In this document: positions 1 through 64,000 of the stretch, in pieces
Layout of the letters: every line of letters starts with the position of its first letter
How positions within the stretch are numbered: position 1 is the stretch's first letter
Virus record (IMG/VR): IMGVR_UViG_3300018080_000098
Location: 124,001 to 188,000 of that record
Strand: one strand, 5' to 3'
Length of the DNA stretch: 64,000 nt
Notes under the pieces: model-generated
Seen by the model: only the letters and a program-made list of their open reading frames with translations
Databases searched by the model: none
Told to the model about the DNA's origin: nothing
Program-made: the position numbers and the translations under genes

Positions 1-3000
1 TTTGTACAATTGTAGAAGCGCCTGTGCCACCCGCAGGCATCAATAAATGGTAAAAAGCATTCAAAGGAGAAAACGCGCTACCCATATCCGATGTGGTCCC
101 CTGACCCGCCTCCGTAACCTCTGGGTAGGTTAACGGTCTCCCCATTATACCGAACAAGACTATCCGATTCCACTTGTCCAACAAATGCCTTCCAGGAATA
201 TTTTTATATGCTTGCGCTGTATTTCGTTTGTCTGTGTAAGACGCTAGCTTTGTAATGAATCCTCTAAATATAGGTGTCTGCTCACAACACAGATACTCTA
301 TCGCTTGCTCGAATGACTTCCCCATTAAAGGATGCGGTTGGTCACCCATTTTACTCAAAAGGTCTGCAAAAATCCCAGCGTGCTTCTTCTCGAAGTGAGC
401 AAACTTCAGCAGTGCGTCCGCTGTGGTGTGTACGCGCTTCGTTTCTTCTTTGCCCTTCTCCGTTGTACGTCGTAGGTGCTGTAGAAAACGTCCTATGCGA
501 TCTAATCCGACGATTGTCGCAGACCCCTTCACCATGTTCCGCAGCTGCTCCCGCTTCCAGTTCACCCACCGTAGCGCTTCGCTTATATTCACTCCGCGTT
601 GTTGACCAGTGAATGTGGAGATGTACGCTTGGTAGCTGCCATTAATGTTCTTTTTACTTGGAGTCAGCTGATTGAATATCTGACCCTTTATTTCCTTTGC
701 TACCCCGTCCGCTTTGTTACTAGCAATAAGGTATGACTGTTCCCACTCGTTCATCCTCGGACCCAGCGCAGCCTCAATCTCGTTCCACTTAGCGACACCC
801 AAGTTAGGGGATGTTACTGCTTCCACTTGTGTTGCCGGAACCGACCGCTCCCCACGAAAAACTACCCACCAGTCTACCCTAATTTCAGCAAATCCCAACC
901 GCTTGCGCCAAGAATTTTTCGTGCTAGCACTCGCTGGATTATCCCGCTGCTCCCTCAACTGCTTCTGCCTGTCCTCTGCTCCCTTGATTCGCTCTGCATA
1001 CCACTGCTTCTGAGCAGCGCTAGTAGCCGCCGCCTTTGCAGCGTTCAAATCTGCTATATGTTTTTTCAGAAAAGCCAGGTTTTTTTGTATAATTTCGTAG
1101 TTCTTCGTCTGAATGGGTTTCACGTCTTTGCTGAGCAGACGGTTTCCCATGCTGTATAAATTGTCATTTACATATTTGACGTACGCAGTTAGCCTCTTTC
1201 CATATTCTTTGGTTATCTCTAATGGACCCGATTGCTTTAAATCCGTTGCTTCGGCTGCTGTTATTTTTCCGCTACTACGTGCAGAATCCACCCACTTTTC
1301 CCAACCACTCGTTTTAGTAGATGACGCAAACCGTGCCAATTCACTAGTATTACTACCATAAGCTTTATACTTCATAACTGCCGCATTTAAGTACGCCGCA
1401 GCTACATAATAAATAGATGCGTCTTTGACGAAAACCTGTTTAACTGTCTTCCCGTCTTTGAATGCGTTTTTTGTAAGAGCCTCGTACGCTTTGCGCGCCA
1501 AGTACTTGACCGATGATTTCTCCGCCTTATCCGCAGTAGCTTTAGGAACATTAGCAACGGGAGCTAGCTCTACTTCTAACACCCTTCTAGTTTTCTGAAT
1601 AGACGGCCTTATCTTGCTTGCTTTACCCCTAACCAAATAGGGCTCCCCTACCAGATCGTAGATAGCCATTATATCCTGAAGAACGTACCCAAGTGAATCA
1701 GTAATGTCCTCCGCAATCTTGGACATAGAAACGTCCACTTTGGCTAACACTTGCTTTGCACAAGCATCATTGTAGTCTTCCCCAGCTTTTGAATATTCCC
1801 CTCTACTAATATCGAGCTTACCCTTGCGACCTAAACACGCTTTTGTTTTCCCACCACCGCTCATTTCTTTCGCAGTCCACAAACGATGAAGGTCGATATA
1901 AGTATCTTCTAAATAGAAACCATCACGTCCATAAATATATGGATTACTATTTTTAGCGTAGAGTGCTTGGGTAGAGGAGATAGCGTAGACTTCTTTGAGC
2001 TTCTTTCCCCAAGCTTCCCCAATACGAACAGCTCGTCTTAGATAAGCAAACTTTTTGTGCGACGCTTCCCTGGTTCCTGTGCGTTTATTCGTTTTTCCAT
2101 CTTCACGCTTGCCGCTTCCTTCCGGAGTAGATTTTCCAGTACCAGATTCCCTTCCTCCTGTGTTGGGCAGTGCATGGACACGTACACGCATTCGCTCAAA
2201 CAACGCTCGATAGTCGTAGCAAGTGATGCTGACGGACCGCTTGCCTTCGATGGGGTAGTCGCTCCATGAATACTTGTCGATGAAGCCAGTGAATGCGGGC
2301 ATCCAAAGGTCGTACCATTCTTTCATGCCTTTGTTCAGGACGGCAGGCACGTGGGGCAGTCGAACGAAAACTCGTACAGCGTCGTTCTTGTTGAAGATAC
2401 AGCTGAACGGGTTGAGGGGGTATAGCCACATACCGGTGAAGGTATCTATTTGCTTTTTCCCTCCGGTGGGGTTGACGCGCTCGTACTTACTTTTGTAGAT
2501 TTGCCATTTAGCGAGCTCATCCACACGCCAGGTGTGTCGGGTGACAGATTTGTAGACGTAGTGGCGACCCTTACGAGATTTCCAGCGATTCAGTCTCCAT
2601 GCGCCGACGTTGTACGGACCAGCGCAAACGTTCTCTGGTGTGACAATGAAAGCGTCCTGGGTATTGTTCAGAACGAATCTGCAGGTATTCACTCCGCCTG
2701 TGGATTCTATGGTCCAGCTGATCGAGCCTTCGACGTAAGGGGTGACCTCCGCGCCTTCAATAAAAACCCGGAACTCGTTCTCCTGGTTCTGGTACTTACG
2801 CTCCCTAAATTTGATCACCCCATCCAGAGTCTTCTCACACAACCACTTTCCCTGCGCACCTCTACGCACCGCTGGCCTTTGGCTCGCGGGTGTGTACACA
2901 GTTAGGTCCGGTTTGCACTCTGCCCCCGGAGGCGATGTTCTCCGCTTTGCCGCTATCGCGTTGAAGGAAGGAGTGTTGTACTGGGCGATGACTTGTTTAG

Positions 3001-3220
3001 CTCTACGTTGGGCGTTGTTTTGTGCTATTCGTCTAGCACGTTCTTTGTGGCCAACAACTCCAGGAGTCCCGTAAGAGTAAATTACGCCGCCTTTAACATC
3101 AGAAGATTTCTTCGCCCTGGTGAAAGTTAGAAAAGAAGTCGAAGAATCATGCGACTTCCCTTGAGGCGTCTTCTTGGTCTTATTTTCTGGCTGCTTCTTG
3201 CCTGTTTTAGGTGTAGCCAC
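1..3220 (-). CDS. Large (>1073 aa) putative virion/baseplate-hub-like protein, truncated by the window start; absent from the ORF track
   Basis: Hand translation of the minus strand is stop-free from GTG at 3220 (VATPKTGKKQPENK...) to position 1, starting 2 nt after the stop of 3223..3708. Segment ENEFRVFIEGAEVTPYVEGSISWTIESTGGVNTCRFVLNN resembles the N-terminal strands of baseplate hub/tail proteins (product is inference). Confidence 0.7.
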   Translation of the reverse strand, partial: MATPKTGKKQPENKTKKTPQGKSHDSSTSFLTFTRAKKSSDVKGGVIYSYGTPGVVGHKERARRIAQNNAQRRAKQVIAQYNTPSFNAIAAKRRTSPPGAECKPDLTVYTPASQRPAVRRGAQGKWLCEKTLDGVIKFRERKYQNQENEFRVFIEGAEVTPYVEGSISWTIESTGGVNTCRFVLNNTQDAFIVTPENVCAGPYNVGAWRLNRWKSRKGRHYVYKSVTRHTWRVDELAKWQIYKSKYERVNPTGGKKQIDTFTGMWLYPLNPFSCIFNKNDAVRVFVRLPHVPAVLNKGMKEWYDLWMPAFTGFIDKYSWSDYPIEGKRSVSITCYDYRALFERMRVRVHALPNTGGRESGTGKSTPEGSGKREDGKTNKRTGTREASHKKFAYLRRAVRIGEAWGKKLKEVYAISSTQALYAKNSNPYIYGRDGFYLEDTYIDLHRLWTAKEMSGGGKTKACLGRKGKLDISRGEYSKAGEDYNDACAKQVLAKVDVSMSKIAEDITDSLGYVLQDIMAIYDLVGEPYLVRGKASKIRPSIQKTRRVLEVELAPVANVPKATADKAEKSSVKYLARKAYEALTKNAFKDGKTVKQVFVKDASIYYVAAAYLNAAVMKYKAYGSNTSELARFASSTKTSGWEKWVDSARSSGKITAAEATDLKQSGPLEITKEYGKRLTAYVKYVNDNLYSMGNRLLSKDVKPIQTKNYEIIQKNLAFLKKHIADLNAAKAAATSAAQKQWYAERIKGAEDRQKQLREQRDNPASASTKNSWRKRLGFAEIRVDWWVVFRGERSVPATQVEAVTSPNLGVAKWNEIEAALGPRMNEWEQSYLIASNKADGVAKEIKGQIFNQLTPSKKNINGSYQAYISTFTGQQRGVNISEALRWVNWKREQLRNMVKGSATIVGLDRIGRFLQHLRRTTEKGKEETKRVHTTADALLKFAHFEKKHAGIFADLLSKMGDQPHPLMGKSFEQAIEYLCCEQTPIFRGFITKLASYTDKRNTAQAYKNIPGRHLLDKWNRIVLFGIMGRPLTYPEVTEAGQGTTSDMGSAFSPLNAFYHLLMPAGGTGASTIVQ

Positions 3221-3222
3221 TA

Positions 3223-3708
3223 TTACCCACCATTTCTAGTCCGCTGCGCTCGAGCTGCAGCTTCTCGCATGTTGTGTAGCGCCAAGTCTGCATCTGTTCC
3301 TATGAACTGCTCTCCCTCGCGCGCCCGTCCTTTCGCACCGTCATTTCGAAACGACTCTCGAATCAGGTGCGTCGTGAGCTCCTCTTCGAGCTCCGTCATC
3401 TCCATCACGTCTAGAAGCTCCCGCACCAACTTCAACAAGTTGGTGCTTGTGAAGAGCTCCAAGAATTGGTCCGCGCTGAACTCTCGAGATGCTGAAGAAC
3501 CAGCAGACCGAGTTACCGCTTCACCTTCCCCAGCCGCCACCGGTTCCTGTTGCTCCTCCTCGTACCGGTCCACCACCAGCCGCTCTAACCGAGCCGCAGC
3601 TCGAGCCGCACATTCCTGACGCGTGAACGCGTCCTCTAGAACCCGAAACACCTCTCCCTCGAAGGTCTTCCACGATCTACTTTCCGTCATCAGATTCCCT
3701 CGCCCCAC
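3223..3708 (-). CDS. Hypothetical protein
   Basis: 161-aa ORF tightly packed in the minus-strand operon; no recognisable motif. Confidence 0.65.
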   Translation of the reverse strand: MGRGNLMTESRSWKTFEGEVFRVLEDAFTRQECAARAAARLERLVVDRYEEEQQEPVAAGEGEAVTRSAGSSASREFSADQFLELFTSTNLLKLVRELLDVMEMTELEEELTTHLIRESFRNDGAKGRAREGEQFIGTDADLALHNMREAAARAQRTRNGG

Positions 3709-3967
3709 CTAACTTTTCCGGGTCTCGCTCAATAGCCCCCGTGTGCACATCTACCTGTCGATGGTCCACCAAACCGTACCGCGTCGCCAAATCGTTTGAA
3801 AACGCCATCAACGTTCGACTCGCCTCCATCAACTGCAATTGAGCTGTGTCTATTTGTAGCGTGAAGAAATCTACGTTCCGATTCAACAACCGCAACTTCC
3901 AGAAATCCGCCTCGTCCAGCTTCTCCGCTTTCTGTTGGTCTACCACCGGCTTCTCTTGATTTTCCAT
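3677..3967 (-). CDS. Small helical protein next to the tail fibre (possible fibre chaperone)
   Basis: 96-aa ORF with AAAGG SD, directly downstream of the fibre gene; function inferred from position only. Confidence 0.65.
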   Translation of the reverse strand: MENQEKPVVDQQKAEKLDEADFWKLRLLNRNVDFFTLQIDTAQLQLMEASRTLMAFSNDLATRYGLVDHRQVDVHTGAIERDPEKLGGARESDDGK

Positions 3968-3983
3968 CGTAATCCTTTCCTCT

Positions 3984-5573
3984 CTACTGCAGCATCGCCA
4001 ACATCTTGATCACCTTCGTCTCCACCTCCTCACCCTCCTGCTCTACACTCTCCAACGCCTTCCCGATCACCGTCCCCGTCACCACCTCCACACCAACCTT
4101 CTGTGCCTTCCCTTCATCAGCACTTACCAACAAATCACCAGGCACCACATCCCCTCCTCCCGTCGTGCAATACACATCCACGATCCCACACACCGACAAC
4201 GGATACTGATTCTCCACCTCCACACTCCTCCCCAAATTAATTCCTGGCTCCTCAGCAATTACTCCCACCACCTTCGCATCCGCTACCGATGTAGACTTTT
4301 TGTACACTCCATCTGTATCCATGATGATCACGTTCCCGGATTCACACTCATCAGGTACTACGATCCATTCGGCTACGTCGCAACCACCCATAGGAGTGAT
4401 AGATCCATGTGCTTCAATGTCTCCGTGAGTACATACGTTCCCATTGTTCAAAACAGTAAATTGGTCAATCCAAACACCTGGGGTAGTAAACTCTACTTGA
4501 CATCGAATGAAGTGACTTTTGCTAGCTACCTGTTCAGTATCCTGATTTCTCATCAGCAGCATAGTACCGTGGTAATCGTTCATTAATCCACGGATAGCCG
4601 AGATGGCATCGTTGGTAGATCCATTTACCAAGTCGCTGTACACGATAAACTTGGGATTGAAGTTGCTCAGAATGCTGCGCCCTGGGTCCGCACCCGACCC
4701 CGTAGCAGCAGCGTTCACTTCCAAGTGCATATCGTAATTAGCATTTCGAGGAACGAAACGAATCGTCTTATCACCTAGTTCAGTATTCAATACGATATCG
4801 AAATCTTCTGTGCTGTTGCTTCCTGTGATCAATAGAGCTTTCGTATTGGTCACCCCATATGTGTAGTCACCAATGAAAAGGGTAGGTTCAGTTCCTCCGC
4901 TTACGAATCCTCCAAGCTTCACCGTCGTCCCTATAGGAATGAACCCCGAGTACCCACCACTCTTGATCCCCGTCGTGTCGTACCAAAACTCCACTGCAGG
5001 ATTAGCGCGAACCTCCATCCCGTACCCAGACCGTAACACCAACCCCTTCTCATTCCCATCCAATACCTGCTCACCACCCTCGATCACGCTATACCCATTC
5101 GTCGCTCCCAAATTATCTCGACGGCCACCTATGTACAACCGCCCTGTGCTGTACGTGTCATTTTCTCCATTACTACCCAACTGAACCGTGTCCGCCCCCA
5201 AAACCATGTCCACCCTAACATTTGTAGATGTATCCGAACTACTGTCAAAGTATACTGTGGCTAGTTGCTTCCGAGGATCCACCAGAGGTCTTGTGTCCAT
5301 ACCTCGAGTGATCCGCAGGTAGTTCTTATGCCCAGCTGCAGGCTGGTTATCAGAATCCACCATCAAATACATGTCGTCCATAGACAACACGTTCCCACCG
5401 AACCCCGCTCCGTAATCCAACCCAGCTACGATCGCGTCCACTTCAGCATCAGTTAAATTGGCATCCAACTCTCGAAGTGTCTGTGCCGATCCATCGTTTG
5501 CGTATACTGTTGCGTAACGCAATGACCGAATTATCCCGTCCACCACTCGACTCTGCACGTAAGGAATGCCCAT
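3984..5573 (-). CDS. Tail fibre/tailspike-like protein with C-terminal intramolecular-chaperone (peptidase G2-like) domain
   Basis: Gly/Thr/Asn-rich beta-type body; C-terminus GGCDVAEW...VVGVIAEEPG...GDLLVSADEGKA...GTVIGKALE matches the D-x-A-E...GKAL pattern of phage fibre autocleavage domains. Confidence 0.75.
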   Translation of the reverse strand: MGIPYVQSRVVDGIIRSLRYATVYANDGSAQTLRELDANLTDAEVDAIVAGLDYGAGFGGNVLSMDDMYLMVDSDNQPAAGHKNYLRITRGMDTRPLVDPRKQLATVYFDSSSDTSTNVRVDMVLGADTVQLGSNGENDTYSTGRLYIGGRRDNLGATNGYSVIEGGEQVLDGNEKGLVLRSGYGMEVRANPAVEFWYDTTGIKSGGYSGFIPIGTTVKLGGFVSGGTEPTLFIGDYTYGVTNTKALLITGSNSTEDFDIVLNTELGDKTIRFVPRNANYDMHLEVNAAATGSGADPGRSILSNFNPKFIVYSDLVNGSTNDAISAIRGLMNDYHGTMLLMRNQDTEQVASKSHFIRCQVEFTTPGVWIDQFTVLNNGNVCTHGDIEAHGSITPMGGCDVAEWIVVPDECESGNVIIMDTDGVYKKSTSVADAKVVGVIAEEPGINLGRSVEVENQYPLSVCGIVDVYCTTGGGDVVPGDLLVSADEGKAQKVGVEVVTGTVIGKALESVEQEGEEVETKVIKMLAMLQ

Positions 5574-5653
5574 TTTTTCCTGCTCCTCTAGCCTGTCTCA
5601 GAATAAATTCCGCCACCGAAACCGCTTACCACGCGGTTTCTCCTTAAATCTAA

Positions 5654-6190
5654 CTAGCTTCCGCTGTATCTACGTGTCCAATTTGCATTCTCATCCAATT
5701 TGATCTGCAACCGCACCGTATCCTTCGCATCACCCAAATGCTTCAGCACATTCCCGCACAACTTCTCGAACGATTCCCACGTCTGCTGATAAATAGCCAA
5801 CTCCGGTACCACCAGCCCCACAGCCTGTCGAGCCCCCGCTCCACTCGTCCGCCCATTGATCACCCCCACCCGAGCCAACTCCTGACGCACTAACACCTCC
5901 AACTTCCCCAACGCACGTACCACCTTCATCGTACTCATCTGTACCGCCATCATACGGTCCACACCAGCCTGCAAACGATGCACTGCCTCCTGTGACCGGC
6001 CCACCGAATCAGCATCCCCACTGTTCACTCGCTTAGGTATCCACCGCGCTACATCCATATACGAACGCACTTCACCCACCAAATCCCCACCTATCTCCAG
6101 CACTTCAGCCTTGCGTTCCAGCTCCCCCAGTACCTCCCTCACCCCACCTCGATCACGGATCCCATCTACGTCCAAAACTTCCTTAGCCAT
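5654..6190 (-). CDS. Hypothetical protein
   Basis: 178-aa ORF preceded by the CTTGTAAAAT element at 6222-6231. Confidence 0.7.
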   Translation of the reverse strand: MAKEVLDVDGIRDRGGVREVLGELERKAEVLEIGGDLVGEVRSYMDVARWIPKRVNSGDADSVGRSQEAVHRLQAGVDRMMAVQMSTMKVVRALGKLEVLVRQELARVGVINGRTSGAGARQAVGLVVPELAIYQQTWESFEKLCGNVLKHLGDAKDTVRLQIKLDENANWTRRYSGS

Positions 6191-6434
6191 CGATCACACC
6201 TCGATCACAACTTCCCCTCATATTTTACAAGACTTCACACCCCTCACAAAAGAGACGCACAAACAACCCCTTATACCCTCGAACACTCGCGCGCAACACG
6301 GGGGGCTCTTTTGGAACAAAAAGAAAAACCCAAAAAAAGACCACATCGTAAATGTGTCACAGATACACCAGCACAAATCTCCCCAACGTCTCAACGTTTC
6401 AAATTGTCTTTGTGTGTTTCAGGGACCCGTTCAA

Positions 6435-6472
6435 AGAAAAAAGCGAGCCCACCTTCCACAGTGGACCCGCTT
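6435..6472 (-). terminator. Intrinsic terminator
   Basis: Minus-strand stem AAGCGGGTCCAC/GTGGGCTCGCTT followed by a T run. Confidence 0.7.
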
Positions 6473-6564
6473 CAAGTCATCATGCAACCAATGGTACCCA
6501 CTAAGTGCTTTGACCGATCGATGGAATGAACGAACAGTGGATACCCAGCTACACGATCAACGTC
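6435..6564 (-). ncRNA. Putative ~130-nt rod-shaped small RNA
   Basis: Lies between a sigma70-type promoter and an intrinsic terminator. GGUAUCCACU/AGUGGGUACC and CGUGUAGCUG/UGGUUGCAUG pair fully only on the minus strand (G-U wobbles). Confidence 0.55.
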
Positions 6565-6569
6565 TCCCG

Positions 6570-6598
6570 TTTCTACTCACGTTCCGCGGCAAAGTCAA
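6570..6598 (-). promoter_or_regulatory. sigma70-type promoter
   Basis: TTGACT-17 nt-TAGAAA preceded by a T-tract (TTTTTTACTTGAC). Confidence 0.65.
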
Positions 6599-6769
6599 GT
6601 AAAAAATCGCCCCAAGTACAAAAAAGTTCCGCCTTCCTCTCCTACCGGTTCACCAGTAATTACCCCACCTTCCAACCAGAAAATAGACTAAAATGCCCAA
6701 AAGAATACACCACCCCATCCCTTGGCCGTAATTGCAAGGAAAATACCCCTCAGAACAACGCCGCACTAT

Positions 6770-7945
6770 TTATTCAGGAGGTCCTCGAGCCCACCAGCCC
6801 ACCGCAGACTCTCGGCTACAGCAGTCCTCGTACCGCACCACCGCACCGAAGTTGGCAGGATTCTGGAGGCGCTCCTTTCGCAGCGTCCACAGAACCAAGC
6901 AGGTCAGCGTGATCTCCAGCAGCTTCTGCTGCACACCACGCCATAGTAGCCGCCGCAGCAGCACCAGGTCATCCCACGCCTCGAACTCCGACACTGTCCA
7001 GTGGCCACGCCACAGAAGCTCCCCGTCCCCGTACGCTAGCAACCGACGCACGTACCGAGGGTGGAAGTCCTCCACCGCTTCAGCACCCTCCCCCAGCAAC
7101 CGAGGTACCGGACTGTAGAGCTCAGGCTGCTTGAACAGCGCAGACTCCTGCTGGTACAGAAGAGCCGTCTGCAACCGAGGCATCAGCCAGTCGAAAGCTG
7201 GTGGATGGTGCAACTGCCAGCGAGCTCTATCAGGATGGTCGTAGCGCCGCTCTACCTGAGAAGGATACCGGAGCAGGTACGACCAGCTCTCCCGCAGCAC
7301 ATCCTCCACCATCCGCGCCAGACGTTTCACCGCTTCGAGCGGGATACCAATCTCAGTACACTCGTTGACTATCATCCCCCGGTGGTCGTTTACCACCCTG
7401 CGGATGTAGAAGGTGTACTGCTTCCGTGGATGACATTGACGCAGCCGTCTTCGCCACGCCTCCGCGCGTATTGCTGCGTTCCTGGCTAACAGCTTGTTGG
7501 AAGGCTTGCGGTAGTTCGCGTTCTCGCAGTGCAGCTCCAGGATTTCAGAGCCTGTGCCCGCCACACCATCCATCGTATCCCGAAGCCGCAGCTCCGTACG
7601 CCCCAGCACCCGACGCTCCCCGTAGGACATCTTGCCCTTCGTGTTGGACCCCTCCAGCGCAGCTGCCATCGCAGTCAATCGGCTGAAGGTCGTCAGGAAG
7701 GCTTTCAGATGCTCCTTGTCCGCCAGGTTGTAGCAGAGCGCCCGTGTGGTCTGCTTGAATCGGTGAGGCTTCTTGATTCCACGCTTGGTGAGCCCACCAG
7801 TGACCCGTAGCCCCTTGGCCAGCTGTAGTAGCAGAGTGCTTTGGTGTTCTTGCACACCAACCCACGTCTGCTCGGGTCGACCGTGATACCAACGGTCCGA
7901 CTCTACAGCTCGAAGAAACCTGGCGCTTCTCACGTCCAAGGACAC
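6770..7945 (-). CDS. Hypothetical protein
   Basis: 391-aa ORF; CTTGTAAAAT element at 7981-7990 upstream. Confidence 0.75.
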   Translation of the reverse strand: MSLDVRSARFLRAVESDRWYHGRPEQTWVGVQEHQSTLLLQLAKGLRVTGGLTKRGIKKPHRFKQTTRALCYNLADKEHLKAFLTTFSRLTAMAAALEGSNTKGKMSYGERRVLGRTELRLRDTMDGVAGTGSEILELHCENANYRKPSNKLLARNAAIRAEAWRRRLRQCHPRKQYTFYIRRVVNDHRGMIVNECTEIGIPLEAVKRLARMVEDVLRESWSYLLRYPSQVERRYDHPDRARWQLHHPPAFDWLMPRLQTALLYQQESALFKQPELYSPVPRLLGEGAEAVEDFHPRYVRRLLAYGDGELLWRGHWTVSEFEAWDDLVLLRRLLWRGVQQKLLEITLTCLVLWTLRKERLQNPANFGAVVRYEDCCSRESAVGWWARGPPE

Positions 7946-8013
7946 AGCTCTACCTCAGTGGGACAGGCCCACCTCCCCCTATTTTACAAGGTGCACGTTG
8001 TCTTCGAGGGCGC

Positions 8014-8955
8014 CTAGAGAGACGCGCGAGCAGATTCTGTCGAGCTTACCTCATTGGAAGGAATTTCTTGAGTAGTTTCAGCTATCTTGCCAACACCGCC
8101 CGACACCTCTTCGAGCTCCGCCAGCACCTTCTGCACCAGCGAATCCTCCTGGTTCAACCTGCACGCGCTCACCTTGTTCTCGGACTCGTCGATGTTGTCT
8201 CGCTCGTAGACCTCCAGGTACCCACGCTCCTTTGCCGCCTGGAACACCTCCTGGCAGAGCCGCACCTCTCGGAACTCCTCTCCCAAACGCCACATCACTC
8301 GAGTGATGAAATATTTGACACCAACGAAGGGCATCATTCCCTCACTCGCTGCCAGAAGCCGAATCAAGCTCGCGTAGTTGAACCCGTCCATATCGAAGGA
8401 AGACTCTTTGTACTGGTCACGGTACTTGTTCTCAAACAGCGTCCTGGTGGGAACGTAGATGCAGTTGTCGGGGGCTACGATACGTTGAGCACGCTGGTAC
8501 CTGCACACCATCACCACCCCCATCCCTTCCTGCACCAGCCGCTTGGCGAGCTCGTTGTAGTTCACTCCGCCCACTACCAGTACTACAACGTCGAACTGCT
8601 TGCGCGCCAGCGTGCCGTGCGCGTCGAACAGAAGATTGAGGTTCAGGTCGTCCTCCGTGAACCCATCTTCTTGCGTGTAGACTTTTGCGAATCCTCGAGA
8701 ACGCCACGCTCGGTGGTCCACCCCATCGCCCGATACGATGTCCCGGCTGTAGTAGACTGTCCCACTACAGAACCTTCCTACGGACTGCACGAACTTCTGT
8801 ACGCCGCGGGCGATCACTTCGTCCTGCAAATCGTCCCTCTCAGCCAACAAACCGTCCAAGTCGATAAACACCCCAATCTTGGGACGATTCTGCATCTCAT
8901 CAATCCTGTCTCTAATCTGTTTTACCTGTTGGGAAGACATTTCCACTTCCTCCAT
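8014..8955 (-). CDS. NYN (LabA/DUF88, PIN-like) domain protein, degenerate active site
   Basis: IGVFIDLDGL, DLNLLFDA and FDVVVLVVGGVNYNELAKRLVQEGMGVVMV follow the NYN pattern, but the SGDGDF motif reads GGVNY. Confidence 0.7.
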   Translation of the reverse strand: MEEVEMSSQQVKQIRDRIDEMQNRPKIGVFIDLDGLLAERDDLQDEVIARGVQKFVQSVGRFCSGTVYYSRDIVSGDGVDHRAWRSRGFAKVYTQEDGFTEDDLNLNLLFDAHGTLARKQFDVVVLVVGGVNYNELAKRLVQEGMGVVMVCRYQRAQRIVAPDNCIYVPTRTLFENKYRDQYKESSFDMDGFNYASLIRLLAASEGMMPFVGVKYFITRVMWRLGEEFREVRLCQEVFQAAKERGYLEVYERDNIDESENKVSACRLNQEDSLVQKVLAELEEVSGGVGKIAETTQEIPSNEVSSTESARASL

Positions 8956-8957
8956 TG

Positions 8958-11063
8958 CTATCTGCGCCGGTAGCTCTGGTTACGATTGTAGCCACCTCTG
9001 CGCCGTTTATTCACGCGTTTATTCCCTCCCCGCTTCTTGTTCAGTGTGCCTATCAGGTAGCTTCCAGCTGATGTACCTGCCAGGGTTTCATGCTCTATAT
9101 TGTCTCCAAGTTCGTCTAGGAATCGAGAAGGAGTGCAATCAATCACGGAGTTGTATCGAAACTCCTCCCTCGTGTGCGTGATTGTTAAGTAGCGTTCCGC
9201 ACGTGTGAGCGCCACGAAGAATATCCGCCTTTCCTCCTCGATGTCTTTCTGCATCTGCTTAGTAGACTTGAGTTGACCAAAGTCGTCTTCTTGCCTCACG
9301 ATGGGCATTACTCCATCAATAGCACCAATCACGTACAGACGAGGTAACTCCAGCCCCTTCGCCGCGTGGCACGTCATCAGATGCACCCGGTCGTCGTTTT
9401 CGTCTTCATCAGTAGATTGCATCAAAGCGGTCCACTCGATGAAGCGGAGAAGACCGCTTCCATGCGCTTCATCGAATTCCTGCGCCGCTTGGATGAGCTC
9501 ATCAATGTGCTCGAGCTTCCCTAAACTTTTGGCGTCCCCGTCTGTTTCTAGCACCTGCCGATACCGTGTTACCTCCACCACCTTCTCGATCATCGGGGCT
9601 ACCAAATCCCGCGGCATCTGATGTAGCGCTGCCAGAACCTCCCGGATGTTCTCAGCCCCCCGCAAAGAGCGCCCCTTGAGCACCCCTTCGTAGTCACGCT
9701 TCTTGAACACCGTCAGAATATGGCAACCAAGCTCCTCTTTGAGCTTGTAGAGCTTTGCGTAGCTCGTTTCCCCAAAGCCTCTGGGCGGCTTGTTGTAGAT
9801 ACGGATGAAGCTAGCGTCGTCCGCACCATTCAGGACGAGCTTGAGGTACGCTAAGATGTCCTTCACAATCGACCGATTGTAGAATCCAAGACCACCAATG
9901 ATTCGGTGAGGAACGTTGTTCGTGACCATGAGCTCTTCAAAGATACGAGACTTCGTGTGCATCCGGTACAGGATGGCAAAGTCGCCCCAGTTGGCTTTCT
10001 CTTTTCGTACCTCCGTAAGGATTTGGTCCACCACCACAGCTGCTTCCTGTTTAGGGTCGAGGCACTCAAGGCAGCGCACAGGTTCCCCATCTACTCGTGC
10101 TCGGATTTTCTTAGGTTTCCTTCCTTCGTTGTGCTCGATGAGCTCGTTGGCCACTTCAGCAATCTGGTGGGTTGAGCGAAAGTTGTCTTCCAGGAAGTAC
10201 ACCTTCAAATCCGGGAAGTCCTGCTCCATTGCATTCATGTTTTCAGGTCGTGCTCCTCGGAAGGCATAAATAGACTGGTCGTCGTCCCCGATAACATACA
10301 CATTGCCATGGGAACTGGCTAGGTGTTTAACCAATTCGTATTGGCTGAGATTGGTGTCCTGACCTTCGTCTACTAGTAGGAACTGAGTCCGCTCAGCATA
10401 TTTAGTTCTGACATCCTCATCTTCTCGAAGTAGTAGAACTGTTTTCATAATGAGGTCATCAAAGTCTAGCGTACGCGTTTTTTCTAGCGTAGCAGCGTAG
10501 CGTCTGTATACCTTCGCGTAGAAGACGTCTTCTTTGCTAGACCCTTCATCCAGCGCATCATAGACGTCATTAGGGAGATAAAGCTGCTGTTTCTTTTTTG
10601 AGATAAACCGTTTTGCACGGTCGGGTGATTGATAGTTTTTCTGTCCCTTAACCTTTTTCGGATCGGTCCCTGTCTCCAACGCAATAGCTTGCACTACATA
10701 CGCTTTTGAGTCGGAGTCATCACAGATGGTGTAATTTTCAGGCAACCCTGCTGCTTTGTGTTCGTACCGAAGCAGTCTGGCACATAGGGAATGGAAGGTA
10801 GAGACATGCACCATCTGAGCTGCGGATTTAGGTAACATCTGGGCTACACGTTCTCTCATCTCATCCGCTGCTTTGTTAGTAAACGTAATCGCTACGATGT
10901 TTCGTGGGCTCACCTTGTGGTGTTTGATTAGGTGCGCAATGCGATGTGTAGCGCAGCGGGTTTTCCCTGACCCGGGGCCGCTTACCACCAGTGCCGCCCC
11001 CTCAAAGTGTGTCGTCGCTGCTCGTTGCTGTGGTGTAAGATGCTCTAAGTAATCTTGTTCCAT
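8958..11063 (-). CDS. uvrD: UvrD/PcrA SF1 DNA helicase
   Basis: SGPGSGKT, AITFTNKAA, LLVDEGQD, GDDDQSIYAFRGA, NFRST, MTCHAAKGLE, EERRIFFVALTRA. Confidence 0.95.
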   Translation of the reverse strand: MEQDYLEHLTPQQRAATTHFEGAALVVSGPGSGKTRCATHRIAHLIKHHKVSPRNIVAITFTNKAADEMRERVAQMLPKSAAQMVHVSTFHSLCARLLRYEHKAAGLPENYTICDDSDSKAYVVQAIALETGTDPKKVKGQKNYQSPDRAKRFISKKKQQLYLPNDVYDALDEGSSKEDVFYAKVYRRYAATLEKTRTLDFDDLIMKTVLLLREDEDVRTKYAERTQFLLVDEGQDTNLSQYELVKHLASSHGNVYVIGDDDQSIYAFRGARPENMNAMEQDFPDLKVYFLEDNFRSTHQIAEVANELIEHNEGRKPKKIRARVDGEPVRCLECLDPKQEAAVVVDQILTEVRKEKANWGDFAILYRMHTKSRIFEELMVTNNVPHRIIGGLGFYNRSIVKDILAYLKLVLNGADDASFIRIYNKPPRGFGETSYAKLYKLKEELGCHILTVFKKRDYEGVLKGRSLRGAENIREVLAALHQMPRDLVAPMIEKVVEVTRYRQVLETDGDAKSLGKLEHIDELIQAAQEFDEAHGSGLLRFIEWTALMQSTDEDENDDRVHLMTCHAAKGLELPRLYVIGAIDGVMPIVRQEDDFGQLKSTKQMQKDIEEERRIFFVALTRAERYLTITHTREEFRYNSVIDCTPSRFLDELGDNIEHETLAGTSAGSYLIGTLNKKRGGNKRVNKRRRGGYNRNQSYRRR

Positions 11064-11071
11064 CGTAGTAA

Positions 11072-11371
11072 TCAGCGCCGCTCTAGCGCGTCCCCAATAG
11101 TAGCCCGCTCCTGCGGGTCCAGTTCGTTCTGTGAGCTCCGCGCCAAATCCCGCTTGAGCTCAGCTTCTTGTATCCCCTGTTCTATCGCTTTTTCCGACCA
11201 ACCGCAAGGCTTAAATCCATAGAGCTTCTTGTACTGCCTACGCAAACTCTCCAACCGCGTCAGCTCCTTCGGCCCCTGATGCCAATGTGGAACCACTCCA
11301 CTAGAGTCCGTCTTTCCACTGTCCTGCTGTTTCGAGGTGAGTTGCTCCATCGCTGAATCCTGCTTCGTCAT
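11072..11371 (-). CDS. Hypothetical protein
   Basis: ORF track 11072..11410; start moved to the ATG of MTKQDS; start uncertain. Confidence 0.55.
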   Translation of the reverse strand: MTKQDSAMEQLTSKQQDSGKTDSSGVVPHWHQGPKELTRLESLRRQYKKLYGFKPCGWSEKAIEQGIQEAELKRDLARSSQNELDPQERATIGDALERR

Positions 11372-11771
11372 GTTCCTTCGTCTTCCCCTTGTACACGAGG
11401 TGATAATCACACTCGCCTATTCCGGCCTTCCACAGCCGGATGTTGTCGTCCGCAGCTATCGGTACCGGGTCCTTCCGACGTATGTCGTCCGCGTCCGAGT
11501 ACGCAATCGCCAGATACCAGGTATGCAGATGTATAATAGGAGTGCCAACGTACAGCAAGATATAACCTAGTAGACGCTCCCGAGAAAATTTCGCCGCCTT
11601 CCCATACACGCCCACCAGAGATACCCGGTCTCCATGCTGCTTGATCACTTCATGGTGAGGCTGCTCATCATGGGCGATGGACTTCAGTTTTAACACAAAC
11701 CCGTGGTCACCGCAACGGGTAATAAACGCACTCTCGTAAAGGTTCCACTGCTCGACCGCAGTCCGCAACAC
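11301..11771 (-). CDS. Hypothetical protein
   Basis: 3' part of ORF 11301..11888, filling the gap after the clamp gene; start uncertain. Confidence 0.55.
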   Translation of the reverse strand: MLRTAVEQWNLYESAFITRCGDHGFVLKLKSIAHDEQPHHEVIKQHGDRVSLVGVYGKAAKFSRERLLGYILLYVGTPIIHLHTWYLAIAYSDADDIRRKDPVPIAADDNIRLWKAGIGECDYHLVYKGKTKEHDEAGFSDGATHLETAGQWKDGL

Positions 11772-11776
11772 TCCCT

Positions 11777-12979
11777 CTAACTCGCTAGACTCTCCTCTAG
11801 CATGTCCAGGTCGATCTGCGACATGAAGTACTCGATCCTCCCGTTGTCGCTCTCCGCTGCCCTTACGATTACTTTTCTTCCGTTCCATAGCTCTACCGTC
11901 AATGGCGTTACCTCAGGAGCCAGATTCAAAATGCTCTCGAAGTAATGCTGGTTGAGATACATAATCACCGGACCGCCCCCACGAGCCTTCGCCGTCGATG
12001 TAGGAATCTTCGACAACCCCGTCTTCCCATCCTTCTGCGCCGCCAACAGCACCTCGCTCTTCTCCACCTTCACATTCAACGTCAACGGCTCCGTTGCCGT
12101 CGAACTTACCTTCCCCACCGTCGACACCGCTTCCCGAATGTTCTTCCGAAGCGCCGTGAACATGCAGTCCATCTGCCCCTCCACCGTCTCCTTGTACACC
12201 GCGTCCGCATCCATGAATGGAGCCTCGATCGTCGGGTAGAACAAGTCCGCGTCCGCAGACTTGAACCGCACCATCCGAGTCTCCTCTATGTTACGCTCCA
12301 CCCCAATCTCCACCATAGACCCCTCGATGCTCCCCAGTATCGTGCTCAACGATACCGCCTTCAGTATGAACCGAGCGTTCGTACGTACCTTGATGTCTGT
12401 CGACCGCAGAAGACAGCGCCCGTAACTGTAGAAGTCGAGCCCCACCATCTCCAGCAACGCGCGCCCATCACCACCAGCCGGGCCAAGCTTGAACTGCATC
12501 CGCATCTCTTCTTGCTTCAGCCCCGGCTTGATCGCCACAAACCCAGCCGTCCGTGCCAACGCGTCCGACGGTATCCGCGCCACAATTGGCATCTCGTAGT
12601 CCGTAGGCTTCGTGTTCTCTATCACGTCCGCCGCTTCCTGGTCCGCGGGCAAGTCATACTTCGTCTTCTTCGTCGAAAAGTGCACCAATCGAACGTTGTA
12701 GTCGTACTCGATGGTCACCGTCCCCGACAACCGGTACTTCGCTACCTCCACCAGATCTACCCCGATGCTCCCCTCCCGCAACGTCTTCGCCTTCACAGCT
12801 TTCTGTACGTACGCTCCGTTGTTAGCTACATCGATCAGCAGTAGCCCCTCTACCACCTTCAAACGCCCCTTGAACCCACCGTCCCCCGTCTTCTTCGTGC
12901 TTTCAGTGCTCAGCTTCTGAAGCGTCTGTAACGCCTTCACCGTCTTCTTCAGGTCCTTCGCCGCTATTTGCACTTTCAT
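11777..12979 (-). CDS. dnaN: DNA polymerase III beta-like sliding clamp
   Basis: 400 aa, N-terminal MKVQIAAKDLKKTVKAL, repeated alpha/beta segments, C-terminal LNQHYFESIL...LTVELW...IEYFMSQI; a DnaX-like loader is also present. Confidence 0.6.
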   Translation of the reverse strand: MKVQIAAKDLKKTVKALQTLQKLSTESTKKTGDGGFKGRLKVVEGLLLIDVANNGAYVQKAVKAKTLREGSIGVDLVEVAKYRLSGTVTIEYDYNVRLVHFSTKKTKYDLPADQEAADVIENTKPTDYEMPIVARIPSDALARTAGFVAIKPGLKQEEMRMQFKLGPAGGDGRALLEMVGLDFYSYGRCLLRSTDIKVRTNARFILKAVSLSTILGSIEGSMVEIGVERNIEETRMVRFKSADADLFYPTIEAPFMDADAVYKETVEGQMDCMFTALRKNIREAVSTVGKVSSTATEPLTLNVKVEKSEVLLAAQKDGKTGLSKIPTSTAKARGGGPVIMYLNQHYFESILNLAPEVTPLTVELWNGRKVIVRAAESDNGRIEYFMSQIDLDMLEESLAS

Positions 12980-13866
12980 CAGGATGGCTCCTTTCGTGTG
13001 AGCCGGTCTATCGTTGGCACGTCTACCCGGTACAACTGCTGCTCAGCCAGGAACTTCATCAGCCCAGTCGGGTTCCCATCCTGGCGCTTCGAGAGCAAAC
13101 GTAACCCATCGCGCAGCTTCACCAATCGGTAGTTGAGCTCAATCTGCTCCCTGTATTTTACAACACGTTCCAGCTGTTTCCCCGTCAACACCCCCTTGGC
13201 CTTCGCTACCCTGTATGCCGCTCCAGGGGATGTCCCACACCCAGCGAGCTCCGTCAGAAGCACTGTCTTCATCCTCGGCACCCCTCGAGGAATGTTGTCC
13301 GAGTCCCCCAGAAACGCCTTCATGCACGCCACGTTCTCCGGAGGAACGCCCAGTGTTTCCTTGCACTTGTGTGCATCTATTAGACCTCCTTTACGCACTA
13401 CGGCGCACACCCGCTCCCCGCGGATTAGTTGCCAGAGATCTCTGTCTTCACTGATCATGAACGCCCGCTCACCCTTTTCCAACTTCTGAACGAAACAAGC
13501 TATCGCATCATCCGCTTCACCATGAGGAGCTTTTATTAGCTTTCCACGCATAAAATCTAGCAACTTCAGTGTTTTAGCCATAAACCCCTCGAACTCCAGA
13601 TCCCTTTTTCTGTCCCCCTTATACCCCGGAAACATACGAGCCCGGATCTCCCTGCCATCCCCCTCCAAAGCAACAACTAATTCAGCTCCAGGATACTCGC
13701 GCCGCAATTTTGCCAACATAAATATAAGCAATTCCAACGCCTTGGGCCGGTCCGTTGAATGATAAGCGCGCCTAACAAAGTTCGCCCAGTCCACAATTAC
13801 ATATTGTTTTTGCTGTGGAAATATAGGCGACATGCCTGATTTCATTGGGTTTTTAATACTTATCAT
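12979..13866 (-). CDS. 5'-3' exonuclease / flap endonuclease (PolA N-terminal / T4 RNase H family)
   Basis: IVDWANF, MFPGYKGDRK, EADDAIA, ISEDRDLWQL, FLGDSDNIP. Confidence 0.9.
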   Translation of the reverse strand: MISIKNPMKSGMSPIFPQQKQYVIVDWANFVRRAYHSTDRPKALELLIFMLAKLRREYPGAELVVALEGDGREIRARMFPGYKGDRKRDLEFEGFMAKTLKLLDFMRGKLIKAPHGEADDAIACFVQKLEKGERAFMISEDRDLWQLIRGERVCAVVRKGGLIDAHKCKETLGVPPENVACMKAFLGDSDNIPRGVPRMKTVLLTELAGCGTSPGAAYRVAKAKGVLTGKQLERVVKYREQIELNYRLVKLRDGLRLLSKRQDGNPTGLMKFLAEQQLYRVDVPTIDRLTRKEPS

Positions 13867-13888
13867 CCTTTTTCTGCTAATTTTTTAC

Positions 13889-13917
13889 TTGACAGCGTCA
13901 AGGCCCATTGCCACAAT
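13889..13917 (+). promoter_or_regulatory. sigma70-type promoter
   Basis: TTTTTTAC-TTGACA-17 nt-CACAAT, upstream of the 58-aa ORF. Confidence 0.7.
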
Positions 13918-13958
13918 TAGGGTATAGTGTACTTTTAACACTGGAAAGGAGTTGACCC

Positions 13959-14135
13959 ATGCAAAACCGAAATCGTCATCTCCGAGTGAGCCAAACGCAG
14001 CTTCAGACCCTCAACCGTTACCCGCGCCACCCCGGCGTTTGGCGCCAGCTCGGCGTGCGCCTGGGTAGAGGTACTCGTGTCGTTGTCGGCAACCACGGTG
14101 TACGCCTCGTGCGTCCGGGAGGTACCCGTCGCTAG
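13959..14135 (+). CDS. 58-aa Arg-rich small protein (below the ORF-track cut-off)
   Basis: AAGGAG SD, ATG 13959, MQNRNRHLRVSQTQLQTLNRYPRHPGVWRQLGVRLGRGTRVVVGNHGVRLVRPGGTRR*, own promoter; stop overlaps the dnaB stop. Confidence 0.65.
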   Translation: MQNRNRHLRVSQTQLQTLNRYPRHPGVWRQLGVRLGRGTRVVVGNHGVRLVRPGGTRR

Positions 14136-15517
14136 TACGTGGAGTTTGTCCAACCTTCACTATTCGCGCTCATCGCTCCCGTTTCCCTTTTCTTGCCTTG
14201 CTGCACTCCTTGACCTCCCTGAGCTGAAGAAACCTCAATCCGCATGATGTCCAACTTGAATTTGGCGCTAAACCGTCTAGGGCGCCCATGCCGTGCCTTG
14301 GCCAAGCGGATCTCCACGTTCCCACTTTCCTCCTCCTCAGGACCGTAGGGCCACCATATCCAGTAATCTGTGTTCTCCTGGATAGCCCGACCGTACTTCA
14401 CCTTCTCGTCTTCCGAAAGCTGTGACAGCAGGATGACCACGCAGTTGAGCCTCTTCGCCAACATCGCCAAGTAGCGAGAATACTCCATCTGCATCTGCCA
14501 TGTGCTCTGGTTATTGCGCGTGTGCATCAACGTGATGTAGTCGACGATGATGCTGTCGTACATCAGAGGCGCCGTCGTAGCCTCCACCTTCTGAGGCGTG
14601 AATATCGGGTCCTTCACAGGCCAGATTGTGTAGCAGCATTCATTGTTACTGCCATGCTTCTGCCACTTTTGGAACGCACGCTCAGTTTCCTTCCGCTCCT
14701 CAGCGTTCAAGTACTTGGTCACACGAACCTTGTCGTGAGGTACCCGGCTGATGTTTGACATCACACGCCGTAGGAACTCCCTCTTCGTCATCTCGATAGA
14801 AACGTAGCAAACGTTGTGGTTCGCTTTGAGGTACTGGTTGATGCTCATCTGCATCGCCAGCGTGCTTTTACCCCCTGCTGGCGGAGCGGATATAGTTACT
14901 AGATTACCCCGCTCGAATCCATGTATGTGATCGTCCAGACCCTTTAATCCCGTAGAAACGAATTGCGCCGGGCTGTACGTCATAAGGTCATCGTACTCCC
15001 GCTTCGCCTCCATCCCCGATGACCTGCTGCCGAAGTGTACCAGCGTTTGCTTCTCGTATCCTCCGTGTAGCTCTCCCAGCCCCTTCTCCCACGCCGCACG
15101 AATCTGCTCGATCTCCTCCTCGCTCACATTCCCCTCAGCAAGAGTGTTGACCTCCTGCTGAATGCTGTAGATGGCGCGCACCTGCTCGTAGGTCTTCAGC
15201 TTCTGAATCAGGTCCGCTACACGCTTCTTGTCAAATTTCCCAGCCGCCCGTCGACGCTCGGGCGTAGCTTGCAGGAACGCTACCGCCCCCTTCGAACTCG
15301 AGATAGCAGCGTCCGAAGCAAAGTCTCTTGCAGTGCCAAAACTCTTTCCAGCCCTGAGCAGCACGTTCATGCGCCTGCGTATCAACTGCCCGTATTCCGA
15401 ACCGTATGTGTCCTCGTCCGTCTCCGCTAGTACCATCGCACGGATCGTTTCGCTCCTCGTCTCCAGTGCACAGATGAGTATCTTCTGCTCGAGCTCCGTG
15501 TTGTACAGATGCGCCAT
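14132..15517 (-). CDS. dnaB: Replicative DnaB-like helicase
   Basis: TGLKGLDDHIHGFERGNLVTISAPPAGGKST, ISIEM-like VSIEM, IIVDYITLM, LSQLS, AKARHG. Confidence 0.9.
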   Translation of the reverse strand: MAHLYNTELEQKILICALETRSETIRAMVLAETDEDTYGSEYGQLIRRRMNVLLRAGKSFGTARDFASDAAISSSKGAVAFLQATPERRRAAGKFDKKRVADLIQKLKTYEQVRAIYSIQQEVNTLAEGNVSEEEIEQIRAAWEKGLGELHGGYEKQTLVHFGSRSSGMEAKREYDDLMTYSPAQFVSTGLKGLDDHIHGFERGNLVTISAPPAGGKSTLAMQMSINQYLKANHNVCYVSIEMTKREFLRRVMSNISRVPHDKVRVTKYLNAEERKETERAFQKWQKHGSNNECCYTIWPVKDPIFTPQKVEATTAPLMYDSIIVDYITLMHTRNNQSTWQMQMEYSRYLAMLAKRLNCVVILLSQLSEDEKVKYGRAIQENTDYWIWWPYGPEEEESGNVEIRLAKARHGRPRRFSAKFKLDIMRIEVSSAQGGQGVQQGKKRETGAMSANSEGWTNSTY

Positions 15518-16090
15518 CTACTCAGCCCTCAGTTGTTCAGGAGTCAAATCTTTCACACGAAGCACCACATCCGGGTACAGCCCCGCCTTCGACACCGCCC
15601 ACCGTTCCGGTTCTTTCGTCCCACTAATCACCACCAGCCTCACTGTGTAGTGAAACCTCGCGATGATATCCCGCACACTCTGCACCCGTTCAGGAGTTGC
15701 CTTCTCCAAGATGTTGTGAAGAATCATGCACCCTGGATACGTCTCCAACCTCGGCACATCCTGAGCCGTGTCTACCGTAGCTACGTCACGCCCCGTCAAC
15801 TTGTTGTACTCCACCAGCATGTAGAGAGCCAGGTGCAGCCCACCTGTATCCGTCGGCTCAGACCCAATCACTACCAAAGGAGCTTTCCGTGGAATGCTTT
15901 TCGCAAGCTTCTTCACCCATTGCTTCTGCGCTACAGCAGATAAGGAGACTCCTCGGAATTTCGTTGCCCGAAAGTGGATGAGCTCTGTTCGAGGATTCCA
16001 GAGGTAGGCTGGAATGCGCATTCGGCACAGCAGACGTTCCTGATCTGTTTTGACTATCGCCGCGTCCGGGCTACTTTTTCCGCTTCGCAT
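15518..16090 (-). CDS. Hypothetical protein, possible degenerate helicase-loader/P-loop fold
   Basis: Immediately upstream of dnaB; alpha/beta pattern without an intact Walker A motif. Confidence 0.55.
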   Translation of the reverse strand: MRSGKSSPDAAIVKTDQERLLCRMRIPAYLWNPRTELIHFRATKFRGVSLSAVAQKQWVKKLAKSIPRKAPLVVIGSEPTDTGGLHLALYMLVEYNKLTGRDVATVDTAQDVPRLETYPGCMILHNILEKATPERVQSVRDIIARFHYTVRLVVISGTKEPERWAVSKAGLYPDVVLRVKDLTPEQLRAE

Positions 16091-17606
16091 AGTTCTTCCA
16101 GACTCCCACTCTGCCTGCTTGTTCAGTTCCCACTGGTACTACTTTTACATCCCAGCCATGTGATCTACACAGCCTCATCCGGTTGTTGTACGCACCGGAT
16201 AGCTGCCCACCACCTTCATCCACGTAATCCCGAATGATGGGCTTCTTCTTTCCCGCCAACCAACGACGCGCCCTCCCGTACGCCTGCTTCGTCTCCCCTT
16301 TGGAGCTGGCTGGAGTTACATAGTGCAAACAGTCCACACGTGGCAGGTTGACGAGCTTGTTCAGGACCTTCCCAGCGAACAGTATCTGCACCTTCCCTTC
16401 GCGCACCTCTTTATAGATGAGCTTGCGAACAGGCTTTTTCACTTTCCCGTCTACGTACCGGACGTCATAACCGTCCTGAGACAGTAGAAGGTGAAGCTTC
16501 TTTGCGACTGCTGTACGTTGGGGCGCAACGCAAGCGATTACCCGCCCCGCGTCCGCGTCCTTCCGAAGGTACTCTTGGATGATTCGGTAGCGGTCATCAT
16601 CTTGGATGAGGTGGTCCATGATGACTTTCCACTGATAGTGTCGCGGGAAGTTTTTCTTGTACTGCCAGGTGGGGCACTGCGATCCGGTTTCGATGAAGTG
16701 AACGGTGGGAGGCATCTGTTTCGCCTTCCCTTTTGCTACCACCGGGCCTACCATGTCGAAGATGAGATGGTGGCGGTTGTCCTTCCTATCCACAGTGGCA
16801 GTAAGCCCCAGTGTCGCGAGAGGGTTCAGAGCTTGCACTACTTTTGAGAATTGTTCAGCCCCGAAGTCCTGTACCTCGTCTATCACGAGGAGACCGAAGT
16901 CGTTGCGATGTTGGCGAAGCCATTTCTTCCCTCGTGTTTTGATGAAGGATTGGACCGTCCCAACGGTGATCGGGAAGAAGTTTTTCTTTCTGTTGGCTTT
17001 GAATGGGCCGACGAGCTTTCTTCCTGTAATTTCCTCAAGTTCCCGTATGTTCGTGTGCTCTTCGAGCTCCTCTATCCACTGATCTGTTCCGTCTGTCAAG
17101 GAGCTGAGAATCAACGTCGTCATCCCCAGCATGGCGATAACACCGACTCCCATCACCGTCTTACCGCTACCGGTGTCCCCTTCGATGATGCCGTAGCCCC
17201 GTTTCAGGTACTCGTGGATGCAGCGTTCTTGGTCTGCCCAGCGGTGGTCTTCGAGGGTGCTCTCGCTCATTTCGAGTTGCACCTCGAGGGGAACAACTGG
17301 GCGCAGGTCCTGGTAGCCCTGCCGGAGAAACGGTTCCAGCTTCTCCAGGTTGCCTCGGGGGAAGGAGATGTAGCTCGTTCCGTCTTTGCCAAACAACTCC
17401 CGGTACGTAAGGAACGACTCCTCTACATCCTGCTTCTGCCTTATGGGCTCGTCGTACTCGTCGTGTAGTACTTCCCCAAACTCATTTTCTTTCAGGCTGT
17501 ACTTGCGCTCCTTCCACTTGTAGTGAAACGCCCGCAGGTCACGGTTGGTAACCAGGTCAGCAGGCACAATAAGTCGGTTGGATAAGGTAATGTTGCTACG
17601 AGCCAT
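16071..17606 (-). CDS. Superfamily II DNA helicase (UvsW/ResIII-like)
   Basis: EGDTGSGKT, LLVIDEVQD, LGLTAT, QAYGRARR. Confidence 0.9.
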   Translation of the reverse strand: MARSNITLSNRLIVPADLVTNRDLRAFHYKWKERKYSLKENEFGEVLHDEYDEPIRQKQDVEESFLTYRELFGKDGTSYISFPRGNLEKLEPFLRQGYQDLRPVVPLEVQLEMSESTLEDHRWADQERCIHEYLKRGYGIIEGDTGSGKTVMGVGVIAMLGMTTLILSSLTDGTDQWIEELEEHTNIRELEEITGRKLVGPFKANRKKNFFPITVGTVQSFIKTRGKKWLRQHRNDFGLLVIDEVQDFGAEQFSKVVQALNPLATLGLTATVDRKDNRHHLIFDMVGPVVAKGKAKQMPPTVHFIETGSQCPTWQYKKNFPRHYQWKVIMDHLIQDDDRYRIIQEYLRKDADAGRVIACVAPQRTAVAKKLHLLLSQDGYDVRYVDGKVKKPVRKLIYKEVREGKVQILFAGKVLNKLVNLPRVDCLHYVTPASSKGETKQAYGRARRWLAGKKKPIIRDYVDEGGGQLSGAYNNRMRLCRSHGWDVKVVPVGTEQAGRVGVWKNYAKRKK

Positions 17607-17612
17607 GGGAAG

Positions 17613-18194
17613 CTACTTGCGGATGCCTTCGATCACTGCGTACCGGTCCAGTATATACGGTAGAACGCTGGGGTCAACAGGTTGCCCATCCGGATCGTGC
17701 ACCACCTCGTAGTCCTGCTTCCTACGCGACCACAACATCAACTTCCGGATTGCAAACTGGTCCTGCATAGGAGCGAGGTCACAGTTCACTCGAACAACAC
17801 ACAGCTTCTGTACGGTCACCACTACTGCATCCCAGTTGAGGATGTTGTCGTGGCGAGTGATACCCGATCGACTGTAGATGACGTGTAAGTGGTTCTTCGC
17901 GTACTCTGGCATCGCTCGGTAGACGTCATCGGGCTTGGCTTCAGTTTCGAAGATGGGGGCTATCAGGAGGGCGATCGGGATGATGTAGCGCCGTTCATAC
18001 CCAACTAGCAGGTCCGTCTGCTTCGTGGGCATTCCTACTTCGTAGATTTTTGCAGATGGAGGCAGCTCGAGGATAGGGTGCCCCTTTGGTGGTTTGAGCT
18101 CCCCACCTCCCAGTACGTTCACCTCACGTCCGATGCCCTTCTCCGACATGGTGTTCAGTATTTTCTGTGCGTCGTCGTTCTGCGTCATAGTCAA
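17613..18194 (-). CDS. Hypothetical protein
   Basis: 193-aa ORF in the operon. Confidence 0.7.
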   Translation of the reverse strand: MTMTQNDDAQKILNTMSEKGIGREVNVLGGGELKPPKGHPILELPPSAKIYEVGMPTKQTDLLVGYERRYIIPIALLIAPIFETEAKPDDVYRAMPEYAKNHLHVIYSRSGITRHDNILNWDAVVVTVQKLCVVRVNCDLAPMQDQFAIRKLMLWSRRKQDYEVVHDPDGQPVDPSVLPYILDRYAVIEGIRK

Positions 18195-18202
18195 TCCCCA
18201 TT

Positions 18203-18598
18203 CTACTTCTGCACCGGGCGGATTCTGATCTCTTTCGCCTTGTTTACCACGTTCCCGTCTTCATCCTTCACGTCCATGTCTTCGTATCCGAAGGATGCGT
18301 ACAGGTCTGTCTCCGCAGCTCCCACTATCGAGATGTCGCCGTAGAACGCAGGTGCGGACTTGTCAGCTTCAAACTCTTTCGTTACCACCTCGTCCCCCTC
18401 TACCCCAACCGCTTTGATACGCCAGCCACCGAAACCAGACTCGTCGATGTCCCACGCTACCACCAACAGCTGCCCCGGGTACCCCACTAGAACAAACGCT
18501 TGTCGCTTATCGGGGTCAAACTCGACAGGGGTAGCCTCTTCACCACCGAAGTTGATAACGATGGGTGCAGGTTGCTGCTTACTCTTCTTTTTCGGCAT
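18203..18598 (-). CDS. Hypothetical protein
   Basis: Start set at the ATG of MPKKKSKQQ. Confidence 0.65.
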   Translation of the reverse strand: MPKKKSKQQPAPIVINFGGEEATPVEFDPDKRQAFVLVGYPGQLLVVAWDIDESGFGGWRIKAVGVEGDEVVTKEFEADKSAPAFYGDISIVGAAETDLYASFGYEDMDVKDEDGNVVNKAKEIRIRPVQK

Positions 18599-19136
18599 CG
18601 TTTTTCTCGTCGGTGTCCTCGTCTTGCTCAGCAGCCAGCATTTCCGCAGCACGCTTCTTGGATTCCCGTAGTTTGGCAGCGCGCTTCTTCAACTCCTCTG
18701 CGAATGTGTCATCTACCAGCTTGTCCCAGGCTTCACGGTCTATCCATGCTAGCCTGCGGCTATCGTGCATCAACCCATCGTGCTTGAAGATGTGCGCGCT
18801 GTAGCTGTCCCCTGATTGAGACGCACGGAGTACCAGAATAGGAGTTACTCGAGTTGGCGTCAGCGGACCTTGAGGAGCATCCGCTACGCCGGTTTCCAGG
18901 TAGTACCCCTGGAACTTTGTGAGGTCCACACCGAATCGTTCGTAGAACATGCCTACCGTAGCAGCTTCATTGGCGAAGAACTTCTGCACTGCGTCCGCCA
19001 TCTCCTTCTTGTTGCCCAGACGACTGAACTCGACCCAGTTGGGAAGCATAGCCTCGACAGCATCGAACTCCTCTGGTGCAGGCGCGTTTTCAATATCAGC
19101 TAGGGTGGGCCCGCTCCCGTTGCTCTCATTACTCAT
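18579..19136 (-). CDS. Hypothetical protein
   Basis: Start set at the ATG of MSNESNG; acidic C-terminus. Confidence 0.65.
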   Translation of the reverse strand: MSNESNGSGPTLADIENAPAPEEFDAVEAMLPNWVEFSRLGNKKEMADAVQKFFANEAATVGMFYERFGVDLTKFQGYYLETGVADAPQGPLTPTRVTPILVLRASQSGDSYSAHIFKHDGLMHDSRRLAWIDREAWDKLVDDTFAEELKKRAAKLRESKKRAAEMLAAEQDEDTDEKNDAEKEE

Positions 19137-20016
19137 CCTCTTCCTCCTCTTCATCGTTGCCAAGGAATGCTTCCTCCAGCTCGTCCACGTCCTCTCCCCG
19201 TTGCCGTGCCTCTTTCAGCAACTGTTGCATCTGTGCATCTGATATTATGTCTGGGTAGTCTTCAAGCTCTTCTTCTGATATAGGTTGCGCCATAATTCGA
19301 TACACGTCGTCCAGATGTAGCGGTTCCACCTTCTTCCCCGTGTGCAAGGCAATAGCCATTCCGGTCGTAAGCAGTTCCGCATTGAGCTCCACAAACATGA
19401 AGTCATTGTCATTCCCCTCTATAGGCACCACTACCATAATAATCGCGTCCAGTATGTTCATCTCGTACGGTGGTTCCTGCGACTCGAAATTAGCTGCTAT
19501 TAGTAATGTAACAGAGTATTTTCCTATGGGCCATTTGTGGATATTCAACGAGTCCAGTGCACCAGCATGAATAAAATCTGGGCAGCTCAATGCTGGAGTG
19601 AACGCGGGTGCCCCCACTATCTCCCAAATAGGTTCGTCAACACTATCTGGGTGTTCTTCGTGTTTATCTATTTCGACGCTTATTGTAAATCCGTTGGCGT
19701 ATAACGCGTACAGCGTTTGGTGGTTTTCATCAACCAAGCTGAAAACAGATAGCCCCTTTTCCGCTACCTCTTCGGAGGCCACGTTGGCAAGCGTTGCTGT
19801 GTTCACCACTGTGCCTACTCGTTTCAACTCCTTACGGCCCGTTAGCTCCCCTGTTTTCGGGTCTGCTTCTTCGAAGGTGATCAAATCTCCTTCCCGTAAC
19901 GAGAATACCCCATCGTTGAGCTTCAGGTCGAACGTCTTCGTACCGTTCTTGTACTGCTCGAACTCTTCCGGATCACAAGCGTGCTTCAGATGCTGTACAG
20001 GTTCTCTTGTCAACAT
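19129..20016 (-). CDS. ASCH/DUF3850-like N-terminal domain protein
   Basis: KNGTKTFDLKLNDGVFSLREGDLITFEE...TGRK matches the G-x-K-x-x-E/D-x-R/K-x-N-D...GD pattern; start at MLTREP, 3 nt after the RNR stop. Confidence 0.6.
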   Translation of the reverse strand: MLTREPVQHLKHACDPEEFEQYKNGTKTFDLKLNDGVFSLREGDLITFEEADPKTGELTGRKELKRVGTVVNTATLANVASEEVAEKGLSVFSLVDENHQTLYALYANGFTISVEIDKHEEHPDSVDEPIWEIVGAPAFTPALSCPDFIHAGALDSLNIHKWPIGKYSVTLLIAANFESQEPPYEMNILDAIIMVVVPIEGNDNDFMFVELNAELLTTGMAIALHTGKKVEPLHLDDVYRIMAQPISEEELEDYPDIISDAQMQQLLKEARQRGEDVDELEEAFLGNDEEEEEDE

Positions 20017-20018
20017 TT

Positions 20019-22754
20019 TTAGCACTCCGTGTGCATGCAGGTTACACAGTAGGGACACTTGCCCGGGATATTGACGTACGTAGCGTTTCCACACTTTGGG
20101 CAGATGTCGAAGTCGAACCCGACGTGGTCGATTTCTGTGTCTTCTTCGTTGAACACGTCCCGGTCCTCGTTAGTAATCCAAGCAGTTACTTCTTGCTGGT
20201 CCACCTCCTGGTCGCCCGCCAACTGCTTCAGGAATGGTTCCACTTGGTCTTCCCCCATCGGAACGTTCGCCATCGGGAAGTTCCCAGACAGGTACTCGTG
20301 TAGTATCTGAGCGATACCATCCGGCAACGACATCACCTTGTCTGGGCCAAATCCTACCTGCCCACGTCCCGGTATCCGATGTAGTTGGTCTCGGATAATC
20401 TCTAGGCGAGCCTCCTGTGAAATAGTTTCCCCGTCTGGCATCCGCAAAATCACCGATATCAGCCGACCCAGCGCTTGCACGTCCGCGGATACGTCCCCCT
20501 TCCCACTCACCAAAAACAGATCGTACGGCTTCCCTGTCTTGTGGTGCATCCGTAACGTCGCATGCAGACGCCCAACCGGGGTCTGCTTGCTCATCGTGAC
20601 CCCTATGCCACTCTCGATTTTCGGTCGCAGCACCGCCATGCCGTTCTGCTTCTTGTACTCGTCCACCACCACTACTGGAATGTCCCTTTCCTTCGGCTTG
20701 CTTCGCTTTTTCTCTTCTTCCTTGTAGTAGAGCACCTGCTTGTCTCGGCTACCATCTCGGTAGACTGTTCCACCCTTGCAGCCGAGGTCGTACATCAGCT
20801 TGTACGCTCGAGCTACATCGTCCCGCGTAGCACTGTTGGGCAAATTAACAGTTTTGGAAATAGATGCATCTATCCATTTTTGTGCTGCGGCCTGCGTGCG
20901 CACATGTTCCTCTGGAGTGATATCCTGCGTCGTTACGAAGTAATTGGGGAATTCGTTACCGTACTTCTTCCTCATCTCAGTGAGGATATTGGCTTCTTCA
21001 TCCGCTGATCCTATCCGGCTTCGCGCAACCCATGCTGGTAGGAAGTAAGGTTCGATACTTGTTGTTGTCCCTAAGTACGTTCCTACTGAACCTGTAGGGG
21101 CAATTGTGTTCAGCGTTACATTGCGTATACCATGGCTACGTATATTATCTACGAGGTCCGGGTGCGCCTCTGTGAGCTTTTGTACAAACCTAGACTGCAA
21201 ATACTTGTTGGCATCAAACTTTGGGAATGGTCCACGTTCTTGCGCAAGCTGTATTGATGTACAATAGCTCGTATATGCTAACTCACGGAATAGGGCGTCT
21301 GTGAACTTGATAGCAGCGTCGGAGCCATAGCGAAGCCCTAATCGCACGAGGAGTTCACCGTATCCAAGAATGCCCACCCCCACACGGCGTTCATCGTGCT
21401 GCTGTTGCTCATTTTCTTTAATGTGATAATTGTTTAGGTCTGTTACATTGTCGAGGAACCGCACCACCATAGAGACCACGGCTTTGAACTGGTCTTTGTT
21501 AAATGCTTGCCACGCGTCTTCCCAGGTCGCTCCTTTTTTCGGAAGATGCTCCACTCCATTTTTTACGAACTTTGCTAGGTTAACGTGCCCTAAATTGCAC
21601 ACGCCGAACTTTGGCAAATTTTGCTCGCCACAAGGATTTGTACAACTAAGCCTATTGAAGTAATAGGAGTTCGACATCTTGTTGGAGCGTTCCATGAACA
21701 GCAGCCCCGGCTCTCCGGACGCCCATGCATGATCGATGATCAGCTGCCAAAGCCATTTCGCTTTCACCACGTTGTGAACGTTGACCGGCTTTCCCTCTTC
21801 TTTCCATTTGTCTAGGTCCCCGTCCCAGCTTTTGTCGTAGGAAGGATGGGTTGTGTCTGGAAACACAAGTTCCCAATCTTCGTCACGTTCTACTGCTTCC
21901 ATGAAGGAGTCAGAAATTAGAACGGACACGTTCGCGTTTTTCAGCAGCTCTTTGCTACGGGAAATTTTTTTCCCATCGACTACAAACTCTTCACGTAACG
22001 ATTTTGCTTGAATGAATTCGACGATGTCGGGATGCCAACACCACAATCCACATAATGCGGCACCCCTTCTCGAGCCACCTTGTTCGACGGCTCCAGTGAT
22101 CTGTGAGTACTGCTCCATCCAACTTACTGCACCACTACTCCTCCCGTTCACTTTTTTCACCACAGCACCACGAGGTCGATGGCTGCTATTGTCCCACCCA
22201 ACACCTCCGCCAAGACTGAAGGTGTCAAACAAGAGCGCCCAATGATTCGCAATGCCCCTGCGGCTATCGTGTGGAGGAGGAAACACGTAGCAATTGAAAA
22301 AAGTAAGCGTCCGGTCCTTGCAGCCCAGACCCGCCAAGATACGCCCAGCCGGAATAAACTCCCGATTCACCATCGCTTGGTAAACCGCGTCCTGAAACTC
22401 CTTGTTGTCAGGCTCGTTCTCTACCACCCCCGCAGACACCCTCCTGCAGATGTCCTCGTAACAGGTCTCCTTGAGCACCTCAATCTTGTGCCGTTCCAAC
22501 CCCGTAGCCACCTCCCACTCCTCTTCCGGTAACGAACGGTCCACCAGCTTGACGCTGAAAAGAGGAGCCCCACCGCCATCCTCCTTCTTCATTACCACCC
22601 CCACCTCGCGCGATTCGATCTCCTCCCCATCCCTCTCAAAACGTCGCTTCATCGATACCACCACCCGAGCTCCAATCTCCACCTCTGCTGTAGCGTCTTT
22701 TTGTGCGTAGCGATCAGCTAGGATCCTCTCCTGGTAGTCCTTCGACGATGGCAT
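20019..22754 (-). CDS. nrdJ: Class II (adenosylcobalamin) ribonucleotide reductase with C-terminal TSCPD-like and Zn-ribbon domains
   Basis: FIPAGRIL, FNCYV, GGGVG, TNPCGEQ, CNLGHVNL, TIAPTGS, SISKTVN, YRDGSR, C-terminal CPKC...CPYCVTC; no NrdB in the window; start set at MPSSKDY. Confidence 0.9.
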   Translation of the reverse strand: MPSSKDYQERILADRYAQKDATAEVEIGARVVVSMKRRFERDGEEIESREVGVVMKKEDGGGAPLFSVKLVDRSLPEEEWEVATGLERHKIEVLKETCYEDICRRVSAGVVENEPDNKEFQDAVYQAMVNREFIPAGRILAGLGCKDRTLTFFNCYVFPPPHDSRRGIANHWALLFDTFSLGGGVGWDNSSHRPRGAVVKKVNGRSSGAVSWMEQYSQITGAVEQGGSRRGAALCGLWCWHPDIVEFIQAKSLREEFVVDGKKISRSKELLKNANVSVLISDSFMEAVERDEDWELVFPDTTHPSYDKSWDGDLDKWKEEGKPVNVHNVVKAKWLWQLIIDHAWASGEPGLLFMERSNKMSNSYYFNRLSCTNPCGEQNLPKFGVCNLGHVNLAKFVKNGVEHLPKKGATWEDAWQAFNKDQFKAVVSMVVRFLDNVTDLNNYHIKENEQQQHDERRVGVGILGYGELLVRLGLRYGSDAAIKFTDALFRELAYTSYCTSIQLAQERGPFPKFDANKYLQSRFVQKLTEAHPDLVDNIRSHGIRNVTLNTIAPTGSVGTYLGTTTSIEPYFLPAWVARSRIGSADEEANILTEMRKKYGNEFPNYFVTTQDITPEEHVRTQAAAQKWIDASISKTVNLPNSATRDDVARAYKLMYDLGCKGGTVYRDGSRDKQVLYYKEEEKKRSKPKERDIPVVVVDEYKKQNGMAVLRPKIESGIGVTMSKQTPVGRLHATLRMHHKTGKPYDLFLVSGKGDVSADVQALGRLISVILRMPDGETISQEARLEIIRDQLHRIPGRGQVGFGPDKVMSLPDGIAQILHEYLSGNFPMANVPMGEDQVEPFLKQLAGDQEVDQQEVTAWITNEDRDVFNEEDTEIDHVGFDFDICPKCGNATYVNIPGKCPYCVTCMHTEC

Positions 22755-22931
22755 AGATTGTCCTTTTACAACTGATTCCAAGGTGTTGCGAACCATTCCC
22801 TCCTTGCGCACTCGACAATAATTGTGGCGCTCTCCGTTCTAGCACCAGCTGTGCGCAGGAGGAGGAAAGCCGACCACCACGGCCCGGCTTCCCCTTACAA
22901 CAGTTTTACAAGGTAGCGTTGGATTCTGACG

Positions 22932-23132
22932 CTAACGGCGGCAGCCGCAGCGAGGGCAGACTTGCATGTCCCGACCAGGATGCTGTGTAGACCCCGTTCG
23001 GAACATCTTCCGGTTCATTCCACCACCACAATTCGGGCAGCCACCAGAAGTCCCAACCTTCCTACTCGCTCCTCCCGGAACGGTCGACTCTCTCTGGACG
23101 TCCGCATCCGTGTTCTCTTTCTCCGATGGCAT
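22932..23132 (-). CDS. Small Zn-ribbon protein
   Basis: CPNC...CPRC; start at MPSEKEN. Confidence 0.6.
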   Translation of the reverse strand: MPSEKENTDADVQRESTVPGGASRKVGTSGGCPNCGGGMNRKMFRTGSTQHPGRDMQVCPRCGCRR

Positions 23133-23142
23133 CCTCTTCCTC

Positions 23143-23805
23143 CTAGTCTTCACCGAGCAGCTTGTCCACCTCAGAGCTCGGCAACACGATAGCACCCGTA
23201 GAGCCCAAAGGACCGCTCGTCGGCTTGAACTCACAGTCAATACGCATGAGCTCGTCGGTCTCGTTTACCTCCAACACCTTGAGCACCCGCAACCCCGTTA
23301 CAGGCTCCAGCTCTGCACGCTCTGCCAGCTGCTTCTCGAGCTCCTCTCGGTCAGCAACCAGTTTGGCGTTTTCAGCCTTCGCACCATCCAGCTGACGCAG
23401 CAGCTCAGCCTGCGTCTCCTGATGCTTGCCCTTTACCGCCTCGAGCTCCTCCTTCAACTTATCAACCTGATCATCCTGCCCCTCTCCGTCAAGAGCCTCC
23501 TCCAATTTCCCCTCAAGCTCCGCATTCCTCCTCTCCAACCCCTCGATCTTCTCGTTGATAGCTTCCTGGTCCTTCTCCCATCTACTCCGCATATCCGCGA
23601 GCTTCTCCGCCTCCGCTTTCACCACCTGAAGTTCCTCGTTCTTCGCCCGCAGCTCCACCACTTTCTTCTGCAGCTTCTCCACACCTACGTCTTCCTGTGC
23701 CTGCTGGCCCATCGGAGGCCCCATGTGTACATCTGTGTGTGGCGCTTTCTGTGGCTTGATTCTGCTGAGCTCCCCACGACGAAGTCTTTGCATGTTCTTG
23801 CGCAT
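23143..23805 (-). CDS. Coiled-coil protein
   Basis: Long E/K/L heptad-rich stretch. Confidence 0.7.
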   Translation of the reverse strand: MRKNMQRLRRGELSRIKPQKAPHTDVHMGPPMGQQAQEDVGVEKLQKKVVELRAKNEELQVVKAEAEKLADMRSRWEKDQEAINEKIEGLERRNAELEGKLEEALDGEGQDDQVDKLKEELEAVKGKHQETQAELLRQLDGAKAENAKLVADREELEKQLAERAELEPVTGLRVLKVLEVNETDELMRIDCEFKPTSGPLGSTGAIVLPSSEVDKLLGED

Positions 23806-23820
23806 GTCTTTTCCCTTTTG

Positions 23821-24348
23821 CTATTCGGTCCGAAGATGGACCAATTTATAGTCGTGTGCGTACTTGGCAACATTGGCCGCATCCACTTCATGTTCAGTGC
23901 TCAGATGCTGCCACTCCTTGTACGTTGTGATGTCGTACTTCTTTTTGATCTTCCCCTTCACCTTTTTATTGGAATACCCCACCTCGAAATTCCGCGCGAG
24001 CCACGCTTTGTGCTCAGCTGCCGTAACAAGCTCGCAGCCTATGCCATGGAAACGACAGATCATCCGGCACTGCCCAATCATCAAGTTCACGAGCTCCATG
24101 TTCTTCACAGAACCACGACCAGGACGTTGATGAAACCGCTCGATACAACAGATGTCCGCTTCAGCATACCGAACTACCCGCTCGAAGAAAACACCCACGG
24201 TGTCCAATCTGTCAATAGTTTCAGCACCTTCTATGACTTCGGTCTCCTCGAGACCGTCGTCCCCGTAGATGGCCCATGCGAAATTGACTTTGCCAGGGTC
24301 GCAGCCCAGCACCCGAAAATCAGGAGTTTCTATAGCTGAATCAGACAC
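23821..24348 (-). CDS. ruvC: RuvC-like Holliday junction resolvase
   Basis: VLGCDPGKVNFAWAI, CIERF, EHEVDAANVA (D, E, D acidic set). Confidence 0.8.
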   Translation of the reverse strand: MSDSAIETPDFRVLGCDPGKVNFAWAIYGDDGLEETEVIEGAETIDRLDTVGVFFERVVRYAEADICCIERFHQRPGRGSVKNMELVNLMIGQCRMICRFHGIGCELVTAAEHKAWLARNFEVGYSNKKVKGKIKKKYDITTYKEWQHLSTEHEVDAANVAKYAHDYKLVHLRTE

Positions 24349-24379
24349 CGTAATTTGCCTCGTAATATATTTTACAACA

Positions 24380-24997
24380 TCAGTAATTGATAACCTGGTT
24401 GGTGTTCAGTACGATCCCTGAGATGATTTGGTGTTTGTGCATCCGGAAAAGTCCGTGCAACTCCCGTAAAGCGTCAATGCACTGTGGAAGTGTAGCCGCT
24501 ACTACTGTGGTTGCGTTTACTACGTCGTTGTTTGGATGAACTCCGGCAGCTGTTCTGTGCGCATCGTATTTCCCTTGGAGGGCTCCAATGAATATTACCA
24601 AGGCGGCAAGGTTAGTAGGTGCAGCAGACGTCTCCAGGTTGCCTGTATCGGCCAACGAGTGCACGGCGAGGCTGACAATGTGAGCATTGTAGGCGTTGCG
24701 GATGTCGTCTGCAGTGCTAAGCGCAGACGGAAGGTCGAAGGCTCCAAAGGGTGCAGGAAGGTGGCCAAGGTCGTTCACTATGTGTACGTTGGTGAGCTCC
24801 ACCACCTCGAGCTCCCCTCTTTGCATGTAGCTGGCGAGGTCTGATTTCGATCCAGCACCCCATTTTTTGAGCTCCTCCTGCGTAATCTGTCTGGTCTGCC
24901 CTGGACCGAGACCAATGTAGATAGGACGCCCCTGCGCACCCATGTAACTGGAGGCAACGCCAACTCGGTAGGTAGATGTATTTCGGATTTCGATCAT
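24380..24997 (-). CDS. Putative virion protein, paralog A
   Basis: Colinear similarity to 25014..25646 throughout. Confidence 0.7.
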   Translation of the reverse strand: MIEIRNTSTYRVGVASSYMGAQGRPIYIGLGPGQTRQITQEELKKWGAGSKSDLASYMQRGELEVVELTNVHIVNDLGHLPAPFGAFDLPSALSTADDIRNAYNAHIVSLAVHSLADTGNLETSAAPTNLAALVIFIGALQGKYDAHRTAAGVHPNNDVVNATTVVAATLPQCIDALRELHGLFRMHKHQIISGIVLNTNQVINY

Positions 24998-25013
24998 GAA
25001 GGAGCTCCAGTTG

Positions 25014-25646
25014 TTAGTAGGTAATTATCTGGTTCGGGTTCAATACGACCCCTGCAGGCGGATTCCATTGGCGCTTGTGCTGTCTGAATTTCCAGTCAAG
25101 CTCTTTGAGAGCATCGATGTTCTGAGCTAGTGTGCCTGTGGCAGCAGCTACTGTGTTCCATATGTCGGCTACCACATGGGTGGCTGCCCCAAGGCCAAGA
25201 TGTGTGTTGAAGTTTCCTTGCAGGGATACAATAAACGCGGTAAGCAGAGGTAATGTGGTAGGTTTGCCCAACGTTTCCAGATTCGCAAGGTCGGGCGCGA
25301 GGTGAATGTTAGCGCTGACGATGTGCCCGTTGTAGGCGTTGCGAATGTCATCTGCAGTATCGCAGGCAGACGGCAAGTCAAACGCTCCGAACTGAGCTGG
25401 CTTGTTCCCCAGATCGTCCACAATGTGCAGCGCAGTCAGCTGGGTTACCTGGAGGATTCCACGCTGAACGTAGCCTGCGAGATCTGCCTTCGACCCATCC
25501 CCCCAGTTACGCAGCTCCTCCTGCGTCAGCCGTTTCAACTCTGACGGGCCAAGTCCTATGTAAAGTGGGCGTCCCTGTGCTCCTGTGTAGCTAGAGGACA
25601 GGCCGACCCTGTACTGTGACGGATTGAAAATTTCGACCATTCCCAT
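25014..25646 (-). CDS. Putative virion protein, paralog B
   Basis: YRVGLSSSYTGAQGRPLYIGLGP versus YRVGVASSYMGAQGRPIYIGLGP in paralog A. Confidence 0.7.
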   Translation of the reverse strand: MGMVEIFNPSQYRVGLSSSYTGAQGRPLYIGLGPSELKRLTQEELRNWGDGSKADLAGYVQRGILQVTQLTALHIVDDLGNKPAQFGAFDLPSACDTADDIRNAYNGHIVSANIHLAPDLANLETLGKPTTLPLLTAFIVSLQGNFNTHLGLGAATHVVADIWNTVAAATGTLAQNIDALKELDWKFRQHKRQWNPPAGVVLNPNQIITY

Positions 25647-25656
25647 GGTGTACTTC

Positions 25657-26595
25657 CTACCGCGGCACCTTCATGAACGGCTGCCCCTCCTGGACCACCT
25701 TCGCCTGAACGTCCCAACTCGTGAGCTGCCCATGTGGTGCGAATTCTTTCGCCTCGAAGATCTTCCATCGGGAATCCCCCTCAACAGAAGCCAGAAAATC
25801 TTCGGTGGTTATCGATTTGAGCGTACTATCCATCCAAAACAACTGGATCTCCCAGTTGTCAATCAGCCCCAACTCTTCCAACATATCACTCTTCCCAGTA
25901 CGAGGAATGTTGGCCTTGACCACGTTGTTGTGAATATTTTTGTAACGTAGGTACACCGTCTTCAAAAACGGCGACGGGGTCTTTGGTGACTCCCGACTCA
26001 TCTCCACTCGAATATCTATCCACGGATTGAACAACCGCTGCTGCACGTTGGCCCGAGTAAGCAGCACCCACGTCTGGTCGGATGGAGCTTTCACGTACGC
26101 CTTCATACTTGTCCCAGGTTCAATCAGATAGTCGGAGTGCAGCGCGTCAATCTCCCCTGTAGTAGACGTCAAAGGAATCCTCGCTTCAATAGAACCGAAA
26201 CGAGCTCCATCGATCAGCACCAAAGGAGTCGGCTTCCTTCTCCTCTTCCAATCAGGAATAACATTCGACGTACGCAGATTCGGGTAAGTAACATCCACCA
26301 CCTGCAGCGTCGTGCCGTACTTCTGATACCCACCAACAATTCCTGTGCCAAAGCACGCTCGACACATCCCGTCCGGGCTCGTCTCCACATCAAAGCAGCT
26401 GCACCGACGTCCTGCACGTATCGCCTGGTAGAAGAAAATACTGATGGGAACTGTTTTCACAGCCATCTTGTTCCGCTGCTCAATTCGTGGAATGAGCTGC
26501 TCTACCGCAATGTCGTGAGCATGCTTCTCCAGTATTTGTGACCCATCAGTCACTGGAGCTGCTTTGTGGGTGGGCCTGTAGCTTCTTGTAGCCAT
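25657..26595 (-). CDS. Putative neck/head-closure protein
   Basis: RRCSCF...CRACFGTGIVGGY Cys cluster typical of large-myovirus head-tail connector proteins; product is inference. Confidence 0.55.
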   Translation of the reverse strand: MATRSYRPTHKAAPVTDGSQILEKHAHDIAVEQLIPRIEQRNKMAVKTVPISIFFYQAIRAGRRCSCFDVETSPDGMCRACFGTGIVGGYQKYGTTLQVVDVTYPNLRTSNVIPDWKRRRKPTPLVLIDGARFGSIEARIPLTSTTGEIDALHSDYLIEPGTSMKAYVKAPSDQTWVLLTRANVQQRLFNPWIDIRVEMSRESPKTPSPFLKTVYLRYKNIHNNVVKANIPRTGKSDMLEELGLIDNWEIQLFWMDSTLKSITTEDFLASVEGDSRWKIFEAKEFAPHGQLTSWDVQAKVVQEGQPFMKVPR

Positions 26596-26711
26596 TTATT
26601 CACACAAAAATGCACTCCACCTTCGTGGCGTACATATCCGTTTATACCTAACCTAAATCTGAAACGTTATTGTTACCTTATAAGTAACGGCGGAAACAGG
26701 AACAACAAGTA

Positions 26712-27896
26712 ATGCAGTATGCTCGTGCTACATCGGCAGTGTTTGAAGCTTCCTTTGTAAACCAGGATGGCGAGCCCATCCCCGCTTTGAACACAACGAA
26801 CTCCCCGACGGTCGATATCAAGGACCCAGCTGGTACTTCTGTTGCTACTGGCATTGGAAAGCCGTTGGGAGGCGGAAAATACTCCTTCCAGTGGTTTGTT
26901 CCGGCGGATGCGGAAATCAACACGATGGATCGCCCCTGGTCCATCACTTGGTTCTTCGTTACCGATACAGGCCACAACAAGGACTACGAAGAGACTTTCA
27001 ACGTAGTCGACGAGGTAGAACCCGAGCCTGAGGAGCGCAAGTGGACCTATCTTACGCGTTCCGGGAAGAGCGAGCGCATCTTACTCCCATTGGACGCGCA
27101 GCCAGAAGAGATGGGACTGGACATTCTGGATGCCTCTAACAACATGTACGTCAGCATCACTCCAGGCACGAACACGGTAACGGATGACGTGAAGGCTGCT
27201 TCGACTGCGACCGCTCTTGCTAGTCGGAAAATCGGGCGCATTATTCGGGATGGTAGGTATCACTACTTTTTCGATACAGACCCGTTGGAGATGGGTGAGT
27301 ACCTGGTCTTCTGGCGTATTCGCGAGACGTCCGTGTCTCCGGAGGATGAAATTCAGCAGCTATTACGAGTGCCAGAAATGAATTTCTGGCGATTGGTACA
27401 GCCGTTACGGATACTCATTGACAAGCTGCAGAAGCGCATCGGTTGGGTACAAGCGTATGCGGACAGTGATGTCTACGAGTACATATTACGTGGGATGGAC
27501 GCGGCCAACTTCGTACAACCAACTACGAATTGGACGTTGAGCTCCCTTCCGCTCAAATCGTCTCGCGGCGTAATTAGCGCGGTGTTACTTTACGCTGCTA
27601 CGTGGGGCCTCATCTCTCAGCAGATATTGGAGGTGGAGCTTCAGTACGACCATGGTGGTCAGACGGTTCAGCTAACTTACAATCACGATTACTCGGGAAT
27701 ATTAGGGCTCATCAACGGGTTGCTGGACAACTTCAAGGAAAGCAAGCAGCACATCTACCGGATCGCCAACGGTCCGGGGCTCGTTGGTGTACGTCCGAAG
27801 AACTGGCGCTACAACAATCGTGTGTGGCGCGTGGATAACTGGGGCAGTGGGTCGCCCTACGATGTAGCAGCGCTTGCGACTTCGCTCGGTCTGTAG
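26712..27896 (+). CDS. Putative head-tail adaptor/virion protein
   Basis: N-terminal Ig-like segments; C-terminal helical part ending YDHGGQTVQL resembles neck adaptors; product is inference. Confidence 0.55.
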   Translation: MQYARATSAVFEASFVNQDGEPIPALNTTNSPTVDIKDPAGTSVATGIGKPLGGGKYSFQWFVPADAEINTMDRPWSITWFFVTDTGHNKDYEETFNVVDEVEPEPEERKWTYLTRSGKSERILLPLDAQPEEMGLDILDASNNMYVSITPGTNTVTDDVKAASTATALASRKIGRIIRDGRYHYFFDTDPLEMGEYLVFWRIRETSVSPEDEIQQLLRVPEMNFWRLVQPLRILIDKLQKRIGWVQAYADSDVYEYILRGMDAANFVQPTTNWTLSSLPLKSSRGVISAVLLYAATWGLISQQILEVELQYDHGGQTVQLTYNHDYSGILGLINGLLDNFKESKQHIYRIANGPGLVGVRPKNWRYNNRVWRVDNWGSGSPYDVAALATSLGL

Positions 27897-27927
27897 GACT
27901 GGGTAGCAAGCACAAAGGAGTTTCGAG

Positions 27928-28731
27928 ATGGATATTCAGGAGATGGTGGACAAGAACATTCCGATTTACGTAGTGAACCGCAGTGCGCGAGTGTTGGGGA
28001 AGGCACACGTGCTGGTGATCGAGTTTCCGCATCCGACGGGTGCGCGGGGCAGCACGGTGAAGATTCCTCCCATCAAGCATCCGATCAATCTGACGCGCCG
28101 GGTAGCACCTCCGCAGGCCATTCCGTTGAGCACAGCGTTCATTGATTGGGTGAACAAGGGGGTGTTGGAGATTATCGATGTAGATCGGGCGAAGGAGATT
28201 CTGTCGGACCCGGAAGTCCAGGCTTCTATTACGCACGCGTACAAGAAGTTGGACACTCGTCGTGGGGAGGCGTTGGTAAACCGGCCGCAGTTCGCAGTGA
28301 AGGCTGGTGGTTCTCGGGAGACACACGCGGTGGCAGATTTGTCGGATGCACGTTTGAGCATGACAGATTTCCAGAGCAGTGTGCCACCGGGGATGGATTT
28401 GCCTCAACCGAAGCCACAGGGTGCGTTGGAGGTGTCAGCGGAGACGATTAAGATTAATCCTAAGCTCCAGCAGTTCTGTGCGGACCTGCAGGAGGACCCT
28501 TCCTTGAAGGGGGACTATCTGTTGGAGCTCAAGGGATGGGATGAGGAGACGTTGAGTGACGACGATGTTGGGTATATGCTGTCTCACTTGAGCGAGTTCG
28601 ACAACATCTGTGCGTACCTGCGGTCTATCAAGGCGGATCGGGCTGGGGAGAAGCCGAAGGCTACTTCTAAGAAGCGCGGTCGGAAGCGCGGTAACAAGGG
28701 CCCTTCCATCATGAATGAGGACGACCTGTAG
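27928..28731 (+). CDS. Hypothetical protein
   Basis: 267-aa ORF with AAAGGAG SD; basic C-terminus KKRGRKRGNK. Confidence 0.75.
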   Translation: MDIQEMVDKNIPIYVVNRSARVLGKAHVLVIEFPHPTGARGSTVKIPPIKHPINLTRRVAPPQAIPLSTAFIDWVNKGVLEIIDVDRAKEILSDPEVQASITHAYKKLDTRRGEALVNRPQFAVKAGGSRETHAVADLSDARLSMTDFQSSVPPGMDLPQPKPQGALEVSAETIKINPKLQQFCADLQEDPSLKGDYLLELKGWDEETLSDDDVGYMLSHLSEFDNICAYLRSIKADRAGEKPKATSKKRGRKRGNKGPSIMNEDDL

Positions 28732-28747
28732 GAGTTTAGGAAAGCCA

Positions 28748-30070
28748 ATGGCGAAAGTTAGCCGTTTAAAGGCGCTAGGGAAAATTTCGCGAGCCAACCG
28801 TAGAGCTACGGGAGGTTTGACGGAGGCGGCACACGATGTTGTGCTTGACACCCCTCCTTACTGGGAGAGAGCTTTCCAGGGTTACCGCAGCGCTATGGTG
28901 GTGACGAGTAGCCATTGGCTTTATCAAAACAAATACATTGTCCTTTATGTGAATCCACGAGAGATGTCGTGGAACATGCCAAAGCGTGAAAGCGTGTCAA
29001 AGACAGCTGCTGGCTCGATCAGGAACGCGTGGCGAAACCGTTTCCGTGGCACCTACTACGATGAGCCCACGATAAACATCACTTTCCAAACAGGCAACCT
29101 GATGCCTGGGTCTGGTATTCCAACGCATCTTTTTGGGCGTCGTGGTATTGAGTATTATACAGCAGATAATGGTTCTCAAATCCCTCGTAATATACGGTAT
29201 GGGGAGAACGCAGATGCAGTAGCCCATTTGCTTCAAACTCCTCCTGTTCCTCCTGGATTGAACAATTTCTACGACTTCTTGTCGTTAGTAGACCAACCCA
29301 TGCTTGGTGGCGGCAACGGGGAAAATAGGCACATCTTGCTGTACCGTACGCGGGTGTTTCCCAGGATGCGGTTGGAGGGCTACTTCACAGGGGACCCGAT
29401 CACGTTCACGGAAAGCGCCGACAACGCAAACACGATTACGTGGAATGCCACGTTTATGGTGTACGATTCCTACCCCAAATTCTGGTCCGCCACTGCGTTA
29501 AAAGTGGCTTTCTCAGATGCAATACGCTCCTACGGTGGGATGAGTGAAGTTGTCCCTCGTGACTTTGATCTTGAGGAGTTCCAGCGTTATTGGGAAGAAA
29601 CTCGTGGAGAGGATCTCGAGGATGCAGACCTTCCCTATAAAACAGCGAAACTGGATTCTCAGACTGGTAGGAAAAAGAAGAAGGCTGGATTGGTGGCTAC
29701 CACTCCTGGTAAGACGGCTACCAAGGCAGCAGACAAAATGATTCTAAGTAACGAGGCTATAGCCAGTGATAATGTGTTCGCCACGAAGAAAATCCTCAGC
29801 TCTTACGAAGGCGCAAACGAGCCACCGGGAGACTACGCTGGCAAAACAATAGCACAGACGCAGTACTGGCCAGACATACAGCAGGCGATACAGGACGAAT
29901 TCTTGGCCGGAAGAGACCCCAAAGATCCACCTCCTTCTGTTAGCGAGGTCAATGAGTTTGCCGCAATGTGGATGAAGCAGAATATGCTTCCAGAGGACCA
30001 GGCGCGCTACGGCGATCTGATCCGTCGCCTTGAAGGAGCAAGTGGTCCATCCGGTGTCGCTGGTCCTTAG
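28748..30070 (+). CDS. Putative baseplate/tail-tube-initiator-like protein
   Basis: LYVNPREMSWNMPKRESVSKTAAG...YYDEPTINITFQTG and FTESADNANTITWNATF resemble phage tube/hub folds; start at MAKVSR. Confidence 0.55.
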   Translation: MAKVSRLKALGKISRANRRATGGLTEAAHDVVLDTPPYWERAFQGYRSAMVVTSSHWLYQNKYIVLYVNPREMSWNMPKRESVSKTAAGSIRNAWRNRFRGTYYDEPTINITFQTGNLMPGSGIPTHLFGRRGIEYYTADNGSQIPRNIRYGENADAVAHLLQTPPVPPGLNNFYDFLSLVDQPMLGGGNGENRHILLYRTRVFPRMRLEGYFTGDPITFTESADNANTITWNATFMVYDSYPKFWSATALKVAFSDAIRSYGGMSEVVPRDFDLEEFQRYWEETRGEDLEDADLPYKTAKLDSQTGRKKKKAGLVATTPGKTATKAADKMILSNEAIASDNVFATKKILSSYEGANEPPGDYAGKTIAQTQYWPDIQQAIQDEFLAGRDPKDPPPSVSEVNEFAAMWMKQNMLPEDQARYGDLIRRLEGASGPSGVAGP

Positions 30071-30082
30071 CGGCGCCTTCAG

Positions 30083-31015
30083 TTAGAGCTTCCTTTCCTG
30101 CTCCCGTACTACTTCCCACAACCTGTGCAAGTACTCCTTTGGCATGTTGCCGGGGTCCTTCCCGTCCGGGCACACGAAGTGCTTCACGTCAAACATTTCT
30201 CGCAAGCTAGGGGCGATTTCCAGCCGTGCCGATTCCCCCGCCTCATCCGAGTCCATCGCTAAAATCACCCCTCGAGCTCCAGCGTTCATCATGTGTATCC
30301 TGTTGTCGTCGTGGTAATTTCCCGTCCCCAAGATGGAAAGTGCGGGGATACCATAGTTCACCAGTCGGATAGCATCGTAAGGCCCCTCCACCAACACCAC
30401 CACACGACGCTTCATTTTGATAACGTAATCTAACGGGTACAGAACATCCAACGATGACATATCGGTGGCGTTACGGTAGGGTGTATCCAGCTTCTGCCCC
30501 GGAGGAGCCTTGTCCGTACGTCGTGCTACCCATCCTTCTATTTCTCCGTACATGGGAACGGGAAACAGCACACGCTCACAGCGGTCCCGAGGATTCGAGT
30601 CGTCGTACCACCGCAACGCATCCAGCCTACGCAGCGTATCGTTGGGGACGTGCCGGAACGGTTTCTTCCATGGTTCCACGTCCCAGGGGATGTCTACCGA
30701 TGCGACTGCTTTCTGAATGTGCTTCTCCAGCTGCTTGTTCATCAGCATGAAGGGGTCTGGCATCGCCTCTTCGGACAGCTGGTCGGCGTTAATGTGGGCT
30801 GCCAGAGCGTTCCAGTTGCGTCCCTTCACATGGCAGCCGAAGCACCAGAACATCCCGTCCCAACGTCGGATGGACAAGCTGGGGGTCTTGGCGTCGTGGC
30901 CACGGAAGCAGTAGGTCTTCAGGTTGTCTCTGGTGCTGTCCGCGCCGAAGACAGGCATTCCTTTCGCATTGAGCTGTGCGACGATAAAGTCGGTGAGGTC
31001 GGTGGGGGTGCCCAT
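30083..31015 (-). CDS. dnaG: DNA primase (Zn finger + TOPRIM)
   Basis: CFRGHDAKTPSL...FWCFGC, VLVEGPYDAI, ILAMDSDEAG, GKDPG. Confidence 0.9.
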   Translation of the reverse strand: MGTPTDLTDFIVAQLNAKGMPVFGADSTRDNLKTYCFRGHDAKTPSLSIRRWDGMFWCFGCHVKGRNWNALAAHINADQLSEEAMPDPFMLMNKQLEKHIQKAVASVDIPWDVEPWKKPFRHVPNDTLRRLDALRWYDDSNPRDRCERVLFPVPMYGEIEGWVARRTDKAPPGQKLDTPYRNATDMSSLDVLYPLDYVIKMKRRVVVLVEGPYDAIRLVNYGIPALSILGTGNYHDDNRIHMMNAGARGVILAMDSDEAGESARLEIAPSLREMFDVKHFVCPDGKDPGNMPKEYLHRLWEVVREQERKL

Positions 31016-31079
31016 ATTGTAAAACTATAGTAGCGGCAGCTACTTTGTGCCCTTCATTTTACATCACTAGGAGCCTGTT

Positions 31080-32009
31080 TTGTCAATCTTCGACGTTCCC
31101 AGAGCTGAAAAACTTGACCGGGATCTCAACAAAAGCTTCAACGAAATTAAGTGGATGCGTCGGAAGGTCGAGCATTCCGAGTACATTCAGCTTCGTGCGA
31201 GCAGCTTCCCGATTTGTCCTCGCGCGTACGTTATATACCGTCGTCTTCCAGTACGCAAGCGACCTCGACGTGAGGAGACGTTCATTGCGGAGAGCTCGGC
31301 GTGGATGGGAACTGCGTTGCACTTGGCGTTGCAGAAGTGGTTTGCGCTCGAGGGGCAGCTTCATGGGAACTGGGTGTGCGTGCATTGCAAGCTGATTCGT
31401 CGGCACTGTACGGGGATGCAGAAGTGTCAGAAGTGTGGCCGCGAGATGGTCTACCATGAATACGCCATCAAGCGCACGAAGAGTGTTCCATTCACGGGTC
31501 ACATTGATGGTATTCTGCGTACGCGTACCTGTAACTACCTGATTGACTTCAAGGGTTCAAGTTTGGATAAGATACGTAATTTCCGAGCGGATGGGAGGCC
31601 GAAGGAGTCTCACTATCTGCAGATCAATGCGTACGCGAATGTGGTGAATGACAACCTGGCGGAGTATGGGTTAAAGGAAAAGCTGAGGAAGATAATTATT
31701 ATCTACGTAGACAGGGGCACGCCTTGGAAGACGTGGTTGCCACTCCAGGTACCTATCAACCGTCAGGTGTACAACGATGTGCTTGGGCGGATACGTCTTG
31801 CGCAGGAGTGTCTGAAGACGGGCAAGGTGCCTCGCGGTTTGTGCACTGCACCGTCCGACGATTACGCTAAGTACTGTCCTTGGCGCACGGTTTGTTTTTC
31901 GCCTGCTGTAGAGGGAATCCTGAGCAGGAAGGTAGAGATTGAGGGTCATCCTCAGGAGGTGTCTGAGCACGAGCTTTTCCTTCTCGCATCGTTTTTGGAA
32001 TCGCACTAG
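31080..32009 (+). CDS. Cas4-like / PD-(D/E)XK exonuclease
   Basis: ICPR...GTALH, TGHIDG...LIDFKG, HYLQINAY, C-terminal C...YCPWRTVC Fe-S-type cysteines. Confidence 0.85.
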   Translation: MSIFDVPRAEKLDRDLNKSFNEIKWMRRKVEHSEYIQLRASSFPICPRAYVIYRRLPVRKRPRREETFIAESSAWMGTALHLALQKWFALEGQLHGNWVCVHCKLIRRHCTGMQKCQKCGREMVYHEYAIKRTKSVPFTGHIDGILRTRTCNYLIDFKGSSLDKIRNFRADGRPKESHYLQINAYANVVNDNLAEYGLKEKLRKIIIIYVDRGTPWKTWLPLQVPINRQVYNDVLGRIRLAQECLKTGKVPRGLCTAPSDDYAKYCPWRTVCFSPAVEGILSRKVEIEGHPQEVSEHELFLLASFLESH

Positions 32010-32027
32010 CAGAGAAAGGATAGACAG

Positions 32028-32504
32028 ATGTCTGATCAGGACCAGGTCATTGAAGAAGTCGACGAAGAGATTGAGAGATCAGACGAAGAGCTCCAGCCGC
32101 CGGGTTTTCAGTGCGCGGCGGATTTCGTGGATGCTGAGATTGACTTATTGGACGATGGTTCAATAAGTGATTTGAGTGTGGAAGCGCTGGTAACACTCAC
32201 AGTGTTGCGCATTGTGGACAACCCGGATGAACTGCGTGTGAACATCACTCGAGCGAGCAGGATGACTGTCATCGAGTTGGACGTTCACGAGGACGACTTG
32301 GGGAAGGTCATCGGGAAGTACGGGCACACGATTGACGCCATTCGTTCGATAGCTCGTTCCGCAGCTGGGGAATCACCTATCGAGTATGACATCGTGCCGT
32401 TGGAGAAGGGGAAGCCCCCAGCGCGCAACCGGCGTCGTCGTGGGAACCACAACAACTGGCGCAGGTATCGTGGTGCAGATCGCCGTCGGCACTACAATCG
32501 ATAG
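32028..32504 (+). CDS. khpA: KH-domain RNA-binding protein, KhpA-like, with acidic N-tail and Arg-rich C-tail
   Basis: IELDVHEDDLGKVIGKYGHTIDAIRSIARSAA fits the KhpA pattern with an intact GxxG loop. Confidence 0.8.
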   Translation: MSDQDQVIEEVDEEIERSDEELQPPGFQCAADFVDAEIDLLDDGSISDLSVEALVTLTVLRIVDNPDELRVNITRASRMTVIELDVHEDDLGKVIGKYGHTIDAIRSIARSAAGESPIEYDIVPLEKGKPPARNRRRRGNHNNWRRYRGADRRRHYNR

Positions 32505-33122
32505 CTAGGGAATTTCAACGAGGTCGCCGCCTCGGTCGGGGGAGACGAATTTTTTGGGTGGGATTCGTTGGTGGGCAGGTTTCTGCGCCATCCGGGTAAG
32601 CTGTTGTTTGGCAGCTGCTGTTTTCGCCTCTTGCATGGCCTCCATGCGTCGCGCTGCCAGGTCGTCTGTTTGCTGCAGGGCGAACTTGGAAGCGTTTATC
32701 AGGTGCTTGCAAAGGTGGGGGAACATCTGGCGGTTTCGTACGATGGGCAGTTGCCCATTTGACTGTAGAATAGACGAACTATTATAACGTGTTAGGCACA
32801 CTTCGAGCGAGAAGCAGAACATTGGGCAGGAACACCAGACCCAGACGGGTGTAGTGGGTTCTGGGGGCCCGTAAAAGCGTACGTAGCTGATTCGTTTTCC
32901 GTCTGTACATACGGAGTAGAAGCGTACTTCGTTGTAGAAGATCCGGTCTGGGCTGTAAACTCTTTTGAATCCGTCACGGCTGCCAACGTTGTACTCTTTA
33001 CGAATCGTGTGACACTGTTGGTTGGCTCGCTTGATGACTTCAGGGTACCTCGCGTTGGTAGCGAAGATGAGCTGCTTGAGGTTCATGCGCCGAACAGGTG
33101 TAGCGGCGTATTTCTTGGGCAT
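32505..33122 (-). CDS. SWIM-type Zn-finger protein
   Basis: VWCSCPMF...LCKHL (CxC-n-CxH). Confidence 0.7.
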   Translation of the reverse strand: MPKKYAATPVRRMNLKQLIFATNARYPEVIKRANQQCHTIRKEYNVGSRDGFKRVYSPDRIFYNEVRFYSVCTDGKRISYVRFYGPPEPTTPVWVWCSCPMFCFSLEVCLTRYNSSSILQSNGQLPIVRNRQMFPHLCKHLINASKFALQQTDDLAARRMEAMQEAKTAAAKQQLTRMAQKPAHQRIPPKKFVSPDRGGDLVEIP

Positions 33123-33154
33123 AATATTTGTACCTTGCGGTTTCTGTTTGACTT

Positions 33155-33164
33155 CTTGTAAAAT
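33155..33164 (+). promoter_or_regulatory. TTGTAAAA element (representative copy; 13 copies listed in findings)
   Basis: CTTGTAAAAT upstream of the sigma-factor gene; the same core precedes many DNA-metabolism genes. Confidence 0.65.
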
Positions 33165-33232
33165 TTAATACAAGATTTGGGATCAGGGTCCTACTTCAGA
33201 GGATAACTAACCCTGCTGGATAGGTCAAGCGG

Positions 33233-34678
33233 ATGCATGCGGTAAATCATTCTCAAGCGGAAAACTGGAGTACTTTTAATGACTTAGCCAAGAGGACTCT
33301 TGAATATGATCCTTTGGTGAAAGAGGATCTAACTCGGACGTTCCTCCAAATCGAACAGTTGATATTCAAGGGTGTAGACTATCTCCTGATGGCTACTACG
33401 TTCGTGGAAGACAATTTGTGCTATCTTCTCGCAGAGATAGCGTCTGGAGTCATTAAGAGCCGGAAGGTCTACAAGGGGAAACGGGTCCGCCGACGAGTTG
33501 CCATGAACGACGAGATAGAAATGGGCGCTGAAAACAAGCGGATCTTCGGTATCGGCTTCGATCTCTTCAAACTCTCACGCATGGATCGCCAACACGCAGT
33601 TCCCTTCTCCAAACGTATCATTCGCACACTCCGCATTTCTACCAGCCACTACGAAAACATCCTTACCGCGTTCGCTAAGGTGGGCGCCCGCTACATTGAA
33701 GTATCCGACGATCTCGCCCACACTACCCTGCGCTTGATCAACCAACGCCAGAAAAACGAGAAGCGTGCTACGAAAAAGGGAGCAGCTTCCGAAACAGCGC
33801 TTACCAAGCAGGCCGAAGAGTTCATCGATCAAATGGACCTCCTCGAGCTCGATATGGGGTGCGTTGAGCCCAATCTTCTCTACGGCACCATCCGCGCAGT
33901 AGTTCGCATCCTGAAGCGCGTGCGCGTTCTGCAAGAGCGCATTCTGAAAGCGTACTCCCGTTTGGTGCTGAAGCCAGTGAAAGGCCGCGCACAAACAGAG
34001 ATGGAGGCCCTTGACCTGTTTCAATCAGGTAGCCTGGGCCTCTCACGCGCCATCTCCTTGTACGATCTCCGCTGCGGCACCAGCTTCCCTACCTTCGCAA
34101 ATTGGTGGATACGTCAGAAAATACTCGGGAGCGCGAAGCACAGCGGTTCCCTCATCAAGTTACCTGGTTCCGTAATCGAACGCTACCAGGAGATCACGAA
34201 AGCTGAACGTTTCTTTGAATCCAACCCCGACCTCCGCGATTCTTATACTATAGAAGATGTAGCCGCACGTTGCAAAACTACAGCCAAGTCCGTCGAGCTT
34301 GTACTCCGAAAAGTGCGCAGCACCCGTGTGGTCTCTCTAGAGTCGATGGTGAGCAGCAACGAGGAGGGGTACGAAAGTGACCTGGCAGCCGACCGAGCTC
34401 TGCTTGATGAGTCAATGGAAGAAGAGGAGGCGCTTCAGGCCACCTCCGAGTTCGTTTCTCAAGTACTCAGTCATGTAGAGGAAAGCCAACGCAACCTCGT
34501 GTGCCTGCGTTACGGAATCATTGAGCGCGTGGTATCTAAACTTGACCCTCGTCAAGAGGTACGTGAGCTCTTCCGCCAAGCTGCATGCAAAGCTTTGCTG
34601 CAGCAGAAGATGTCGATGCGTGCTAACAGCCATCTAGCGATGCTCCGGGTGGAGGAGCTTCCCGCCGACCAAAAATAG
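33233..34678 (+). CDS. Phage RNA polymerase sigma factor (RpoD/sigma70 family)
   Basis: Region 2 DLFQSGSLGLSRAISLYDLRCGTSFPTFANWWIRQKI, LIKLP, region 3 TIEDVAARC...VVSLE; region 4 degenerate. Confidence 0.88.
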   Translation: MHAVNHSQAENWSTFNDLAKRTLEYDPLVKEDLTRTFLQIEQLIFKGVDYLLMATTFVEDNLCYLLAEIASGVIKSRKVYKGKRVRRRVAMNDEIEMGAENKRIFGIGFDLFKLSRMDRQHAVPFSKRIIRTLRISTSHYENILTAFAKVGARYIEVSDDLAHTTLRLINQRQKNEKRATKKGAASETALTKQAEEFIDQMDLLELDMGCVEPNLLYGTIRAVVRILKRVRVLQERILKAYSRLVLKPVKGRAQTEMEALDLFQSGSLGLSRAISLYDLRCGTSFPTFANWWIRQKILGSAKHSGSLIKLPGSVIERYQEITKAERFFESNPDLRDSYTIEDVAARCKTTAKSVELVLRKVRSTRVVSLESMVSSNEEGYESDLAADRALLDESMEEEEALQATSEFVSQVLSHVEESQRNLVCLRYGIIERVVSKLDPRQEVRELFRQAACKALLQQKMSMRANSHLAMLRVEELPADQK

Positions 34679-34785
34679 CCCAGACGTGTAGAAACCACAC
34701 CTTCTCTTGTAAAATACGAGAAGGCAGAACACTGCTGAGCTGTGACACGGAATCACTACCGTTTACCGGATACTGAAAGGAGCCA

Positions 34786-36078
34786 GTGAGCATGGCAAAG
34801 AAAACACCGTATGGTAGAGGACGCAGATCGATTTCTAACGCCCCCGGTGGCGGAAATTATGCCGAGAAGTGGCATCAGAAGCTGGATTATTTGGAGAAGC
34901 CGAAGAACAAGAAGCCGAAGGAGATTCGAATTGTCGGTGGGCTGTTCACCATTTTCCAGCACTTCGTCCGCTTCAAGCGCAAGGACGGCAGCAAGGGTGG
35001 TTTTTACGAGGTTTGCCCGGATTTCGATTGGGAGACTGGAGAATTTCGTAAGGGGCCCGATGCGGTGTGCCCGCTGTGCGCGGATTTCCAAGCGGATGAC
35101 CTTCCGCAGGATTTGCGCCTGCTAGGGTCCTTCCGTTACTACATGGACGTTTTCGATGTGTCTGCCGCGAAGGAAGGCCGCAAGGACGGTCTTTTCGGGG
35201 TCGTTTTCACCAACAAGTATGGAAAGAACGACCTGGCAACGATCGGGGACATCCTGGGCGCCGAGGTTGATGATCTCAAGAACGGCTGCACGGTACACTG
35301 GCACTACAACGATAAAGCACAGGACCCGAAGGACCGCGTGCGCTTCTATCAGGGCAACAAGCTGCCGGTCGGGTTCGACGAGGACAAAGGAGTTTTCGTT
35401 CTGAAGGGTGGAGGGATGCGCTTCGAGGGCAACCCGACGCCGTTCGACGAGATTGTGGAAGTGAAGAGCGCCGACGATATCCGAGCCGACCTGAAGCGGT
35501 TGGGTCTGTACAAGAAGCTGGACGAGGTGCTCGAGGTGGTGGCGAGTCGGGAGGAGAACACGGGTGGCCGTGGGAACGCTTCTCGGGATGCTTCTTCGGG
35601 TGGCTGGGGTGATAATGAGCAGTCCGAGGAACCCCGTCGGCAGAGGCAACAACGTTCCTCCGGTAATAAGGGTGGGAGTAAGCAGGAATCGTTCTCTTCC
35701 GACAGTGGTTGGGGTGACGACTCGTCTGGTTCTGAGGAGCTCGAGACCGCTCCCGCTGACGAAGGGTGGGGCGACGATAGCCAAGCTTCTTCCTCCTCTT
35801 CAAATGAAGGGTGGGGAGAGGAGAGCAGCTCCTCTTCCTCCGACGAAGGTTGGGGCGAAGATTCTTCTAGTGGTGGAAACGGCGCTTCCGATGAAGGGTG
35901 GGGAGAGGAGAGCAAAGCGTCTTCCTCTGATGACAGCTGGGGCGAAGCTCCTTCTGGTGGCGGCGATAGCGCTCCCACACACGACGACAGCTTCTTCGGG
36001 AGTGACGAGGGGTGGGGAGATGACTCTTCTAGCGGCTCCTCCAGTAAATCTTCGGGCGACGACCCTGATGGGTGGTAG
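34786..36078 (+). CDS. ssDNA-binding protein (gp32-like) with long acidic Ser/Gly GW-repeat tail
   Basis: FYEVC...CPLC core, aromatic-rich OB-like body, long acidic tail, position just upstream of recA. Confidence 0.65.
   Translation: MSMAKKTPYGRGRRSISNAPGGGNYAEKWHQKLDYLEKPKNKKPKEIRIVGGLFTIFQHFVRFKRKDGSKGGFYEVCPDFDWETGEFRKGPDAVCPLCADFQADDLPQDLRLLGSFRYYMDVFDVSAAKEGRKDGLFGVVFTNKYGKNDLATIGDILGAEVDDLKNGCTVHWHYNDKAQDPKDRVRFYQGNKLPVGFDEDKGVFVLKGGGMRFEGNPTPFDEIVEVKSADDIRADLKRLGLYKKLDEVLEVVASREENTGGRGNASRDASSGGWGDNEQSEEPRRQRQQRSSGNKGGSKQESFSSDSGWGDDSSGSEELETAPADEGWGDDSQASSSSSNEGWGEESSSSSSDEGWGEDSSSGGNGASDEGWGEESKASSSDDSWGEAPSGGGDSAPTHDDSFFGSDEGWGDDSSSGSSSKSSGDDPDGW
35602..36078 (+). repeat. Imperfect (D/E)-x-G-W-G peptide repeats
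   Basis: 7 x GWG, 1 x SWG and a terminal GW, separated by Ser/Asp/Glu spacers; DNA unit like GA(C/T)GA(A/G)GG(G/T)TGGGG. Confidence 0.85.
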
Positions 36079-36098
36079 CAGGTTTCTCGAGCAAGCTA

Positions 36099-36446
36099 GT
36101 GTGCATCGATAGAACTATCAGAGATTTCGCAGGGAATGTTTACCCCGTTTCGTGGGATGCCGCGCTGGCCCTCCGTGACCTGGGAGCTGAGTTTTTCCTG
36201 CTTGTGTCTAATGATAGTCCTTTGTGTGATCGCTTCGAGAAAACTTTGTTGGGGTTCCTTCAGCACCAGAAACTATTGGTGTACGTGGCCAGAGTTTCTG
36301 TTGCTGAAGACCCCACCGCTGCAGTGCACTTGGGAGTTACGTACGTACCCCAAGTGCGCTTCTACCGAGATGGCGAGGAGATTGGACGTCATCGAGGATT
36401 GGCGTCCTACGAAACCTTCTCCCGTCTTATCGGTTTGATGGAGTAA
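36099..36446 (+). CDS. Thioredoxin-fold protein lacking CxxC
   Basis: SPLCDRF...LGVTYVPQVRFYRDGEEIGRHRG; start GTG uncertain. Confidence 0.6.
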   Translation: MCIDRTIRDFAGNVYPVSWDAALALRDLGAEFFLLVSNDSPLCDRFEKTLLGFLQHQKLLVYVARVSVAEDPTAAVHLGVTYVPQVRFYRDGEEIGRHRGLASYETFSRLIGLME

Positions 36447-36452
36447 CACAGC

Positions 36453-37730
36453 ATGGGCGCGAAGAAAAAAGCCAAGCCTGTCATCGTGCATCCAGCGGAA
36501 GCTGCGTCCGCAGCATTCGACGAGATGACCGAACTCGACTGTATCAACCTACGCCAGGGACAGCGAGTAAAAGATGTTCTGTCTACCGGCAGCCTGTCGC
36601 TAGACCTGATTCTTGGAGGTGGCTTTAAACCAGGTCTTATGGGCACCATCTTCGGTCCCGAAGGTAGCGGCAAATCCACGCTTCTGCTTTCCATCCTTGC
36701 CAGCTCGCAGCTGCTGAATATCCCTGCATGCCTCTACGACCCTGAAGCAGGTTCGGACCCCGTGTACATGCGCACGATGGGCATCGATCTCAACTACCAA
36801 ATCAAATACAAAGAAGGAAAAAAGACCCACACCCGCTCAGGCTTCTTCTACACACAGCCCGATACAGGGGAAGCAGTTTACCGCCACATCCTTCGAGTGC
36901 TCAGCAAACTGCCTATCGTGGATGATGGACCACCCCGTATGCTGTTCCTCATAGACAGCTTTGCCGGTATGGGCAGCGAAGAAGTCGATGAGGTTGGCGA
37001 TGGAGGACGCATCGCAGATGAAGCCCGTATGCACAGCTACTTCCTTAAAAGGGTTGTTCCCCGCCTGCGCCGACGAGGAGCTCTCCTCATCGGTACAAAC
37101 CAGATGCGCACTAATATCGGTGGCTACGGAGCCCCCCAACAAGAAGCTGGCGGCAAAGCGCTTCGATTCTGGCCAGGCTACAAAATCCGCTCCTCTGTGA
37201 AGCGCGTAGAACCCGATAAGATTGGTGTTCAGACAGTGCCAGTCATCTGGCGTACCACGAAGAACAAAGCGTTCCCTCCCTTCCGCAGTACAGACATGCG
37301 TCTGATGCTTGGTAGGGGACTCGATAAATCGTACGACGCCTTCTACTTCTTGAAGCACCTTGGGCTTCTCGAAATCCGTGCTGGCAAGCAGAAGATCCAT
37401 ATCGATGGGTACGATAACAAGGTACTCAGTTGGGCAGATTTCCGTCGCACCGTAGAGCAACCCAGTTTCCGCGATATGTGCTTCGCGATGCTCCGGGAGA
37501 ACTCTACGTACAAAACGTACTTCGAGAACAGCAACGAAGCAACCTACTTCTACGACGCCGACTATGACGACCCTGACGACCCTTCCGAAGATGATCTCAA
37601 GCAGCAGGTAGAAGACGAAGCAGCTGAGTACGCAGAGGGTCGACAAAAACGTCTCAAAGCTGGTAAAAAGCCTGCCAGCAAAAGCAAGCGAGAAGACCAC
37701 GAAAGTGTAAGCTTCGACGAATCGTTCTGA
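36453..37730 (+). CDS. recA: RecA/UvsX recombinase
   Basis: STGSLSLDLILGGG, IFGPEGSGKSTL, IDSFA, NQMR, GGKALRFW, KNK. Confidence 0.95.
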   Translation: MGAKKKAKPVIVHPAEAASAAFDEMTELDCINLRQGQRVKDVLSTGSLSLDLILGGGFKPGLMGTIFGPEGSGKSTLLLSILASSQLLNIPACLYDPEAGSDPVYMRTMGIDLNYQIKYKEGKKTHTRSGFFYTQPDTGEAVYRHILRVLSKLPIVDDGPPRMLFLIDSFAGMGSEEVDEVGDGGRIADEARMHSYFLKRVVPRLRRRGALLIGTNQMRTNIGGYGAPQQEAGGKALRFWPGYKIRSSVKRVEPDKIGVQTVPVIWRTTKNKAFPPFRSTDMRLMLGRGLDKSYDAFYFLKHLGLLEIRAGKQKIHIDGYDNKVLSWADFRRTVEQPSFRDMCFAMLRENSTYKTYFENSNEATYFYDADYDDPDDPSEDDLKQQVEDEAAEYAEGRQKRLKAGKKPASKSKREDHESVSFDESF

Positions 37731-38770
37731 TGTCTGAAGGACTCGCATCTATTACCGACGTATTCAGCTCGCTTTTCGTCTTGCTGAAACGTCGCGACGA
37801 TGGCACCTACGGGGCGCTGGCTATCACCGCTGCGCCCAGCCTTCACGGACCCGCTCTCCCATTCGATGCAGTAGAGCCCGGTGTGTACCGGTTCCATTGG
37901 ACTGCCGATGAAGCGAAGCAGGTTTCCATGGCGCTGCGTAAGCTGGGCTACATCACCTACTTTTTCAACTTTGAGCGCTTACAGGAACAATTCACGCCAC
38001 TACGTGAACTGACTCCTCTTGCGGGCGCACAGCCCACGTACCCACATCTAGCGGAGATTGCCGAATACCTTCCCGAATGCCAGATCTACGTAGAAGTGTT
38101 CGGAGGACGCACCCCACTTTTGATGGCGCGCACTCCAGCTCCCGTCGAAGTTTTCAACGATTACGCTCGAGCAGCCATCTCCTTTTTCCACGTTCTGCGA
38201 GACCCTGAGCTGTTCACTGATTTCTACCTCCTTGGGCGTGTTCTGCCACCGTCGCTGCAGCTCCCTGCGTTCCATCTGTTTTCCGCGTGGGAACTGCTCA
38301 GCGACAGCGATGCGGCCCTTGCATCTTACGCGTGGTACTGTTATGTTCGCCAGGCGTTCCCAGAGGTATCTGTACCAGAAGAACGGCAGGAAATACCAGA
38401 CGGCACACCAGCAAAGGTGATGGCAGCTCTCCACAGCGTAGACTACATGCTTCCGCGGATACACAACCGTTTGTACCGTGTGCAGATAGAGCACAATATC
38501 ATAGATGCAGTGCTCAAAATTTACGATTCGGACAAAACCCTCTTTTGGGTAGACCCTCCCCACGAAGGGGCAGGAGCACTCGACCTCGCAGGTACCTACG
38601 ATCTGCTGTCCCATCTGGATATGCAGGAAGGCTCTGTAGCCCTGTACGACAATCAGAATCCAAACATCCGACAGATGATGCGGATTAAAGATGGACCCTG
38701 GAAAAACTGGGAACCGGCGCAGTTCGGTCCCGCAACAGTGTACCTGAAACAGTGTACAACCGATGCCTGA
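37730..38770 (+). CDS. D12-class (Dam-like) DNA adenine methyltransferase homolog with altered motifs and N-terminal extension
   Basis: IYVEVFGG, VEVFND, VQIEH...IYDSDKTLFWVDPPH (canonical YxEPFxG and DPPY). Confidence 0.75.
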   Translation: MSEGLASITDVFSSLFVLLKRRDDGTYGALAITAAPSLHGPALPFDAVEPGVYRFHWTADEAKQVSMALRKLGYITYFFNFERLQEQFTPLRELTPLAGAQPTYPHLAEIAEYLPECQIYVEVFGGRTPLLMARTPAPVEVFNDYARAAISFFHVLRDPELFTDFYLLGRVLPPSLQLPAFHLFSAWELLSDSDAALASYAWYCYVRQAFPEVSVPEERQEIPDGTPAKVMAALHSVDYMLPRIHNRLYRVQIEHNIIDAVLKIYDSDKTLFWVDPPHEGAGALDLAGTYDLLSHLDMQEGSVALYDNQNPNIRQMMRIKDGPWKNWEPAQFGPATVYLKQCTTDA

Positions 38771-39038
38771 AAAGGAGAAAATCATGGCAGCCAAAAAGAA
38801 AAGTAAGAAGGTTCTCACCGAGCAGCAAATGAGGAAGGCCACTGGCGAGTTCTTCAAAACGTACGGCCCTAAAGTCATCACGGCTTCGCGTGTGAAAGAG
38901 TACTACGGTTCCCTCGGCCTCCGTGTCGACAGCACGTTGGCAGAGTCGCTCGCGCGGAAGTACACCGAGATGATGCTCAACGCAGCCCTTCGTTGCGTTG
39001 GCAACAAGCGTGGTACCGTGCGCCCGGTAGACCTGTAG
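38763..39038 (+). CDS. Bacterial-type histone-fold protein with Lys-rich N-terminal extension
   Basis: VITASRVKEY...LRVDS...LARKYTEMMLNAALRCVGNKRGTVRPVDL aligns by eye with the Bd0055-type histone fold, including the R-x-T-V-x-x-x-D L2/alpha3 signature. Confidence 0.85.
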   Translation: MPEKEKIMAAKKKSKKVLTEQQMRKATGEFFKTYGPKVITASRVKEYYGSLGLRVDSTLAESLARKYTEMMLNAALRCVGNKRGTVRPVDL

Positions 39039-39054
39039 GCCACAGCGAAGTAGT

Positions 39055-40131
39055 ATGCCAAAGTTTCTGCACACCGCAGACCTGCACCTCAACGCCCTCA
39101 GGCGCTTCAGCCAGTTCTACCTGGAGCGCGCTCAGGAGTGCCTTCGGTCGATTCACCAAATCGCCAAAGAGCACCACGTAGAGTTCATTGTGGTCGCAGG
39201 AGATATCTACGACCGACGTGATATCACCCACGCGGAAAGGTTACTCCTGTCGGAGTGGCTGGCTGATTGTGACATTCCCATTATCATGATTAGCGGTAAC
39301 CACGACAAGCGCTCCGCAGAAATTGGAGATACCTGCATCAGCTACCTCTCCACTTTCTCCCACCGCTTGGGTGACCACCACGTCTACGATGGACCTCCCT
39401 CCGTCTACGAGCGCTTCGGCTGCTACTTCGCCCTCTTCCCTTTCCAGGGATGGATGGATCAGGAGCTCTTCCTCATCCTACAAACCCTCATCGCAGACCA
39501 CTGCCCGAACCAGTCCCTCCCGGTCATCGTGGTCATGCACGAGGCTGTGTACGGTTGTAAAACGGATGTCGGAATGACTATTACCAAGTCAAACCAAATC
39601 CGCCTCGACACCAGCTTTCCTCGAGTAACCTATTGGGCACTCGGGGATATGCACCTCCCACAACGTATCTCCGACTTCGCTCGTTACTCCGGGTCGCCAC
39701 ATCAAACCCGTTTCGATGAAGTCGAAGATAAGGGGGTGCTCATCGTTGATACCGACAACCCTGCATATCCGGAATTCGTTCCTGTTCCATCCATCCCCCT
39801 TCGTATCGTTACCGAGGAACCAGACCATTGGCCCTCTCCACAGGAAGCGCTTATCCAGTTTCGGCCCGATGGACCGTTCCCCGAACGTGCCCTGCCACTC
39901 AATGTGGAGTTTCACCCTAGCGTCGTCGCCCTCCACCACACCCAGGAACGAGACCGCAACGCCATCCGCGTAGGCATCTTCGAAGGACTCGACGCCGCAT
40001 TGCAGCGCGCCCGACTCCACGAAGACCTGTTCCCACTCGCGTGGCGCCTCGCCGTGAAATTAGCGAAAACAGCCGGAGTAGAAGTACCTCTACCCGATAG
40101 ATACCAGACCGAGGATACATCCGATGAGTGA
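39055..40131 (+). CDS. sbcD: SbcD/Mre11 nuclease
   Basis: LHTADLH, VAGDIYD, ISGNHD, MH, ALGDMH, YSGSP. Confidence 0.92.
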   Translation: MPKFLHTADLHLNALRRFSQFYLERAQECLRSIHQIAKEHHVEFIVVAGDIYDRRDITHAERLLLSEWLADCDIPIIMISGNHDKRSAEIGDTCISYLSTFSHRLGDHHVYDGPPSVYERFGCYFALFPFQGWMDQELFLILQTLIADHCPNQSLPVIVVMHEAVYGCKTDVGMTITKSNQIRLDTSFPRVTYWALGDMHLPQRISDFARYSGSPHQTRFDEVEDKGVLIVDTDNPAYPEFVPVPSIPLRIVTEEPDHWPSPQEALIQFRPDGPFPERALPLNVEFHPSVVALHHTQERDRNAIRVGIFEGLDAALQRARLHEDLFPLAWRLAVKLAKTAGVEVPLPDRYQTEDTSDE

Positions 40132-41278
40132 ACAGAACCTGCACCTGGCAGCAAAGTGGCGCCCCAAATCCTTCGACGAAGTCGTAGGCCAACAGGAAAT
40201 TGTGGACAGCCTCCGAGGGATGATCCTCAGCAAGAAAATCGACCCCGTTCTCATCTTCCACGGTCCCTACAGTACCGGCAAGACTACCCTCGCAAGACTC
40301 GTTGCCTACTATATCAACTGCCAGAAACCCAACGGCATCGAGCCCTGCAAAGAGTGCCCCAGCTGTAAACAGATGCAGCCCGTACTCCTCGGGCGCTCCC
40401 AACACCCCGATGTGACTGAGCTCAACATCGCACTGCACGGAGGCATCGACGAGTTCCGCCGCCTCTCCTCCATCGCACCACAAGCCCCCCGTTACAACTT
40501 CCGCGTCTTCATCCTGGACGAAGCTCACCAGACCACCGCTGCCGCTTTCCAAGCCGCTCAGAAGATGTTCGAGGACCCACCGCGCCGCACTCGCTACATT
40601 CTGTGTACCACCGAGTTCCAGAAGCTCCCCGCTACTATTCGTAGCCGATCAGCTATCTTCTCAACGCAACCACTCCCAACCGAGCTGGTAGCACGCCGCC
40701 TCTTTCACGTCGCCGCACAAGAAGGCTTCAAGCCCCCCAAGGAGCAGCTGAAGCAGCTCTGTCTCCAGATCGCCACCGTTAGCGATGGCCACCTGCGCGA
40801 CGCCCTCAATCTGCTGAGCACCGTTATCAACAACGCCAAGGCCACAAAAAGCAAAACATCCGACTGGCAGGAGCTACTCACTGAGGTAGTGAAACAATCT
40901 ACCGAGCTGCAAACTAGCGAAGTCATCCGTGCGTACATGAAAGCCGTAGTCACCAGAGATATACCAGCGGCCTTCTCAGCTCTGCGTCACGTGACAAACG
41001 ATGTGTACTTTACGCAGCAGGTTATCATCGCCTTCCAACAGATTTTCTACTTCTGGATTGACGAAGACCTCTGCGACCGCGGTAAGCTCTGGCTCATCAA
41101 AGGTGTCCCAAGGGTCCCCACACCATCCAACACTGTGGAGACCATCCCAGCCATCCTGGATGAGTATGTTGGCGCCCTGGAACGGCTCCGAACTTACGCC
41201 ACAGACCCTCTCGCTGTGCTCGAAGCAGCCACGCTCCGCGTGATGAAAATGATGCCACCCAAACCCCAGCGTAGCTAG
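40124..41278 (+). CDS. dnaX: Clamp loader, DnaX (gamma/tau)-like AAA+
   Basis: KWRPKSFDEVVGQ, GPYSTGKTTLAR, C...PCKECPSC, FILDEAH, TIRSR, GHLRDALNLL. Confidence 0.92.
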   Translation: MSEQNLHLAAKWRPKSFDEVVGQQEIVDSLRGMILSKKIDPVLIFHGPYSTGKTTLARLVAYYINCQKPNGIEPCKECPSCKQMQPVLLGRSQHPDVTELNIALHGGIDEFRRLSSIAPQAPRYNFRVFILDEAHQTTAAAFQAAQKMFEDPPRRTRYILCTTEFQKLPATIRSRSAIFSTQPLPTELVARRLFHVAAQEGFKPPKEQLKQLCLQIATVSDGHLRDALNLLSTVINNAKATKSKTSDWQELLTEVVKQSTELQTSEVIRAYMKAVVTRDIPAAFSALRHVTNDVYFTQQVIIAFQQIFYFWIDEDLCDRGKLWLIKGVPRVPTPSNTVETIPAILDEYVGALERLRTYATDPLAVLEAATLRVMKMMPPKPQRS

Positions 41279-41283
41279 CTACA

Positions 41284-43725
41284 ATGCCCCTCATCGAATA
41301 CGAATCCCTCGATTTCGAGAACGCCTACATCTACCGGAAGTGTAGCTTCCCCCTGGAAAATCAGGGGCTCGTGCTCGTCCGCGGCCTCAACGTCGACGAT
41401 GGCGGCTACCTGGGTGCTGGCAAGTCTTCTATCTTTGAGGTGTTTGCTTCCCTTCAGGTGGGAAGAGGCGGTAAAAGAGAGCGCCGCCAAGGCAACTTCC
41501 GCACCAACCTGGTGAACTCGTTCGTCGGGGAAGATATGGTAGCTTCCCTCAAGCTCCGCGTCGACGGCCATCCGTACGAAATACGACAGTACCAGCAGCA
41601 CCACCGTTTTCACAACAAAATACTGGTCATCGATCGCGTGACCGGACAGGACATCCGACCCCGCTCCAGTGGCCACTCTCCCTTCAAATGGGTGCGTGAT
41701 GAGTTTCTGCGTATCGATGAGACTACGTTCTTCAATCTCATCTATCTGGTGCAGGAGCTTAATAATGTGATGATCCACGGGAAGGAGTACGAGCGCCGCA
41801 ATCGCTTGACAGCGATGTTCGATTTGGATATCTACGATGAGCTCCGCGCACTAGCTAAACGGGCCCTCTCAATGCATACTACTTCCATGTCGGACTTCGA
41901 GGAAGTCCGCAGCGAGCTTAGAGAGGTAAAACAGAAAATCTTCGCCCTACCGGACTTGGTAGACCTCGAAGCGGAGTTCGAAACAGCGGAAGCCCTCCTG
42001 AACCATATGCAGGAGCAGCACGAAGAGGATACTCAGGAATACACGCAGGTAGCCGATCTCTGCTCAAAACTTCGGCAACGCTCCACAGGACGTCGGCAAA
42101 TCATGTCGAAGTTCAAAGGCAGCTCCCTGACAAACACGTTCGACCACCCCAAGGATATTACCATTCGCAACGTGAAAAGATGGAAGAGTCGCTATGATAA
42201 CTTCAGCGCTGACTACATGGCTGCCCAGACAGACCTCGAGAAGCTCGAGAAACGCGATGCCCTTCGTGCCCAACTATTGAAGCTGAGCGACCGTGATGCA
42301 GAAGAGATTCAGGACGACTTGACCGACACCAAGACGAAGCTCACCTATATGAATCAGGTCGAGCTCCCTCAATCGGAAGAACGTCAGAGCCTGCTCATCA
42401 AATTGCAGCGGTTGACGGAGCCCGTTACACCGCTGGAAGAGCTTGAGGATGAGTTGGAAGCTGAGCAAAAGGAAGAGACAGAACTCAAGCGTGACGTGAA
42501 GGACCTGGATGCCGAAGTGCGTGAAGCTGTATGCCCACACTGCAAGCGCCCCTTTGATATGACAGCTGAGGAGCTAGCGGAGAAGCGAGGACGCTTAGCT
42601 ACTGCGCGGGACAGACTGCAGGAGCTTACACGAACAATCCATAAGCTGAAGAAGGAAATCAAGGCCTCCCGCGACATCAAAAACATCCGTGGGCGACTCA
42701 AGGCGTTCGAGACGCAGCGCTCCCCCGAGGAAGTGACAGAAGATATTCGGGAGCTTTCAGGTAAAGAGCGCAGGCTCGCCTCCGAACTCGAGACGTCGCG
42801 CCAGCGTACCAGGATAGAAGCAGAACTGGAGACGATGCCCACCGCGAGCAAAGATGAGCTCATCGAAAAGTGCAGCAAGCTTCGTCGCAGTGTCGAACGC
42901 GCCAGGGAACGCCACGAGGTGGGGAAGTTCATTGTGGAGAAGTTGGAGGAGTTGAAAAACCTCCCCAAGGGAAGCTTGGACGAAGCACAAGGACTACTAC
43001 GAGAACTTCAAGGACGCATGACGAGGATGTCGTCGAAAATTTCACAGGCGAGCGCAGATGCAACACACCTGAAAGAGCGTGTCAACGAGCTGCGTCAGCT
43101 ACTTCGGCGGGAGACCACCCTGAAGCGCACGTTGGAAAAGCAGAAAGCAATCGTCTCCGAGATTACGTGCTTGGAAGCCCTGAACAAAGCGTTCGGCACC
43201 AACGGTATGAAACAAGACCGCTTCGCCACCATCCTATCCGATGCGGCTGAGCGTACAGTCCCTGCATACTCAGATATCCTGTGGCCAAACCGTAACGTTT
43301 CCCTAGACTTGTCCGGTGAAGATGGCTCCTCGCTCCAGTTTGCGCTGGGGCGCCAGTCGGGAAATGTGGCCACCAGAAGCAGTATGCTCTCTGGCGGCGA
43401 ACGCCATAAAGCAGGGCTCGCTTTCCTTTTCGGGCTGCGCGACCTCAAGGAGCTCTACACGGGCAGCCGGTCCAACGTTCTTATCGTGGACGAGCCCTTC
43501 GGAAACCTCGATCCTCTCGGAACCGAAGGACTCATTTCCATCTTCGCTCTGCTCAAACAGAAGTTCGGTTCCGTCTTCGTCATCAGTCACAGACCAGAAG
43601 TTCTGTCCCATCCAGTGTGGGACCAGACGTGGTGGGCCATTCGCGAAAACAACAACGCGACACTTTATTTGGAAGACCCACCAGCGCGGTACCATCAAAT
43701 TGCCAACAACCTTGTAAAACAATAA
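41284..43725 (+). CDS. sbcC: SbcC/Rad50 ATPase
   Basis: GAGKSS, Q-loop YLVQ, coiled coil with CPHC Zn hook, LSGGE, IVDEP, VISH. Confidence 0.92.
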   Translation: MPLIEYESLDFENAYIYRKCSFPLENQGLVLVRGLNVDDGGYLGAGKSSIFEVFASLQVGRGGKRERRQGNFRTNLVNSFVGEDMVASLKLRVDGHPYEIRQYQQHHRFHNKILVIDRVTGQDIRPRSSGHSPFKWVRDEFLRIDETTFFNLIYLVQELNNVMIHGKEYERRNRLTAMFDLDIYDELRALAKRALSMHTTSMSDFEEVRSELREVKQKIFALPDLVDLEAEFETAEALLNHMQEQHEEDTQEYTQVADLCSKLRQRSTGRRQIMSKFKGSSLTNTFDHPKDITIRNVKRWKSRYDNFSADYMAAQTDLEKLEKRDALRAQLLKLSDRDAEEIQDDLTDTKTKLTYMNQVELPQSEERQSLLIKLQRLTEPVTPLEELEDELEAEQKEETELKRDVKDLDAEVREAVCPHCKRPFDMTAEELAEKRGRLATARDRLQELTRTIHKLKKEIKASRDIKNIRGRLKAFETQRSPEEVTEDIRELSGKERRLASELETSRQRTRIEAELETMPTASKDELIEKCSKLRRSVERARERHEVGKFIVEKLEELKNLPKGSLDEAQGLLRELQGRMTRMSSKISQASADATHLKERVNELRQLLRRETTLKRTLEKQKAIVSEITCLEALNKAFGTNGMKQDRFATILSDAAERTVPAYSDILWPNRNVSLDLSGEDGSSLQFALGRQSGNVATRSSMLSGGERHKAGLAFLFGLRDLKELYTGSRSNVLIVDEPFGNLDPLGTEGLISIFALLKQKFGSVFVISHRPEVLSHPVWDQTWWAIRENNNATLYLEDPPARYHQIANNLVKQ

Positions 43726-43736
43726 TAGGTGGCTGT

Positions 43737-44249
43737 GTGCTTACTCGAGCTTTTGTTTCGTTATCCAAACAGTCACCCGATGAGGTGTTGGAGTGGCTGT
43801 GTGGCGTCCTGAACGCAGACTCCGTTGAAGTTCCCGGAGTTAGCGGTGATGAGGTAAGAATAATTGCCCGTAAGGGTGATGAGCAACAGCAGCCTCTTTG
43901 GGACGATAAAAAGCTTCTGGCAACGTTGGAACGTACTGCCAATACGCCTTTGGGCATGGCAGTTGTATGGCTACTGCTTTGTTTTCATGACGTTTATTAC
44001 GATACCGACATTTTGTTGCGAGATTACGTGAAGCATGTAAGTGGAGTCCAGTTAGAGCCAGTACCGTTCGAGTTATCGGATGGCCACCTCGTTACAGCTT
44101 GCAGTCCGTCTGTATGTACGAGTAAACCAGAAAATTCTGGCCAGGTGATTTTTCGGGTTGACAAAAACAGTATGCACGTGTTACTCCCTTTAAGCAGTTC
44201 TGAATTGAGAGACCTGCTTTTAGGGCGGCTTCGGAGGAACGGTTCATGA
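43737..44249 (+). CDS. Hypothetical protein
   Basis: GTG with AGGTGG SD, downstream of the CTTGTAAAAC element at 43711. Confidence 0.6.
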   Translation: MLTRAFVSLSKQSPDEVLEWLCGVLNADSVEVPGVSGDEVRIIARKGDEQQQPLWDDKKLLATLERTANTPLGMAVVWLLLCFHDVYYDTDILLRDYVKHVSGVQLEPVPFELSDGHLVTACSPSVCTSKPENSGQVIFRVDKNSMHVLLPLSSSELRDLLLGRLRRNGS

Positions 44250-45085
44250 GCCAGCCTGCCTTGGTGAAAGCAGTCGGATTTGCATTTATCAGTCCGGAAG
44301 CGTTCGTGTTGGTAGCAAACCACAAGCGGGACCACATTCACTTGTTCCCTGCAAAGAAAAACAGCGAACCTCTGGTGTTCCAGCGGGAGCAGCGGCGTCA
44401 AGTTGTAGCTCTCCGTGCGGTGGAGCGCATGGGGCAGCTCATCCCTCACGCGGACAAAATCGATTTAATTGTAGCCTTCGGGGAGGCAGCGGACTTGCAG
44501 GAGCTTGGCATTCCTATGATGGATGCTGGGTTCGATGAGGACGGTAAGCTGGTGGGGCATCCTCGTCAGAGCCGTGATGAGCTTCTCGCGCGCATAGAGA
44601 AGGAAGCTGTTGAATTACAGGTGGATAAGTCCCTTTCTACCGTGAAGCGTGCTCGTCGTCGTGCAAAGGAGTCCGCAGCTTATTCTGGGCCCACTTTCCG
44701 TGACCAGATGCGTGGCATTCGTGATGCTGTACGAGCTTCTGGAGCTGAGGGTTTTGACTTTGTCAACGAGGCTGCTATTCCTGCGGTGCTTCGGTTGATG
44801 GGAGACACAAATCAGGCGGATTTCAAGAGTGCTTGTCAGGGGATGATTAAGCGCGGTGGGGTGCCCGAAGAGACAGCGAAGAGCTTCTTCAAGTGGGTTG
44901 AGGGAATCGATGGCATCGGGCCCGAGCTTGGGAAAGCGGTGGATGCGTTGCTGTTCACAGATGATGATGTGGAGCGCACCGAGGACGAGATGGCTACGCA
45001 GTACGGGGTGGATGTGAAGGACGTGGCCTTGGTGGCGAACAGCTACAGACAGATAACAGAGACAGAAACCGAAGACGACGAATAG
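44246..45085 (+). CDS. Hypothetical protein
   Basis: 279-aa ORF, ATGA-coupled. Confidence 0.75.
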   Translation: MSQPALVKAVGFAFISPEAFVLVANHKRDHIHLFPAKKNSEPLVFQREQRRQVVALRAVERMGQLIPHADKIDLIVAFGEAADLQELGIPMMDAGFDEDGKLVGHPRQSRDELLARIEKEAVELQVDKSLSTVKRARRRAKESAAYSGPTFRDQMRGIRDAVRASGAEGFDFVNEAAIPAVLRLMGDTNQADFKSACQGMIKRGGVPEETAKSFFKWVEGIDGIGPELGKAVDALLFTDDDVERTEDEMATQYGVDVKDVALVANSYRQITETETEDDE

Positions 45086-45124
45086 AACCAGCAGCGTTCA
45101 CGCATTATTGGAGGAGATTAACAG

Positions 45125-46270
45125 ATGGCGAAGAAAGACGTTACGAAGGGACTCGACCCTGATCTGTTCGATGCGGGGCTCGACGATGACGAGTCTGATA
45201 AAGAAGAGATTACGGAGGAGGGTAGCTCCGAGGAGGAAGCTCCCTCTGAGGAGACCCCTTCCGTTGCTGAAGAGGCTCCTCCTACCGAGGAAGAGGCTTC
45301 CGAGGAAGCTGCAGCCGATGAGTCCAAAGATGAGGAGCAAAAAGACGACGTGCCGGAAGAGGCTGTTTCGGAAGAGAACGACCCGGAGTCTGAAGAGGCT
45401 ACTGAGGAGGGCACAGCCGACGAAAGTACGGAAAAGCATACAGAGGAGAACGATGGTGCTCCTGAGGAGGCCAGCAAGAAGGGTGATGGGGGAGGGGAGG
45501 ACGGTGGGGACCCTTCGAAGGAAGAGGAACCAATCGCTCCTGCGGACATAGATTCAATAGCGGCCACTTATGTGGTACAGCGCGGTTTCACAGATACGAA
45601 TGGAAAGACGTACCATCCTGGGGACGTCATTCCTATTCAGTGTCGCCACTGTGCTTTGTGGGAGCGAGAATGGTTGGGCAAAAAACGTTGTAGTCCTGGA
45701 CGTCGTTTGGACGAAGATACTGTGATGCATCCAGAGCGCTATTCTTGCGAGACCTTCTTTATTTGCAAGGAGAACGACCCGGAGCTCACTACGTTCCTCA
45801 ACATGTCGGTGCCTGAAATTCTGACCGTACGCGCAATGCTGCCTGGCATCAAGAAGATTCTGCGCGCGGCTGATTTTCTCGACAAGTGGGCGGAGCGTGA
45901 GGATTTCAAGGGTGATAAGGGGGAGGTGTTCACGAACGCCAAGGGTTTCGTGACAGTTTTTAGTAGCTTGGAGCAGCTACTCTTGGCGGAAGGATTCATG
46001 CGTGAGTACATCAAGGCAGCATCCAAGCGTGCTGCCTACACCAAGCGTCCCCCGCGCCCGAAGTTCGAGCCAGGTGATTGGATCGAGTGGAAGGATTTGA
46101 AGACAGGTGAGACGATAGAAGGCATCCTTCTTTCCAAGGGAGCTGGTAATATCCACTTCGCGGGTACCAAGGTACACGCAGGGCAGAAGTTCACGTTCAA
46201 GCTCAAGGAGTGGAAAAAGAAGTGCGAGCCCAAGATTACCCGGAAGACGTCTTCTCCTGATGTCGAGTAG
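45125..46270 (+). CDS. Protein with long acidic disordered N-terminus and Cys-rich core
   Basis: GGAGGAG SD; ~130 aa D/E/S/A-rich region; CRHC...C...C. Confidence 0.75.
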   Translation: MAKKDVTKGLDPDLFDAGLDDDESDKEEITEEGSSEEEAPSEETPSVAEEAPPTEEEASEEAAADESKDEEQKDDVPEEAVSEENDPESEEATEEGTADESTEKHTEENDGAPEEASKKGDGGGEDGGDPSKEEEPIAPADIDSIAATYVVQRGFTDTNGKTYHPGDVIPIQCRHCALWEREWLGKKRCSPGRRLDEDTVMHPERYSCETFFICKENDPELTTFLNMSVPEILTVRAMLPGIKKILRAADFLDKWAEREDFKGDKGEVFTNAKGFVTVFSSLEQLLLAEGFMREYIKAASKRAAYTKRPPRPKFEPGDWIEWKDLKTGETIEGILLSKGAGNIHFAGTKVHAGQKFTFKLKEWKKKCEPKITRKTSSPDVE

Positions 46271-46294
46271 ACCTGCAATCACGAGGAAATTACG

Positions 46295-47932
46295 ATGGAA
46301 CGAGACCTCAGTTATCTCGATACTCTAGAAGTCGATACACTCAAGGAAGCTATCCTTGTCCTCGAGGAGCTGGAGGAGACATCCGGCCCGAAAGCCCGCA
46401 AGCAGGTCATCGAAAAGCACAAGACCAACCCTGTACTTCAGGAGTTCTTCTTGCGTGCGTTGGGGACCGAGAAGTACTACGTTCGTTTCAAAGAGGAAAT
46501 CCTGTCCGCCGCCGAGAGCTATTCTCCTCTCGATTCGTACAAGAAATTTCTCTCCGCTCTCAATGCATTGTGCGAGCGTAGGGTTACGGGAGATGAAGCT
46601 CGAGAGAGAGTGACTACGTTCCTTTCTAAATGCCATCCCCGCCTTCGGAAGTGGTACCTGCGAGTGCTCGACCACGATCTGCGTATTGGTGTAGGCCGTA
46701 CCAGTATCAACAAAATATACGGGACTGGTTTCTGGTTCGGAGTGGAGGAGGACGAGTTTCACTATCATGGGTGCTGCCTTGCGAAAGACTACGAAAAAGT
46801 GGTCACGGAGGAGAAGCCCCTCACCTACCCGGTGGCCGTCGAGTTCAAGCTGGATGGCGAACGCGCTTTGGTGTACGTGTTTCCTGACAAGCGTGAGATC
46901 CAGGTGTACACCCGTGGGCTGCTTCGGAAGACCGAGGTGGAGGGTGTGGAAGCGCTCGTGGACCAGTTTATCCAGGTGACCGCGAAGCTGAACGAGCTGC
47001 GTGGGGAGCCTGAGAACACCCCGTTGTTTTTGGATGGGGAGTTCCTGGCCACGGTTTGGAATGACACCTCGAGTGTGGTGGGTAGCACGACGAACTTCGA
47101 TGCGGAGGAGTTCCTGGCGGACGTGAAGGTTCTCTTGTTCGACTGGGCTCCTGTCGAGGACTACATCAAAAAGAAGTTCGACGTTCCGTGGAAGCCCCGG
47201 AAGCAGTTGCTCATGCGGGCGGCTGGTGCCAAGGGTCCTTACGAGAAGGTAATGCAGGCGGCGGACAACATCTACGTGCTGGGTCATCGTATTGTACATA
47301 GTGAGGAGGAGCTCAACGCTTTTCATGCGTGGGCGTTGGATGGTGATTTTGAGGGGACGATGATCAAGGTGCTTGACGCGCCGCACGTTTTCCATCGGAG
47401 GCACAAGTACGTTCTGAAGCTGAAGCCTACGAAGGAGGAGACGGGTGTTATCGTGGGGGCTGTAGCGGGGGAGAAGCAGAACGCTGCAGCGTCTCCTCGA
47501 GACAAGGAAATCATTTGGAACGCGATGGTGGATGATTTCGAGGGGGCGGAGAATGACGGGTACTACTACCATTGCTACGTGGACAATCCTGAAGAGGTAG
47601 CGGAGCACTTGCGGACGTTGGTGAAGGATGATAGAGATCGTCGAATCACCACTCATATAGATGGTGCTGTTTCCTATCGTTACAGTGCTCGGTTGGGTGC
47701 GTTCGTGGTGAAGTTGGGTGAGGATGAGGTGAACATTGGTGGTGGGTACAAGTACAAGGCGGGGCAGGATGAGCGAATGGAGTTCTGGCAACGTCGCGAA
47801 GAGTTGGTCGGCGTTAAGATAGATGTGAAGCTACAAGGAGACAAGGTCAAAGTAGCGAAGGCCAGGTTTAACAGTTTCGTGAGGCTTCGTTGGGACCTGA
47901 CGGAACAGCAGAACAGCGAAGAAAGCGCATAG
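46295..47932 (+). CDS. ATP-dependent DNA ligase
   Basis: EFKLDGER (motif I KxDG), LDGEF, LFD, EGTMIK, KLKP, OB domain with GGG and RFNSFVRLRWD. Confidence 0.92.
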   Translation: MERDLSYLDTLEVDTLKEAILVLEELEETSGPKARKQVIEKHKTNPVLQEFFLRALGTEKYYVRFKEEILSAAESYSPLDSYKKFLSALNALCERRVTGDEARERVTTFLSKCHPRLRKWYLRVLDHDLRIGVGRTSINKIYGTGFWFGVEEDEFHYHGCCLAKDYEKVVTEEKPLTYPVAVEFKLDGERALVYVFPDKREIQVYTRGLLRKTEVEGVEALVDQFIQVTAKLNELRGEPENTPLFLDGEFLATVWNDTSSVVGSTTNFDAEEFLADVKVLLFDWAPVEDYIKKKFDVPWKPRKQLLMRAAGAKGPYEKVMQAADNIYVLGHRIVHSEEELNAFHAWALDGDFEGTMIKVLDAPHVFHRRHKYVLKLKPTKEETGVIVGAVAGEKQNAAASPRDKEIIWNAMVDDFEGAENDGYYYHCYVDNPEEVAEHLRTLVKDDRDRRITTHIDGAVSYRYSARLGAFVVKLGEDEVNIGGGYKYKAGQDERMEFWQRREELVGVKIDVKLQGDKVKVAKARFNSFVRLRWDLTEQQNSEESA

Positions 47933-47945
47933 AAGGAGGCAAATT

Positions 47946-48569
47946 ATGCCGAGGAAGAAAGCCCAGCAAGTAACATTGGTAGGAGTTCGCGGAGCCAAGC
48001 TGCCTGTCTCCGAGTGTCTGTTGGTAAGCGAGGACGCTGACAGCTACGTGGTACAGGCGGTCCGGAAGACACGCGGGCGTGCAGCGAACAAGCTCGCCAC
48101 GTACGTGCTGCCGAAGTCGATGGTGCAGTACTATTATTCGGAGGAGGACATCGAGGGTGACGTTGACGGTGTCCCCGTGGCGGCTGCGAAGGCTGCTCCT
48201 CGCGCGGCAGCCAAGAAACCCGCAGCGAAAAAGAAGGTGGCGAAGAAACCCGCAGCGAAAAAGAAGGTGGCGAAGAAGGCCGCTGCTCCGAAGAAGCGTG
48301 GTCGTCCGAAGGGCAGCAAGAACAAGCCCAAGGAAGGTGCTGCTGCTCCGAAGAAGCGTGGTCGGCCTAAGGGCTCGAAGAACAAGTCCAAGGAAGGTGC
48401 TGCTGCTCCGAAGAAGCGTGGTCGTCCGAAGGGCAGCAAGAACAAGCCCAAGGAAGGTGCTGCTGCTCCGAAGAAGCGTGGTCGGCCTAAGGGCTCGAAG
48501 AACAAGTCCAAGGATGCCGGTTCGGCCAAAGCGAATAAAGCTGCATCACTTTTCGATGAGAGCTTCTAG
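47946..48569 (+). CDS. Histone H1-like / HMGA-like DNA-binding protein with four AT-hooks
   Basis: AAKKPAAKKKVAKK repeats followed by 4 x PKKRGRPKGSKNK. Confidence 0.85.
   Translation: MPRKKAQQVTLVGVRGAKLPVSECLLVSEDADSYVVQAVRKTRGRAANKLATYVLPKSMVQYYYSEEDIEGDVDGVPVAAAKAAPRAAAKKPAAKKKVAKKPAAKKKVAKKAAAPKKRGRPKGSKNKPKEGAAAPKKRGRPKGSKNKSKEGAAAPKKRGRPKGSKNKPKEGAAAPKKRGRPKGSKNKSKDAGSAKANKAASLFDESF
48213..48513 (+). repeat. In-frame tandem repeats: 2 x 30 bp, then 4 x ~60 bp (ABAB, a 120-bp duplication)
   Basis: AAGAAACCCGCAGCGAAAAAGAAGGTGGCG at 48213 and 48243; the 60-nt lines starting 48301 and 48421 are identical. Confidence 0.95.
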
Positions 48570-48684
48570 TAGCTTAGCAGTGTAGCTACCCCTCCATTAC
48601 CCCTCAAAATTACCCCAATATTACCGTTGCGCCGACATTACGTCGGCCATCCTCTACGTCAATTTGCTGTATTGGGGAAGTCCC

Positions 48685-49539
48685 ATGCCCACAAAAAAAG
48701 TGCGCCACGATTGCGCCTCTTACGAAGTTTGTCAAGACCTCCGAAACCTACTTTTAAAGTTTAAAGTACCTAAAGGAGAGCTGACCGAGCTGTGTGACAC
48801 CTCAGATGCTACGTGGCCCTGCAGTGCAATGCTACACTATGTGCGACAGCTCTATGATAATATCTCTCCCTCTAACGCTACGGAGGTACTAGAGTTCATC
48901 ACACCCCTGTTTGCAAAACGCGAACAACTTGTTAGCAGCCGCTTCGATCAACATTCGGGAGATGCCCCTTTTCACTGCCCCGAGCTCGATGTAGACATGT
49001 ACCAGCCGTGCCTGACCACTTCGTGCGCGTTCCACACCGCAGACCCGTGGGCACTCAACTGCATCCTGTTCTACCGGTTACGCTACGAGCGCGACACACT
49101 CAATCTGAACGAGCTCTCCTTCTTACTTAATAAGGAAGTTGGGGTGCTGCGGTCCATCCTCAATCGCACCTTTCGACAACTAAGCCAGGGAGCACTCAAG
49201 GAAACCATCGCTCGGGATGGGGACAGTGAGCTCGTTCTGCGGGTGCACTCAGATAATGTGTGCGTAGTGTGTGAGCATAAAATAGAGGCTCGCCGCAAGA
49301 CTATTACCAAATCTGGCTTCACCTATTGTAGTAAAGGGTGCGCAACGTACAAACCTCCCCAGGTTATCCGGATGGAGCAGGAATTCGAGCTACCTATTGA
49401 ACGGGTGCTGGACCTGTGTGTGCAGCGCTTTTCCAGTGTGAAAAACATGTGCGCCGCGTTGGGGGTTGGGCCTTCCGTGTTCTCGAATTGGTGTGATCGC
49501 TATTCTGTTATAATCCCTCCCGCCAAGATTTCTAAGTAG
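48685..49539 (+). CDS. Cys-rich protein with HTH-like segments, putative transcription factor
   Basis: CLTTSC, CVVC...YCSKGC; TLNLNELSFLLNKEVGVLRSILNRTFRQL resembles a sigma region-4 HTH. Confidence 0.65.
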   Translation: MPTKKVRHDCASYEVCQDLRNLLLKFKVPKGELTELCDTSDATWPCSAMLHYVRQLYDNISPSNATEVLEFITPLFAKREQLVSSRFDQHSGDAPFHCPELDVDMYQPCLTTSCAFHTADPWALNCILFYRLRYERDTLNLNELSFLLNKEVGVLRSILNRTFRQLSQGALKETIARDGDSELVLRVHSDNVCVVCEHKIEARRKTITKSGFTYCSKGCATYKPPQVIRMEQEFELPIERVLDLCVQRFSSVKNMCAALGVGPSVFSNWCDRYSVIIPPAKISK

Positions 49540-49710
49540 CCTACAATCTTTTCTCCCCCTCCGCCATTATCTTCCACCGTTTGAAGGTTAATATCTATAC
49601 GTAGTTGCGGCTCAAGCCACAAGGTTGCCTTCGTGTGTTCGTTGCTTCTTGTGCCTTGCCGTTCGGATTCTCACGGATAAACCCAGGTGGTTAAGTAGGA
49701 GAAACAACAG

Positions 49711-50496
49711 ATGTCGGATTACAAAAATGACATTGCTGCTCGACTCAGCGAGCGCCTGCAGCAGCGAGTAGCCAGCACACGCAGTGGGCGCTTCGACCTG
49801 AAGCTGGCTGACTACGCCATCACGAGCCCCCACGAGGCACGTGTTATGGTGGCTTTCACTTCGGAAATGGGGCAGCCGAAACGCTCCGAGCTCGACCAGT
49901 GGGTCACGTCGTCCTTCAACGGAAACGTGAGCCTCACACTCGAGACTCTGCGTCTGTACCCGGACCTCAACGTCGTTACTGCATTCGTGCGTAAGAACCG
50001 TCGGTATCGTCCGCTCGAGGACACCAAGAAGTACCGCATGGCTTCTGTAGGCAAGAACCAGTACATGGACGACGAGAAGGTCATCTGGGAAGTCATGAGC
50101 AACGGGGACGAGCGCTTCCTAGCCCGCGCTGAAAAGGACGACCTCGAGGAAATCATGCGCGTACGCCTCTCCCGCGAGCGCACTGCTTCCATGCATCACC
50201 GGTTGCGCCTGTCCGACATCGTGACCGCTGGTATCAATAGCCTCGAGTCCGGTGACCGCGTGTCCTTCTCTTATGAGGGCATCCTTCAGCAGGGCGAAGT
50301 GAGCAACGTCGGCAAGGATACAGTCACCATCAAGGCCAACGGTAAGTCTGTCACCGTGGACCGCCTCGCAGTGGTCGACGTGACCGAGAAGGCTCCGAAA
50401 GCTCAGGCTGAGCAGAAGCGGTTCTTGGAGGACTTCTTCACCCGCGCTTACGGTGACAAGGCGTTCGCCAAGGAACTCGTATCCAAGGGTGACTAG
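49711..50496 (+). CDS. Hypothetical, possibly head-associated protein
   Basis: 261-aa ORF with AGGAG SD; heads the motif-protein array. Confidence 0.75.
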   Translation: MSDYKNDIAARLSERLQQRVASTRSGRFDLKLADYAITSPHEARVMVAFTSEMGQPKRSELDQWVTSSFNGNVSLTLETLRLYPDLNVVTAFVRKNRRYRPLEDTKKYRMASVGKNQYMDDEKVIWEVMSNGDERFLARAEKDDLEEIMRVRLSRERTASMHHRLRLSDIVTAGINSLESGDRVSFSYEGILQQGEVSNVGKDTVTIKANGKSVTVDRLAVVDVTEKAPKAQAEQKRFLEDFFTRAYGDKAFAKELVSKGD

Positions 50497-50509
50497 AGGG
50501 AGACTTCTC

Positions 50510-50938
50510 ATGAGCGCCCCTTCGCACATCAAGTACAAAGGCGCTACGTATCGCCGTCGCTGCCGGGTGGCCGTATGGGAACCCTCTAAAGGTGAGAAGA
50601 ATTTCAGCGCAGCTTCTTTGCTGGAAGCTTTTCCAGACCTTTCCGAAGGGGTAGTCAACCAGCTTGCCGAAGATGCTAAAGGTGTCTACGGTAAGAACGC
50701 CTCAGCTTTCTTGGAAAAGGCCGATACCGCTATCGGCGGTTTCGGTGTAGAAGCTGTTCGTTCTGAAGGTGCGTGGGATTCCTACTACGGTGACGTCGTT
50801 GCCGAATATGTAAATACTGGCGATACGTACAACGCAACCCTTCTCCACGACATCGAAGATGATGAGATCTACTTGACGACATATGGAGATTGGGTTCAGG
50901 CCTGGGAATACGAGAAGGAAAAAGAGGACAATCAATGA
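50510..50938 (+). CDS. YxG-motif protein 1
   Basis: N-terminal HIKYKGATYRR. Confidence 0.75.
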   Translation: MSAPSHIKYKGATYRRRCRVAVWEPSKGEKNFSAASLLEAFPDLSEGVVNQLAEDAKGVYGKNASAFLEKADTAIGGFGVEAVRSEGAWDSYYGDVVAEYVNTGDTYNATLLHDIEDDEIYLTTYGDWVQAWEYEKEKEDNQ

Positions 50939-51645
50939 CCACTCCCAAGTACATCCGTGTAGCTGGGCAGCTTTACCGTCAGCGTGAAGAGGAAATTCCT
51001 GCGTTCGTCAAGCACGACGGCTGGATCTACAAGCTCGCACAGACGGGAGCAGAGAACGTCGCTGCTATCGACGCACTTACCAAGCTGTCAAACCTGGCGA
51101 AGAAAATGGCCGACAGCGTAAAGGACCAGCAGATCTCCAAATTGCTTCAACAGGCTTACGGAGAGCTCGGTGTCCTCGCTACCAAGCTGGCCAAAGGTGA
51201 CTTCGAGGCGAAGTCCGCTGCGTTGAAAAACTGGGAAGACCTCAAAAAGGGCCTTTCCCAGTTCGCCCAACAGCTCGAAAAAGCGCAGCTGTCCAAACTC
51301 AGCAGTGCACTCACCAAGATGCTACAGGACAGCGATACCGCCCTTTCCGAACTCCAGAAAGCCGAAGGACTCGGCGCCGAGTTCGGTACCCCGGGTGGCG
51401 TCACTCCTTCTGGTAAGCCCAGCGTCGATTGGGGAGAGCACGCGCCGAAGAAGGATGAGCCTCAGCCGCTGCACGCGTCTACCGTGCCGGGCTTTTTCAC
51501 ACACAAGGGTGAGCAGTACCGTCCTCTCCTCCCGATTACCAAGGAAGCCGTTGCCTGGGCGACGTCTACCGATCCGAACGTGATCGCGGAGCGAAAGACG
51601 TTCCCACCCCTCGTGGTGCACCTGCTCGCGTCCGGTGTAGCGTAG
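50935..51645 (+). CDS. YxG-motif protein 2 (3 copies)
   Basis: PKYIRVAGQLYRQ, PAFVKHDGWIYKL, PGFFTHKGEQYRP. Confidence 0.75.
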   Translation: MTTPKYIRVAGQLYRQREEEIPAFVKHDGWIYKLAQTGAENVAAIDALTKLSNLAKKMADSVKDQQISKLLQQAYGELGVLATKLAKGDFEAKSAALKNWEDLKKGLSQFAQQLEKAQLSKLSSALTKMLQDSDTALSELQKAEGLGAEFGTPGGVTPSGKPSVDWGEHAPKKDEPQPLHASTVPGFFTHKGEQYRPLLPITKEAVAWATSTDPNVIAERKTFPPLVVHLLASGVA

Positions 51646-51654
51646 GCCCAGGTC

Positions 51655-52458
51655 ATGGCCAAGCACGGCCCAGACTTCTACAACGTTACCATCACGGCTG
51701 TCCGCAACTACGAACCCGGTAAGGGACCGCCGAGGAAGGCACAGTTTTGGAACTTCTCCCAGGCTGTGCAATCCAACAGCGGGCCATCGGGAGCCCTCGC
51801 CGCGATGGTGGACAAGTTTTTCAGGTACTACCCCAACCATGCTGTCGTCCTCCCTGATGGAGAACGTGGTCAAAAAATTCTCACGTGTGAAAACCGTTCC
51901 GGGGTAGAGAGCTACTTGTCCGGAAGAACTACGCGTTCTCATGGCGACATAATGCTTGAGAGCGCAGATTCTACACTACTCATTAAGAAGATGCGCGCTC
52001 TCTCCGGAGAAACCCCTATAGGTCTCACGCCCAAGAGCGAAAAAGAGTACGACGACGCGCTGCAGGGTAACATGGAATCCTATAAGTGGTGGCAGGACCC
52101 AATCGTGCAGATGCCCGCCCCCATCTACGTTTTAGATAAAGCAGCCGAGTCCGAAGATGCTCCCGGTACCATTCGGTACAAAGGGCGCCTCTACAGACGG
52201 GCAGCTGCAACTTCTTTGGCAGACCTCCCGCCCGAGAAGGCTAAAGCACTTTTCTTTGGCATCATGGAGAAGGTGACAGAAGGGATAACCACCGTTCATC
52301 AGCTCCTCGTGGACGCTGGGGAACAGCTGCAAACGGAAGAGGGAGACGCTACTCCTCTCCTCGCAGATGCTGCCAAACGAACATACAAAGAAGTACTCCC
52401 GCTCATCCTGGACGCTCGAGATATCGCGCATTCTTTAAAGGAGCTTCCCAGTGAGTAG
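51655..52458 (+). CDS. YxG-motif protein 3 (internal copy)
   Basis: PGTIRYKGRLYRR. Confidence 0.75.
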   Translation: MAKHGPDFYNVTITAVRNYEPGKGPPRKAQFWNFSQAVQSNSGPSGALAAMVDKFFRYYPNHAVVLPDGERGQKILTCENRSGVESYLSGRTTRSHGDIMLESADSTLLIKKMRALSGETPIGLTPKSEKEYDDALQGNMESYKWWQDPIVQMPAPIYVLDKAAESEDAPGTIRYKGRLYRRAAATSLADLPPEKAKALFFGIMEKVTEGITTVHQLLVDAGEQLQTEEGDATPLLADAAKRTYKEVLPLILDARDIAHSLKELPSE

Positions 52459-52960
52459 GCAGCTCCTCAGATACCGCGGCGTCCTCTACAAAAGAGTAGA
52501 GGCCACCCAACATCCGGTCAGCGGAGATGAGTTGAAGTCGTTGGCCACGGAGCTTGAGGTTGCACAAACTCATCTTGCAGAAGTGATCGCAGACGCTGAA
52601 AAAGTCACCAACGATGCGAAGAAGCTTCAAAAATCTCTCGCTACCGGAGCTCACGAGGTGCTACGGTCTCTTCGTAGTGACGGAGAGGTAGACCCCAGCG
52701 AGGTTCGGTTGCTCACTCCGGAAGGACGGCAAGAAGGGTATATGAATCCTCTCCGTTCCATGGAGAAGGCCAACCGGATGCTCAACTACACCGTGGACGC
52801 TGCCATCGCTGCTATCAAGACCAGCATCGAGCAGGTCGATACGATGGTAGATGAGTGGCACGCCGCTCTCGATGAAATGAATTCACCTAACACGTCCCGC
52901 GAGCTCACCGCTCCCATGGTGATGACTGATAGTCCCGCGGACGACGTGCCAACGCTTTGA
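52451..52960 (+). CDS. YxG-motif protein 4
   Basis: N-terminal LLRYRGVLYKR. Confidence 0.7.
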   Translation: MSRQLLRYRGVLYKRVEATQHPVSGDELKSLATELEVAQTHLAEVIADAEKVTNDAKKLQKSLATGAHEVLRSLRSDGEVDPSEVRLLTPEGRQEGYMNPLRSMEKANRMLNYTVDAAIAAIKTSIEQVDTMVDEWHAALDEMNSPNTSRELTAPMVMTDSPADDVPTL

Positions 52961-52968
52961 GGTTGCCT

Positions 52969-53427
52969 ATGCGCCCTACTAGAACACTCACAGATCCACT
53001 CAACATGGACCTCGAGGCCCGCCTGCGCCAGCGGTTCGCAGAGTTCCCTCGACAGGCTGCAGAACCAGAGCTCGAGGCAACAGAAGGGGACCCGGTTCCA
53101 GTAGAGCAGCCTCTTCCAGTAGCAGAAGATGGCATTTCTTCCGAAGAGCTCGCCATCCAACAGCTTCGCCCACTCTACGAGAACCTGTTGCGCGCTCGTC
53201 GTCAGCTGAACAGCCTCTCTGGAGAGCTCACTCGAAGGAAGCTCACCGATTCCCAGTTCAAAGATCTAGGCATCGTAGAAGACTGGCTCGGTGTCACCAA
53301 GAGCATCGCACGCCAGTACGGCGAAGCGCTCATTCAGATGGAACAGATTCTCGAGCAGCTCATTGAAGGCGTCATCGCGTATCGAGCCAAGTTCAACAAG
53401 GATCCCAGTTTCCTCGAAGGCGAGTAG
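52969..53427 (+). CDS. Hypothetical helical protein
   Basis: In-operon ORF; start uncertain; no motif copy. Confidence 0.65.
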   Translation: MRPTRTLTDPLNMDLEARLRQRFAEFPRQAAEPELEATEGDPVPVEQPLPVAEDGISSEELAIQQLRPLYENLLRARRQLNSLSGELTRRKLTDSQFKDLGIVEDWLGVTKSIARQYGEALIQMEQILEQLIEGVIAYRAKFNKDPSFLEGE

Positions 53428-53431
53428 CACC

Positions 53432-53749
53432 ATGGACGTTGGGTTTCGTAACGGACAGGGTTACTACGATCGCGAGCAGCGTCGCACCGATTGGATCACA
53501 GCCTACGACAAAGATACCCTCGAAAAAGTAGGCACCGTCCTGTTCCGCGTTCACGGAAACAAATGCTACGTGCAAGACGTTTTCGTGTTCCCAAATTTTC
53601 GTAGACAAGGATTCGCTACTCGCCTTGTACAAGCGATGATCTCCAACACCAAGCTCCCCTACCAACAACTTCGGTGGGGAATCAAATCGGATGATGGAGT
53701 GGCATTGAAACGAGCTCTAGACCGCCGATTCGGGAAAGGAGACCAATGA
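53432..53749 (+). CDS. GNAT-family acetyltransferase
   Basis: YVQDVFVFPNFRRQGFATRLV contains the acetyl-CoA-binding motif A (RxxGxA). Confidence 0.8.
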   Translation: MDVGFRNGQGYYDREQRRTDWITAYDKDTLEKVGTVLFRVHGNKCYVQDVFVFPNFRRQGFATRLVQAMISNTKLPYQQLRWGIKSDDGVALKRALDRRFGKGDQ

Positions 53750-53976
53750 GCCGAGTGAGAGTAAGACGATGCCGGGCAAACTCCGGGAGCCCCATCCGCT
53801 ACGTCAACTACGGTTACGGCCCCGCTGCCACACCAGGCAGACCGTCTCCAGGACGAATCGTGCGCGTAGCTCCCGGTCTCCCCTGGGCCAACCGAGGTGT
53901 GCGCTACCCCGTGCATCCACTCAACTACGTTGACACTTCCAGGTACTTTTTTAATCGTAATCCTGGTTACTTTTAG
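53746..53976 (+). CDS. Small Arg/Pro/Tyr-rich protein
   Basis: ATGA-coupled 76-aa ORF with AAAGGAG SD. Confidence 0.6.
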   Translation: MSRVRVRRCRANSGSPIRYVNYGYGPAATPGRPSPGRIVRVAPGLPWANRGVRYPVHPLNYVDTSRYFFNRNPGYF

Positions 53977-53984
53977 AGGTCGTT

Positions 53985-54638
53985 ATGGATCAGCACTCGC
54001 TTCTACAACAGCATCTGCAGTTCCTGCGCCGCCTCGCGGGTCCCTCGAGAGCTCGTACGGCCGCGGGTGACTTCGAGGTGTTCAGCACCCATCCATCGGT
54101 ACACATCTACCAGCGTGTGCCTACCATCAAAGCAGCCGTCGAGCTCGTGCACAAGCTCGCTCCTGAGCACCCGGATGTGATGTTGAACGTGTGGACGCCT
54201 GAGCAGAAGCACGCCTACCAGGCTATCTTCCGCGCAGACGAGGGTAGGCTCGACGTGCTCATCGGTAGCCAGTGGAGCCCTAAGGAGCTTCCGAGAGCCG
54301 CTGAAATTATTCGGTATCGGGGAGCTACGTATTACAAGGAAGGGCCCAACATGCCAAAGCCCCCAAAGAAGATCAAAGTTAATGGGCAGGTCTACGAGTT
54401 GGCAAGTGTGAAGAAGGAAGCTGCGCATTACAAACCTGTGGATACTGCTCCACCGGAAACCAAGTATCAGTTCCTGATTTCCTTGGGTCCCAAACAGTAC
54501 GTGTTTTTCTTTGATGGTGACCGACGCTTTCTCGGATGGGCTCCTTCTATGGCGCAAGGCTTGAACATTCCCGAAGATGCAGAGGTAGCAGAGACCAACT
54601 ACCAGTTAGCTTTGATCCCGGGCCAATGGACCAAGTAG
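53985..54638 (+). CDS. YxG-motif protein 5 (2 copies)
   Basis: EIIRYRGATYYK, PKKIKVNGQVYEL. Confidence 0.75.
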   Translation: MDQHSLLQQHLQFLRRLAGPSRARTAAGDFEVFSTHPSVHIYQRVPTIKAAVELVHKLAPEHPDVMLNVWTPEQKHAYQAIFRADEGRLDVLIGSQWSPKELPRAAEIIRYRGATYYKEGPNMPKPPKKIKVNGQVYELASVKKEAAHYKPVDTAPPETKYQFLISLGPKQYVFFFDGDRRFLGWAPSMAQGLNIPEDAEVAETNYQLALIPGQWTK

Positions 54639-54641
54639 CTC

Positions 54642-54669
54642 TTGACATCCAGCATCGCTCTGCTACATT
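54642..54669 (+). promoter_or_regulatory. sigma70-type promoter for the ncRNA
   Basis: TTGACA-16 nt-TACATT with a TG extension. Confidence 0.6.
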
Positions 54670-54675
54670 GTGGCC

Positions 54676-54895
54676 ATCGAAGGATTAGCTGAGTCAATGA
54701 GAACACGGAAACAGACAGCAACGTCAGTGTTGGGAGCGCGGATGCGCTGCGTCCCAGCACATCCGTGCCTCTTCGGGGCCAATTGGGAGAGTCTGTACGG
54801 CATCTCCACCGACCCCGAAGATCCGGGTGGCTAATCCGTGTAGAAGCAGAAAAGGATACACGAGAAAGCCACCCGGGAAACCAGGTGGCTTTTTT
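54676..54895 (+). ncRNA. Orphan multi-helix, pseudoknotted ncRNA (~220 nt)
   Basis: Helices 54682-89/54830-37, 54704-09/54762-67, 54727-35/54752-60, 54770-78/54813-21 and 54786-90/54803-07; pseudoknot 54711-16/54791-96; promoter and terminator flank it. Confidence 0.7.
54865..54895. terminator. Intrinsic terminator, possibly bidirectional
   Basis: AAAGCCACC/GGTGGCTTT stem with a GAAA-capped top, followed by TTTTTT. Confidence 0.8.
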
Positions 54896-55072
54896 GTTGC
54901 TCACACCCAGTGAGCCAGCGTAGATAGGTTGGGACCAGGTTGTAGGTAGGCTGGTTTGCGGGTGAGACGTAGACCCAGATTCTGGATTCGTCTGGACCTG
55001 TGGGACGTCAAGAGAGGGTGAGCAGATTCATACGGCAGCCTTCTTGCCAACCGAAAGGCTGCAGTCCCTCCG

Positions 55073-55126
55073 AGGGTGGGGCGGCGACGGCGTTCGCTGT
55101 TGGAGCGCCGCCCCACCCTTGTTTTT
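55073..55126 (+). other. Perfect 14-bp GC-rich hairpin followed by TGTTTTT (terminator-like)
   Basis: AGGGTGGGGCGGCG 55073-86 / CGCCGCCCCACCCT 55106-19. Confidence 0.6.
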
Positions 55127-55435
55127 CTACTCGTCTTTTAGCGCTGCCAGAAGTGCTTCGAGGCGACTTGGTAGGGTGGGCACCACGCTGGATAGGTAGG
55201 ATTTGTCACCTGCTGCCAAAGCTGTCGCTGTCATCACAAGCTTCTCCATGAGCTCAGCCATAGCGTACTCAGGTGAACTCGTTTCTCCTGCTTTGTGCAG
55301 TCCATTGAGAAGGTTCGAAATCTCGCGATGGGCTGTTCCTAGTGATTTGTCTATCTGCCGCAGCTTCGCGGAAAAGTCTTCATCCGCTTTGCGGTACAGA
55401 TGTCCCCCAACTTTGATGTAGGCAGGAATTTTCAT
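55127..55435 (-). CDS. YxG-motif protein 6
   Basis: MKIPAYIKVGGHLYRKAD. Confidence 0.7.
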   Translation of the reverse strand: MKIPAYIKVGGHLYRKADEDFSAKLRQIDKSLGTAHREISNLLNGLHKAGETSSPEYAMAELMEKLVMTATALAAGDKSYLSSVVPTLPSRLEALLAALKDE

Positions 55436-55439
55436 GCGC

Positions 55440-55796
55440 CTAGTCGTCGAGCTCGTACAGTGCGCCCCGAAAGCGGATCTGCTTCGGCGCAGCTTCCACC
55501 TTCCTATAGACGTGACCACCGACCTTGATGCGGTCCGGTACCACACCCGCTTCCTTCTTGCCCTTGCCAGCTTCCTGGCCCTTCTCGGCCAGCAGGTCCA
55601 TCGTCTTCTCGACGGTGTTCTCCGGACCCTTCACCTCGGTGAGGTTCGGTGTCTGAAGACTCTTCTCCCAATCCTTGATTTCACTGGTAGGAACCTTCTC
55701 TTCCGGTCCACCCTCGTTGGGAATTTCCACTTCGGGAGAGTCGCCCAGGTTGCCCTGCAGGTTGTTGTCCACTTCTAGTTTCTTCTCGTCTGCCAT
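55440..55796 (-). CDS. YxG-motif protein 7 (2 C-terminal copies)
   Basis: PDRIKVGGHVYRKV, PKQIRFRGALYEL. Confidence 0.75.
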   Translation of the reverse strand: MADEKKLEVDNNLQGNLGDSPEVEIPNEGGPEEKVPTSEIKDWEKSLQTPNLTEVKGPENTVEKTMDLLAEKGQEAGKGKKEAGVVPDRIKVGGHVYRKVEAAPKQIRFRGALYELDD

Positions 55797-55845
55797 GACT
55801 TCTTCCTTTGCGTTTTCAAAAGTCGTGTGAAATATTTCTCAGCAG

Positions 55846-56193
55846 CTAACCGCCGCCGTTGCCTCCACCGTTTCCGCCACCACCCCCATCCCCACCAGCT
55901 CCTGCGCCACCATCACCACCTAGAGCTCCAGCGTAATCGCCTTCACCGATATCCGGATTCACTCCAGTCTCAATTTGACTGGGGTGCTTGACCTTCTTTT
56001 CCGCCTTCTCCCGCGGGAGTGAGTAGATGTCCTTGCTCTGCTTGATGGCGTCCTGGACCTTCTTGTTCTCGCCCTTCTCGCGAGGCTGCTCGTCGCTGAT
56101 AGGTACGGCGACGGCGCCGTAGTCACCTTCGCGCAGGATGTACGTGGCTCCCTTGTAAATCAATTTTTTGGTCGGTTTGTTTTTACGCACCAT
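55846..56193 (-). CDS. YxG-motif protein 8 with Gly-rich tail
   Basis: KKLIYKGATYILR; C-terminal poly-Gly. Confidence 0.7.
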   Translation of the reverse strand: MVRKNKPTKKLIYKGATYILREGDYGAVAVPISDEQPREKGENKKVQDAIKQSKDIYSLPREKAEKKVKHPSQIETGVNPDIGEGDYAGALGGDGGAGAGGDGGGGGNGGGNGGG

Positions 56194-56212
56194 GCTGAAC
56201 CTTCTTTGCAGA

Positions 56213-56539
56213 CTACCAGTTGATGACTACCTTGGCGTTCAAGGCTTCACCGATCTGCTCCTCTAGTCGATGTTGCACCTTACGAAATTCATCACTCTGT
56301 GCTTCGTGCTTCACGTCCCGCAGGAATTCCACACGCTGCGCTGTATCTACAAAGCCCATCTCTCGAGCCACTTTGCTCAGCGCACTCAGAGCGCGGTACA
56401 CATCCATGTGAGCGTCGAAGAGGGCTTTGAAGTCTTCGTGGAGCCACTTGTATCCTTTCTCCACTGTTTCTTTGTCAGCACCTGTTCGGAGATAGGTGGC
56501 GCCTCTGTACTTGATTTTATCGGGTGCTTCTTTACTCAT
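56213..56539 (-). CDS. YxG-motif protein 9
   Basis: PDKIKYRGATYLR. Confidence 0.75.
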   Translation of the reverse strand: MSKEAPDKIKYRGATYLRTGADKETVEKGYKWLHEDFKALFDAHMDVYRALSALSKVAREMGFVDTAQRVEFLRDVKHEAQSDEFRKVQHRLEEQIGEALNAKVVINW

Positions 56540-57083
56540 CGTTTCCTCTCCGTGTGTACTTACGCCCTTTGTACTCGATAGCAGTTGGAGCCGAGCTCGA
56601 GGACCAATGAAGCGTCTTCAGCCCTAGTGGATAGATAGCCTCTTCCGGACCTTCCGCTCCAGGAACTCCCTTCCAGTCGGTGATGTCGCCGCCAGTGATT
56701 GGCTCTCTGCCTTCCTCACTTTCCTGCTGCACGTCACGCTCACGTACCGACCAGGGGAAGTAGCTCGAGGCCAGCTCCGGGTCGAGAATACCAGCTCGCA
56801 AGAAAGTACGCACAGTACGTTGGAGTATCTTGTTGGCTGCTTCCATAGGAGCCGCGAGCCCTGTTAGTCGATTGGCCACCCTCCCATACGATTTTACATC
56901 TTCAGGGTCCCCATGGTCGATTTCCCGCTTGAGGGTGTCCGCACTTTCTGCTACTATGTCGAGGATGGTCGCCAGCTCACCTACCCGCTGTCGGGCCTTG
57001 CGGTACTGCTGGTTCTGAGCGGACACGAGTCGGTATACTCGACCGTGAACACGAATGTGTGTGGGAAGCTTTTCCTGAGACAT
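56532..57083 (-). CDS. YxG-motif protein 10 (copies at both ends)
   Basis: PTHIRVHGRVYRL, PTAIEYKGRKYTR. Confidence 0.75.
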   Translation of the reverse strand: MSQEKLPTHIRVHGRVYRLVSAQNQQYRKARQRVGELATILDIVAESADTLKREIDHGDPEDVKSYGRVANRLTGLAAPMEAANKILQRTVRTFLRAGILDPELASSYFPWSVRERDVQQESEEGREPITGGDITDWKGVPGAEGPEEAIYPLGLKTLHWSSSSAPTAIEYKGRKYTRRGNDE

Positions 57084-57191
57084 AGTTCTACTTCTTTGAA
57101 CATACACGGGAAGGTTCTTTATACTATAACTAGAAAGAACTGAGCTCCCGCTGCGGAAAGCTGTCTTGTAAAACAGAGTAGAGAGGTAACA

Positions 57192-57449
57192 ATGTCACGC
57201 GTGTACAGCAACAATTGGCTCCAGTTGGAAGGTGGCGAACTGGAAGGTTACTATAACGAAGCTATGCAATGGGTGGTCTACAAGAGCTCTAACGACGGTT
57301 TCTGGTACGGCTTTCACAAGAAGTCAGAGCCTGTGTGGCAGATAGGTCCGTACGATACACGAGAGGACGCCATGAATTGGTGCCTCCGTGTTCAGCTGCA
57401 CGCGGATTTCGTGCATGGCAGGGAGCCAAGCACTGTGGCTGCTGGGTGA
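57192..57449 (+). CDS. Hypothetical protein
   Basis: GAGG SD; CTTGTAAAAC element at 57165. Confidence 0.7.
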   Translation: MSRVYSNNWLQLEGGELEGYYNEAMQWVVYKSSNDGFWYGFHKKSEPVWQIGPYDTREDAMNWCLRVQLHADFVHGREPSTVAAG

Positions 57450-57456
57450 ATGTGCC

Positions 57457-57828
57457 ATGTCTGTCGAGCAAGCACTATCTTATTTCGAGAGTGCTCTGCA
57501 CGCGGTGGAGAGCGATCGTGAGCGGGAGTGCGACGAAACCGATTACCACGCTGCTATGGTGTATGTAGGCTACGGGATTTTGCGGCTTCCCGAAGCAGAG
57601 GAACCAAAGGATTGGTTCTGGTTGGTAAAGGAAGACTACTATCAGCTGGTTTCAGCGCTTGTCATGTGGGGCAAAATCGACCACAATCACTTTGTTAAAT
57701 ATCTTAAACGCATGGTCAATCGAGTGAAGCACGACGATCCAGATGGACCAAGCATTGCTTTCAAACGTCGAAAGACTCAGTGGGAGAAAATGCGCGACGG
57801 CGAATTAATTCTTCCGGAGGATTTATAA
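57457..57828 (+). CDS. Hypothetical protein
   Basis: Start at MSVEQAL. Confidence 0.6.
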   Translation: MSVEQALSYFESALHAVESDRERECDETDYHAAMVYVGYGILRLPEAEEPKDWFWLVKEDYYQLVSALVMWGKIDHNHFVKYLKRMVNRVKHDDPDGPSIAFKRRKTQWEKMRDGELILPEDL

Positions 57829-58019
57829 TGCAAGCACAGATACCAGCGCCCGTACCGTTTGAGCCTGCTAGCTTTGTGGACGGGAAGATGCCGAAACGAA
57901 AACAGGTAGTAAGGGAAATGAATATCCACGTCTGTGCAAAGTGCGACGCAGAATTGGAGTACAGCTACCCCACTTACACCTGTCCAGAGTGTGGCGAGAC
58001 TTACACGTTCAAGGTATAA
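57828..58019 (+). CDS. Small Zn-ribbon protein
   Basis: GGAGG SD; CAKC...CPEC. Confidence 0.7.
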   Translation: MQAQIPAPVPFEPASFVDGKMPKRKQVVREMNIHVCAKCDAELEYSYPTYTCPECGETYTFKV

Positions 58020-58023
58020 ACGT

Positions 58024-58251
58024 ATGGTTGACGCACCAGTTGGAACATTCAGGGCTATTGATCGGTGGGCACCTGGCTGCCAGATGGGATCGTTGAAGGT
58101 GTCCCCCTCCGAGTGGTCTGCTGATGGGCGCTACGTCGACTTCCATTGCAAAATCACATTTCTTCCTTTTCCCTGCGAAGCTACTGCTGCACCTGAAGTT
58201 CTGGGAGATGACGATGATTTACACGTTTGGACGGACATTCACTTACGATAA
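58024..58251 (+). CDS. Small protein carrying the PCEATxAPEVLxD motif
   Basis: The motif is shared with 62517..62702. Confidence 0.6.
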   Translation: MVDAPVGTFRAIDRWAPGCQMGSLKVSPSEWSADGRYVDFHCKITFLPFPCEATAAPEVLGDDDDLHVWTDIHLR

Positions 58252-58513
58252 GTACCTGCGCACGGCAATGTTCCCCGAGAAGCTAGGACGAAGCAACGGT
58301 TACCCGGGAGGTTCTGTGTGGAAGACACGTGAGGAAGCTCAGGCTTTCGTTGATAGCTTTCCCAACGGCCACTGTCCTGATTGGGAACCTGAGGACTTTT
58401 CTGTCTACGGCGTGGAAGCTGATTGGGAAACTGATACTTACATCTACGCAGGTGATCACCGAGCTCCTTGGCGGTCCTTGAAGCGCAACGCCAAACTAAT
58501 CAAACTGTCATGA
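58208..58513 (+). CDS. Hypothetical protein
   Basis: Start at MTMIYTF; ends in an ATGA overlap with the next gene. Confidence 0.6.
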   Translation: MTMIYTFGRTFTYDKYLRTAMFPEKLGRSNGYPGGSVWKTREEAQAFVDSFPNGHCPDWEPEDFSVYGVEADWETDTYIYAGDHRAPWRSLKRNAKLIKLS

Positions 58514-59067
58514 ACTACGCAGGTATAGGCACGCGGTACCCTTCCGAGGAACAGGCAGCACTCTGTTCTAAGATTGGTACGTACCTGGCTGTGCGTGGCT
58601 ATGTGCTCCACACGGGAGCAGCTCCCGGTGTAGACCAATTGTTCACTCGAGCAGCTCTCAAAGCTGGAGGCCGAGTAGTCCTGCATCTACCGTGGCCGAA
58701 GCACGAGCAGGAGTTTCGAGATAGCATACCAAAGGAGCTCCAGCAGTTCGTCGAGGTTCGCGTGCTCCAGTCGAAGAAGAAAGAGCGCGACCATATTGCT
58801 TTCGATTCAGTAGACGAGTATCACCCTGCATCCACGAGGCTCAGTTGGGGCGCTCTCTGCCTGCACGCGCGAAACTATCGCATCGTGGTGCCGGAGGACG
58901 ACCACCCAGTGGACTTCGTGCTCGCCTACCCCAGCCCCCACGGTGGCGGAACGATGCAAGGTGTGCGAATAGCTCACGCGCTCGAACGACCGGTAGTGCG
59001 GTTGGACCAGCTTTCGCCTTCTGAAGCAAGAGCCTGGATTAACGACTTGACGCGCACGCACACGTAG
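58510..59067 (+). CDS. SLOG-superfamily (DprA/YspA-like) protein
   Basis: YAGIGTR, LHTGAAPGVD, GGTMQGVRIA. Confidence 0.75.
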   Translation: MNYAGIGTRYPSEEQAALCSKIGTYLAVRGYVLHTGAAPGVDQLFTRAALKAGGRVVLHLPWPKHEQEFRDSIPKELQQFVEVRVLQSKKKERDHIAFDSVDEYHPASTRLSWGALCLHARNYRIVVPEDDHPVDFVLAYPSPHGGGTMQGVRIAHALERPVVRLDQLSPSEARAWINDLTRTHT

Positions 59068-59085
59068 CGCAAAAAGGATAAATTA

Positions 59086-59364
59086 ATGGCAGACACACGT
59101 GTCTACACAGAAGTGACTTCAGATGTTCTATCTTCCTTGCGCGTCCTGCTTGCGAAGAAGCACGTAGAGATGCCTACGGGTGACAGTGGAGACTTCGTGG
59201 TACAGCATGGAGGGCTGGTCACCATCGAGCTCTCCTTCAGTCGGGACGACGAAACCGACGAGCTCGTGCTAGAAATTACGGACAAGCCCGAATACGTTCC
59301 CGAGGACAACGTGTGGAAAGTGTTCGACAAGGGCATTACGGATTGCGGTGGGCAGACTGTTTAG
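59086..59364 (+). CDS. Hypothetical protein
   Basis: AAAGGA SD; 92 aa. Confidence 0.7.
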   Translation: MADTRVYTEVTSDVLSSLRVLLAKKHVEMPTGDSGDFVVQHGGLVTIELSFSRDDETDELVLEITDKPEYVPEDNVWKVFDKGITDCGGQTV

Positions 59365-59380
59365 TGCAGCTATTGTTTCT

Positions 59381-59453
59381 GCTGGCGTAGCTCAACTGGT
59401 AGAGCAGCTGATTTGTAATCAGCCGGTTGGGGTTTCGAGCACCTCCGCCAGCT
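59381..59453 (+). tRNA. tRNA-Thr (UGU), CCA not encoded
   Basis: Acceptor GCTGGCG/CGCCAGC, D stem GCTC/GAGC, anticodon stem GCTGA/TCAGC with TGT at 59414-16, T loop TTCGAGC. Confidence 0.92.
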
Positions 59454-59534
59454 TTCCTCTCTAGTTATCCTCCAATGTACGCCTATTTTACTTGACCTTT
59501 CTAACTAACTCCTATACTGTACGGAGGAAAACTG

Positions 59535-59825
59535 ATGACCACTAAGGTCCCTATGCTAGGTTCCCACTATTTGGAGTCCAGGTTGTACAAAACGTGGCCA
59601 ATATTCAACTACTTAACCTGCACCATCTGCGGCCAGAAGTTTCGGCGCCAATGGATATGGAAATTCCTGAAGCGCCGCAAGTACACCCTTGAGCGTCAGG
59701 AGTACAAATTCGCCTGCCACAGCTGCACCTCGAGTAACTACAACACCGCAGTGAAAGCGTTGGACAAACACTACCAGGAGCTAGCTCTACGACCTTGGAG
59801 AAAAAAGAAACCTTCCCAAAAGTAG
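59535..59825 (+). CDS. Small Cys-containing protein
   Basis: GGAGG SD; CTIC...CHSC; upstream TTTTACTTGACC...TATACT promoter-like site with a short 15-nt spacer. Confidence 0.7.
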   Translation: MTTKVPMLGSHYLESRLYKTWPIFNYLTCTICGQKFRRQWIWKFLKRRKYTLERQEYKFACHSCTSSNYNTAVKALDKHYQELALRPWRKKKPSQK

Positions 59826-59859
59826 CCACATCTTGTAAAATTACCAGAGACGAATTACC

Positions 59860-60516
59860 ATGCTCACGCAAATCGTTTGCATAAGCGACACCCACGGTCG
59901 GCAGGGCGCCCTCCGTGTGCCGGACGGCGACATCCTGATCGTAGCCGGAGACCTTACCGCCTACGGCAAGCGGTCAGAGTACCGCCGATTCAACACTTGG
60001 CTCGAGGAGCTGCCACACAAACACAAAATCGTCATCGCGGGCAACCACGACAAAGCACTCTACTACATGCCCAAAGAGAGCTCACAGGAACGTCTGTCCA
60101 ACGCGACTTACCTTATGGACGATGAGGTAACCGTCGAGGGTATCAGAATTTACGGCTCCCCCTGGACACCGACTTTCTATCACTGGTATTTCATGCTGGA
60201 CCGCGGTCCCGAAATCCGTGCCAAGTGGGACCTGATTCCCGAAGGTATCGATATCCTCGTAACCCACGGACCGCCAGCTGGCTACTGTGACTGGTCCTAC
60301 TACAGTGAAACGTACATGGGCTGCGAGGAGCTCCGCGCTGCCGTAGAACGTGTGCAGCCCAAGTTGCACGTGTTCGGGCACAACCACAGTGACTACGGGC
60401 AAGCCCGTAACGCAAATACGTTGTTTGTGAACGCCTCAGTGTGCACGGAGAGCTACGAACCGATGAACGATCCGGTGGTGATTCACTGGCCCTTTGAAGT
60501 GTGGAAGGATTTGTAA
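59860..60516 (+). CDS. Calcineurin-like metallophosphoesterase
   Basis: ISDTHG, VAGDLT, IAGNHD, LVTHGPP, HVFGHNH. Confidence 0.92.
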   Translation: MLTQIVCISDTHGRQGALRVPDGDILIVAGDLTAYGKRSEYRRFNTWLEELPHKHKIVIAGNHDKALYYMPKESSQERLSNATYLMDDEVTVEGIRIYGSPWTPTFYHWYFMLDRGPEIRAKWDLIPEGIDILVTHGPPAGYCDWSYYSETYMGCEELRAAVERVQPKLHVFGHNHSDYGQARNANTLFVNASVCTESYEPMNDPVVIHWPFEVWKDL

Positions 60517-60767
60517 TGGGACGAGCATTGCGTAGACACCATCGCCAACGCCTCTGGCGAAAGCGCCGCAGATACTACGGCTGCGAGTTCGACCTGGAAG
60601 CAGGATGGCCAGCTAGCTCAGCTAGTAAGCGTGTCGTCATCAACACGCCCAAATTGTGCAGCACCTGTTGCAGCGGTAACTACATGCGCAGATTCTTCGG
60701 TCACGTAACCAGAAAAGAAGAGCTCGCGGAGCTGAAGGAAAAGGAACAGCTGCAGGAGCTCGAGTAG
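60516..60767 (+). CDS. Small basic Cys-containing protein
   Basis: Arg-rich N-terminus; TPKLCSTCC. Confidence 0.6.
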   Translation: MGRALRRHHRQRLWRKRRRYYGCEFDLEAGWPASSASKRVVINTPKLCSTCCSGNYMRRFFGHVTRKEELAELKEKEQLQELE

Positions 60768-60795
60768 CGCCTGTTTATTACGAAGGAGAATTACC

Positions 60796-61029
60796 GTGCT
60801 GAAGAAAGTTGACCTTCAAGGCGAAAGTAACGGCGTAGCGTTGGAGAACGTTCGCCGCATCATTATCGATCGAGGCGACAAAGGTGAAGTGATTATTACG
60901 GAACGAGAAGGCAAACTGTCTGTCTACAGCCAGGGCCGCGTTCTCTATAGTGAGGAAAGTAGACGAGTTACGAGAGGGGCGCGAGGAAACCCTGGTGAGG
61001 GTGCGTATCCAGATACTGATGATTTGTAG
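60796..61029 (+). CDS. Hypothetical protein
   Basis: GAAGGAG SD, GTG start. Confidence 0.65.
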   Translation: MLKKVDLQGESNGVALENVRRIIIDRGDKGEVIITEREGKLSVYSQGRVLYSEESRRVTRGARGNPGEGAYPDTDDL

Positions 61030-61042
61030 TCGAGCAACGTAA

Positions 61043-61115
61043 CGGGGATGTGGTGTAATCTGGTAACACACGTGCTTTGGGAGCACGAATTGCCGTTCAA
61101 ATCGGACGTCCCCGA
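61043..61115 (+). tRNA. tRNA-Pro (UGG) with atypical 8-bp acceptor and shortened T stem
   Basis: CGGGGATG/CGTCCCCG, D stem GTGT/ACAC, anticodon stem CGTGC/GCACG with TGG at 61078-80, T loop TTCAAAT, C1-G72 and A73. Confidence 0.85.
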
Positions 61116-61135
61116 TAAACAAGGAGGGTCAGAAA

Positions 61136-61624
61136 ATGACCGCTAAACAGATCAAAAAATCAGATCTCCGGGAAACACGTTTCCGCCTCGCCCACGAAGA
61201 CCTCAGAGATTCAGGGTCGGGCTGCCTCATCTATCACGTACCAACGAAACAGAGCTGGGTATCAGAAGTAGACCAACACTACATCGACAACAAGAAGACA
61301 GCCATCGAACAGATGTGCAAAGATCTCGGCACTACCGTTGAAGCACTTCAGCAACAACAGGATTCCACCGCCTTCCCTCACTGGGAAACCACCGAGCTGC
61401 ACCACCGGACCATCGGAGGTACCACCATCACGGTGTTCTTCCTTCGAGAAGAGGAAGACCCCGAGCTACGTGGTTGGACGTGGGGACTCGATGACGATCG
61501 AATCGAGTACGATCCCGGTATCTACGAAACAGCCGCAGCAGCCATACGTGCCGCCGAGAAGTGGGCAGACGAAACCCTCGTCGTCAAAGCGTCAGAGAAA
61601 ACTGATGACAGTAAGCCCGATTGA
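61136..61624 (+). CDS. Hypothetical protein
   Basis: AGGAGG SD; 162 aa. Confidence 0.7.
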   Translation: MTAKQIKKSDLRETRFRLAHEDLRDSGSGCLIYHVPTKQSWVSEVDQHYIDNKKTAIEQMCKDLGTTVEALQQQQDSTAFPHWETTELHHRTIGGTTITVFFLREEEDPELRGWTWGLDDDRIEYDPGIYETAAAAIRAAEKWADETLVVKASEKTDDSKPD

Positions 61625-61901
61625 TAGCGTAATCGCTCAGCTGCACAGTAATCTGAGTACCCTCGAGAAATTCGAGAACTTTATCGAACGCGCAACCAAC
61701 GGGCGTTACGACAACGATATGCAGGTGGAAAACCAGGAAGAGGTCAAGGACAACGCCGACCTCCTCATGGCCGCACGAGGTGCCTTGGTCTACCATGTGT
61801 TCGCACGAGCAGCCCAGCTTCTGATGACGGAGGGTGAGCTGGCCGATCTAGTAGAAGACGTCGAAGAGCCTCCAGGTGACGAGGACGATGGGAAAAATTG
61901 A
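61605..61901 (+). CDS. Hypothetical protein
   Basis: Start at MTVSPID. Confidence 0.6.
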   Translation: MTVSPIDSVIAQLHSNLSTLEKFENFIERATNGRYDNDMQVENQEEVKDNADLLMAARGALVYHVFARAAQLLMTEGELADLVEDVEEPPGDEDDGKN

Positions 61902-62118
61902 ATGGTGGCGGATAGACACCCGTTGGGCTTGTGGTGGCCTTCAAACCAGAGATGGTGTAGTCGTCCATGGAGCTCCCATCTTCAAAAAGTTCAAGGGCCA
62001 AACGATCTCCAGATTACGACGCTCCTACCACGTGGAGAAATTAAATGATGGCCCTACAGAAGAGAGAAGCCCTGGCCGAAATCGACCCCGAAATCCTGAC
62101 CTTTCATGGGTTCGATGA
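61888..62118 (+). CDS. Hypothetical protein
   Basis: Start at MGKIEWW; overlaps the next ORF by ~70 nt. Confidence 0.45.
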   Translation: MGKIEWWRIDTRWACGGLQTRDGVVVHGAPIFKKFKGQTISRLRRSYHVEKLNDGPTEERSPGRNRPRNPDLSWVR

Positions 62119-62314
62119 CGCCCTCATCGGCTACACCGACAGTTGGGGACCTGAAAACTCTCGAGATCTCCGCGCCGTCTACAGCTACGAAAAATGCATC
62201 ACCGTCTTGCTGGATGATGGCCTGTCGTACGAGGAAGCTGTGGAGCACCTCGAATTCAACACCCTCGGTGCGTACGTAGGTACGCGGACCCCGGTGGTCG
62301 TACATTTGGTGTAA
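62045..62314 (+). CDS. Hypothetical phage protein
   Basis: GFDDALIG...AVYSYEKC...EEAVEHLEFNTLGAYVG...TP looks like a widespread small phage family (recall, not searched). Confidence 0.7.
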   Translation: MMALQKREALAEIDPEILTFHGFDDALIGYTDSWGPENSRDLRAVYSYEKCITVLLDDGLSYEEAVEHLEFNTLGAYVGTRTPVVVHLV

Positions 62315-62317
62315 ATC

Positions 62318-62515
62318 ATGAAAGAAGACAGCTTCCCTGAACGTTTAGTAGAAGCTGCCAGATTGACAGAGCCCATGTTGCGTGAGTACAGCCAATCCTT
62401 GGCTGACCGACACGACGCCAGCTTGGAAGGGCTTAAACGGTTGCTTACCAACATACACGATATTGAGCCTGAGTTTGCTCAGGTTGTAGAGGACAATTTC
62501 TGGGACTTGGTGTAG
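62318..62515 (+). CDS. Hypothetical protein
   Basis: 65-aa ORF in the packed operon. Confidence 0.55.
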   Translation: MKEDSFPERLVEAARLTEPMLREYSQSLADRHDASLEGLKRLLTNIHDIEPEFAQVVEDNFWDLV

Positions 62516-62516
62516 T

Positions 62517-62702
62517 ATGCCTACGAAGAACCTCCGCGCACATTACTACTCCGAGTGCCGCATGGGGTGTGGCTTCCTTGTAGGAAACGCAACTCCATTG
62601 AAGGTGTGTGCGGTGTGTCGGCAAGAGCTCGAGCTTCCTCCCTGTGAGGCTACTACAGCACCAGAAGTACTAGAAGACGAGTGGAAAGAAATATTACCAT
62701 GA
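62517..62702 (+). CDS. Small Cys-rich protein carrying the PCEATxAPEVLxD motif
   Basis: CRMGC...CAVC; the motif is shared with 58024..58251. Confidence 0.6.
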   Translation: MPTKNLRAHYYSECRMGCGFLVGNATPLKVCAVCRQELELPPCEATTAPEVLEDEWKEILP

Positions 62703-63238
62703 CTACTATTACCGAAGTATTAGGCAAAGCTGCGTCCTCCCAGAGCAGCGTCATCGGCAAGAACGCGAAGCCTGTAGGTATCACACCCGCTATCGCGCTC
62801 ACCAACCCGAAGTTTGCCCACAACGTCGGCGCCGCTCAGCGAGCAGCCTCCTGCTTCGGCGTCCAGCAACTCTGGTTCACCGGCAACAGGGTTTCGCTCG
62901 AGCCCGAGAAGGGCCAGCGTCTTCCCCGCGAAGAACGCATGAAGGGATACAAGGACGTCGAGCTCATCCAATTCGACTACTTCTTCGACCAGTTCACGGA
63001 CGTGACGCCTGTTGCTGTAGAGCTCCGGCCCAACAGTGAGAACCTCGTCCACTTCGAGCACCCCGAAAACGCGCTTTATATTTTTGGCCCCGAAGACGGT
63101 TCCATCCCGCAGGTAGCTCTGCGGCACTGCCACCGCTTCGTCACCATACCAACCAGACACTGTGTGAACCTGGCAGCAGCGGTCTACATCATCCTGTACG
63201 ACCGACTGCTCAAACAGACAAGAGAGGGTAGCTTATGA
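62699..63238 (+). CDS. SpoU/TrmH-family (SPOUT) RNA methyltransferase
   Basis: LTNPKFAHNVGAAQRAASCFG, IFGPEDGSIP, VTIP...VNLAAAVYIILYDR. Confidence 0.88.
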   Translation: MTTITEVLGKAASSQSSVIGKNAKPVGITPAIALTNPKFAHNVGAAQRAASCFGVQQLWFTGNRVSLEPEKGQRLPREERMKGYKDVELIQFDYFFDQFTDVTPVAVELRPNSENLVHFEHPENALYIFGPEDGSIPQVALRHCHRFVTIPTRHCVNLAAAVYIILYDRLLKQTREGSL

Positions 63239-63525
63239 GCGAAGAGAAGAAGGGTGACCTGGTAAAAATCGGCGCGTTGTGGACCAACACAGACAGAAAT
63301 GGTAACAGATGTCTCACTGGGAGAATGGGAGACGCTGTCCTTCTGGTTTTCAAGAACCAGTTCAAGCAAGAAGACAAGCAACCAGACTACATTGCATACG
63401 TTGCGCGTCCTACTGAGAAGAAAGAAGACGGTCCGCAAGATTCCAAAGCCAAGTCGCTTTTCGATGGAAATAGCGGCAACCCCAACGTCGTGAACGCGGA
63501 TGACGGTGCAGATATTCCGTTTTGA
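63235..63525 (+). CDS. DUF736-like small protein ending in an SSB-type DIPF tail
   Basis: KIGALW...G...LTG...VFKN...KQPDY; C-terminus DDGADIPF. Confidence 0.7.
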   Translation: MSEEKKGDLVKIGALWTNTDRNGNRCLTGRMGDAVLLVFKNQFKQEDKQPDYIAYVARPTEKKEDGPQDSKAKSLFDGNSGNPNVVNADDGADIPF

Positions 63526-63528
63526 TCC

Positions 63529-63798
63529 ATGATTTGTAAAGACTGCAAAACTATCATCGGTTTCGAAGAGGAAACCGATACCACAGATTGCCACGTTTGC
63601 CGCGGTGTGCTCTGTCCCGTGTGTACCAAAGAGGGCGATATATGGTACTGCTATAAATGCGACCTGGTGATTTGTGACCAGTGTGTAACCGTAGTCAGCA
63701 GCGACGCCCACGACGACGACATTGATGACGCATCGGAATCCTACACAGTTTGCCCTCTATGTGGCAGAGAGGTTATGCTGTTTAACGACTATTTGTAA
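63529..63798 (+). CDS. Cys-rich Zn-finger protein
   Basis: Six CxxC pairs in 89 aa. Confidence 0.7.
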   Translation: MICKDCKTIIGFEEETDTTDCHVCRGVLCPVCTKEGDIWYCYKCDLVICDQCVTVVSSDAHDDDIDDASESYTVCPLCGREVMLFNDYL

Positions 63799-63809
63799 AA
63801 GATACGCCA

Positions 63810-64000
63810 ATGTCGATCACTAAAAAGCAAGCGAAGCTCCTCCAGCTTCCCGTTGTCCGCCTCCTTTGCTGGGACCTCGAGCTCGGTCACCCCCGGCGCC
63901 CCAAACCTAATGAAAGACAGCCCAACATCATCTACAGCCTTGACGACCTCGAAATTTCCACTAAAGTAGTCAAACTTTCAGACAAACGAAAACCGGAAGA
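63810..64000 (+). CDS. Partial CDS running off the window end
   Basis: ATG 63810, MSITKKQAKLLQLPVVRLL..., open to 64000. Confidence 0.55.
   Translation, partial: MSITKKQAKLLQLPVVRLLCWDLELGHPRRPKPNERQPNIIYSLDDLEISTKVVKLSDKRKPE

What the first reader, a model, noticed from the sequence alone, without database searches (positions are those of the whole stretch)
38763..53749. Candidate phage chromatin system: core histone, linker/HMGA-like protein and possible modifiers
Inference joining separately seen genes: a tailed histone, an H1/HMGA-like protein, an atypical DNA MTase beside the histone, and a GNAT acetyltransferase (53432..53749). Together they echo a eukaryote-like core, linker and modifier layout. 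This could protect or compact a large genome without the ChmA shell or PhuZ, neither of which is seen in this window. The GNAT link is the weakest.
Basis: inference. Interest (0 to 1): 0.75.

Follow-up and report, generated by a model that had tools for sequence, protein, structure and literature searches.

The report
Phage bacterial-type histone plus HMGA-like protein
An uncultured 350-kb phage carries, inside its DNA replication and recombination genes, a bacterial-type histone and an AT-hook (HMGA-like) DNA-binding protein that are inherited together across its relatives. The proposed "modifier" enzymes do not travel with them, so this is not a eukaryote-like chromatin system.

Summary
All four genes exist. 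The "core histone" (true start 38784, 84 aa) is not eukaryote-like. It is an alpha3-truncated, face-to-face (FtF) bacterial-type histone. Its closest solved relative is Leptospira HLp. The HLp tetramer residues are kept, and a homotetramer is predicted. Tailed FtF histones in tailed phages are already described (Liu et al. 2025).

The "H1/HMGA-like" protein (47946-48569) has a five-strand Sm-like barrel, a Lys/Ala/Pro stretch, four canonical AT-hooks and an acidic tail ending in Phe. In this genome, only the phage RecA shares that tail.

Both genes hold fixed places in a collinear block: sigma factor, RecA, (D12), histone, SbcD, DnaX-like, SbcC, three unknowns, ligase, HMGA-like. They co-occur in every relative where both positions are covered.

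The D12 methyltransferase-like gene is missing from three histone-bearing lineages, and its catalytic motif decays. The GNAT is missing from at least one relative that has both DNA-binding proteins.

Best reading: two architectural DNA-binding proteins of the phage replication/recombination module, with no dedicated modifiers. No tubulin was found and no phiKZ shell homologue was detected in the whole genome. Two relatives fuse an HNH nuclease in frame to the histone. The function has not been tested.

The parts
38784..39038 (+). Face-to-face (alpha3-truncated) bacterial-type histone, 84 aa. It has a Lys-rich N-tail of about 12 aa, an extra helix alpha0, then alpha1-L1-alpha2-L2 and a one-turn alpha3 carrying the RxTxxxxD motif. 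There is a single copy in the genome.
   Evidence: Start codon and SD. HLp match. Model and Foldseek. Predicted tetramer ipSAE 0.72 against control 0.00. Single copy.
47946..48569 (+). HMGA-like protein, 207 aa. Sm-like five-strand barrel (about nt 47946-48161), Lys/Ala/Pro repeats (48213-48277), four AT-hooks as a 60/120-bp tandem array (48282-48514), and a C-terminal SLFDESF tail (48546-48566).
   Evidence: PF02178 hits the L033 orthologue at 1.4e-11.
37730..38770 (+). D12-class (Dam-like) DNA methyltransferase homologue with an extra N-terminal domain of about 85 aa. Motif IV reads DPPH here. It sits next to the histone but is not retained in all histone-bearing relatives.
36453..37730 (+). 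RecA-like recombinase. Its C-terminus (VSFDESF) carries the same terminal FDESF as the HMGA-like protein.
   Evidence: PF00154 at 2.5e-28. These are the only two ORFs in 350 kb with this ending. Tail partly conserved in orthologues.
39055..40131 (+). SbcD/Mre11-type nuclease. The histone gene lies directly upstream of it in every histone-bearing relative.
40124..41278 (+). DnaX (gamma/tau)-like clamp-loader ATPase.
   Evidence: TIGR02397 at 5.9e-65.
41284..43725 (+). SbcC/Rad50-like ATPase.
46295..47932 (+). ATP-dependent DNA ligase. The HMGA-like gene always follows it.
   Evidence: phrog_114 at 5.6e-59. Synteny.
33233..34678 (+). Phage RpoD-like sigma factor at the head of the collinear block.
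53432..53749 (+). Minimal GNAT acetyltransferase, 105 aa. It was evaluated and judged probably not part of the histone/HMGA pair.

Best explanation
The window is from a complete 350-kb jumbo phage with direct terminal repeats. The lineage is uncultured and comes from sediment and seawater metagenomes. Its replication/recombination block contains two architectural DNA-binding proteins.

(1) An FtF-type histone. By homology with HLp, it should form a homodimer by the histone handshake, and then a tetramer through R77/N81/R83 (numbered in the 91-aa frame). It should bind the DNA backbone without sequence preference and bend or wrap some tens of base pairs. The short Lys tail would add charge.

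(2) An HMGA-like protein. Its 2-6 AT-hooks should insert into AT-rich minor grooves. Its Sm-like barrel may oligomerise. Its acidic, Phe-ended tail is shared with the phage RecA, so it probably docks on the same partner in the replication/recombination machinery.

Shown here: the identity of the folds and motifs, the predicted tetramer, the fixed gene positions, and the co-inheritance.

Inferred: both proteins act on replicating and recombining phage DNA. They would organise, bend and condense it, and assist SbcCD/RecA/ligase transactions and later packaging. They would not form a regulated, eukaryote-style chromatin. The D12-like protein and the GNAT are not dedicated modifiers of this pair.
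For: Histone identity: PDB profile hits HLp 1.4e-21, HTkC 7e-13 and HBb 5e-10. Foldseek ranks HLp first at TM 0.90. The HLp tetramer trio R49/N53/R55, the RD clamp and the A-S-K DNA-contact motif map to R77/N81/R83, R83-D90 and A41-S42-R43. The four-copy prediction scores 0.72 against 0.00 for controls, with dimer-dimer contacts at 76-77, 80-81, 83 and 89-90.

Context: the order RecA-(D12)-histone-SbcD-DnaX-SbcC-...-ligase-HMGA-like is collinear in relatives with histone identity from 85% down to roughly 30-40%. The histone is always directly upstream of SbcD. Outgroup phages with SbcD at 32-38% identity lack it.

HMGA-like protein: a basic-repeat protein with an acidic, aromatic-rich C-terminus follows the ligase in every histone-bearing relative covered, although the repeat type changes (RGRP, PGRPKK, RKPGPKPK, KRGRKRK).

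Shared tail: only RecA and this protein end in FDESF.

Fusions: HNH nuclease-histone in-frame fusions in two relatives tie the histone domain to DNA processing.
Against: There is no expression, binding or localisation data. No RNA run could be listed. The co-inheritance is within one vertically evolving, collinear clade, so it does not prove a functional link. In one unrelated mobile-element contig, a tailed histone has no AT-hook neighbour. The partner of the FDESF tail is unknown: no beta-clamp (PF00712) or bacterial SSB (PF00436) was found in the genome. The tetramer prediction may reflect the model's memory of HLp-like structures (warning). The Sm-like assignment is generic, with Z about 7.5.
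Confidence: 0.5

Rival explanations
1. This would be a eukaryote-like chromatin system in which the histone is the core, the AT-hook protein is the linker, and the D12 MTase and the GNAT act as writers that modify them or mark the chromatin.
For: All four genes exist. The histone has a Lys-rich tail. The D12-like gene abuts the histone in most relatives.
Against: The histone is bacterial FtF-type, not a core histone. The second protein has no H1 globular domain. The D12 family methylates DNA adenine, its motif IV is not conserved, and the gene is absent in L034-L036, which keep the histone. The GNAT is missing at the syntenic site in G001, and no match over the PF00583 cut-off was found in the other histone-bearing contigs. 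The tail lysines are not conserved. Liu et al. found no significant association between histones and chromatin-related proteins in Caudoviricetes.
Confidence: 0.06
2. Host takeover. The histone and/or the AT-hook protein would be made early to coat, compact or silence the host nucleoid. They might also compete with a host FtF histone, if the host belongs to a histone-bearing phylum such as Planctomycetota, Myxococcota, Bdellovibrionota or Spirochaetota.
For: The nearest non-phage look-alikes come from Planctomycetota and Myxococcota. FtF histones are major, even essential, chromatin proteins in such bacteria. HLp reorganises the E. coli nucleoid when expressed there (abstract). The phage brings its own sigma factor, which fits a redirection of transcription.
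Against: The gene sits in the replication/recombination block, not among typical small early host-shutoff genes. It is conserved about as well as RecA, SbcD and the ligase. HNH fusions and SbcD adjacency point to phage DNA processing. The host is unknown.
Confidence: 0.15
3. Virion cargo. One or both proteins would be packaged with the 350-kb genome to neutralise charge and condense the DNA in the capsid. They would then protect the DNA from restriction or CRISPR at entry. This would resemble the histones packaged by some giant viruses, or phage internal proteins.
For: The genome is large, and no shell or tubulin genes were found. Both proteins are small and very basic. The analogy to giant-virus nucleosomes rests on my own knowledge and on the introduction of Liu et al..
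Against: The genes are not in a structural module. There is no proteomic data. Phage capsids generally pack DNA too densely for wrapped histone tetramers (general knowledge).
Confidence: 0.12
4. Transcription cofactor. The AT-hook protein would work like Myxococcus CarD, which combines a small beta-barrel with an HMGA-like tail. It would help the phage sigma factor at AT-rich promoters. The histone would be an unrelated or only loosely linked DNA-bending factor.
For: CarD has a five-strand Tudor-like barrel and four RGRP hooks. The phage has an RpoD-like sigma factor in the same block. The genome has only 11 strongly AT-rich islands, and one lies just upstream of the sigma gene.
Against: No CarD_TRCF signature was found in Pfam, even at E 10. 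The best structural neighbours are Hfq/Sm and RimP-C, not CarD. The C-terminal tail is shared with RecA, not with a transcription protein. The gene always follows the ligase.
Confidence: 0.12

Closest known systems
HLp of Leptospira perolatii (bacterial face-to-face histone, PDB 9QT0-9QT2; Hu et al. 2025, PMC12701072)
   Same: Same alpha3-truncated histone fold (38% identity over 53 residues, rmsd 0.6 A). Same RxTxxxxD/RD clamp. Same tetramer residues R49/N53/R55. Same A-S-K 'paired ends of helices' DNA contacts.
   Different: This one is phage-encoded. It adds a Lys-rich tail and an extra N-terminal helix (alpha0) that packs on the dimer in the model. Loop L1 differs (GLRVDS against GFMTSG). 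K21 of HLp is Gly here. Its genomic context is RecA/SbcCD rather than SMC.
[quoted passage not shown]
   Same: Phage-encoded FtF histones, predicted to be tetrameric, with a Lys-rich N-terminal tail of 5-40 aa. This is exactly the architecture seen here.
   Different: That survey reports no genomic context, no AT-hook or HMG partner, no SbcD/RecA linkage and no HNH fusion. Those terms do not occur in the paper. Whether this very protein is in their set could not be checked.
HBb/Bd0055 of Bdellovibrio bacteriovorus (bacterial dimer histone)
   Same: Truncated alpha3 and the RD clamp. Profile E 5e-10.
   Different: HBb is a dimer that bends DNA, and that family lacks the R/N tetramer residues. 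The phage protein keeps them.
'Phage histones' sensu Schwab et al. 2024 (A0A2E7QIQ9 type)
   Same: An alpha3 histone fold encoded by tailed phages.
   Different: Those lack the RxTxxxD motif and tetramerise through a long C-terminal helix. This protein has the motif and ends right after alpha3.
HMGA proteins and the HMGA-like domain of Myxococcus xanthus CarD
   Same: Several RGRP AT-hooks flanked by basic residues, plus an acidic C-terminal part. CarD also joins the hooks to a five-strand beta-barrel of about 70 aa. From memory, the hook RGRPKGSKNK matches the second hook of human HMGA1; I did not verify this with a tool.
   Different: There is no sequence membership in CarD_TRCF. The barrel looks Sm/Hfq-like. 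Here the acidic part follows the hooks, whereas in CarD it precedes them. The conserved Phe-ended tail is shared with RecA.
Linker histone H1
   Same: A Lys/Ala/Pro-rich disordered basic stretch (PAAKKKVAKK repeats).
   Different: No winged-helix globular domain. The folded part is all-beta.
D12-class N6-adenine DNA methyltransferases (Dam family, PF02086)
   Same: The fold, motif I (xVExxGG) and the following ND motif.
   Different: There is an extra N-terminal domain. Motif IV is DPPH here and loses the Pro-Pro-aromatic in distant orthologues. The window's own copy is not recognised by Pfam.
Acidic, aromatic-ended C-terminal tails of replisome proteins (T7 gp2.5 and gp4; bacterial SSB-Ct; RB69 polymerase clamp-binding tail). 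From memory only.
   Same: A short acidic tail ending in Phe, present on more than one protein of the same DNA-metabolism module.
   Different: No partner was identified here. No beta-clamp or SSB family match was found in the genome.

Membership tests
alpha3 / face-to-face (FtF) prokaryotic histones | Histone fold: alpha1-L1-alpha2-L2-alpha3 | tested here: met
   AF2 model with helices at 41-50 and 59-80 and a turn at 88-90. Foldseek ranks HLp, HTkC and HBb at the top.
alpha3 / face-to-face (FtF) prokaryotic histones | alpha3 truncated to 3-4 residues, with the protein ending there | tested here: met
   The protein ends in ...RPVDL, and the model has a single turn at 88-90. The definition is given.
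alpha3 / face-to-face (FtF) prokaryotic histones | RxTxxxxD motif (RD clamp) | tested here: met
   R83, T85 and D90 are invariant or nearly so in 66 homologues.
alpha3 / face-to-face (FtF) prokaryotic histones | Tetramer residues R49/N53/R55 (HLp numbering) and a dimer-dimer interface through the alpha2 C-terminus, L2 and alpha3 | tested here: met
   R77/N81/R83 are present. The predicted four-copy complex scores 0.72 against 0.00, with contacts at 76-77, 80-81, 83 and 89-90. This is a prediction, not a measurement.
alpha3 / face-to-face (FtF) prokaryotic histones | Non-specific DNA binding and wrapping | not testable with these tools
   Only the conservation of the HLp contact residues A-S-K and K17, and of T57, can be shown.
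'Phage histones' of Schwab et al. 2024 | C-terminal tetramerisation helix and lack of the RxTxxxD motif | tested here: not met
   The motif is present and there is no C-terminal extension.
Eukaryotic core histones (PF00125) | Sequence membership and a full-length alpha3 | tested here: not met
   No Pfam hit for the window protein. Nucleosomal histones align only at TM about 0.45.
Linker histone H1/H5 | Winged-helix globular domain | tested here: not met
   The N-terminal folded domain is five beta-strands at pLDDT 82. There is no Pfam hit.
HMGA (AT-hook) proteins | Three or more AT-hooks with an RGRP core and basic flanks | tested here: met
   Four KKRGRPKGSKNK units. PF02178 matches 4 of 10 family members weakly, and the L033 orthologue at 1.4e-11.
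HMGA (AT-hook) proteins | Acidic C-terminal tail and a wholly disordered protein | tested here: inconclusive
   The tail is short here (FDESF) and long and acidic in L033-L036. The protein does have a folded N-terminal barrel.
CarD (CarD_CdnL_TRCF, PF02559) | RNAP-interacting Tudor-like domain recognisable by sequence | tested here: not met
   No PF02559 match even at E 10. CarD is not among the 50 best structural matches.
D12-class N6-adenine DNA methyltransferase | Fold and the AdoMet-binding motif I | tested here: met
   Atlas features 0.93 and structure TM 0.62-0.72. A conserved YVExxGG motif, then ExxND. 3 of 6 orthologues hit PF02086.
D12-class N6-adenine DNA methyltransferase | Catalytic motif IV, DPPY/F/W | tested here: inconclusive
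   DPPH in the window. DVPF and DPPF in close orthologues. DPAE, DPVE and DPED in distant ones. Activity was not tested.
GNAT acetyltransferases | Pfam membership and motif A (R/Q-x-x-G-x-A/G) | tested here: met
   PF00583 at 32.3 bits, above the 20.7 cut-off. RRQGFAT is present.
GNAT acetyltransferases | Acts on the histone or on the AT-hook protein | not testable with these tools
   Co-occurrence argues against it. The gene is absent at the syntenic site in G001, and no match over the cut-off was found in G001 or G005-G008.
Nucleus-forming (chimalli-) jumbo phages | ChmA shell protein and PhuZ tubulin | tested here: not met
   No PF00091 match. No match to phiKZ gp54 at E 10. The latter is a weak test for a very divergent protein.

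The most novel reading that the evidence does not exclude
A jumbo-phage clade with no detectable shell or tubulin genes would organise its replicating 350-kb genome with a minimal chromatin of its own. Face-to-face histone tetramers would wrap the DNA. A multivalent HMGA-like protein, possibly a ring of Sm-like barrels each carrying 2-6 AT-hooks, would cross-link them. That protein would be anchored to the recombination machinery through the FDESF tail it shares with RecA. In some relatives, the histone domain would also be reused to deliver an HNH nuclease to DNA.
Probability: 0.2. Interest if true: 0.8.

Novelty: new variant of a known kind. Interest (0 to 1): 0.5.

Why it matters
Phage-encoded bacterial-type histones are known only from a sequence survey. 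Nothing is known about when or where they act. This locus gives them a context: a fixed position directly upstream of SbcD in a replication/recombination block, a constant HMGA-like companion, and nuclease fusions in relatives. That turns "phages have histones" into testable hypotheses about DNA organisation during recombination-dependent replication of very large phage genomes. It also removes an attractive but unsupported idea, namely that of histone-modifying "writers" in phages.

Tried and rejected
Sequence-family searches on the named genes:
- Pfam, PHROGs and NCBIfam on the histone gave nothing. Only the PDB search and a family profile identified it.
- A PDB profile search for the D12-like protein gave only chance hits.
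- The Atlas search on the conserved C-terminal part of the acidic protein 45125-46270 was uninformative.
- The PDB search with the AT-hook region hit only a low-complexity Lys/Ala stretch.
- CarD membership of the AT-hook protein was rejected.
- An H1-like globular domain was rejected.

Searches for relatives:
- Megablast of 14 kb against cultured phages found no match.
- tblastn of the histone against cultured phages found no match, and RecA found only matches below 30% identity. The lineage therefore has no cultured relative.
- The search for related loci with the close histone alignment found nothing in viral or genome collections.
- With the wide histone alignment, that tool could not run.
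- A back-translated motif search and an SbcD alignment succeeded instead.

Whole-genome searches for partner or hallmark genes:
- Beta-clamp, SSB, tubulin and phiKZ shell protein all gave no match.

Expression and regulation:
- No RNA-seq run could be listed, so expression could not be tested.
- The promoter/terminator scan of 32.5-50 kb was at chance level.

Ideas considered and rejected:
- That the co-occurrence of the four genes in close relatives is evidence for a system. Those contigs are collinear throughout, so only the distant relatives are informative.


Full report
WHERE THE WINDOW LIES. The window is bases 124001-188000 of a single 349,793-bp virus record with direct terminal repeats, rated complete. 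Its G+C content is 54%. The DNA is held by sediment and seawater metagenome runs, and no RNA run could be listed. Cultured phages hold no near-identical DNA, no histone homologue, and only RecA matches below 30% identity. The lineage is therefore known only from metagenomes.

THE HISTONE.
- Start codon. The ORF 38763-39038 is real, but the start used is almost certainly the ATG at 38784. AAGGAG lies 8 nt upstream, and all orthologues begin with Met-Ala there. The product is 84 aa.
- Identification. Pfam, PHROGs and NCBIfam do not recognise it. A single-sequence search of solved structures finds one hit at E 1.3e-3, the bacterial histone HLp of Leptospira perolatii.
- Family. An exhaustive profile search found 102 representative relatives. 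A profile of 66 of them matches HLp at 1.4e-21, the archaeal face-to-face histone HTkC at 7e-13, and Bdellovibrio HBb at 5e-10.
- Model. The AlphaFold model (pLDDT 77) shows a disordered Lys-rich tail, an extra helix alpha0, then alpha1, alpha2 and a one-turn alpha3. It superposes on HLp with TM 0.90 and rmsd 0.6 A.
- Conserved residues. R77/N81/R83 correspond to the HLp tetramer trio R49/N53/R55. R83-D90 corresponds to the RD clamp. A41-S42-R43 and K45 correspond to HLp's DNA-contacting A13-S14-K15 and K17.
- Oligomer. A four-copy complex prediction scored 0.72 against 0.00 for controls. It showed a handshake dimer plus dimer-dimer contacts at 76-77, 80-81, 83 and 89-90. This supports, but does not show, an HLp-like tetramer.
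- Copy number. The genome has only this one histone gene.

This architecture, an FtF histone with a Lys-rich tail of 5-40 aa in tailed phages, has already been described as 'viral face-to-face histones'. It is not the 'phage histone' type of Schwab et al., which lacks the motif and has a C-terminal helix. It is not a eukaryote-like core histone either.

THE AT-HOOK PROTEIN.
- Repeats. 47946-48569 encodes 207 aa with four KKRGRPKGSKNK hooks. These are built from a 60-bp unit and a perfect 120-bp duplication, and they follow PAAKKKVAKK repeats.
- Folded domain. Homologues share a conserved N-terminal domain of about 72 aa, 2-5 hooks, and a conserved C-terminus (SLFDESF, SIFDEDF, ALFGDNF or ALFEEDF). 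The N-domain folds as a five-strand small barrel at pLDDT 82. Its best neighbours are Hfq/Sm, Gemin and RimP-C, at modest scores. It is not a winged helix, so 'H1-like' holds only for composition.
- CarD comparison. Pfam finds no CarD_TRCF signature. Even so, CarD of Myxococcus, which joins a five-strand barrel to four RGRP hooks, is the nearest known bacterial layout.
- Shared tail. In the whole 350-kb genome, only two open frames end in ..FDESF: this protein and the RecA-like recombinase at 36453-37730. The RecA tail recurs in two of three orthologues. I read this as a shared docking peptide. No beta-clamp or SSB family member was found that could be its partner.

THE D12-LIKE GENE. 37730-38770 is a D12-class fold from residue 85 onwards. 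Three of six orthologues reach PF02086. Motif I and the following ND motif are conserved. Motif IV is not:
- DPPH in the window;
- DVPF and DPPF in close orthologues;
- DPAE, DPVE and DPED in distant ones.
It is a homologue of DNA methyltransferases, not protein methyltransferases, and part of the family may be inactive.

THE GNAT. 53432-53749 is a genuine minimal GNAT and the only one in the genome. It sits 14 kb away, among genes of unknown function.

CO-OCCURRENCE. Close relatives are collinear throughout, so they say little. More distant relatives were reached through distant histone homologues, a back-translated motif and an SbcD alignment. In these:
- The histone lies directly upstream of SbcD in every member of a clade with SbcD identity of at least 41%. 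Outgroup phages at 32-38% lack it and carry other genes there.
- The gene after the ligase always encodes a small N-domain, basic minor-groove-type repeats and an acidic, aromatic-containing C-terminus. The repeat itself changes: six RGRP hooks in L033, PGRPKK five times in L034, RKPGPKPK in L035, and KRGRKRK plus a long acidic tail in L036.
- The D12-like gene is absent between RecA and the histone in L034, L035 and L036.
- In the 260-kb relative G001, only 230 nt separate the two genes that flank the GNAT and its upstream neighbour in the window. No GNAT is found anywhere on that contig. PF00583 finds no match in three further histone-bearing contigs, and only one sub-threshold match in a fourth.

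So the histone and the HMGA-like protein are co-inherited, and the two proposed modifiers are dispensable. All of this lies within one vertically evolving lineage. One tailed histone on an unrelated mobile-element contig has no AT-hook neighbour. Co-inheritance is therefore compatible with a functional link but does not prove one.

HNH FUSIONS. In L033 (and the identical L048) and in L035, an HNH endonuclease domain (PF01844, about 1e-7) runs in frame into the histone domain with no stop codon. An internal ATG with its own Shine-Dalgarno sequence precedes the histone part, so a long and a short form are both possible. The 305-aa frame recurs letter for letter in contigs of three separate sample accessions, so a sequencing error is unlikely. 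Neither survey of prokaryotic or viral histones mentions HNH.

HOW IT MOST LIKELY WORKS.
Shown: the folds, the motifs, the predicted tetramer, the gene order and the co-inheritance.
Inferred:
- The block looks like one long co-directional unit, with no internal promoter or terminator signal above chance.
- The histone tetramer binds DNA non-specifically and bends or wraps it, as HLp does.
- The AT-hook protein binds AT-rich minor grooves and is tethered to the recombination machinery through the tail it shares with RecA.
- Together they organise replicating and recombining phage DNA.
The rival explanations (host-nucleoid takeover, virion cargo, and a CarD-like transcription cofactor) are not excluded. 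Each is given with its test in the Rival explanations section.

OTHER CHECKS. No tubulin was found in the whole genome. No phiKZ gp54 homologue was detected either, a test with limited sensitivity. The phage has its own RpoD-like sigma factor. In the source run, contigs break at the AT-hook repeat. The repeat unitigs have about 1.8 times the flank depth, which fits the four-hook form better than the two-hook form of the otherwise near-identical contig L004.

VERDICT. There is a real pair of a phage histone and an HMGA-like protein in a replication/recombination module. There is no support for a eukaryote-like layout or for modifiers. The histone itself is a new member of a described class. The conserved companion, the fixed SbcD-adjacent position, the RecA-shared tail and the HNH fusions are, as far as the searched literature shows, undescribed.

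Noticed in passing
window 50453-55796 (ORFs 50510-50938+, 50935-51645+, 51655-52458+, 52451-52960+, 53985-54638+, 55127-55435-, 55440-55796-); also genome 260291-261688 and 290969-291271: A short motif [ILV][KR][YFV]xGxxY[RKE], for example IRYKGRLYR, IKVGGHLYRK or LRYRGVLYK, recurs in at least 9 ORFs. It is often at the very N-terminus and sometimes occurs twice. Seven of these ORFs cluster around the GNAT. None has a family match. It could be a targeting tag or a small beta-hairpin module.
   Followed up: partly
window 37710-37727 and 48546-48566: Only two open frames in the 350-kb genome end in ..FDESF: the RecA-like recombinase and the AT-hook protein. The tail is conserved in all close AT-hook orthologues and in two of three RecA orthologues. 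It looks like a shared docking peptide, but its partner is unknown.
   Followed up: partly
L033:9084-10001, L048:10001-10918, L035:5291-6058: An HNH endonuclease domain is fused in frame to the histone domain in two related phage lineages. An internal SD+ATG could also give a stand-alone histone. The same 305-aa frame is seen in contigs of three separate sample accessions.
   Followed up: partly
window 48282-48514; L004:10001-10474; L029:18648-19388: The number of AT-hooks varies between near-identical and related genomes: 4 here, 2 in L004, 5 in L029/L032 and 6 in L033. Here the array is a perfect 120-bp tandem duplication. Logan unitigs of the source run break there and have about 1.8 times the flank depth.
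   Followed up: yes
window 37730-38770 and orthologues (alignment A3): Motif IV of the D12 methyltransferase-like gene drifts from DPPH/DPPF to DPAE, DPVE and DPED, while motif I stays conserved. The gene also carries an unexplained N-terminal domain of about 85 aa. Part of the family may be a non-catalytic DNA- or AdoMet-binding protein.
   Followed up: partly
window 45125-46270: This 381-aa protein has an extremely acidic N-terminal stretch of about 130 residues (Glu/Asp/Ser-rich) and a conserved C-terminal domain of unknown fold. It lies between the SbcC and ligase genes in all relatives. A chaperone-like or DNA-mimic role for basic proteins is conceivable but untested.
   Followed up: partly
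window 33119-33180 and 33233-34678: One of only 11 strongly AT-rich islands in the whole genome lies just upstream of a phage RpoD-like sigma factor gene. It contains a TTGACT ... TAATAC promoter-like pair, judged by eye. The simple scanner did not list this pair.
   Followed up: no
genome 246264-246605 (outside the window); L034:191-373: Further small ORFs combine an RGRP/GRPKK hook with an acidic C-terminus ending in, or right next to, an aromatic residue. This 'hook plus acidic tail' design may be used more than once in these phages.
   Followed up: no
whole genome: Several short palindromes are strongly under-represented (observed/expected: TATA 0.37, CTAG 0.42, TTAA 0.42, GGCC 0.47, CCGG 0.65, GATC 0.67). 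AGCT (1.83) and TCGA (1.56) are over-represented.
   Followed up: no
window 59381-59453 and 61043-61115: tRNA-Thr(TGT) and tRNA-Pro(TGG) genes.
   Followed up: no

What the first reader, a model, noticed from the sequence alone, without database searches (positions are those of the whole stretch)
47946..48569. H1 + HMGA hybrid: AKP repeats fused to four canonical AT-hooks
Seen: a small N-terminal globular part, AAKKPAAKKKVAKK repeats, then 4 x PKKRGRPKGSKNK made by a recent 120-bp duplication. Established: RGRP AT-hooks followed by KGSKNK match eukaryotic HMGA; bacterial examples such as myxobacterial CarD are rare. Inference: it binds the scarce A/T tracts of this GC-rich genome as a linker or architectural protein; hook number may vary between strains.
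Basis: partly seen in the sequence, partly recalled or inferred. Interest (0 to 1): 0.7.

Follow-up and report, generated by a model that had tools for sequence, protein, structure and literature searches.

The report
Jumbo-phage protein with HMGA-type AT-hooks
A giant uncultivated phage encodes a small DNA-binding protein whose four "AT-hook" motifs match those of animal HMGA chromatin proteins over 10-11 residues, and it defines a small new phage protein family with no assigned function.

Summary
ORF 47946-48569 (+) encodes 207 aa: a folded N-terminal part, an acidic linker, AKKP repeats (30 bp x2.2, identical) and four PKKRGRPKGSKNK hooks. A 120-bp duplication with 113 identical bases made four hooks from two.

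- The window is part of a complete 349.8-kb jumbo myophage of 53.7% GC, not a GC-rich cell. A/T tracts are common in it.
- The N-terminal domain is a basic five-stranded Sm/SH3-like beta-barrel, not a histone H1 winged helix.
- The protein belongs to a family of about 18 clusters, found only on uncultivated phage contigs and always directly downstream of an ATP-dependent DNA ligase in a RecA-SbcCD repair module.
- Members carry 0-6 hooks in independently expanded arrays. One member has a winged helix in place of the hooks.
- All end in an acidic-aromatic tip (here ASLFDESF). The phage's RecA carries the same last five residues, and the tip resembles the clamp-binding tails of T4 and RB69 DNA polymerase.

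Best reading: a multivalent minor-groove A/T binder that tethers phage DNA to the replication, recombination and repair machinery. The closest analogue in layout is myxobacterial CarD, but the CarD domain test failed. The partner and the function are inferred, not shown.

The parts
43712..43719 (+). Nearest upstream copy of the phage-wide promoter-like motif (C)TTGTAAAA. It is the probable start of a five-gene operon: 170 aa, 279 aa, 381 aa, ligase, hook gene.
   Evidence: 43 sites genome-wide, oriented with the genes, mostly 17-100 nt upstream of starts. No further copy lies between 43712 and the hook gene.
46295..47932 (+). ATP-dependent DNA ligase gene directly upstream. This neighbour is conserved in every relative whose context was read.
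   Evidence: PF01068, 1.5e-11. Synteny.
47933..47939 (+). Shine-Dalgarno sequence AAGGAGG, 6 nt before the ATG.
   Evidence: read directly from the sequence.
47946..48569 (+). The gene: 207 aa plus stop codon.
   Evidence: Homologues.
47946..48149 (+). N-terminal domain, residues 1-68: a basic (net +7) five-stranded small beta-barrel of the Sm/SH3 class.
   Evidence: pLDDT about 94; strands 7-13, 23-29, 33-40, 49-56, 60-65. Fold matches. Charge.
48066..48095 (+). Loop between strands 3 and 4, residues 41-50 (K-T-R-G-R...; family consensus GRGRG). It holds G44 and R45, two of only four invariant positions in the family.
   Evidence: (invariant G16, L19, G44, R45).
48138..48170 (+). Acidic linker, residues 65-75 (SEEDIEGDVDG). 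Net charge is -4 to -5 in most members (14 of 17 full-length).
48180..48284 (+). Ala/Lys/Pro-rich stretch of H1-like composition, including the perfect 30-bp x2.2 repeat at 48213-48277.
48282..48514 (+). AT-hook array: four PKKRGRPKGSKNK hooks at 48288-48326, 48348-48386, 48408-48446 and 48468-48506. The 60-bp units are 89% alike; the 120-bp duplication is 100% identical.
48537..48566 (+). C-terminal tip KAASLFDESF-COOH. Family consensus [AS][LI]F[DE][DE]x[FWI]. Inferred to be a docking motif.
   Evidence: Compared with RB69 and T4 gp43 tails. RecA tail.
37713..37727 (+). Last five residues (FDESF) of the RecA/UvsX-like recombinase (gene 36453-37730), identical to the tip of the hook protein.

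Best explanation
This is a real, conserved gene of an uncultivated 350-kb jumbo myophage. It encodes a modular protein with four parts:
1. A basic five-stranded Sm/SH3-like beta-barrel with an invariant Gly-Arg loop.
2. A short acidic linker.
3. A disordered Lys/Ala/Pro tail carrying four HMGA-type AT-hooks.
4. A conserved acidic-aromatic C-terminal tip.

Proposed mechanism. The hooks insert into the minor groove of A/T tracts, which are frequent in the phage genome and about twice as dense in its non-coding DNA, while the lysine-rich spacers add non-specific electrostatic binding. The protein is therefore a multivalent DNA clamp or bridge. The barrel adds either a second nucleic-acid contact or self-association. 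The C-terminal tip docks the DNA-bound protein onto a partner of the replication, recombination and repair machinery with which it is co-transcribed (the ligase operon).

The number of hooks is tuned quickly by slippage of the tandem array.

Shown: the anatomy, the family, the synteny, the fold class and the variable arrays. Inferred: DNA binding, the docking role of the tip, and the link to replication and repair.
For: - The gene and its repeats are real.
- The window is a complete phage with direct terminal repeats. It has tail sheath, portal, terminase, a family-A-like polymerase and topoisomerase II.
- An exhaustive profile search of 1.84 billion representative proteins finds only 18 hits (one a spurious repeat protein; the family counts about 18 clusters with the window's own), all 127-246 aa with the same layout except one 54-aa fragment.
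- The order SbcD, delta-prime-like AAA+, SbcC, three small genes, ligase, this gene is conserved down to about 50% identity.
- The N-domain is predicted with confidence and the rest as disordered. Fold matches are Hfq/Sm/SH3-like.
- The hooks match HMGA hook 2 exactly over 10-11 residues. The two older hook copies differ almost only at synonymous sites.
- One member (P0012) replaces the hooks with a winged-helix-like insert (HTH_IclR 1.1e-3, DprA_WH 0.013). The middle part therefore looks like an exchangeable DNA-binding module set between conserved ends.
- The tip is conserved in 15 of 17 full-length members. It resembles the gp45-clamp-binding tails of T4 gp43 (EKASLDFLFG) and RB69 gp43 (EKKASLFDMFDF).
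- The phage RecA ends in the same FDESF, here and in a second related phage.
- A promoter-like motif lies at 43712 and none lies nearer, which fits co-transcription with the ligase.
- A/T tracts are abundant.
Against: - There is no experimental datum, and the phage is uncultivated with an unknown host.
- No sliding clamp (beta, gp45 or PCNA type) could be detected in the genome. The polymerase looks family-A-like, a type that usually works without a clamp.
- The RecA + hook-protein complex prediction gave no answer (score 0.00).
- In more distant phages the RecA tail and the hook-protein tip are only similar in type, not identical. Acidic Phe-containing tails are general in UvsX-like recombinases.
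- The fold match is at the level of a common arrangement (Z about 6).
- Gene position alone does not prove a role in replication or repair.
Confidence: 0.5

Rival explanations
1. CarD-like transcription co-factor. The beta-barrel binds RNA polymerase (host core or the phage sigma-like factor), and the hooks anchor it to A/T-rich DNA at or beside the phage's TTGTAAAATA-type promoters to boost transcription.
For: The order of parts is the same as in M. xanthus CarD: a five-stranded Tudor-like barrel, an acidic segment, then four RGRP hooks (PMC4374960). The phage has a conserved A/T-containing promoter-like motif at 43 sites and a sigma70-like gene in the same module. In T4 the clamp-binding tails also serve late transcription factors (own knowledge; gp33 is mentioned).
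Against: The CarD_TRCF_RID model finds nothing in the genome even at E<=10. No CarD or TRCF chain appears among the 50 best structural matches. The N-domain is strongly basic (+7), which suits nucleic-acid binding better than the RNA-polymerase-binding role of CarD's barrel. The gene sits with repair genes.
Confidence: 0.2
2. Host take-over or counter-silencing factor. The protein competes in the minor groove with host H-NS/MvaT/Lsr2-type proteins, which use AT-hook-like Q/RGR loops, or it condenses the host nucleoid.
For: H-NS and Lsr2 recognise A/T-rich DNA through AT-hook-like motifs (sequences listed; PMC8476142 found). Fast turnover of hook number would fit an arms race. A/T tracts of the phage are enriched in non-coding DNA.
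Against: The host is unknown. The gene lies in a repair operon rather than among typical early take-over genes. The conserved tip shared with the phage's own RecA points to a phage-internal partner.
Confidence: 0.12
3. Packaged DNA-condensing protein. The highly basic tail (net +43) neutralises charge inside the capsid or is injected along with the DNA.
For: The charge is extreme, and jumbo phages package many internal proteins (own knowledge).
Against: The gene lies far from the structural genes (sheath at 87-89 kb, portal and terminase at 270-275 kb of the genome, against 172 kb for this gene). It is co-oriented with the ligase. There is no signal of capsid targeting.
Confidence: 0.08
4. Hfq-like RNA-binding chaperone. 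The Sm-like barrel and the basic tail act on phage or host RNAs.
For: The best solved structural matches are Hfq proteins. One relative's repeat region passes Pfam's 'RNA binding Region' model (P0019, 25.6 bits). AT-hooks can bind RNA (own knowledge).
Against: There are no Sm1/Sm2 sequence motifs and no Hfq or LSM Pfam hit. The N-terminal helix of the Sm fold is missing. Z of about 6 is within the range of unrelated small barrels. The winged-helix swap in P0012 points to DNA.
Confidence: 0.07

Closest known systems
Myxococcus xanthus CarD (CarD_CdnL_TRCF N-terminal domain plus HMGA-like C-terminal domain)
   Same: The order of parts is the same: an N-terminal five-stranded small beta-barrel, an acidic segment, then a disordered basic region with four RGRP AT-hooks (PMC4374960). 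Both are prokaryote-world proteins carrying eukaryote-like hooks.
   Different: There is no sequence relation to the CarD_TRCF_RID domain. CarD has a further domain (residues 61-179) that binds CarG, and that domain is absent here. The phage protein has a conserved C-terminal LFDESF tip that is not described for CarD (absence in CarD not checked here). It is 207 aa against 316 aa, is encoded by a phage, and lies next to a ligase.
Eukaryotic HMGA1/HMGA2
   Same: The hook sequence RGRPKGSKNK(S) is identical to HMGA hook 2 over 10-11 residues. Both have several hooks in a disordered chain that ends in an acidic C-terminus.
   Different: HMGA has no folded domain, whereas this protein has a confident beta-barrel. 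The acidic end here is a 4-residue tip with aromatic anchors rather than a long acidic tail. Hook number is 0-6 and variable, against a fixed three in HMGA.
Histone H1 and bacterial H1-like lysine-rich proteins
   Same: The AKKP/AAKK repeat composition of residues 79-113.
   Different: There is no winged-helix globular domain. The resemblance is one of composition only.
C-terminal clamp-binding tails of T4 and RB69 DNA polymerase gp43
   Same: A core of K-A-S-L-(D)F followed by acidic and Phe residues at the very C-terminus: EKASLDFLFG, EKKASLFDMFDF and NKAASLFDESF.
   Different: No clamp gene could be recognised in this phage. The likeness covers a 6-8-residue motif and has not been tested.
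Hfq and Sm-like small beta-barrels
   Same: Five bent strands. TM-score of about 0.6 normalised by the Hfq chain; VIA Z of about 6.
   Different: No N-terminal helix and no Sm motifs. The statistical support is weak, and whether the domain forms a ring is unknown.

Membership tests
HMGA (eukaryotic AT-hook architectural proteins) | Three or more AT-hooks with an R-G-R-P core flanked by basic residues | tested here: met
   Four copies of PKKRGRPKGSKNK. The run RGRPKGSKNK is identical to HMGA1/2 hook 2.
HMGA (eukaryotic AT-hook architectural proteins) | Match to the Pfam AT_hook model (PF02178) above its cut-off | tested here: inconclusive
   hmmscan reports nothing for this protein even at E<=10, and the genome search's first look passed no candidate. 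The model has only 13 positions. Relative P0016 scores 13.4 bits over 4 stretches against a cut-off of 17.4.
HMGA (eukaryotic AT-hook architectural proteins) | Whole protein intrinsically disordered, with no folded domain | tested here: not met
   Residues 7-65 are predicted as a beta-barrel with pLDDT of about 94.
HMGA (eukaryotic AT-hook architectural proteins) | Preferential minor-groove binding to A/T tracts | not testable with these tools
   This needs EMSA or footprinting with netropsin or distamycin competition.
Linker histone H1 | Winged-helix globular domain (Pfam Linker_histone) | tested here: not met
   No Pfam hit. The N-domain is all-beta, with Sm/SH3-like matches.
Linker histone H1 | Lys/Ala/Pro-rich disordered tail | tested here: met
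   Residues 79-113 and the hook spacers; net tail charge +43. This is a matter of composition only.
CarD (CarD_CdnL_TRCF + HMGA-like) | N-terminal CarD_TRCF_RID domain (PF02559) | tested here: not met
   No hit by hmmscan at E<=10 or by a six-frame search of the genome at E<=10, while the control genomes rang. No CarD or TRCF chain is among the 50 best structural matches.
CarD (CarD_CdnL_TRCF + HMGA-like) | Acidic segment followed by RGRP hooks, C-terminal to a folded domain | tested here: met
   Linker SEEDIEGDVDG followed by four hooks. CarD's layout is taken from PMC4374960.
CarD (CarD_CdnL_TRCF + HMGA-like) | Binding to the RNA polymerase beta subunit and to CarG | not testable with these tools
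   The host is unknown and no CarG-like partner was sought.
Sm/Hfq | Sm fold: an N-terminal helix plus five bent strands | tested here: inconclusive
   Five strands but no helix. Hfq matches have Foldseek E of 5e-3 at best and VIA Z of 6.0-6.1, within the range of unrelated small barrels.
Sm/Hfq | Sequence match to the LSM or Hfq models | tested here: not met
   No Pfam hit.
Clamp-binding proteins of T4-like phages | Hydrophobic-acidic motif at the extreme C-terminus resembling the gp43 tails | tested here: met
   NKAASLFDESF compared with EKKASLFDMFDF (RB69) and EKASLDFLFG (T4). The likeness is by inspection of a short motif.
Clamp-binding proteins of T4-like phages | A cognate sliding clamp encoded by the phage | tested here: not met
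   No match to DNA_pol3_beta domains 1 and 3, dnaN (TIGR00663), DNA_PPF, PCNA_N or the RB69 gp45 protein. A divergent clamp or the host clamp cannot be excluded.

The most novel reading that the evidence does not exclude
A clade of uncultivated jumbo myophages has its own HMGA/CarD-like 'chromatin' adaptor. An array of AT-hooks, variable in copy number and identical in sequence to animal HMGA hook 2, marks A/T tracts on phage DNA. Through a docking tip shared with the phage RecA, the adaptor recruits or competes for a common hub of the recombination and repair machinery. This would be a phage counterpart of eukaryotic AT-hook recombination adaptors such as fission-yeast Swi2.
Probability: 0.15. 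Interest if true: 0.75.

Novelty: new variant of a known kind. Interest (0 to 1): 0.52.

Why it matters
Canonical RGRP AT-hooks are a hallmark of eukaryotic chromatin proteins. Among bacteria they are known chiefly from CarD. In phages they have only been noted in passing (for example in a Ralstonia corticoviral element and phage p12J, PMC1950889), and a full-text search for 'jumbo phage' together with 'AT-hook' found no paper.

This window holds a conserved family specific to jumbo phages. Its hooks are identical to HMGA hook 2, it sits at a fixed place in a repair operon, its DNA-binding module is exchangeable, and its ends are conserved. If the protein is an architectural tether, it offers a simple, small, expressible model for three questions: how multivalent minor-groove binders organise a viral genome, how hook number tunes binding, and whether the HMGA-type hook arose by convergence or by transfer.

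Its practical importance is modest until a host or an in-vitro assay is available.

Tried and rejected
1. Pfam and PHROG scans of the protein gave nothing significant.
2. tblastn and blastn against 50,697 GenBank phages gave no match. RecA is under 30% identical to that of any isolated phage.
3. A single-protein scan of IMG/VR found nothing. The N-domain alignment then found five loci.
4. PDB sequence searches with the family profile, the C-terminal 29 aa and the double-hook unit gave nothing meaningful.
5. The hunt for a sliding clamp (PF00712, PF02768, PF02916, TIGR00663, PF00705, RB69 gp45) found none. PolB was not found and Pol III alpha gave only a weak 12-bit hit. The polymerase is family-A-like.
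6. The RecA + hook-protein complex prediction returned 'no answer' with score 0.00. It is not used as evidence either way.
7. I tested whether the RecA tail and the hook-protein tip change together across phages. They are identical in the two closest phages and only of similar type in two more distant ones, so the result is suggestive but not covariation.
8. [SDAN][LIM]F[DEG] motifs at protein termini number 10, against 23 internal (0.50 against 0.27 per 1000 aa). This is not significant.
9. I could not decide whether the 2-hook allele is real or an assembler collapse. Logan k=31 unitigs cannot tell, because the short form has no 31-mers of its own.
11. BFVD and ESM Atlas searches gave only generic small-barrel matches.
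12. The H1-homologue and CarD-member readings are rejected for the reasons given in the membership table.

Full report
**1. What is in the sequence**

It starts 6 nt after an AAGGAGG and 13 nt after the stop of the upstream gene.

Residue by residue:
- 1-68: an N-terminal part.
- 65-75: an acidic stretch, SEEDIEGDVDG.
- 79-113: Ala/Lys/Pro-rich repeats.
- 115-187: four hooks, PKKRGRPKGSKNK, spaced 20 residues apart.
- 198-207: the end of the protein, KAASLFDESF.

Tandem Repeats Finder gives a 30-bp unit x2.2 at 100%, a 60-bp unit x3.9 at 89% and a 120-bp unit x1.9 at 100%. The history is therefore one hook, then two hooks (an older step: 6 differences, 5 of them synonymous), then four hooks (a very recent step: 113 identical bases).

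In the whole 350-kb genome only this ORF carries more than one RGRP.

Unitigs (k=31) from public run X1 contain the junction words that only the duplicated forms have, at depth of about 7.5 against a flank depth of about 10. The repeated segments stand at about 1.7 times flank depth. The four-hook form is therefore not an assembly invention, although X1 may be the sample the window came from.

**2. What genome this is**

The window is bases 124001-188000 of a 349,793-bp virus record with direct terminal repeats, rated complete. The record encodes tail sheath, portal, large terminase, a family-A-like DNA polymerase and a two-subunit topoisomerase II, so it is a jumbo myophage.

GC content is 53.7%. 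No isolated phage is close: there are no DNA or protein matches for the locus, and RecA is under 30% identical to that of any isolated phage. The runs that hold the sequence are sediment and seawater metagenomes. There are 1465 A/T runs of at least 6 bases, 382 of at least 8 and 111 of at least 10. The long runs are 1.4-2.2x more frequent than a first-order Markov model gives, and about twice as dense in non-coding DNA.

**3. The family**

A word-based search with residues 1-80 found six relatives. An exhaustive profile search of 1.84 billion representative proteins found only 18 hits, one of them a spurious repeat protein. IMG/VR gave five more loci.

All are small (127-246 aa) and share the same plan, apart from one 54-aa fragment:
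- The N-domain, in which G16, L19, G44 and R45 are invariant.
- An acidic linker with net charge -4 to -5 in most members.
- A basic disordered middle.
- A C-terminal tip, [AS][LI]F[DE][DE]x[FWI]-COOH, present in 15 of 17 full-length members.

The middle part is the variable one. It carries 0-6 hooks. Some are degenerate (RGRKPK, RGPKPK, PGRPKK). The arrays have different repeat periods in different lineages: 60/120 bp here, 63/114 in L010, 69/93 in L011 and 48/96 in L020. The arrays have therefore expanded independently.

One member, P0012, has no hooks. In their place it has an insert of about 60 aa that scores just under threshold for winged-helix models (HTH_IclR 1.1e-3, DprA_WH 0.013). 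This swap argues that the middle is a DNA-binding module and that the two conserved ends do something else.

No relative was found in 185,579 prokaryote species genomes.

**4. Allele variation**

Contig L002 (ENA, assembled with MEGAHIT) is the same phage, with one mismatch in 12.4 kb. It lacks exactly one 30-bp unit and one 120-bp unit, giving a 157-aa protein with two hooks.

I cannot exclude assembler collapse, however. Both perfect repeats are collapsed at once, and the short form has no 31-mers of its own with which to look for it in the unitigs. Variation among more distant relatives (2, 5 and 6 hooks at 65-85% N-domain identity) does not depend on this caveat.

**5. Context**

The neighbourhood is a replication, recombination and repair module. 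In order it holds:
- ribonucleotide reductase
- primase
- a Cas4-like nuclease
- a sigma70-like protein
- a RecA/UvsX-like recombinase
- a Dam-like methyltransferase
- SbcD
- a delta-prime-like AAA+ protein
- SbcC
- three small unknown genes
- an ATP-dependent ligase
- this gene

The stretch from SbcD to this gene, and the genes that follow it, keep the same order in every relative read, down to about 50% identity.

A phage-wide promoter-like motif, (C)TTGTAAAATA, occurs 43 times. It is oriented with the genes and mostly lies 17-100 nt upstream of starts. The nearest copy upstream of the hook gene is at 43712, so the gene is probably the last of a five-gene operon that includes the ligase.

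**6. Structure**

With the 18-sequence alignment, AlphaFold2 predicts residues 7-65 as five beta-strands with pLDDT of about 94, and everything after residue 70 as disordered.

Foldseek (PDB, AFDB clusters, BFVD), VIA-align and the ESM Atlas all return small beta-barrels of the Sm/Hfq, RimP C-terminal, SH3, KOW or Tudor type. The best values are TM of about 0.6 normalised by the target, Foldseek E of 5e-3 and Z of 6-7. That fixes the fold class but no family, and it excludes an H1-type winged helix.

The domain is basic (net +7). Its most conserved feature is the loop between strands 3 and 4, with family consensus GRGRG. I read this loop as a likely nucleic-acid or partner contact. That is inference.

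**7. The C-terminal tip**

It resembles the tails by which T4-type polymerases hold their sliding clamp: RB69 gp43 ends EKKASLFDMFDF (read from AY303349) and T4 gp43 ends EKASLDFLFG (PMC6212786). This protein ends NKAASLFDESF.

Within the phage, the RecA-like recombinase ends SVSFDESF, so the last five residues are the same. The closest RecA relatives all end FDE[SA]F. In a second phage (L011-L017) both proteins again end in FDESF. In two more distant phages the tails are only alike in type: AFDEEMMFDE against ALFEDDF, and DFDNMFE against ALFEEDF. RB69 UvsX also ends in an acidic tail containing Phe.

I take this as moderate support for a docking motif with a partner shared with RecA. Three things count against naming that partner:
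- No clamp of any type could be recognised.
- The polymerase is family-A-like.
- The one complex prediction I could run (RecA + hook protein) returned no answer.

**8. Mechanism**

Established from the literature: RGRP hooks with this extension bind the minor groove of A/T tracts, and CarD's HMGA-like domain does so in a bacterium (PMC4374960).

Shown here: the anatomy, the conservation, the synteny and the exchangeable middle module.

Inferred: the protein binds phage DNA at its many A/T tracts through two to six hooks, with lysine-rich spacers adding non-specific binding. The barrel adds a second contact or self-association. The tip ties the DNA-bound protein to the repair and recombination machinery.

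The rival readings (CarD-like transcription co-factor, anti-silencing or host take-over factor, packaged condensing protein, Hfq-like RNA chaperone) are listed with their tests in the Rival explanations section.

**9. Comparison and novelty**

In layout the closest known protein is CarD, and in hook sequence it is HMGA. The protein is a member of neither family: the CarD domain model fails, and HMGA has no folded domain. It is not an H1 homologue.

AT-hook proteins have been mentioned for a few phage-like elements (PMC1950889), but I found nothing on jumbo phages. I rate it a new variant of a known kind, of moderate interest.

Noticed in passing
window 6230(-), 7989(-), 13163(-), 22911(-), 31017(+), 33156(+), 34707(+), 43712(+), 57166(+), 59833(+), 63793(+); 43 sites in the whole genome: A phage-wide promoter-like motif, (C/A)xTCTTGTAAAATA, oriented with the genes and mostly 17-100 nt upstream of starts. 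The 8-mer TGTAAAAT is about 16x enriched in upstream regions. It may be read by the phage sigma70-like protein (33233-34678). It contains an A/T tract that a hook could bind.
   Followed up: partly
window 36453-37730 (+): The RecA/UvsX-like recombinase ends in SVSFDESF, sharing the terminal FDESF with the hook protein. Clade relatives keep acidic tails containing Phe.
   Followed up: yes
window 45125-46270 (+): The 381-aa neighbour, two genes upstream, has an extremely acidic and probably disordered N-terminal stretch of about 150 aa. It starts with GLDPDLFDAGLDDD, and its length varies among relatives (303-381 aa). It could be a chaperone or counter-ion partner for the very basic hook protein. 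Its function is unknown: no Pfam or PHROG hit.
   Followed up: no
window 37730-38770 (+): A D12/Dam-class N6-adenine DNA methyltransferase sits directly after RecA, so the phage DNA may be adenine-methylated. That mark lies in the major groove and should not hinder minor-groove hooks.
   Followed up: partly
L008:434-1060 (protein P0012): This family member has no AT-hooks. It carries a winged-helix-like insert between the conserved N-domain and the conserved C-terminal tip, so the DNA-binding module has been swapped.
   Followed up: partly
window 48570-48663: The intergenic region after the gene holds an 11-bp near-repeat, CAAAATTACCC x1.9 (48605-48625), and a perfect 6-bp-stem hairpin, GCCGAC-ATTAC-GTCGGC (48631-48647). 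There is no T-run, so it is not a canonical terminator.
   Followed up: no
window 48290-48332, as laid in runs X1 and X4: Other, longer contigs in the same metagenomes (8.3 kb and 11.2 kb, the second at higher depth) match 43 bases of hook-coding sequence with 3 mismatches and then diverge. Related hook-encoding genomes therefore co-occur in these samples.
   Followed up: no
G000:C1:32572-35361 (-), outside the window: A 929-aa ORF gives only a weak 12-bit hit to the DNA_pol3_alpha model. Its N-terminus, MADNDDLFGVDD, resembles the tip of some hook-protein relatives (ALFGDNF). There is no PHROG hit.
   Followed up: partly
G000:C1 about 329-342 kb, outside the window: A cluster of the most A/T-rich 60-bp windows in the genome (up to 82% A+T at 329270-329329), all touching non-coding DNA, with several promoter-like motifs near the right end. 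It may be an early or regulatory region or an origin.
   Followed up: no

Follow-up and report, generated by a model that had tools for sequence, protein, structure and literature searches.

Introduction

A known short signal for loading proteins into a phage head is the capsid targeting sequence (CTS) of phage T4, a 10-20 residue N-terminal propeptide shared by the otherwise unrelated internal proteins IPI-III and Alt, which recruits them to the prohead core, is removed by the prohead protease, and can package foreign proteins (PMC5694885). The T4 gene order is 20-67-68-21-22-23, with the genes for the core components 67 and 68 lying between portal and protease. Giant phages of the SPN3US and phiKZ-like type also load many different proteins into the head, and the conserved N-termini of their ejection proteins, lineage-specific propeptides of up to about 125 residues that are cleaved at defined protease motifs, are thought to act in targeting (PMC5694885). 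Encapsulin cargo-loading peptides, C-terminal extended peptides that act in cellular nanocompartments, are likewise short linear tags, of a kind that could dock diverse cargo to the inside of an HK97-fold shell.

Here, we describe a beta-hairpin motif of about 15 residues, predicted from sequence, that is attached to dozens of otherwise unrelated proteins in one uncultured lineage of huge phages. The motif was first noticed in a 64,000-nucleotide stretch (hereafter, the window) of a 349.8 kb IMG/VR huge-phage contig (IMGVR_UViG_3300018080_000098). Like the T4 CTS, it is a short peptide shared by otherwise unrelated proteins, and in one lineage its genes occupy the slot of the T4 core genes. 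It also occurs internally and at C-termini, in up to five copies, and no recognizable cleavage site follows it. At 15 residues, modular and repeated, it is different from the long propeptides of the SPN3US and phiKZ-like phages, and the phage belongs to another group, with a PaBG/Lu11-like capsid protein. The encapsulin tags, which are of a different sequence, are an analogy only. Because its genes crowd around the capsid-assembly genes, the motif is probably an address tag that loads varied cargo into the phage head, a function that is inferred from gene context only.

Results

The motif is present in 15 copies and is enriched far beyond chance

The initial annotation, made from the sequence alone, listed 15 copies of the motif in ten dissimilar proteins encoded in two convergent arrays, and this observation is confirmed. 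All 15 copies are present, in frame, in 10 ORFs between positions 50510 and 57083 of the window, with a plus-strand array at 50510-54638 and a minus-strand array at 55127-57083. Enrichment over shuffled sequences, which had been named beforehand as a test, was evident: a core regular expression matched 12 times in the 10 proteins (1657 aa), while 20,000 residue shuffles gave a mean of 0.02 matches and a maximum of 2. The same expression matched once in the rest of the window, and 14 times in 1.95 million six-frame residues of control phage DNA. A profile HMM built from the 15 copies scored each of them at 20.7 bits or more, and the next hit in the window at 10.5 bits. A second HMM, built from 57 instances in five contigs, again found only these 15, plus one out-of-frame hit inside the RNR gene. 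That the motif occurs nowhere else is true of the window but not of the genome, since a second, larger set of motif genes surrounds the capsid gene about 100 kb further along the same contig. The claim that the rest of each protein is unrelated holds at the sequence level, because all-against-all BLASTP and phmmer comparisons of the array proteins with the motif masked found no significant similarity, although several of the proteins share a layout of a hairpin followed by a helical part.

From 150 instances, the motif can be written as [A/P]-P-x-x-I-[KR]-[YVF]-x-G-x-[LVI]-Y-[RKV]-[LR]-[AV]. AlphaFold2 (AF2), run on a 35-sequence alignment of tandem motifs, predicted strand-turn-strand twice, that is, two beta-hairpins with a two-residue x-G turn (pLDDT 84.2).

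Organization of the two arrays

The plus-strand array begins with g1 (50510-50938, 142 aa), which carries one motif at the N-terminus (8-residue core at 50528-50551). It is followed by g2 (50935-51645, 236 aa), with tandem N-terminal motifs (50953-50976 and 51007-51030), a helical middle part, and a third motif near the C-terminus (51496-51519). Orthologues of g2 were found in the related sequences L004, L005, and L137, and a relative, P0003, fuses a tagged Sigma70_r2 domain to a g2 orthologue. In g3 (51655-52458, 267 aa), one internal motif (52171-52194) lies between a conserved N-terminal domain, which stands alone in the related sequence L141, and a helical C-terminal part. The next gene, g4 (52451-52960, 169 aa), has the motif at the N-terminus (52466-52489), and g3 and g4 are fused in L005. 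Two plus-strand genes of the array, g5 (52957-53427, about 140-156 aa), with orthologues in L004 and L137, and g6 (53432-53749, 105 aa), a GNAT acetyltransferase (Pfam Acetyltransf_1, E=1.3e-07) conserved in L137, have no motif. The motif is also absent from a small conserved R/P/G-rich ORF (53746-53976, plus strand, 76 aa), which has orthologues in L005 and L141 and no PHROGs hit. The array ends with g7 (53985-54638, 217 aa), which contains internal tandem motifs (54309-54332 and 54372-54395), and whose single-sequence AF2 model was unusable (pLDDT 39.7).

On the minus strand, g8 (55127-55435, about 102 aa) has the motif at the N-terminus (55394-55417), followed by a helical part. In g9 (55440-55796, 118 aa), an acidic N-terminal part that looks disordered precedes tandem motifs (55506-55529 and 55455-55478) that end 3 residues before the stop, and for which AF2 on the tandem-motif alignment predicted two hairpins. 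The gene g10 (55846-56193, 115 aa) combines an N-terminal motif (56140-56163) with a glycine-rich C-terminal tail, and g11 (56213-56539, 108 aa) has an N-terminal motif (56492-56515) followed by a helical part, with no homologue other than itself among 5.8 billion clusters. Finally, g12 (56532-57083, 183 aa) carries one motif at the N-terminus (57033-57056) and one at the C-terminus (56556-56579), and its orthologue P0007 has three copies and lies in the same synteny.

Immediately upstream of the arrays is a conserved gene without the motif (49711-50496, plus strand, 261 aa, phrog_17573). This protein is not specific to the motif system: it has homologues in Motura and in BcepSauron (gp074, located after the tail sheath and tube genes), and the BcepSauron head-tail region scanned has no motif. 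A copy also lies directly upstream of the tagged sigma-like protein P0003.

The motif is portable

The motif occurs at N-termini, at C-termini, and internally, in 1-5 copies per protein. About 48% of the 150 instances are N-terminal, with the start Met 10-12 residues before the invariant Gly, while others sit at exact C-termini or between domains. In the window, the first copy lies within the first 20 residues in 7 of the 10 proteins, and 8 of the 15 copies are internal or C-terminal. The motif is often separated from the rest of the protein by linkers rich in P, E, D, and A, and no fixed acidic or other conserved position follows it beyond +6. Tagged proteins carry unrelated domains, namely, Sigma70_r2, Nudix (plus a ParB-like motif seen by eye), DUF5661, or AAA_33.

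No Pfam or PHROGs family matches the motif

No Pfam or PHROGs model and no PDB sequence matched the motif, and no paper found in the library searches describes it. Against PHROGs v4, no hit at E<=0.01 was obtained for the window proteins or for tagged proteins of L065 (the head-gene locus of this phage's own contig), and the small clade B motif proteins gave only weak partial hits to families of unknown or unrelated function. The initial annotation had suggested a resemblance to the YRG-x-x-Y core of DUF4278 (PF14105), the N-terminal part of IF17 (PMC6212724), the cyanobacterial factor that inactivates glutamine synthetase. This link is not supported. No DUF4278 hit was found for the ten array proteins at E<=1, for ten motif pieces of 30-49 aa at E<=10, or for any of 84 database relatives (profile hits at E<=1e-3), although the filters of HMMER may drop very weak matches. 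Neither was the expected genomic context found: genes of the IF17 type lie downstream of a glutamine riboswitch, glnA or Downstream-peptide RNA (PMC6212724), and a scan of the whole window at Rfam gathering thresholds returned only two tRNAs.

The resemblance to DUF4278 is rather of a generic hairpin kind, hydrophobic-x-aromatic-x-G-x-x-aromatic, which is shared by the repeats of MucBP, CBM5/12, and choline-binding domains. The 57-instance profile cross-hit proteins of these families, and weak Foldseek hits included hairpin-repeat proteins. The cross-hits, however, amount to 10 of the 84 and are Gram-positive surface proteins or other repetitive proteins unrelated to phage, and the window proteins match none of the respective Pfam models.

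Motif genes are embedded in the head-morphogenesis block of two related lineages

In L065 (contig 274.6-295.7 kb), the gene order is scaffold-like protein, prohead protease, five motif genes, a phrog_16710-like protein, the major capsid protein, and then about 9 kb in which most genes carry the motif. In a second lineage, represented by the L041/L022/L088 contig, the portal (phrog_16240, E=7e-100) is followed by about 15 consecutive small genes, 14 of which start with the motif. These flank the head maturation protease (phrog_18299, E=4e-53), and then come the scaffold-like protein, phrog_16710, and the capsid protein phrog_2522. This is the slot of the prohead-core genes 67 and 68 in T4.

The distribution of the motif is clade-specific and all-or-none. 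All 13 head-gene loci of the two related lineages, the 12 with a capsid protein at least 78% identical plus L088, carry 1-16 hits, while the 67 other loci of the same capsid family (about 1 Mb), from other jumbo phages, carry none. The two motif lineages group together in the capsid-protein tree (support 0.90), and L068, the nearest capsid-protein relative of clade A, has no motif within 21 kb of its capsid gene. The best matches to the capsid protein among cultured phages are about 30% identical, and the three scanned around their capsid genes (GR11A, PaBG, and BcepSauron) lack the motif.

Discussion

The interpretation offered in the initial annotation, a portable beta-hairpin address tag sending varied cargo to one receptor, is partly supported. 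That the motif is portable and is predicted to be a short hairpin agrees with our results, and the proposed destination (prohead, scaffold, or portal) gains real but indirect support from the packing of motif genes among the portal, protease, scaffold-like, and capsid genes. We think that the motif most likely acts as a capsid-targeting (cargo-loading) tag in one lineage of huge phages, a reading in which we have moderate confidence. In this view, the hairpin, with one hydrophobic or aromatic face (I, Y/V, Y) and one basic face, would dock by strand or groove binding onto a repeated site in the assembling prohead, for which the scaffold-like core protein, the inner face of the major capsid protein, and the portal are candidates. 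Alternatively, the hairpins could pair with each other to build the core. Any protein carrying one or more copies would then be incorporated into the head, multiple copies would add avidity on a lattice of identical sites, and the cargo would later be released or ejected with the DNA. The two convergent arrays of the window would be a second, variable cargo locus of the same system. While our analysis establishes the motif, its enrichment, its portability, the prediction of a hairpin, its all-or-none distribution by clade, and the embedding of its genes in the head-morphogenesis block, the docking, the identity of the receptor, the sufficiency of the tag for packaging, and the ejection are inferences. 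The T4 CTS provides a precedent (PMC5694885). Gene position is suggestive only, however, and some observations weigh against this reading: the arrays of the window lie among non-structural genes (ligase, SLOG/DprA-like, phosphoesterase, SpoU) and not next to head genes, no recognizable conserved protease site follows the tag, many copies are internal or C-terminal whereas the T4 sequence is N-terminal and cleaved, and the motif is missing around the capsid gene of L068.

The tagged sigma-like and enzyme domains would fit equally well a hub unrelated to the virion, in which the hairpin docks many phage proteins onto one intracellular partner, such as host RNA polymerase, the ribosome, the membrane, a chaperone or AAA+ machine, or a phage replication or transcription factory. 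The position of the window arrays among replication and nucleic-acid-metabolism genes, the fusion of the tag to a Sigma70_r2 domain at this same locus in a relative, the GNAT enzyme embedded in the array, and the basic face of the hairpin are in agreement with this possibility. We consider it unlikely, since it does not explain why most copies in the genome are packed inside the portal-protease-scaffold-capsid block, in two lineages, nor why other jumbo phages of the same capsid family lack the motif entirely. It is more doubtful still that the motif is only the best-conserved remnant, for example, a folding nucleus or cap, of a rapidly diverging paralogue family that arose by tandem duplication and shares no common binding partner. 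The tandem arrays of small ORFs, the layout of an N-terminal hairpin followed by a helical region in many of them, and the only modestly higher conservation of the motif than of the rest of the protein in orthologues (62% against 53% identity) would fit such an origin. The variable position and copy number of the motif, its fusion to unrelated Pfam domains, the linkers that often set it apart, and the lack of detectable similarity outside it argue against it.

A ligand-binding hairpin repeat, which by analogy with choline-binding, CBM5/12, or MucBP repeats would attach proteins to a glycan or cell-wall component, for example, as outer capsid decoration, finds support in the cross-hits of the profile and the weak Foldseek hits, but is very unlikely. 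Besides the lack of Pfam matches, most window proteins carry a single copy, while those binding folds need several consecutive repeats or a larger domain, as in the long tandem arrays of bacterial surface proteins. The reading of these proteins as relatives of DUF4278 or IF17 rests only on the shared Y-R-G-x-x-Y-like string in small proteins and is essentially refuted by the profile searches and by the context, a huge phage with a PaBG/Lu11-type capsid protein.

Peptides that direct unrelated proteins to the prohead are already known from T4; what differs here is a putative tag that is a sequence-defined, predicted beta-hairpin, not confined to the N-terminus and present in several copies in some proteins. 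A broader possibility, which the evidence leaves standing but which is tentative, is that a lineage of uncultured huge phages uses this one modular hairpin as a universal capsid address, loading several dozen different proteins into the head for co-delivery with the DNA, including sigma-like, Nudix, kinase-like, and many unknown ones. Copy number would set the dose, and new cargo would be recruited in evolution simply by acquiring the 15-residue tag at either end or between domains.

How jumbo and huge phages select the many proteins that they pack into their heads and inject is largely unknown outside T4 and a few phiKZ-like models, and this motif is a compact tag that can be recognized from sequence alone. 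If it is the loading signal, the cargo (ejectome) of an uncultured phage lineage could be read directly from its genome sequence, and it would point to host-takeover proteins, such as a tagged sigma-like factor, and give a simple experimental handle. It could also serve as a modular tag for packaging foreign proteins into large capsids. If instead the tag addresses a non-virion hub, it would still define a new multi-protein interaction network specific to this phage lineage.

Occurrence of the motif in the window

The ORF list and a six-frame regular-expression scan recovered, in frame, all 15 motif strings listed in the initial annotation, and these were distributed among 10 ORFs. On the plus strand the motif was found in g1 (50510-50938), g2 (50935-51645, three copies), g3 (51655-52458), g4 (52451-52960), and g7 (53985-54638, two copies), while on the minus strand it was found in g8 (55127-55435), g9 (55440-55796, two copies), g10 (55846-56193), g11 (56213-56539), and g12 (56532-57083, two copies). 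In seven of these proteins a copy lies within the first 20 residues, g9 and g12 end with a copy, and g2, g3, and g7 have internal copies. Three genes inside the plus array carry no motif: the ORF g5, a GNAT acetyltransferase (53432-53749; Pfam E=1.3e-07), and a small ORF of 76 aa, rich in R, P, and G, between the GNAT and g7 (53746-53976, plus strand). The GNAT is conserved at the same place in relatives (loci L137 and L004), although any action on the tagged proteins, for example on the lysines of the motif, would be conjectural. The small ORF is conserved in the related contig L005 (12916-13128) and in the related locus L141, and no family matches it.

The occurrence of the motif was then compared with chance expectation. 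A core pattern matched 12 times in the 10 proteins (1657 aa), whereas in 20,000 residue shuffles the mean was 0.02 and the maximum 2. The same pattern matched once in the other 57 kb of the window, read in six frames, and 14 times in 1.95 million six-frame residues of control phage DNA. An HMM built from the 15 copies separated them (20.7 bits or more) from the next hit in the window (10.5 bits), and an HMM built from 57 instances in five contigs again found only these 15, plus one out-of-frame hit inside the RNR gene. When the motif was masked, BLASTP and phmmer found no significant similarity among the array proteins. The observation made in the initial annotation, that one short motif recurs in 10 otherwise dissimilar proteins and nowhere else in the window, is confirmed as written.

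Similarity searches with the array itself gave little. No match was found by blastn of the region against GenBank phages, and only the GNAT was recognized when all array proteins were compared with Pfam and PHROGs. A homolog search with g11 in 5.8 billion clusters returned only g11 itself, and an ESM Atlas search with the same protein returned generic helical look-alikes below useful scores. The 486 bp gap that separates the two convergent arrays (54639-55126) contains no convincing ORF and no Rfam match; one sigma-70-like promoter match (10 of 12, with TG) lies at 54642-54669 on the plus strand, but the promoter and terminator scan was at background level overall. Elsewhere in the window, the Rfam scan found only two tRNAs, the plus-strand genes for tRNA-Thr(TGT) at 59381-59453 and tRNA-Pro(TGG) at 61043-61115.

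Genome of origin and neighboring genes

The window (positions 124,001-188,000) belongs to IMGVR_UViG_3300018080_000098, a viral contig of 349,793 bp. It encodes UvrD, DnaB-like, and DEAD-box helicases, ribonucleotide reductase, a sigma-70-like protein, and an ATP-dependent ligase. The DnaB-like helicase is only about 25-29% identical to those of cultured jumbo phages, namely, Vibrio GR11A and Erwinia, Xanthomonas, and Pseudomonas putida phages. The sigma-70-like protein (33233-34678, plus strand; 481 aa; Sigma70_r2, E=7.8e-09) contains a degenerate motif-like string at 33359-33382, which scores below the HMM cut-off.

The neighbors of the array are not structural genes, but a SLOG/DprA-like protein, a metallophosphoesterase, and a SpoU methylase. 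The SLOG/DprA-like protein (58468-59067, plus strand; LDcluster4, E=6.7e-10) is conserved next to the array in the related contigs L136-L138, in L005, and in L141, and in L005 it carries a long C-terminal extension. Upstream of the array is a conserved protein of 261 aa (49711-50496, plus strand; phrog_17573), whose homolog in Burkholderia phage BcepSauron (gp074) lies just after the tail sheath, the tail tube, and gp075, so it may be a structural or tail-associated protein that has moved here. This protein was also considered as a dedicated receptor for the motif, a possibility that was rejected as unlikely because it has homologs in BcepSauron and Motura, and the region of BcepSauron scanned has no motif.

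The motif outside the window

Relatives carry the same two convergent arrays with the motif retained, among them L005, a 260 kb contig, and the L136-L138 contigs. Orthologs of g2, g3, g4, g9, g10, and g12 exist, so these are real genes. In L005, g3 and g4 are fused into one protein of 436 aa (11404-12714) with a motif copy at each domain junction, and the motif appears to mark domain boundaries. A protein of 740 aa in the same contig, with a Nudix domain and a ParB-like motif seen by eye, has an internal copy.

Two pattern scans of IMG/VR found further motif-rich contigs: L009/L056, of 105.7 kb; L017, of 36.8 kb; and L022/L041/L088, a GC-rich contig of 22.5 kb in which 14 consecutive small genes begin with M-x-x-A-P-x-Q-I-K-Y-x-G-x-x-Y-x-x-A. 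In addition, a profile of 57 instances was searched against 1.84 billion representative proteins and returned only 84 proteins at E<=1e-3. About 74 of these are short, phage-like proteins with 2-5 copies, while 10 are unrelated repeat proteins, of which five are MucBP, one is choline-binding, and the others include CBM5/12-collagen. None of the 84 carries DUF4278. The genomic context of four hits was inspected, and all four gave phage-like contigs with GC from 0.43 to 0.57 and 5-11 copies each; two of these are syntenic with the window locus (L141) or with the region after the capsid gene (L140).

A second recurrent module, roughly L-P-K-G-W-[TS]...F[WY]...G....C......D..AFC..L, appears in the scaffold-like protein of L056 (2440-4782) and in two multi-tag proteins, one in L065, the capsid-gene locus of the window's own contig (12386-13363), and one in L009 (10887-13142). 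One of the 84 profile hits matched Pfam 2C_adapt (2-cysteine adaptor domain), but without a link to this module.

Consensus and predicted structure

The position-specific composition of the motif was derived from 150 distinct instances and is numbered here relative to the invariant Gly (position 0, 100%). Position -8 is A or P, position -7 is P in 83%, position -4 is I in 70% (also V or L), position -3 is K or R in 70%, and position -2 is Y in 53%, V in 29%, and F in 13%. After the Gly, position +2 is L, V, T, or I, position +3 is Y in 99%, position +5 is L in 51% and R in 28%, and position +6 is A in 59% and V in 19%. Residues further downstream are rich in E, D, P, and A, as in linkers, and no conserved protease site was found after the tag. 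About 48% of the instances have the start Met at -10 to -12.

For structure prediction, which was of single chains only, AF2 was run on a 35-sequence alignment of tandem copies, with the last 37 residues of g9 as the query. The model has a pLDDT of 84.2 and shows two strand-turn-strand hairpins, the turn falling at x-G. Reading the pattern on that predicted hairpin places I, Y/V, and Y on one face and K/R on the other, which is an inference. A single-sequence AF2 model of g7 was unusable (pLDDT 39.7). Comparison of the tandem-hairpin model with the PDB by Foldseek gave no hit with E<0.9, and the best match in a profile search of PDB sequences had E=1.2.

Distribution across phages

A capsid-protein profile scan of IMG/VR returned 80 loci, each with up to 10 kb of flank on either side. 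In L065, the locus from the window's own contig, the major capsid protein lies at about 284.6 kb and is 80% identical to that of L009. All 12 loci whose capsid protein is at least 78% identical (clade A) carry 1-16 HMM hits on the capsid-gene strand, and so does L088 (clade B, 29% identical), whereas the other 67 loci (26-36% identical, about 1.02 Mb) carry none. In a FastTree of the capsid proteins, clade A, the motif-less locus L068, and clade B form one group (support 0.90; A plus L068, 0.79), which lies inside the PaBG/Lu11/BcepSauron-type family, subgroup 2.2 in PMC7824862. L068 (IMGVR_UViG_3300021592_000001, 188 kb) is the closest capsid-protein relative of clade A (36% identity), yet it has no motif within 21 kb of its capsid gene; it represents either a loss or an outgroup, and would be a useful natural control. 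Among cultured relatives, no copy was found in 41 kb around the capsid gene of GR11A and of PaBG or in 35 kb of BcepSauron, so that no proteome can be borrowed from them. The motif is therefore a clade-specific, all-or-none character, which arose either once before clades A and B split or by transfer between them.

Genomic context of the motif genes

In the head module of the window phage, the portal (shown in L056) and two small genes are followed in L065 by an acidic scaffold-like protein (1769-3469), the prohead protease (3483-4361), five motif genes, a phrog_16710-like structural protein (9183-9968), and the major capsid protein (9995-11131). Then come about 9 kb in which most ORFs carry 1-4 copies at the N-terminus, internally, or at the exact C-terminus, one of them being a DUF5661 protein with four copies. 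In clade B, the portal (phrog_16240, E=7e-100) is followed by motif genes, the head maturation protease (phrog_18299, E=4e-53), more motif genes, the scaffold-like protein, phrog_16710, and then the capsid protein (phrog_2522). The acidic scaffold-like protein upstream of the capsid genes (L065 1769-3469; L022 7110-8492; L056 2440-4782) matches phrog_20988, which PHROGs labels "ATPase," but Pfam finds no domain in the L065 copy, so the label looks unreliable.

In the motif-less BcepSauron the capsid gene is followed by three small genes and then the tail sheath. The motif genes are thus an expansion inside the head-morphogenesis block, at the position where T4 encodes its prohead-core proteins gp67 and gp68, between portal gene 20 and protease gene 21. 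From the window and L065 alone, which together cover only 85 kb of the 350 kb genome, this genome has roughly 35 or more copies in about 25 proteins. A search for a receptor gene shared only by motif-bearing loci showed that only the general head genes (scaffold-like, protease, capsid, and portal) are shared, and phages without the motif have these too.

Interpretation

The best-supported reading, which we hold with no more than moderate confidence, is that the hairpin is a portable docking module that brings diverse proteins into the assembling head. It would be functionally analogous to the T4 capsid targeting sequence, which recruits internal proteins and Alt to the core and can package foreign proteins (PMC5694885). 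Several copies per protein would add avidity on a repetitive lattice, and the same level of confidence includes the variant in which the hairpins pair with one another to form the core. Our evidence consists of sequence, structure prediction, distribution, and synteny, whereas docking, the receptor, packaging, and ejection are inferred, in the absence of a cultured relative or a proteome. In this view, the arrays of the window would be a second, variable cargo locus. At the same position, directly after the ortholog of the protein at 49711, a relative (P0003, L142 361-1986) encodes a protein made of clear tandem tags, a Sigma70_r2 domain, and a g2 ortholog. The proposal of the initial annotation, a portable hairpin tag that sends varied cargo to one receptor and recalls DUF4278, is only partly supported: the short, portable hairpin is supported, the proposed destination in the head has only indirect support, and the relationship to DUF4278 is not supported.

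Other explanations account for part of the observations. Docking to a hub outside the virion is possible, though less likely, and fits both the non-structural surroundings of the array in the window and the sigma fusion, but it does not explain the concentration of copies in the head block. It is more doubtful that the motif is only the conserved remnant of a paralog family with no shared partner: while the tandem arrays and the recurrent layout of a hairpin followed by helices fit this idea, it is contradicted by the fusions to unrelated Pfam domains and by the variable position and copy number. A glycan- or wall-binding repeat is very unlikely, as it rests only on the profile cross-hits to MucBP, CBM5/12, and choline-binding proteins. 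The least likely identity is that of a DUF4278/IF17-like protein, DUF4278 being the N-terminal part of the cyanobacterial glutamine synthetase inactivating factor IF17 (PMC6212724). It failed every test run, by Pfam on the whole array proteins, by Pfam on short motif pieces at E<=10, among the 84 profile hits, and in the Rfam scan of the window, and the resemblance is the generic hydrophobic-x-aromatic-x-G-x-x-aromatic hairpin signature.

No Pfam model (2025 copy), no PHROGs v4 model, and no PDB sequence matches the motif, and no paper found in our literature searches, which covered open-access text only, describes it. Capsid targeting and cargo loading are already known; if the targeting reading is right, the system of these phages would differ in that the tag is a defined hairpin that works at either end of a protein or between domains, and in multiple copies.
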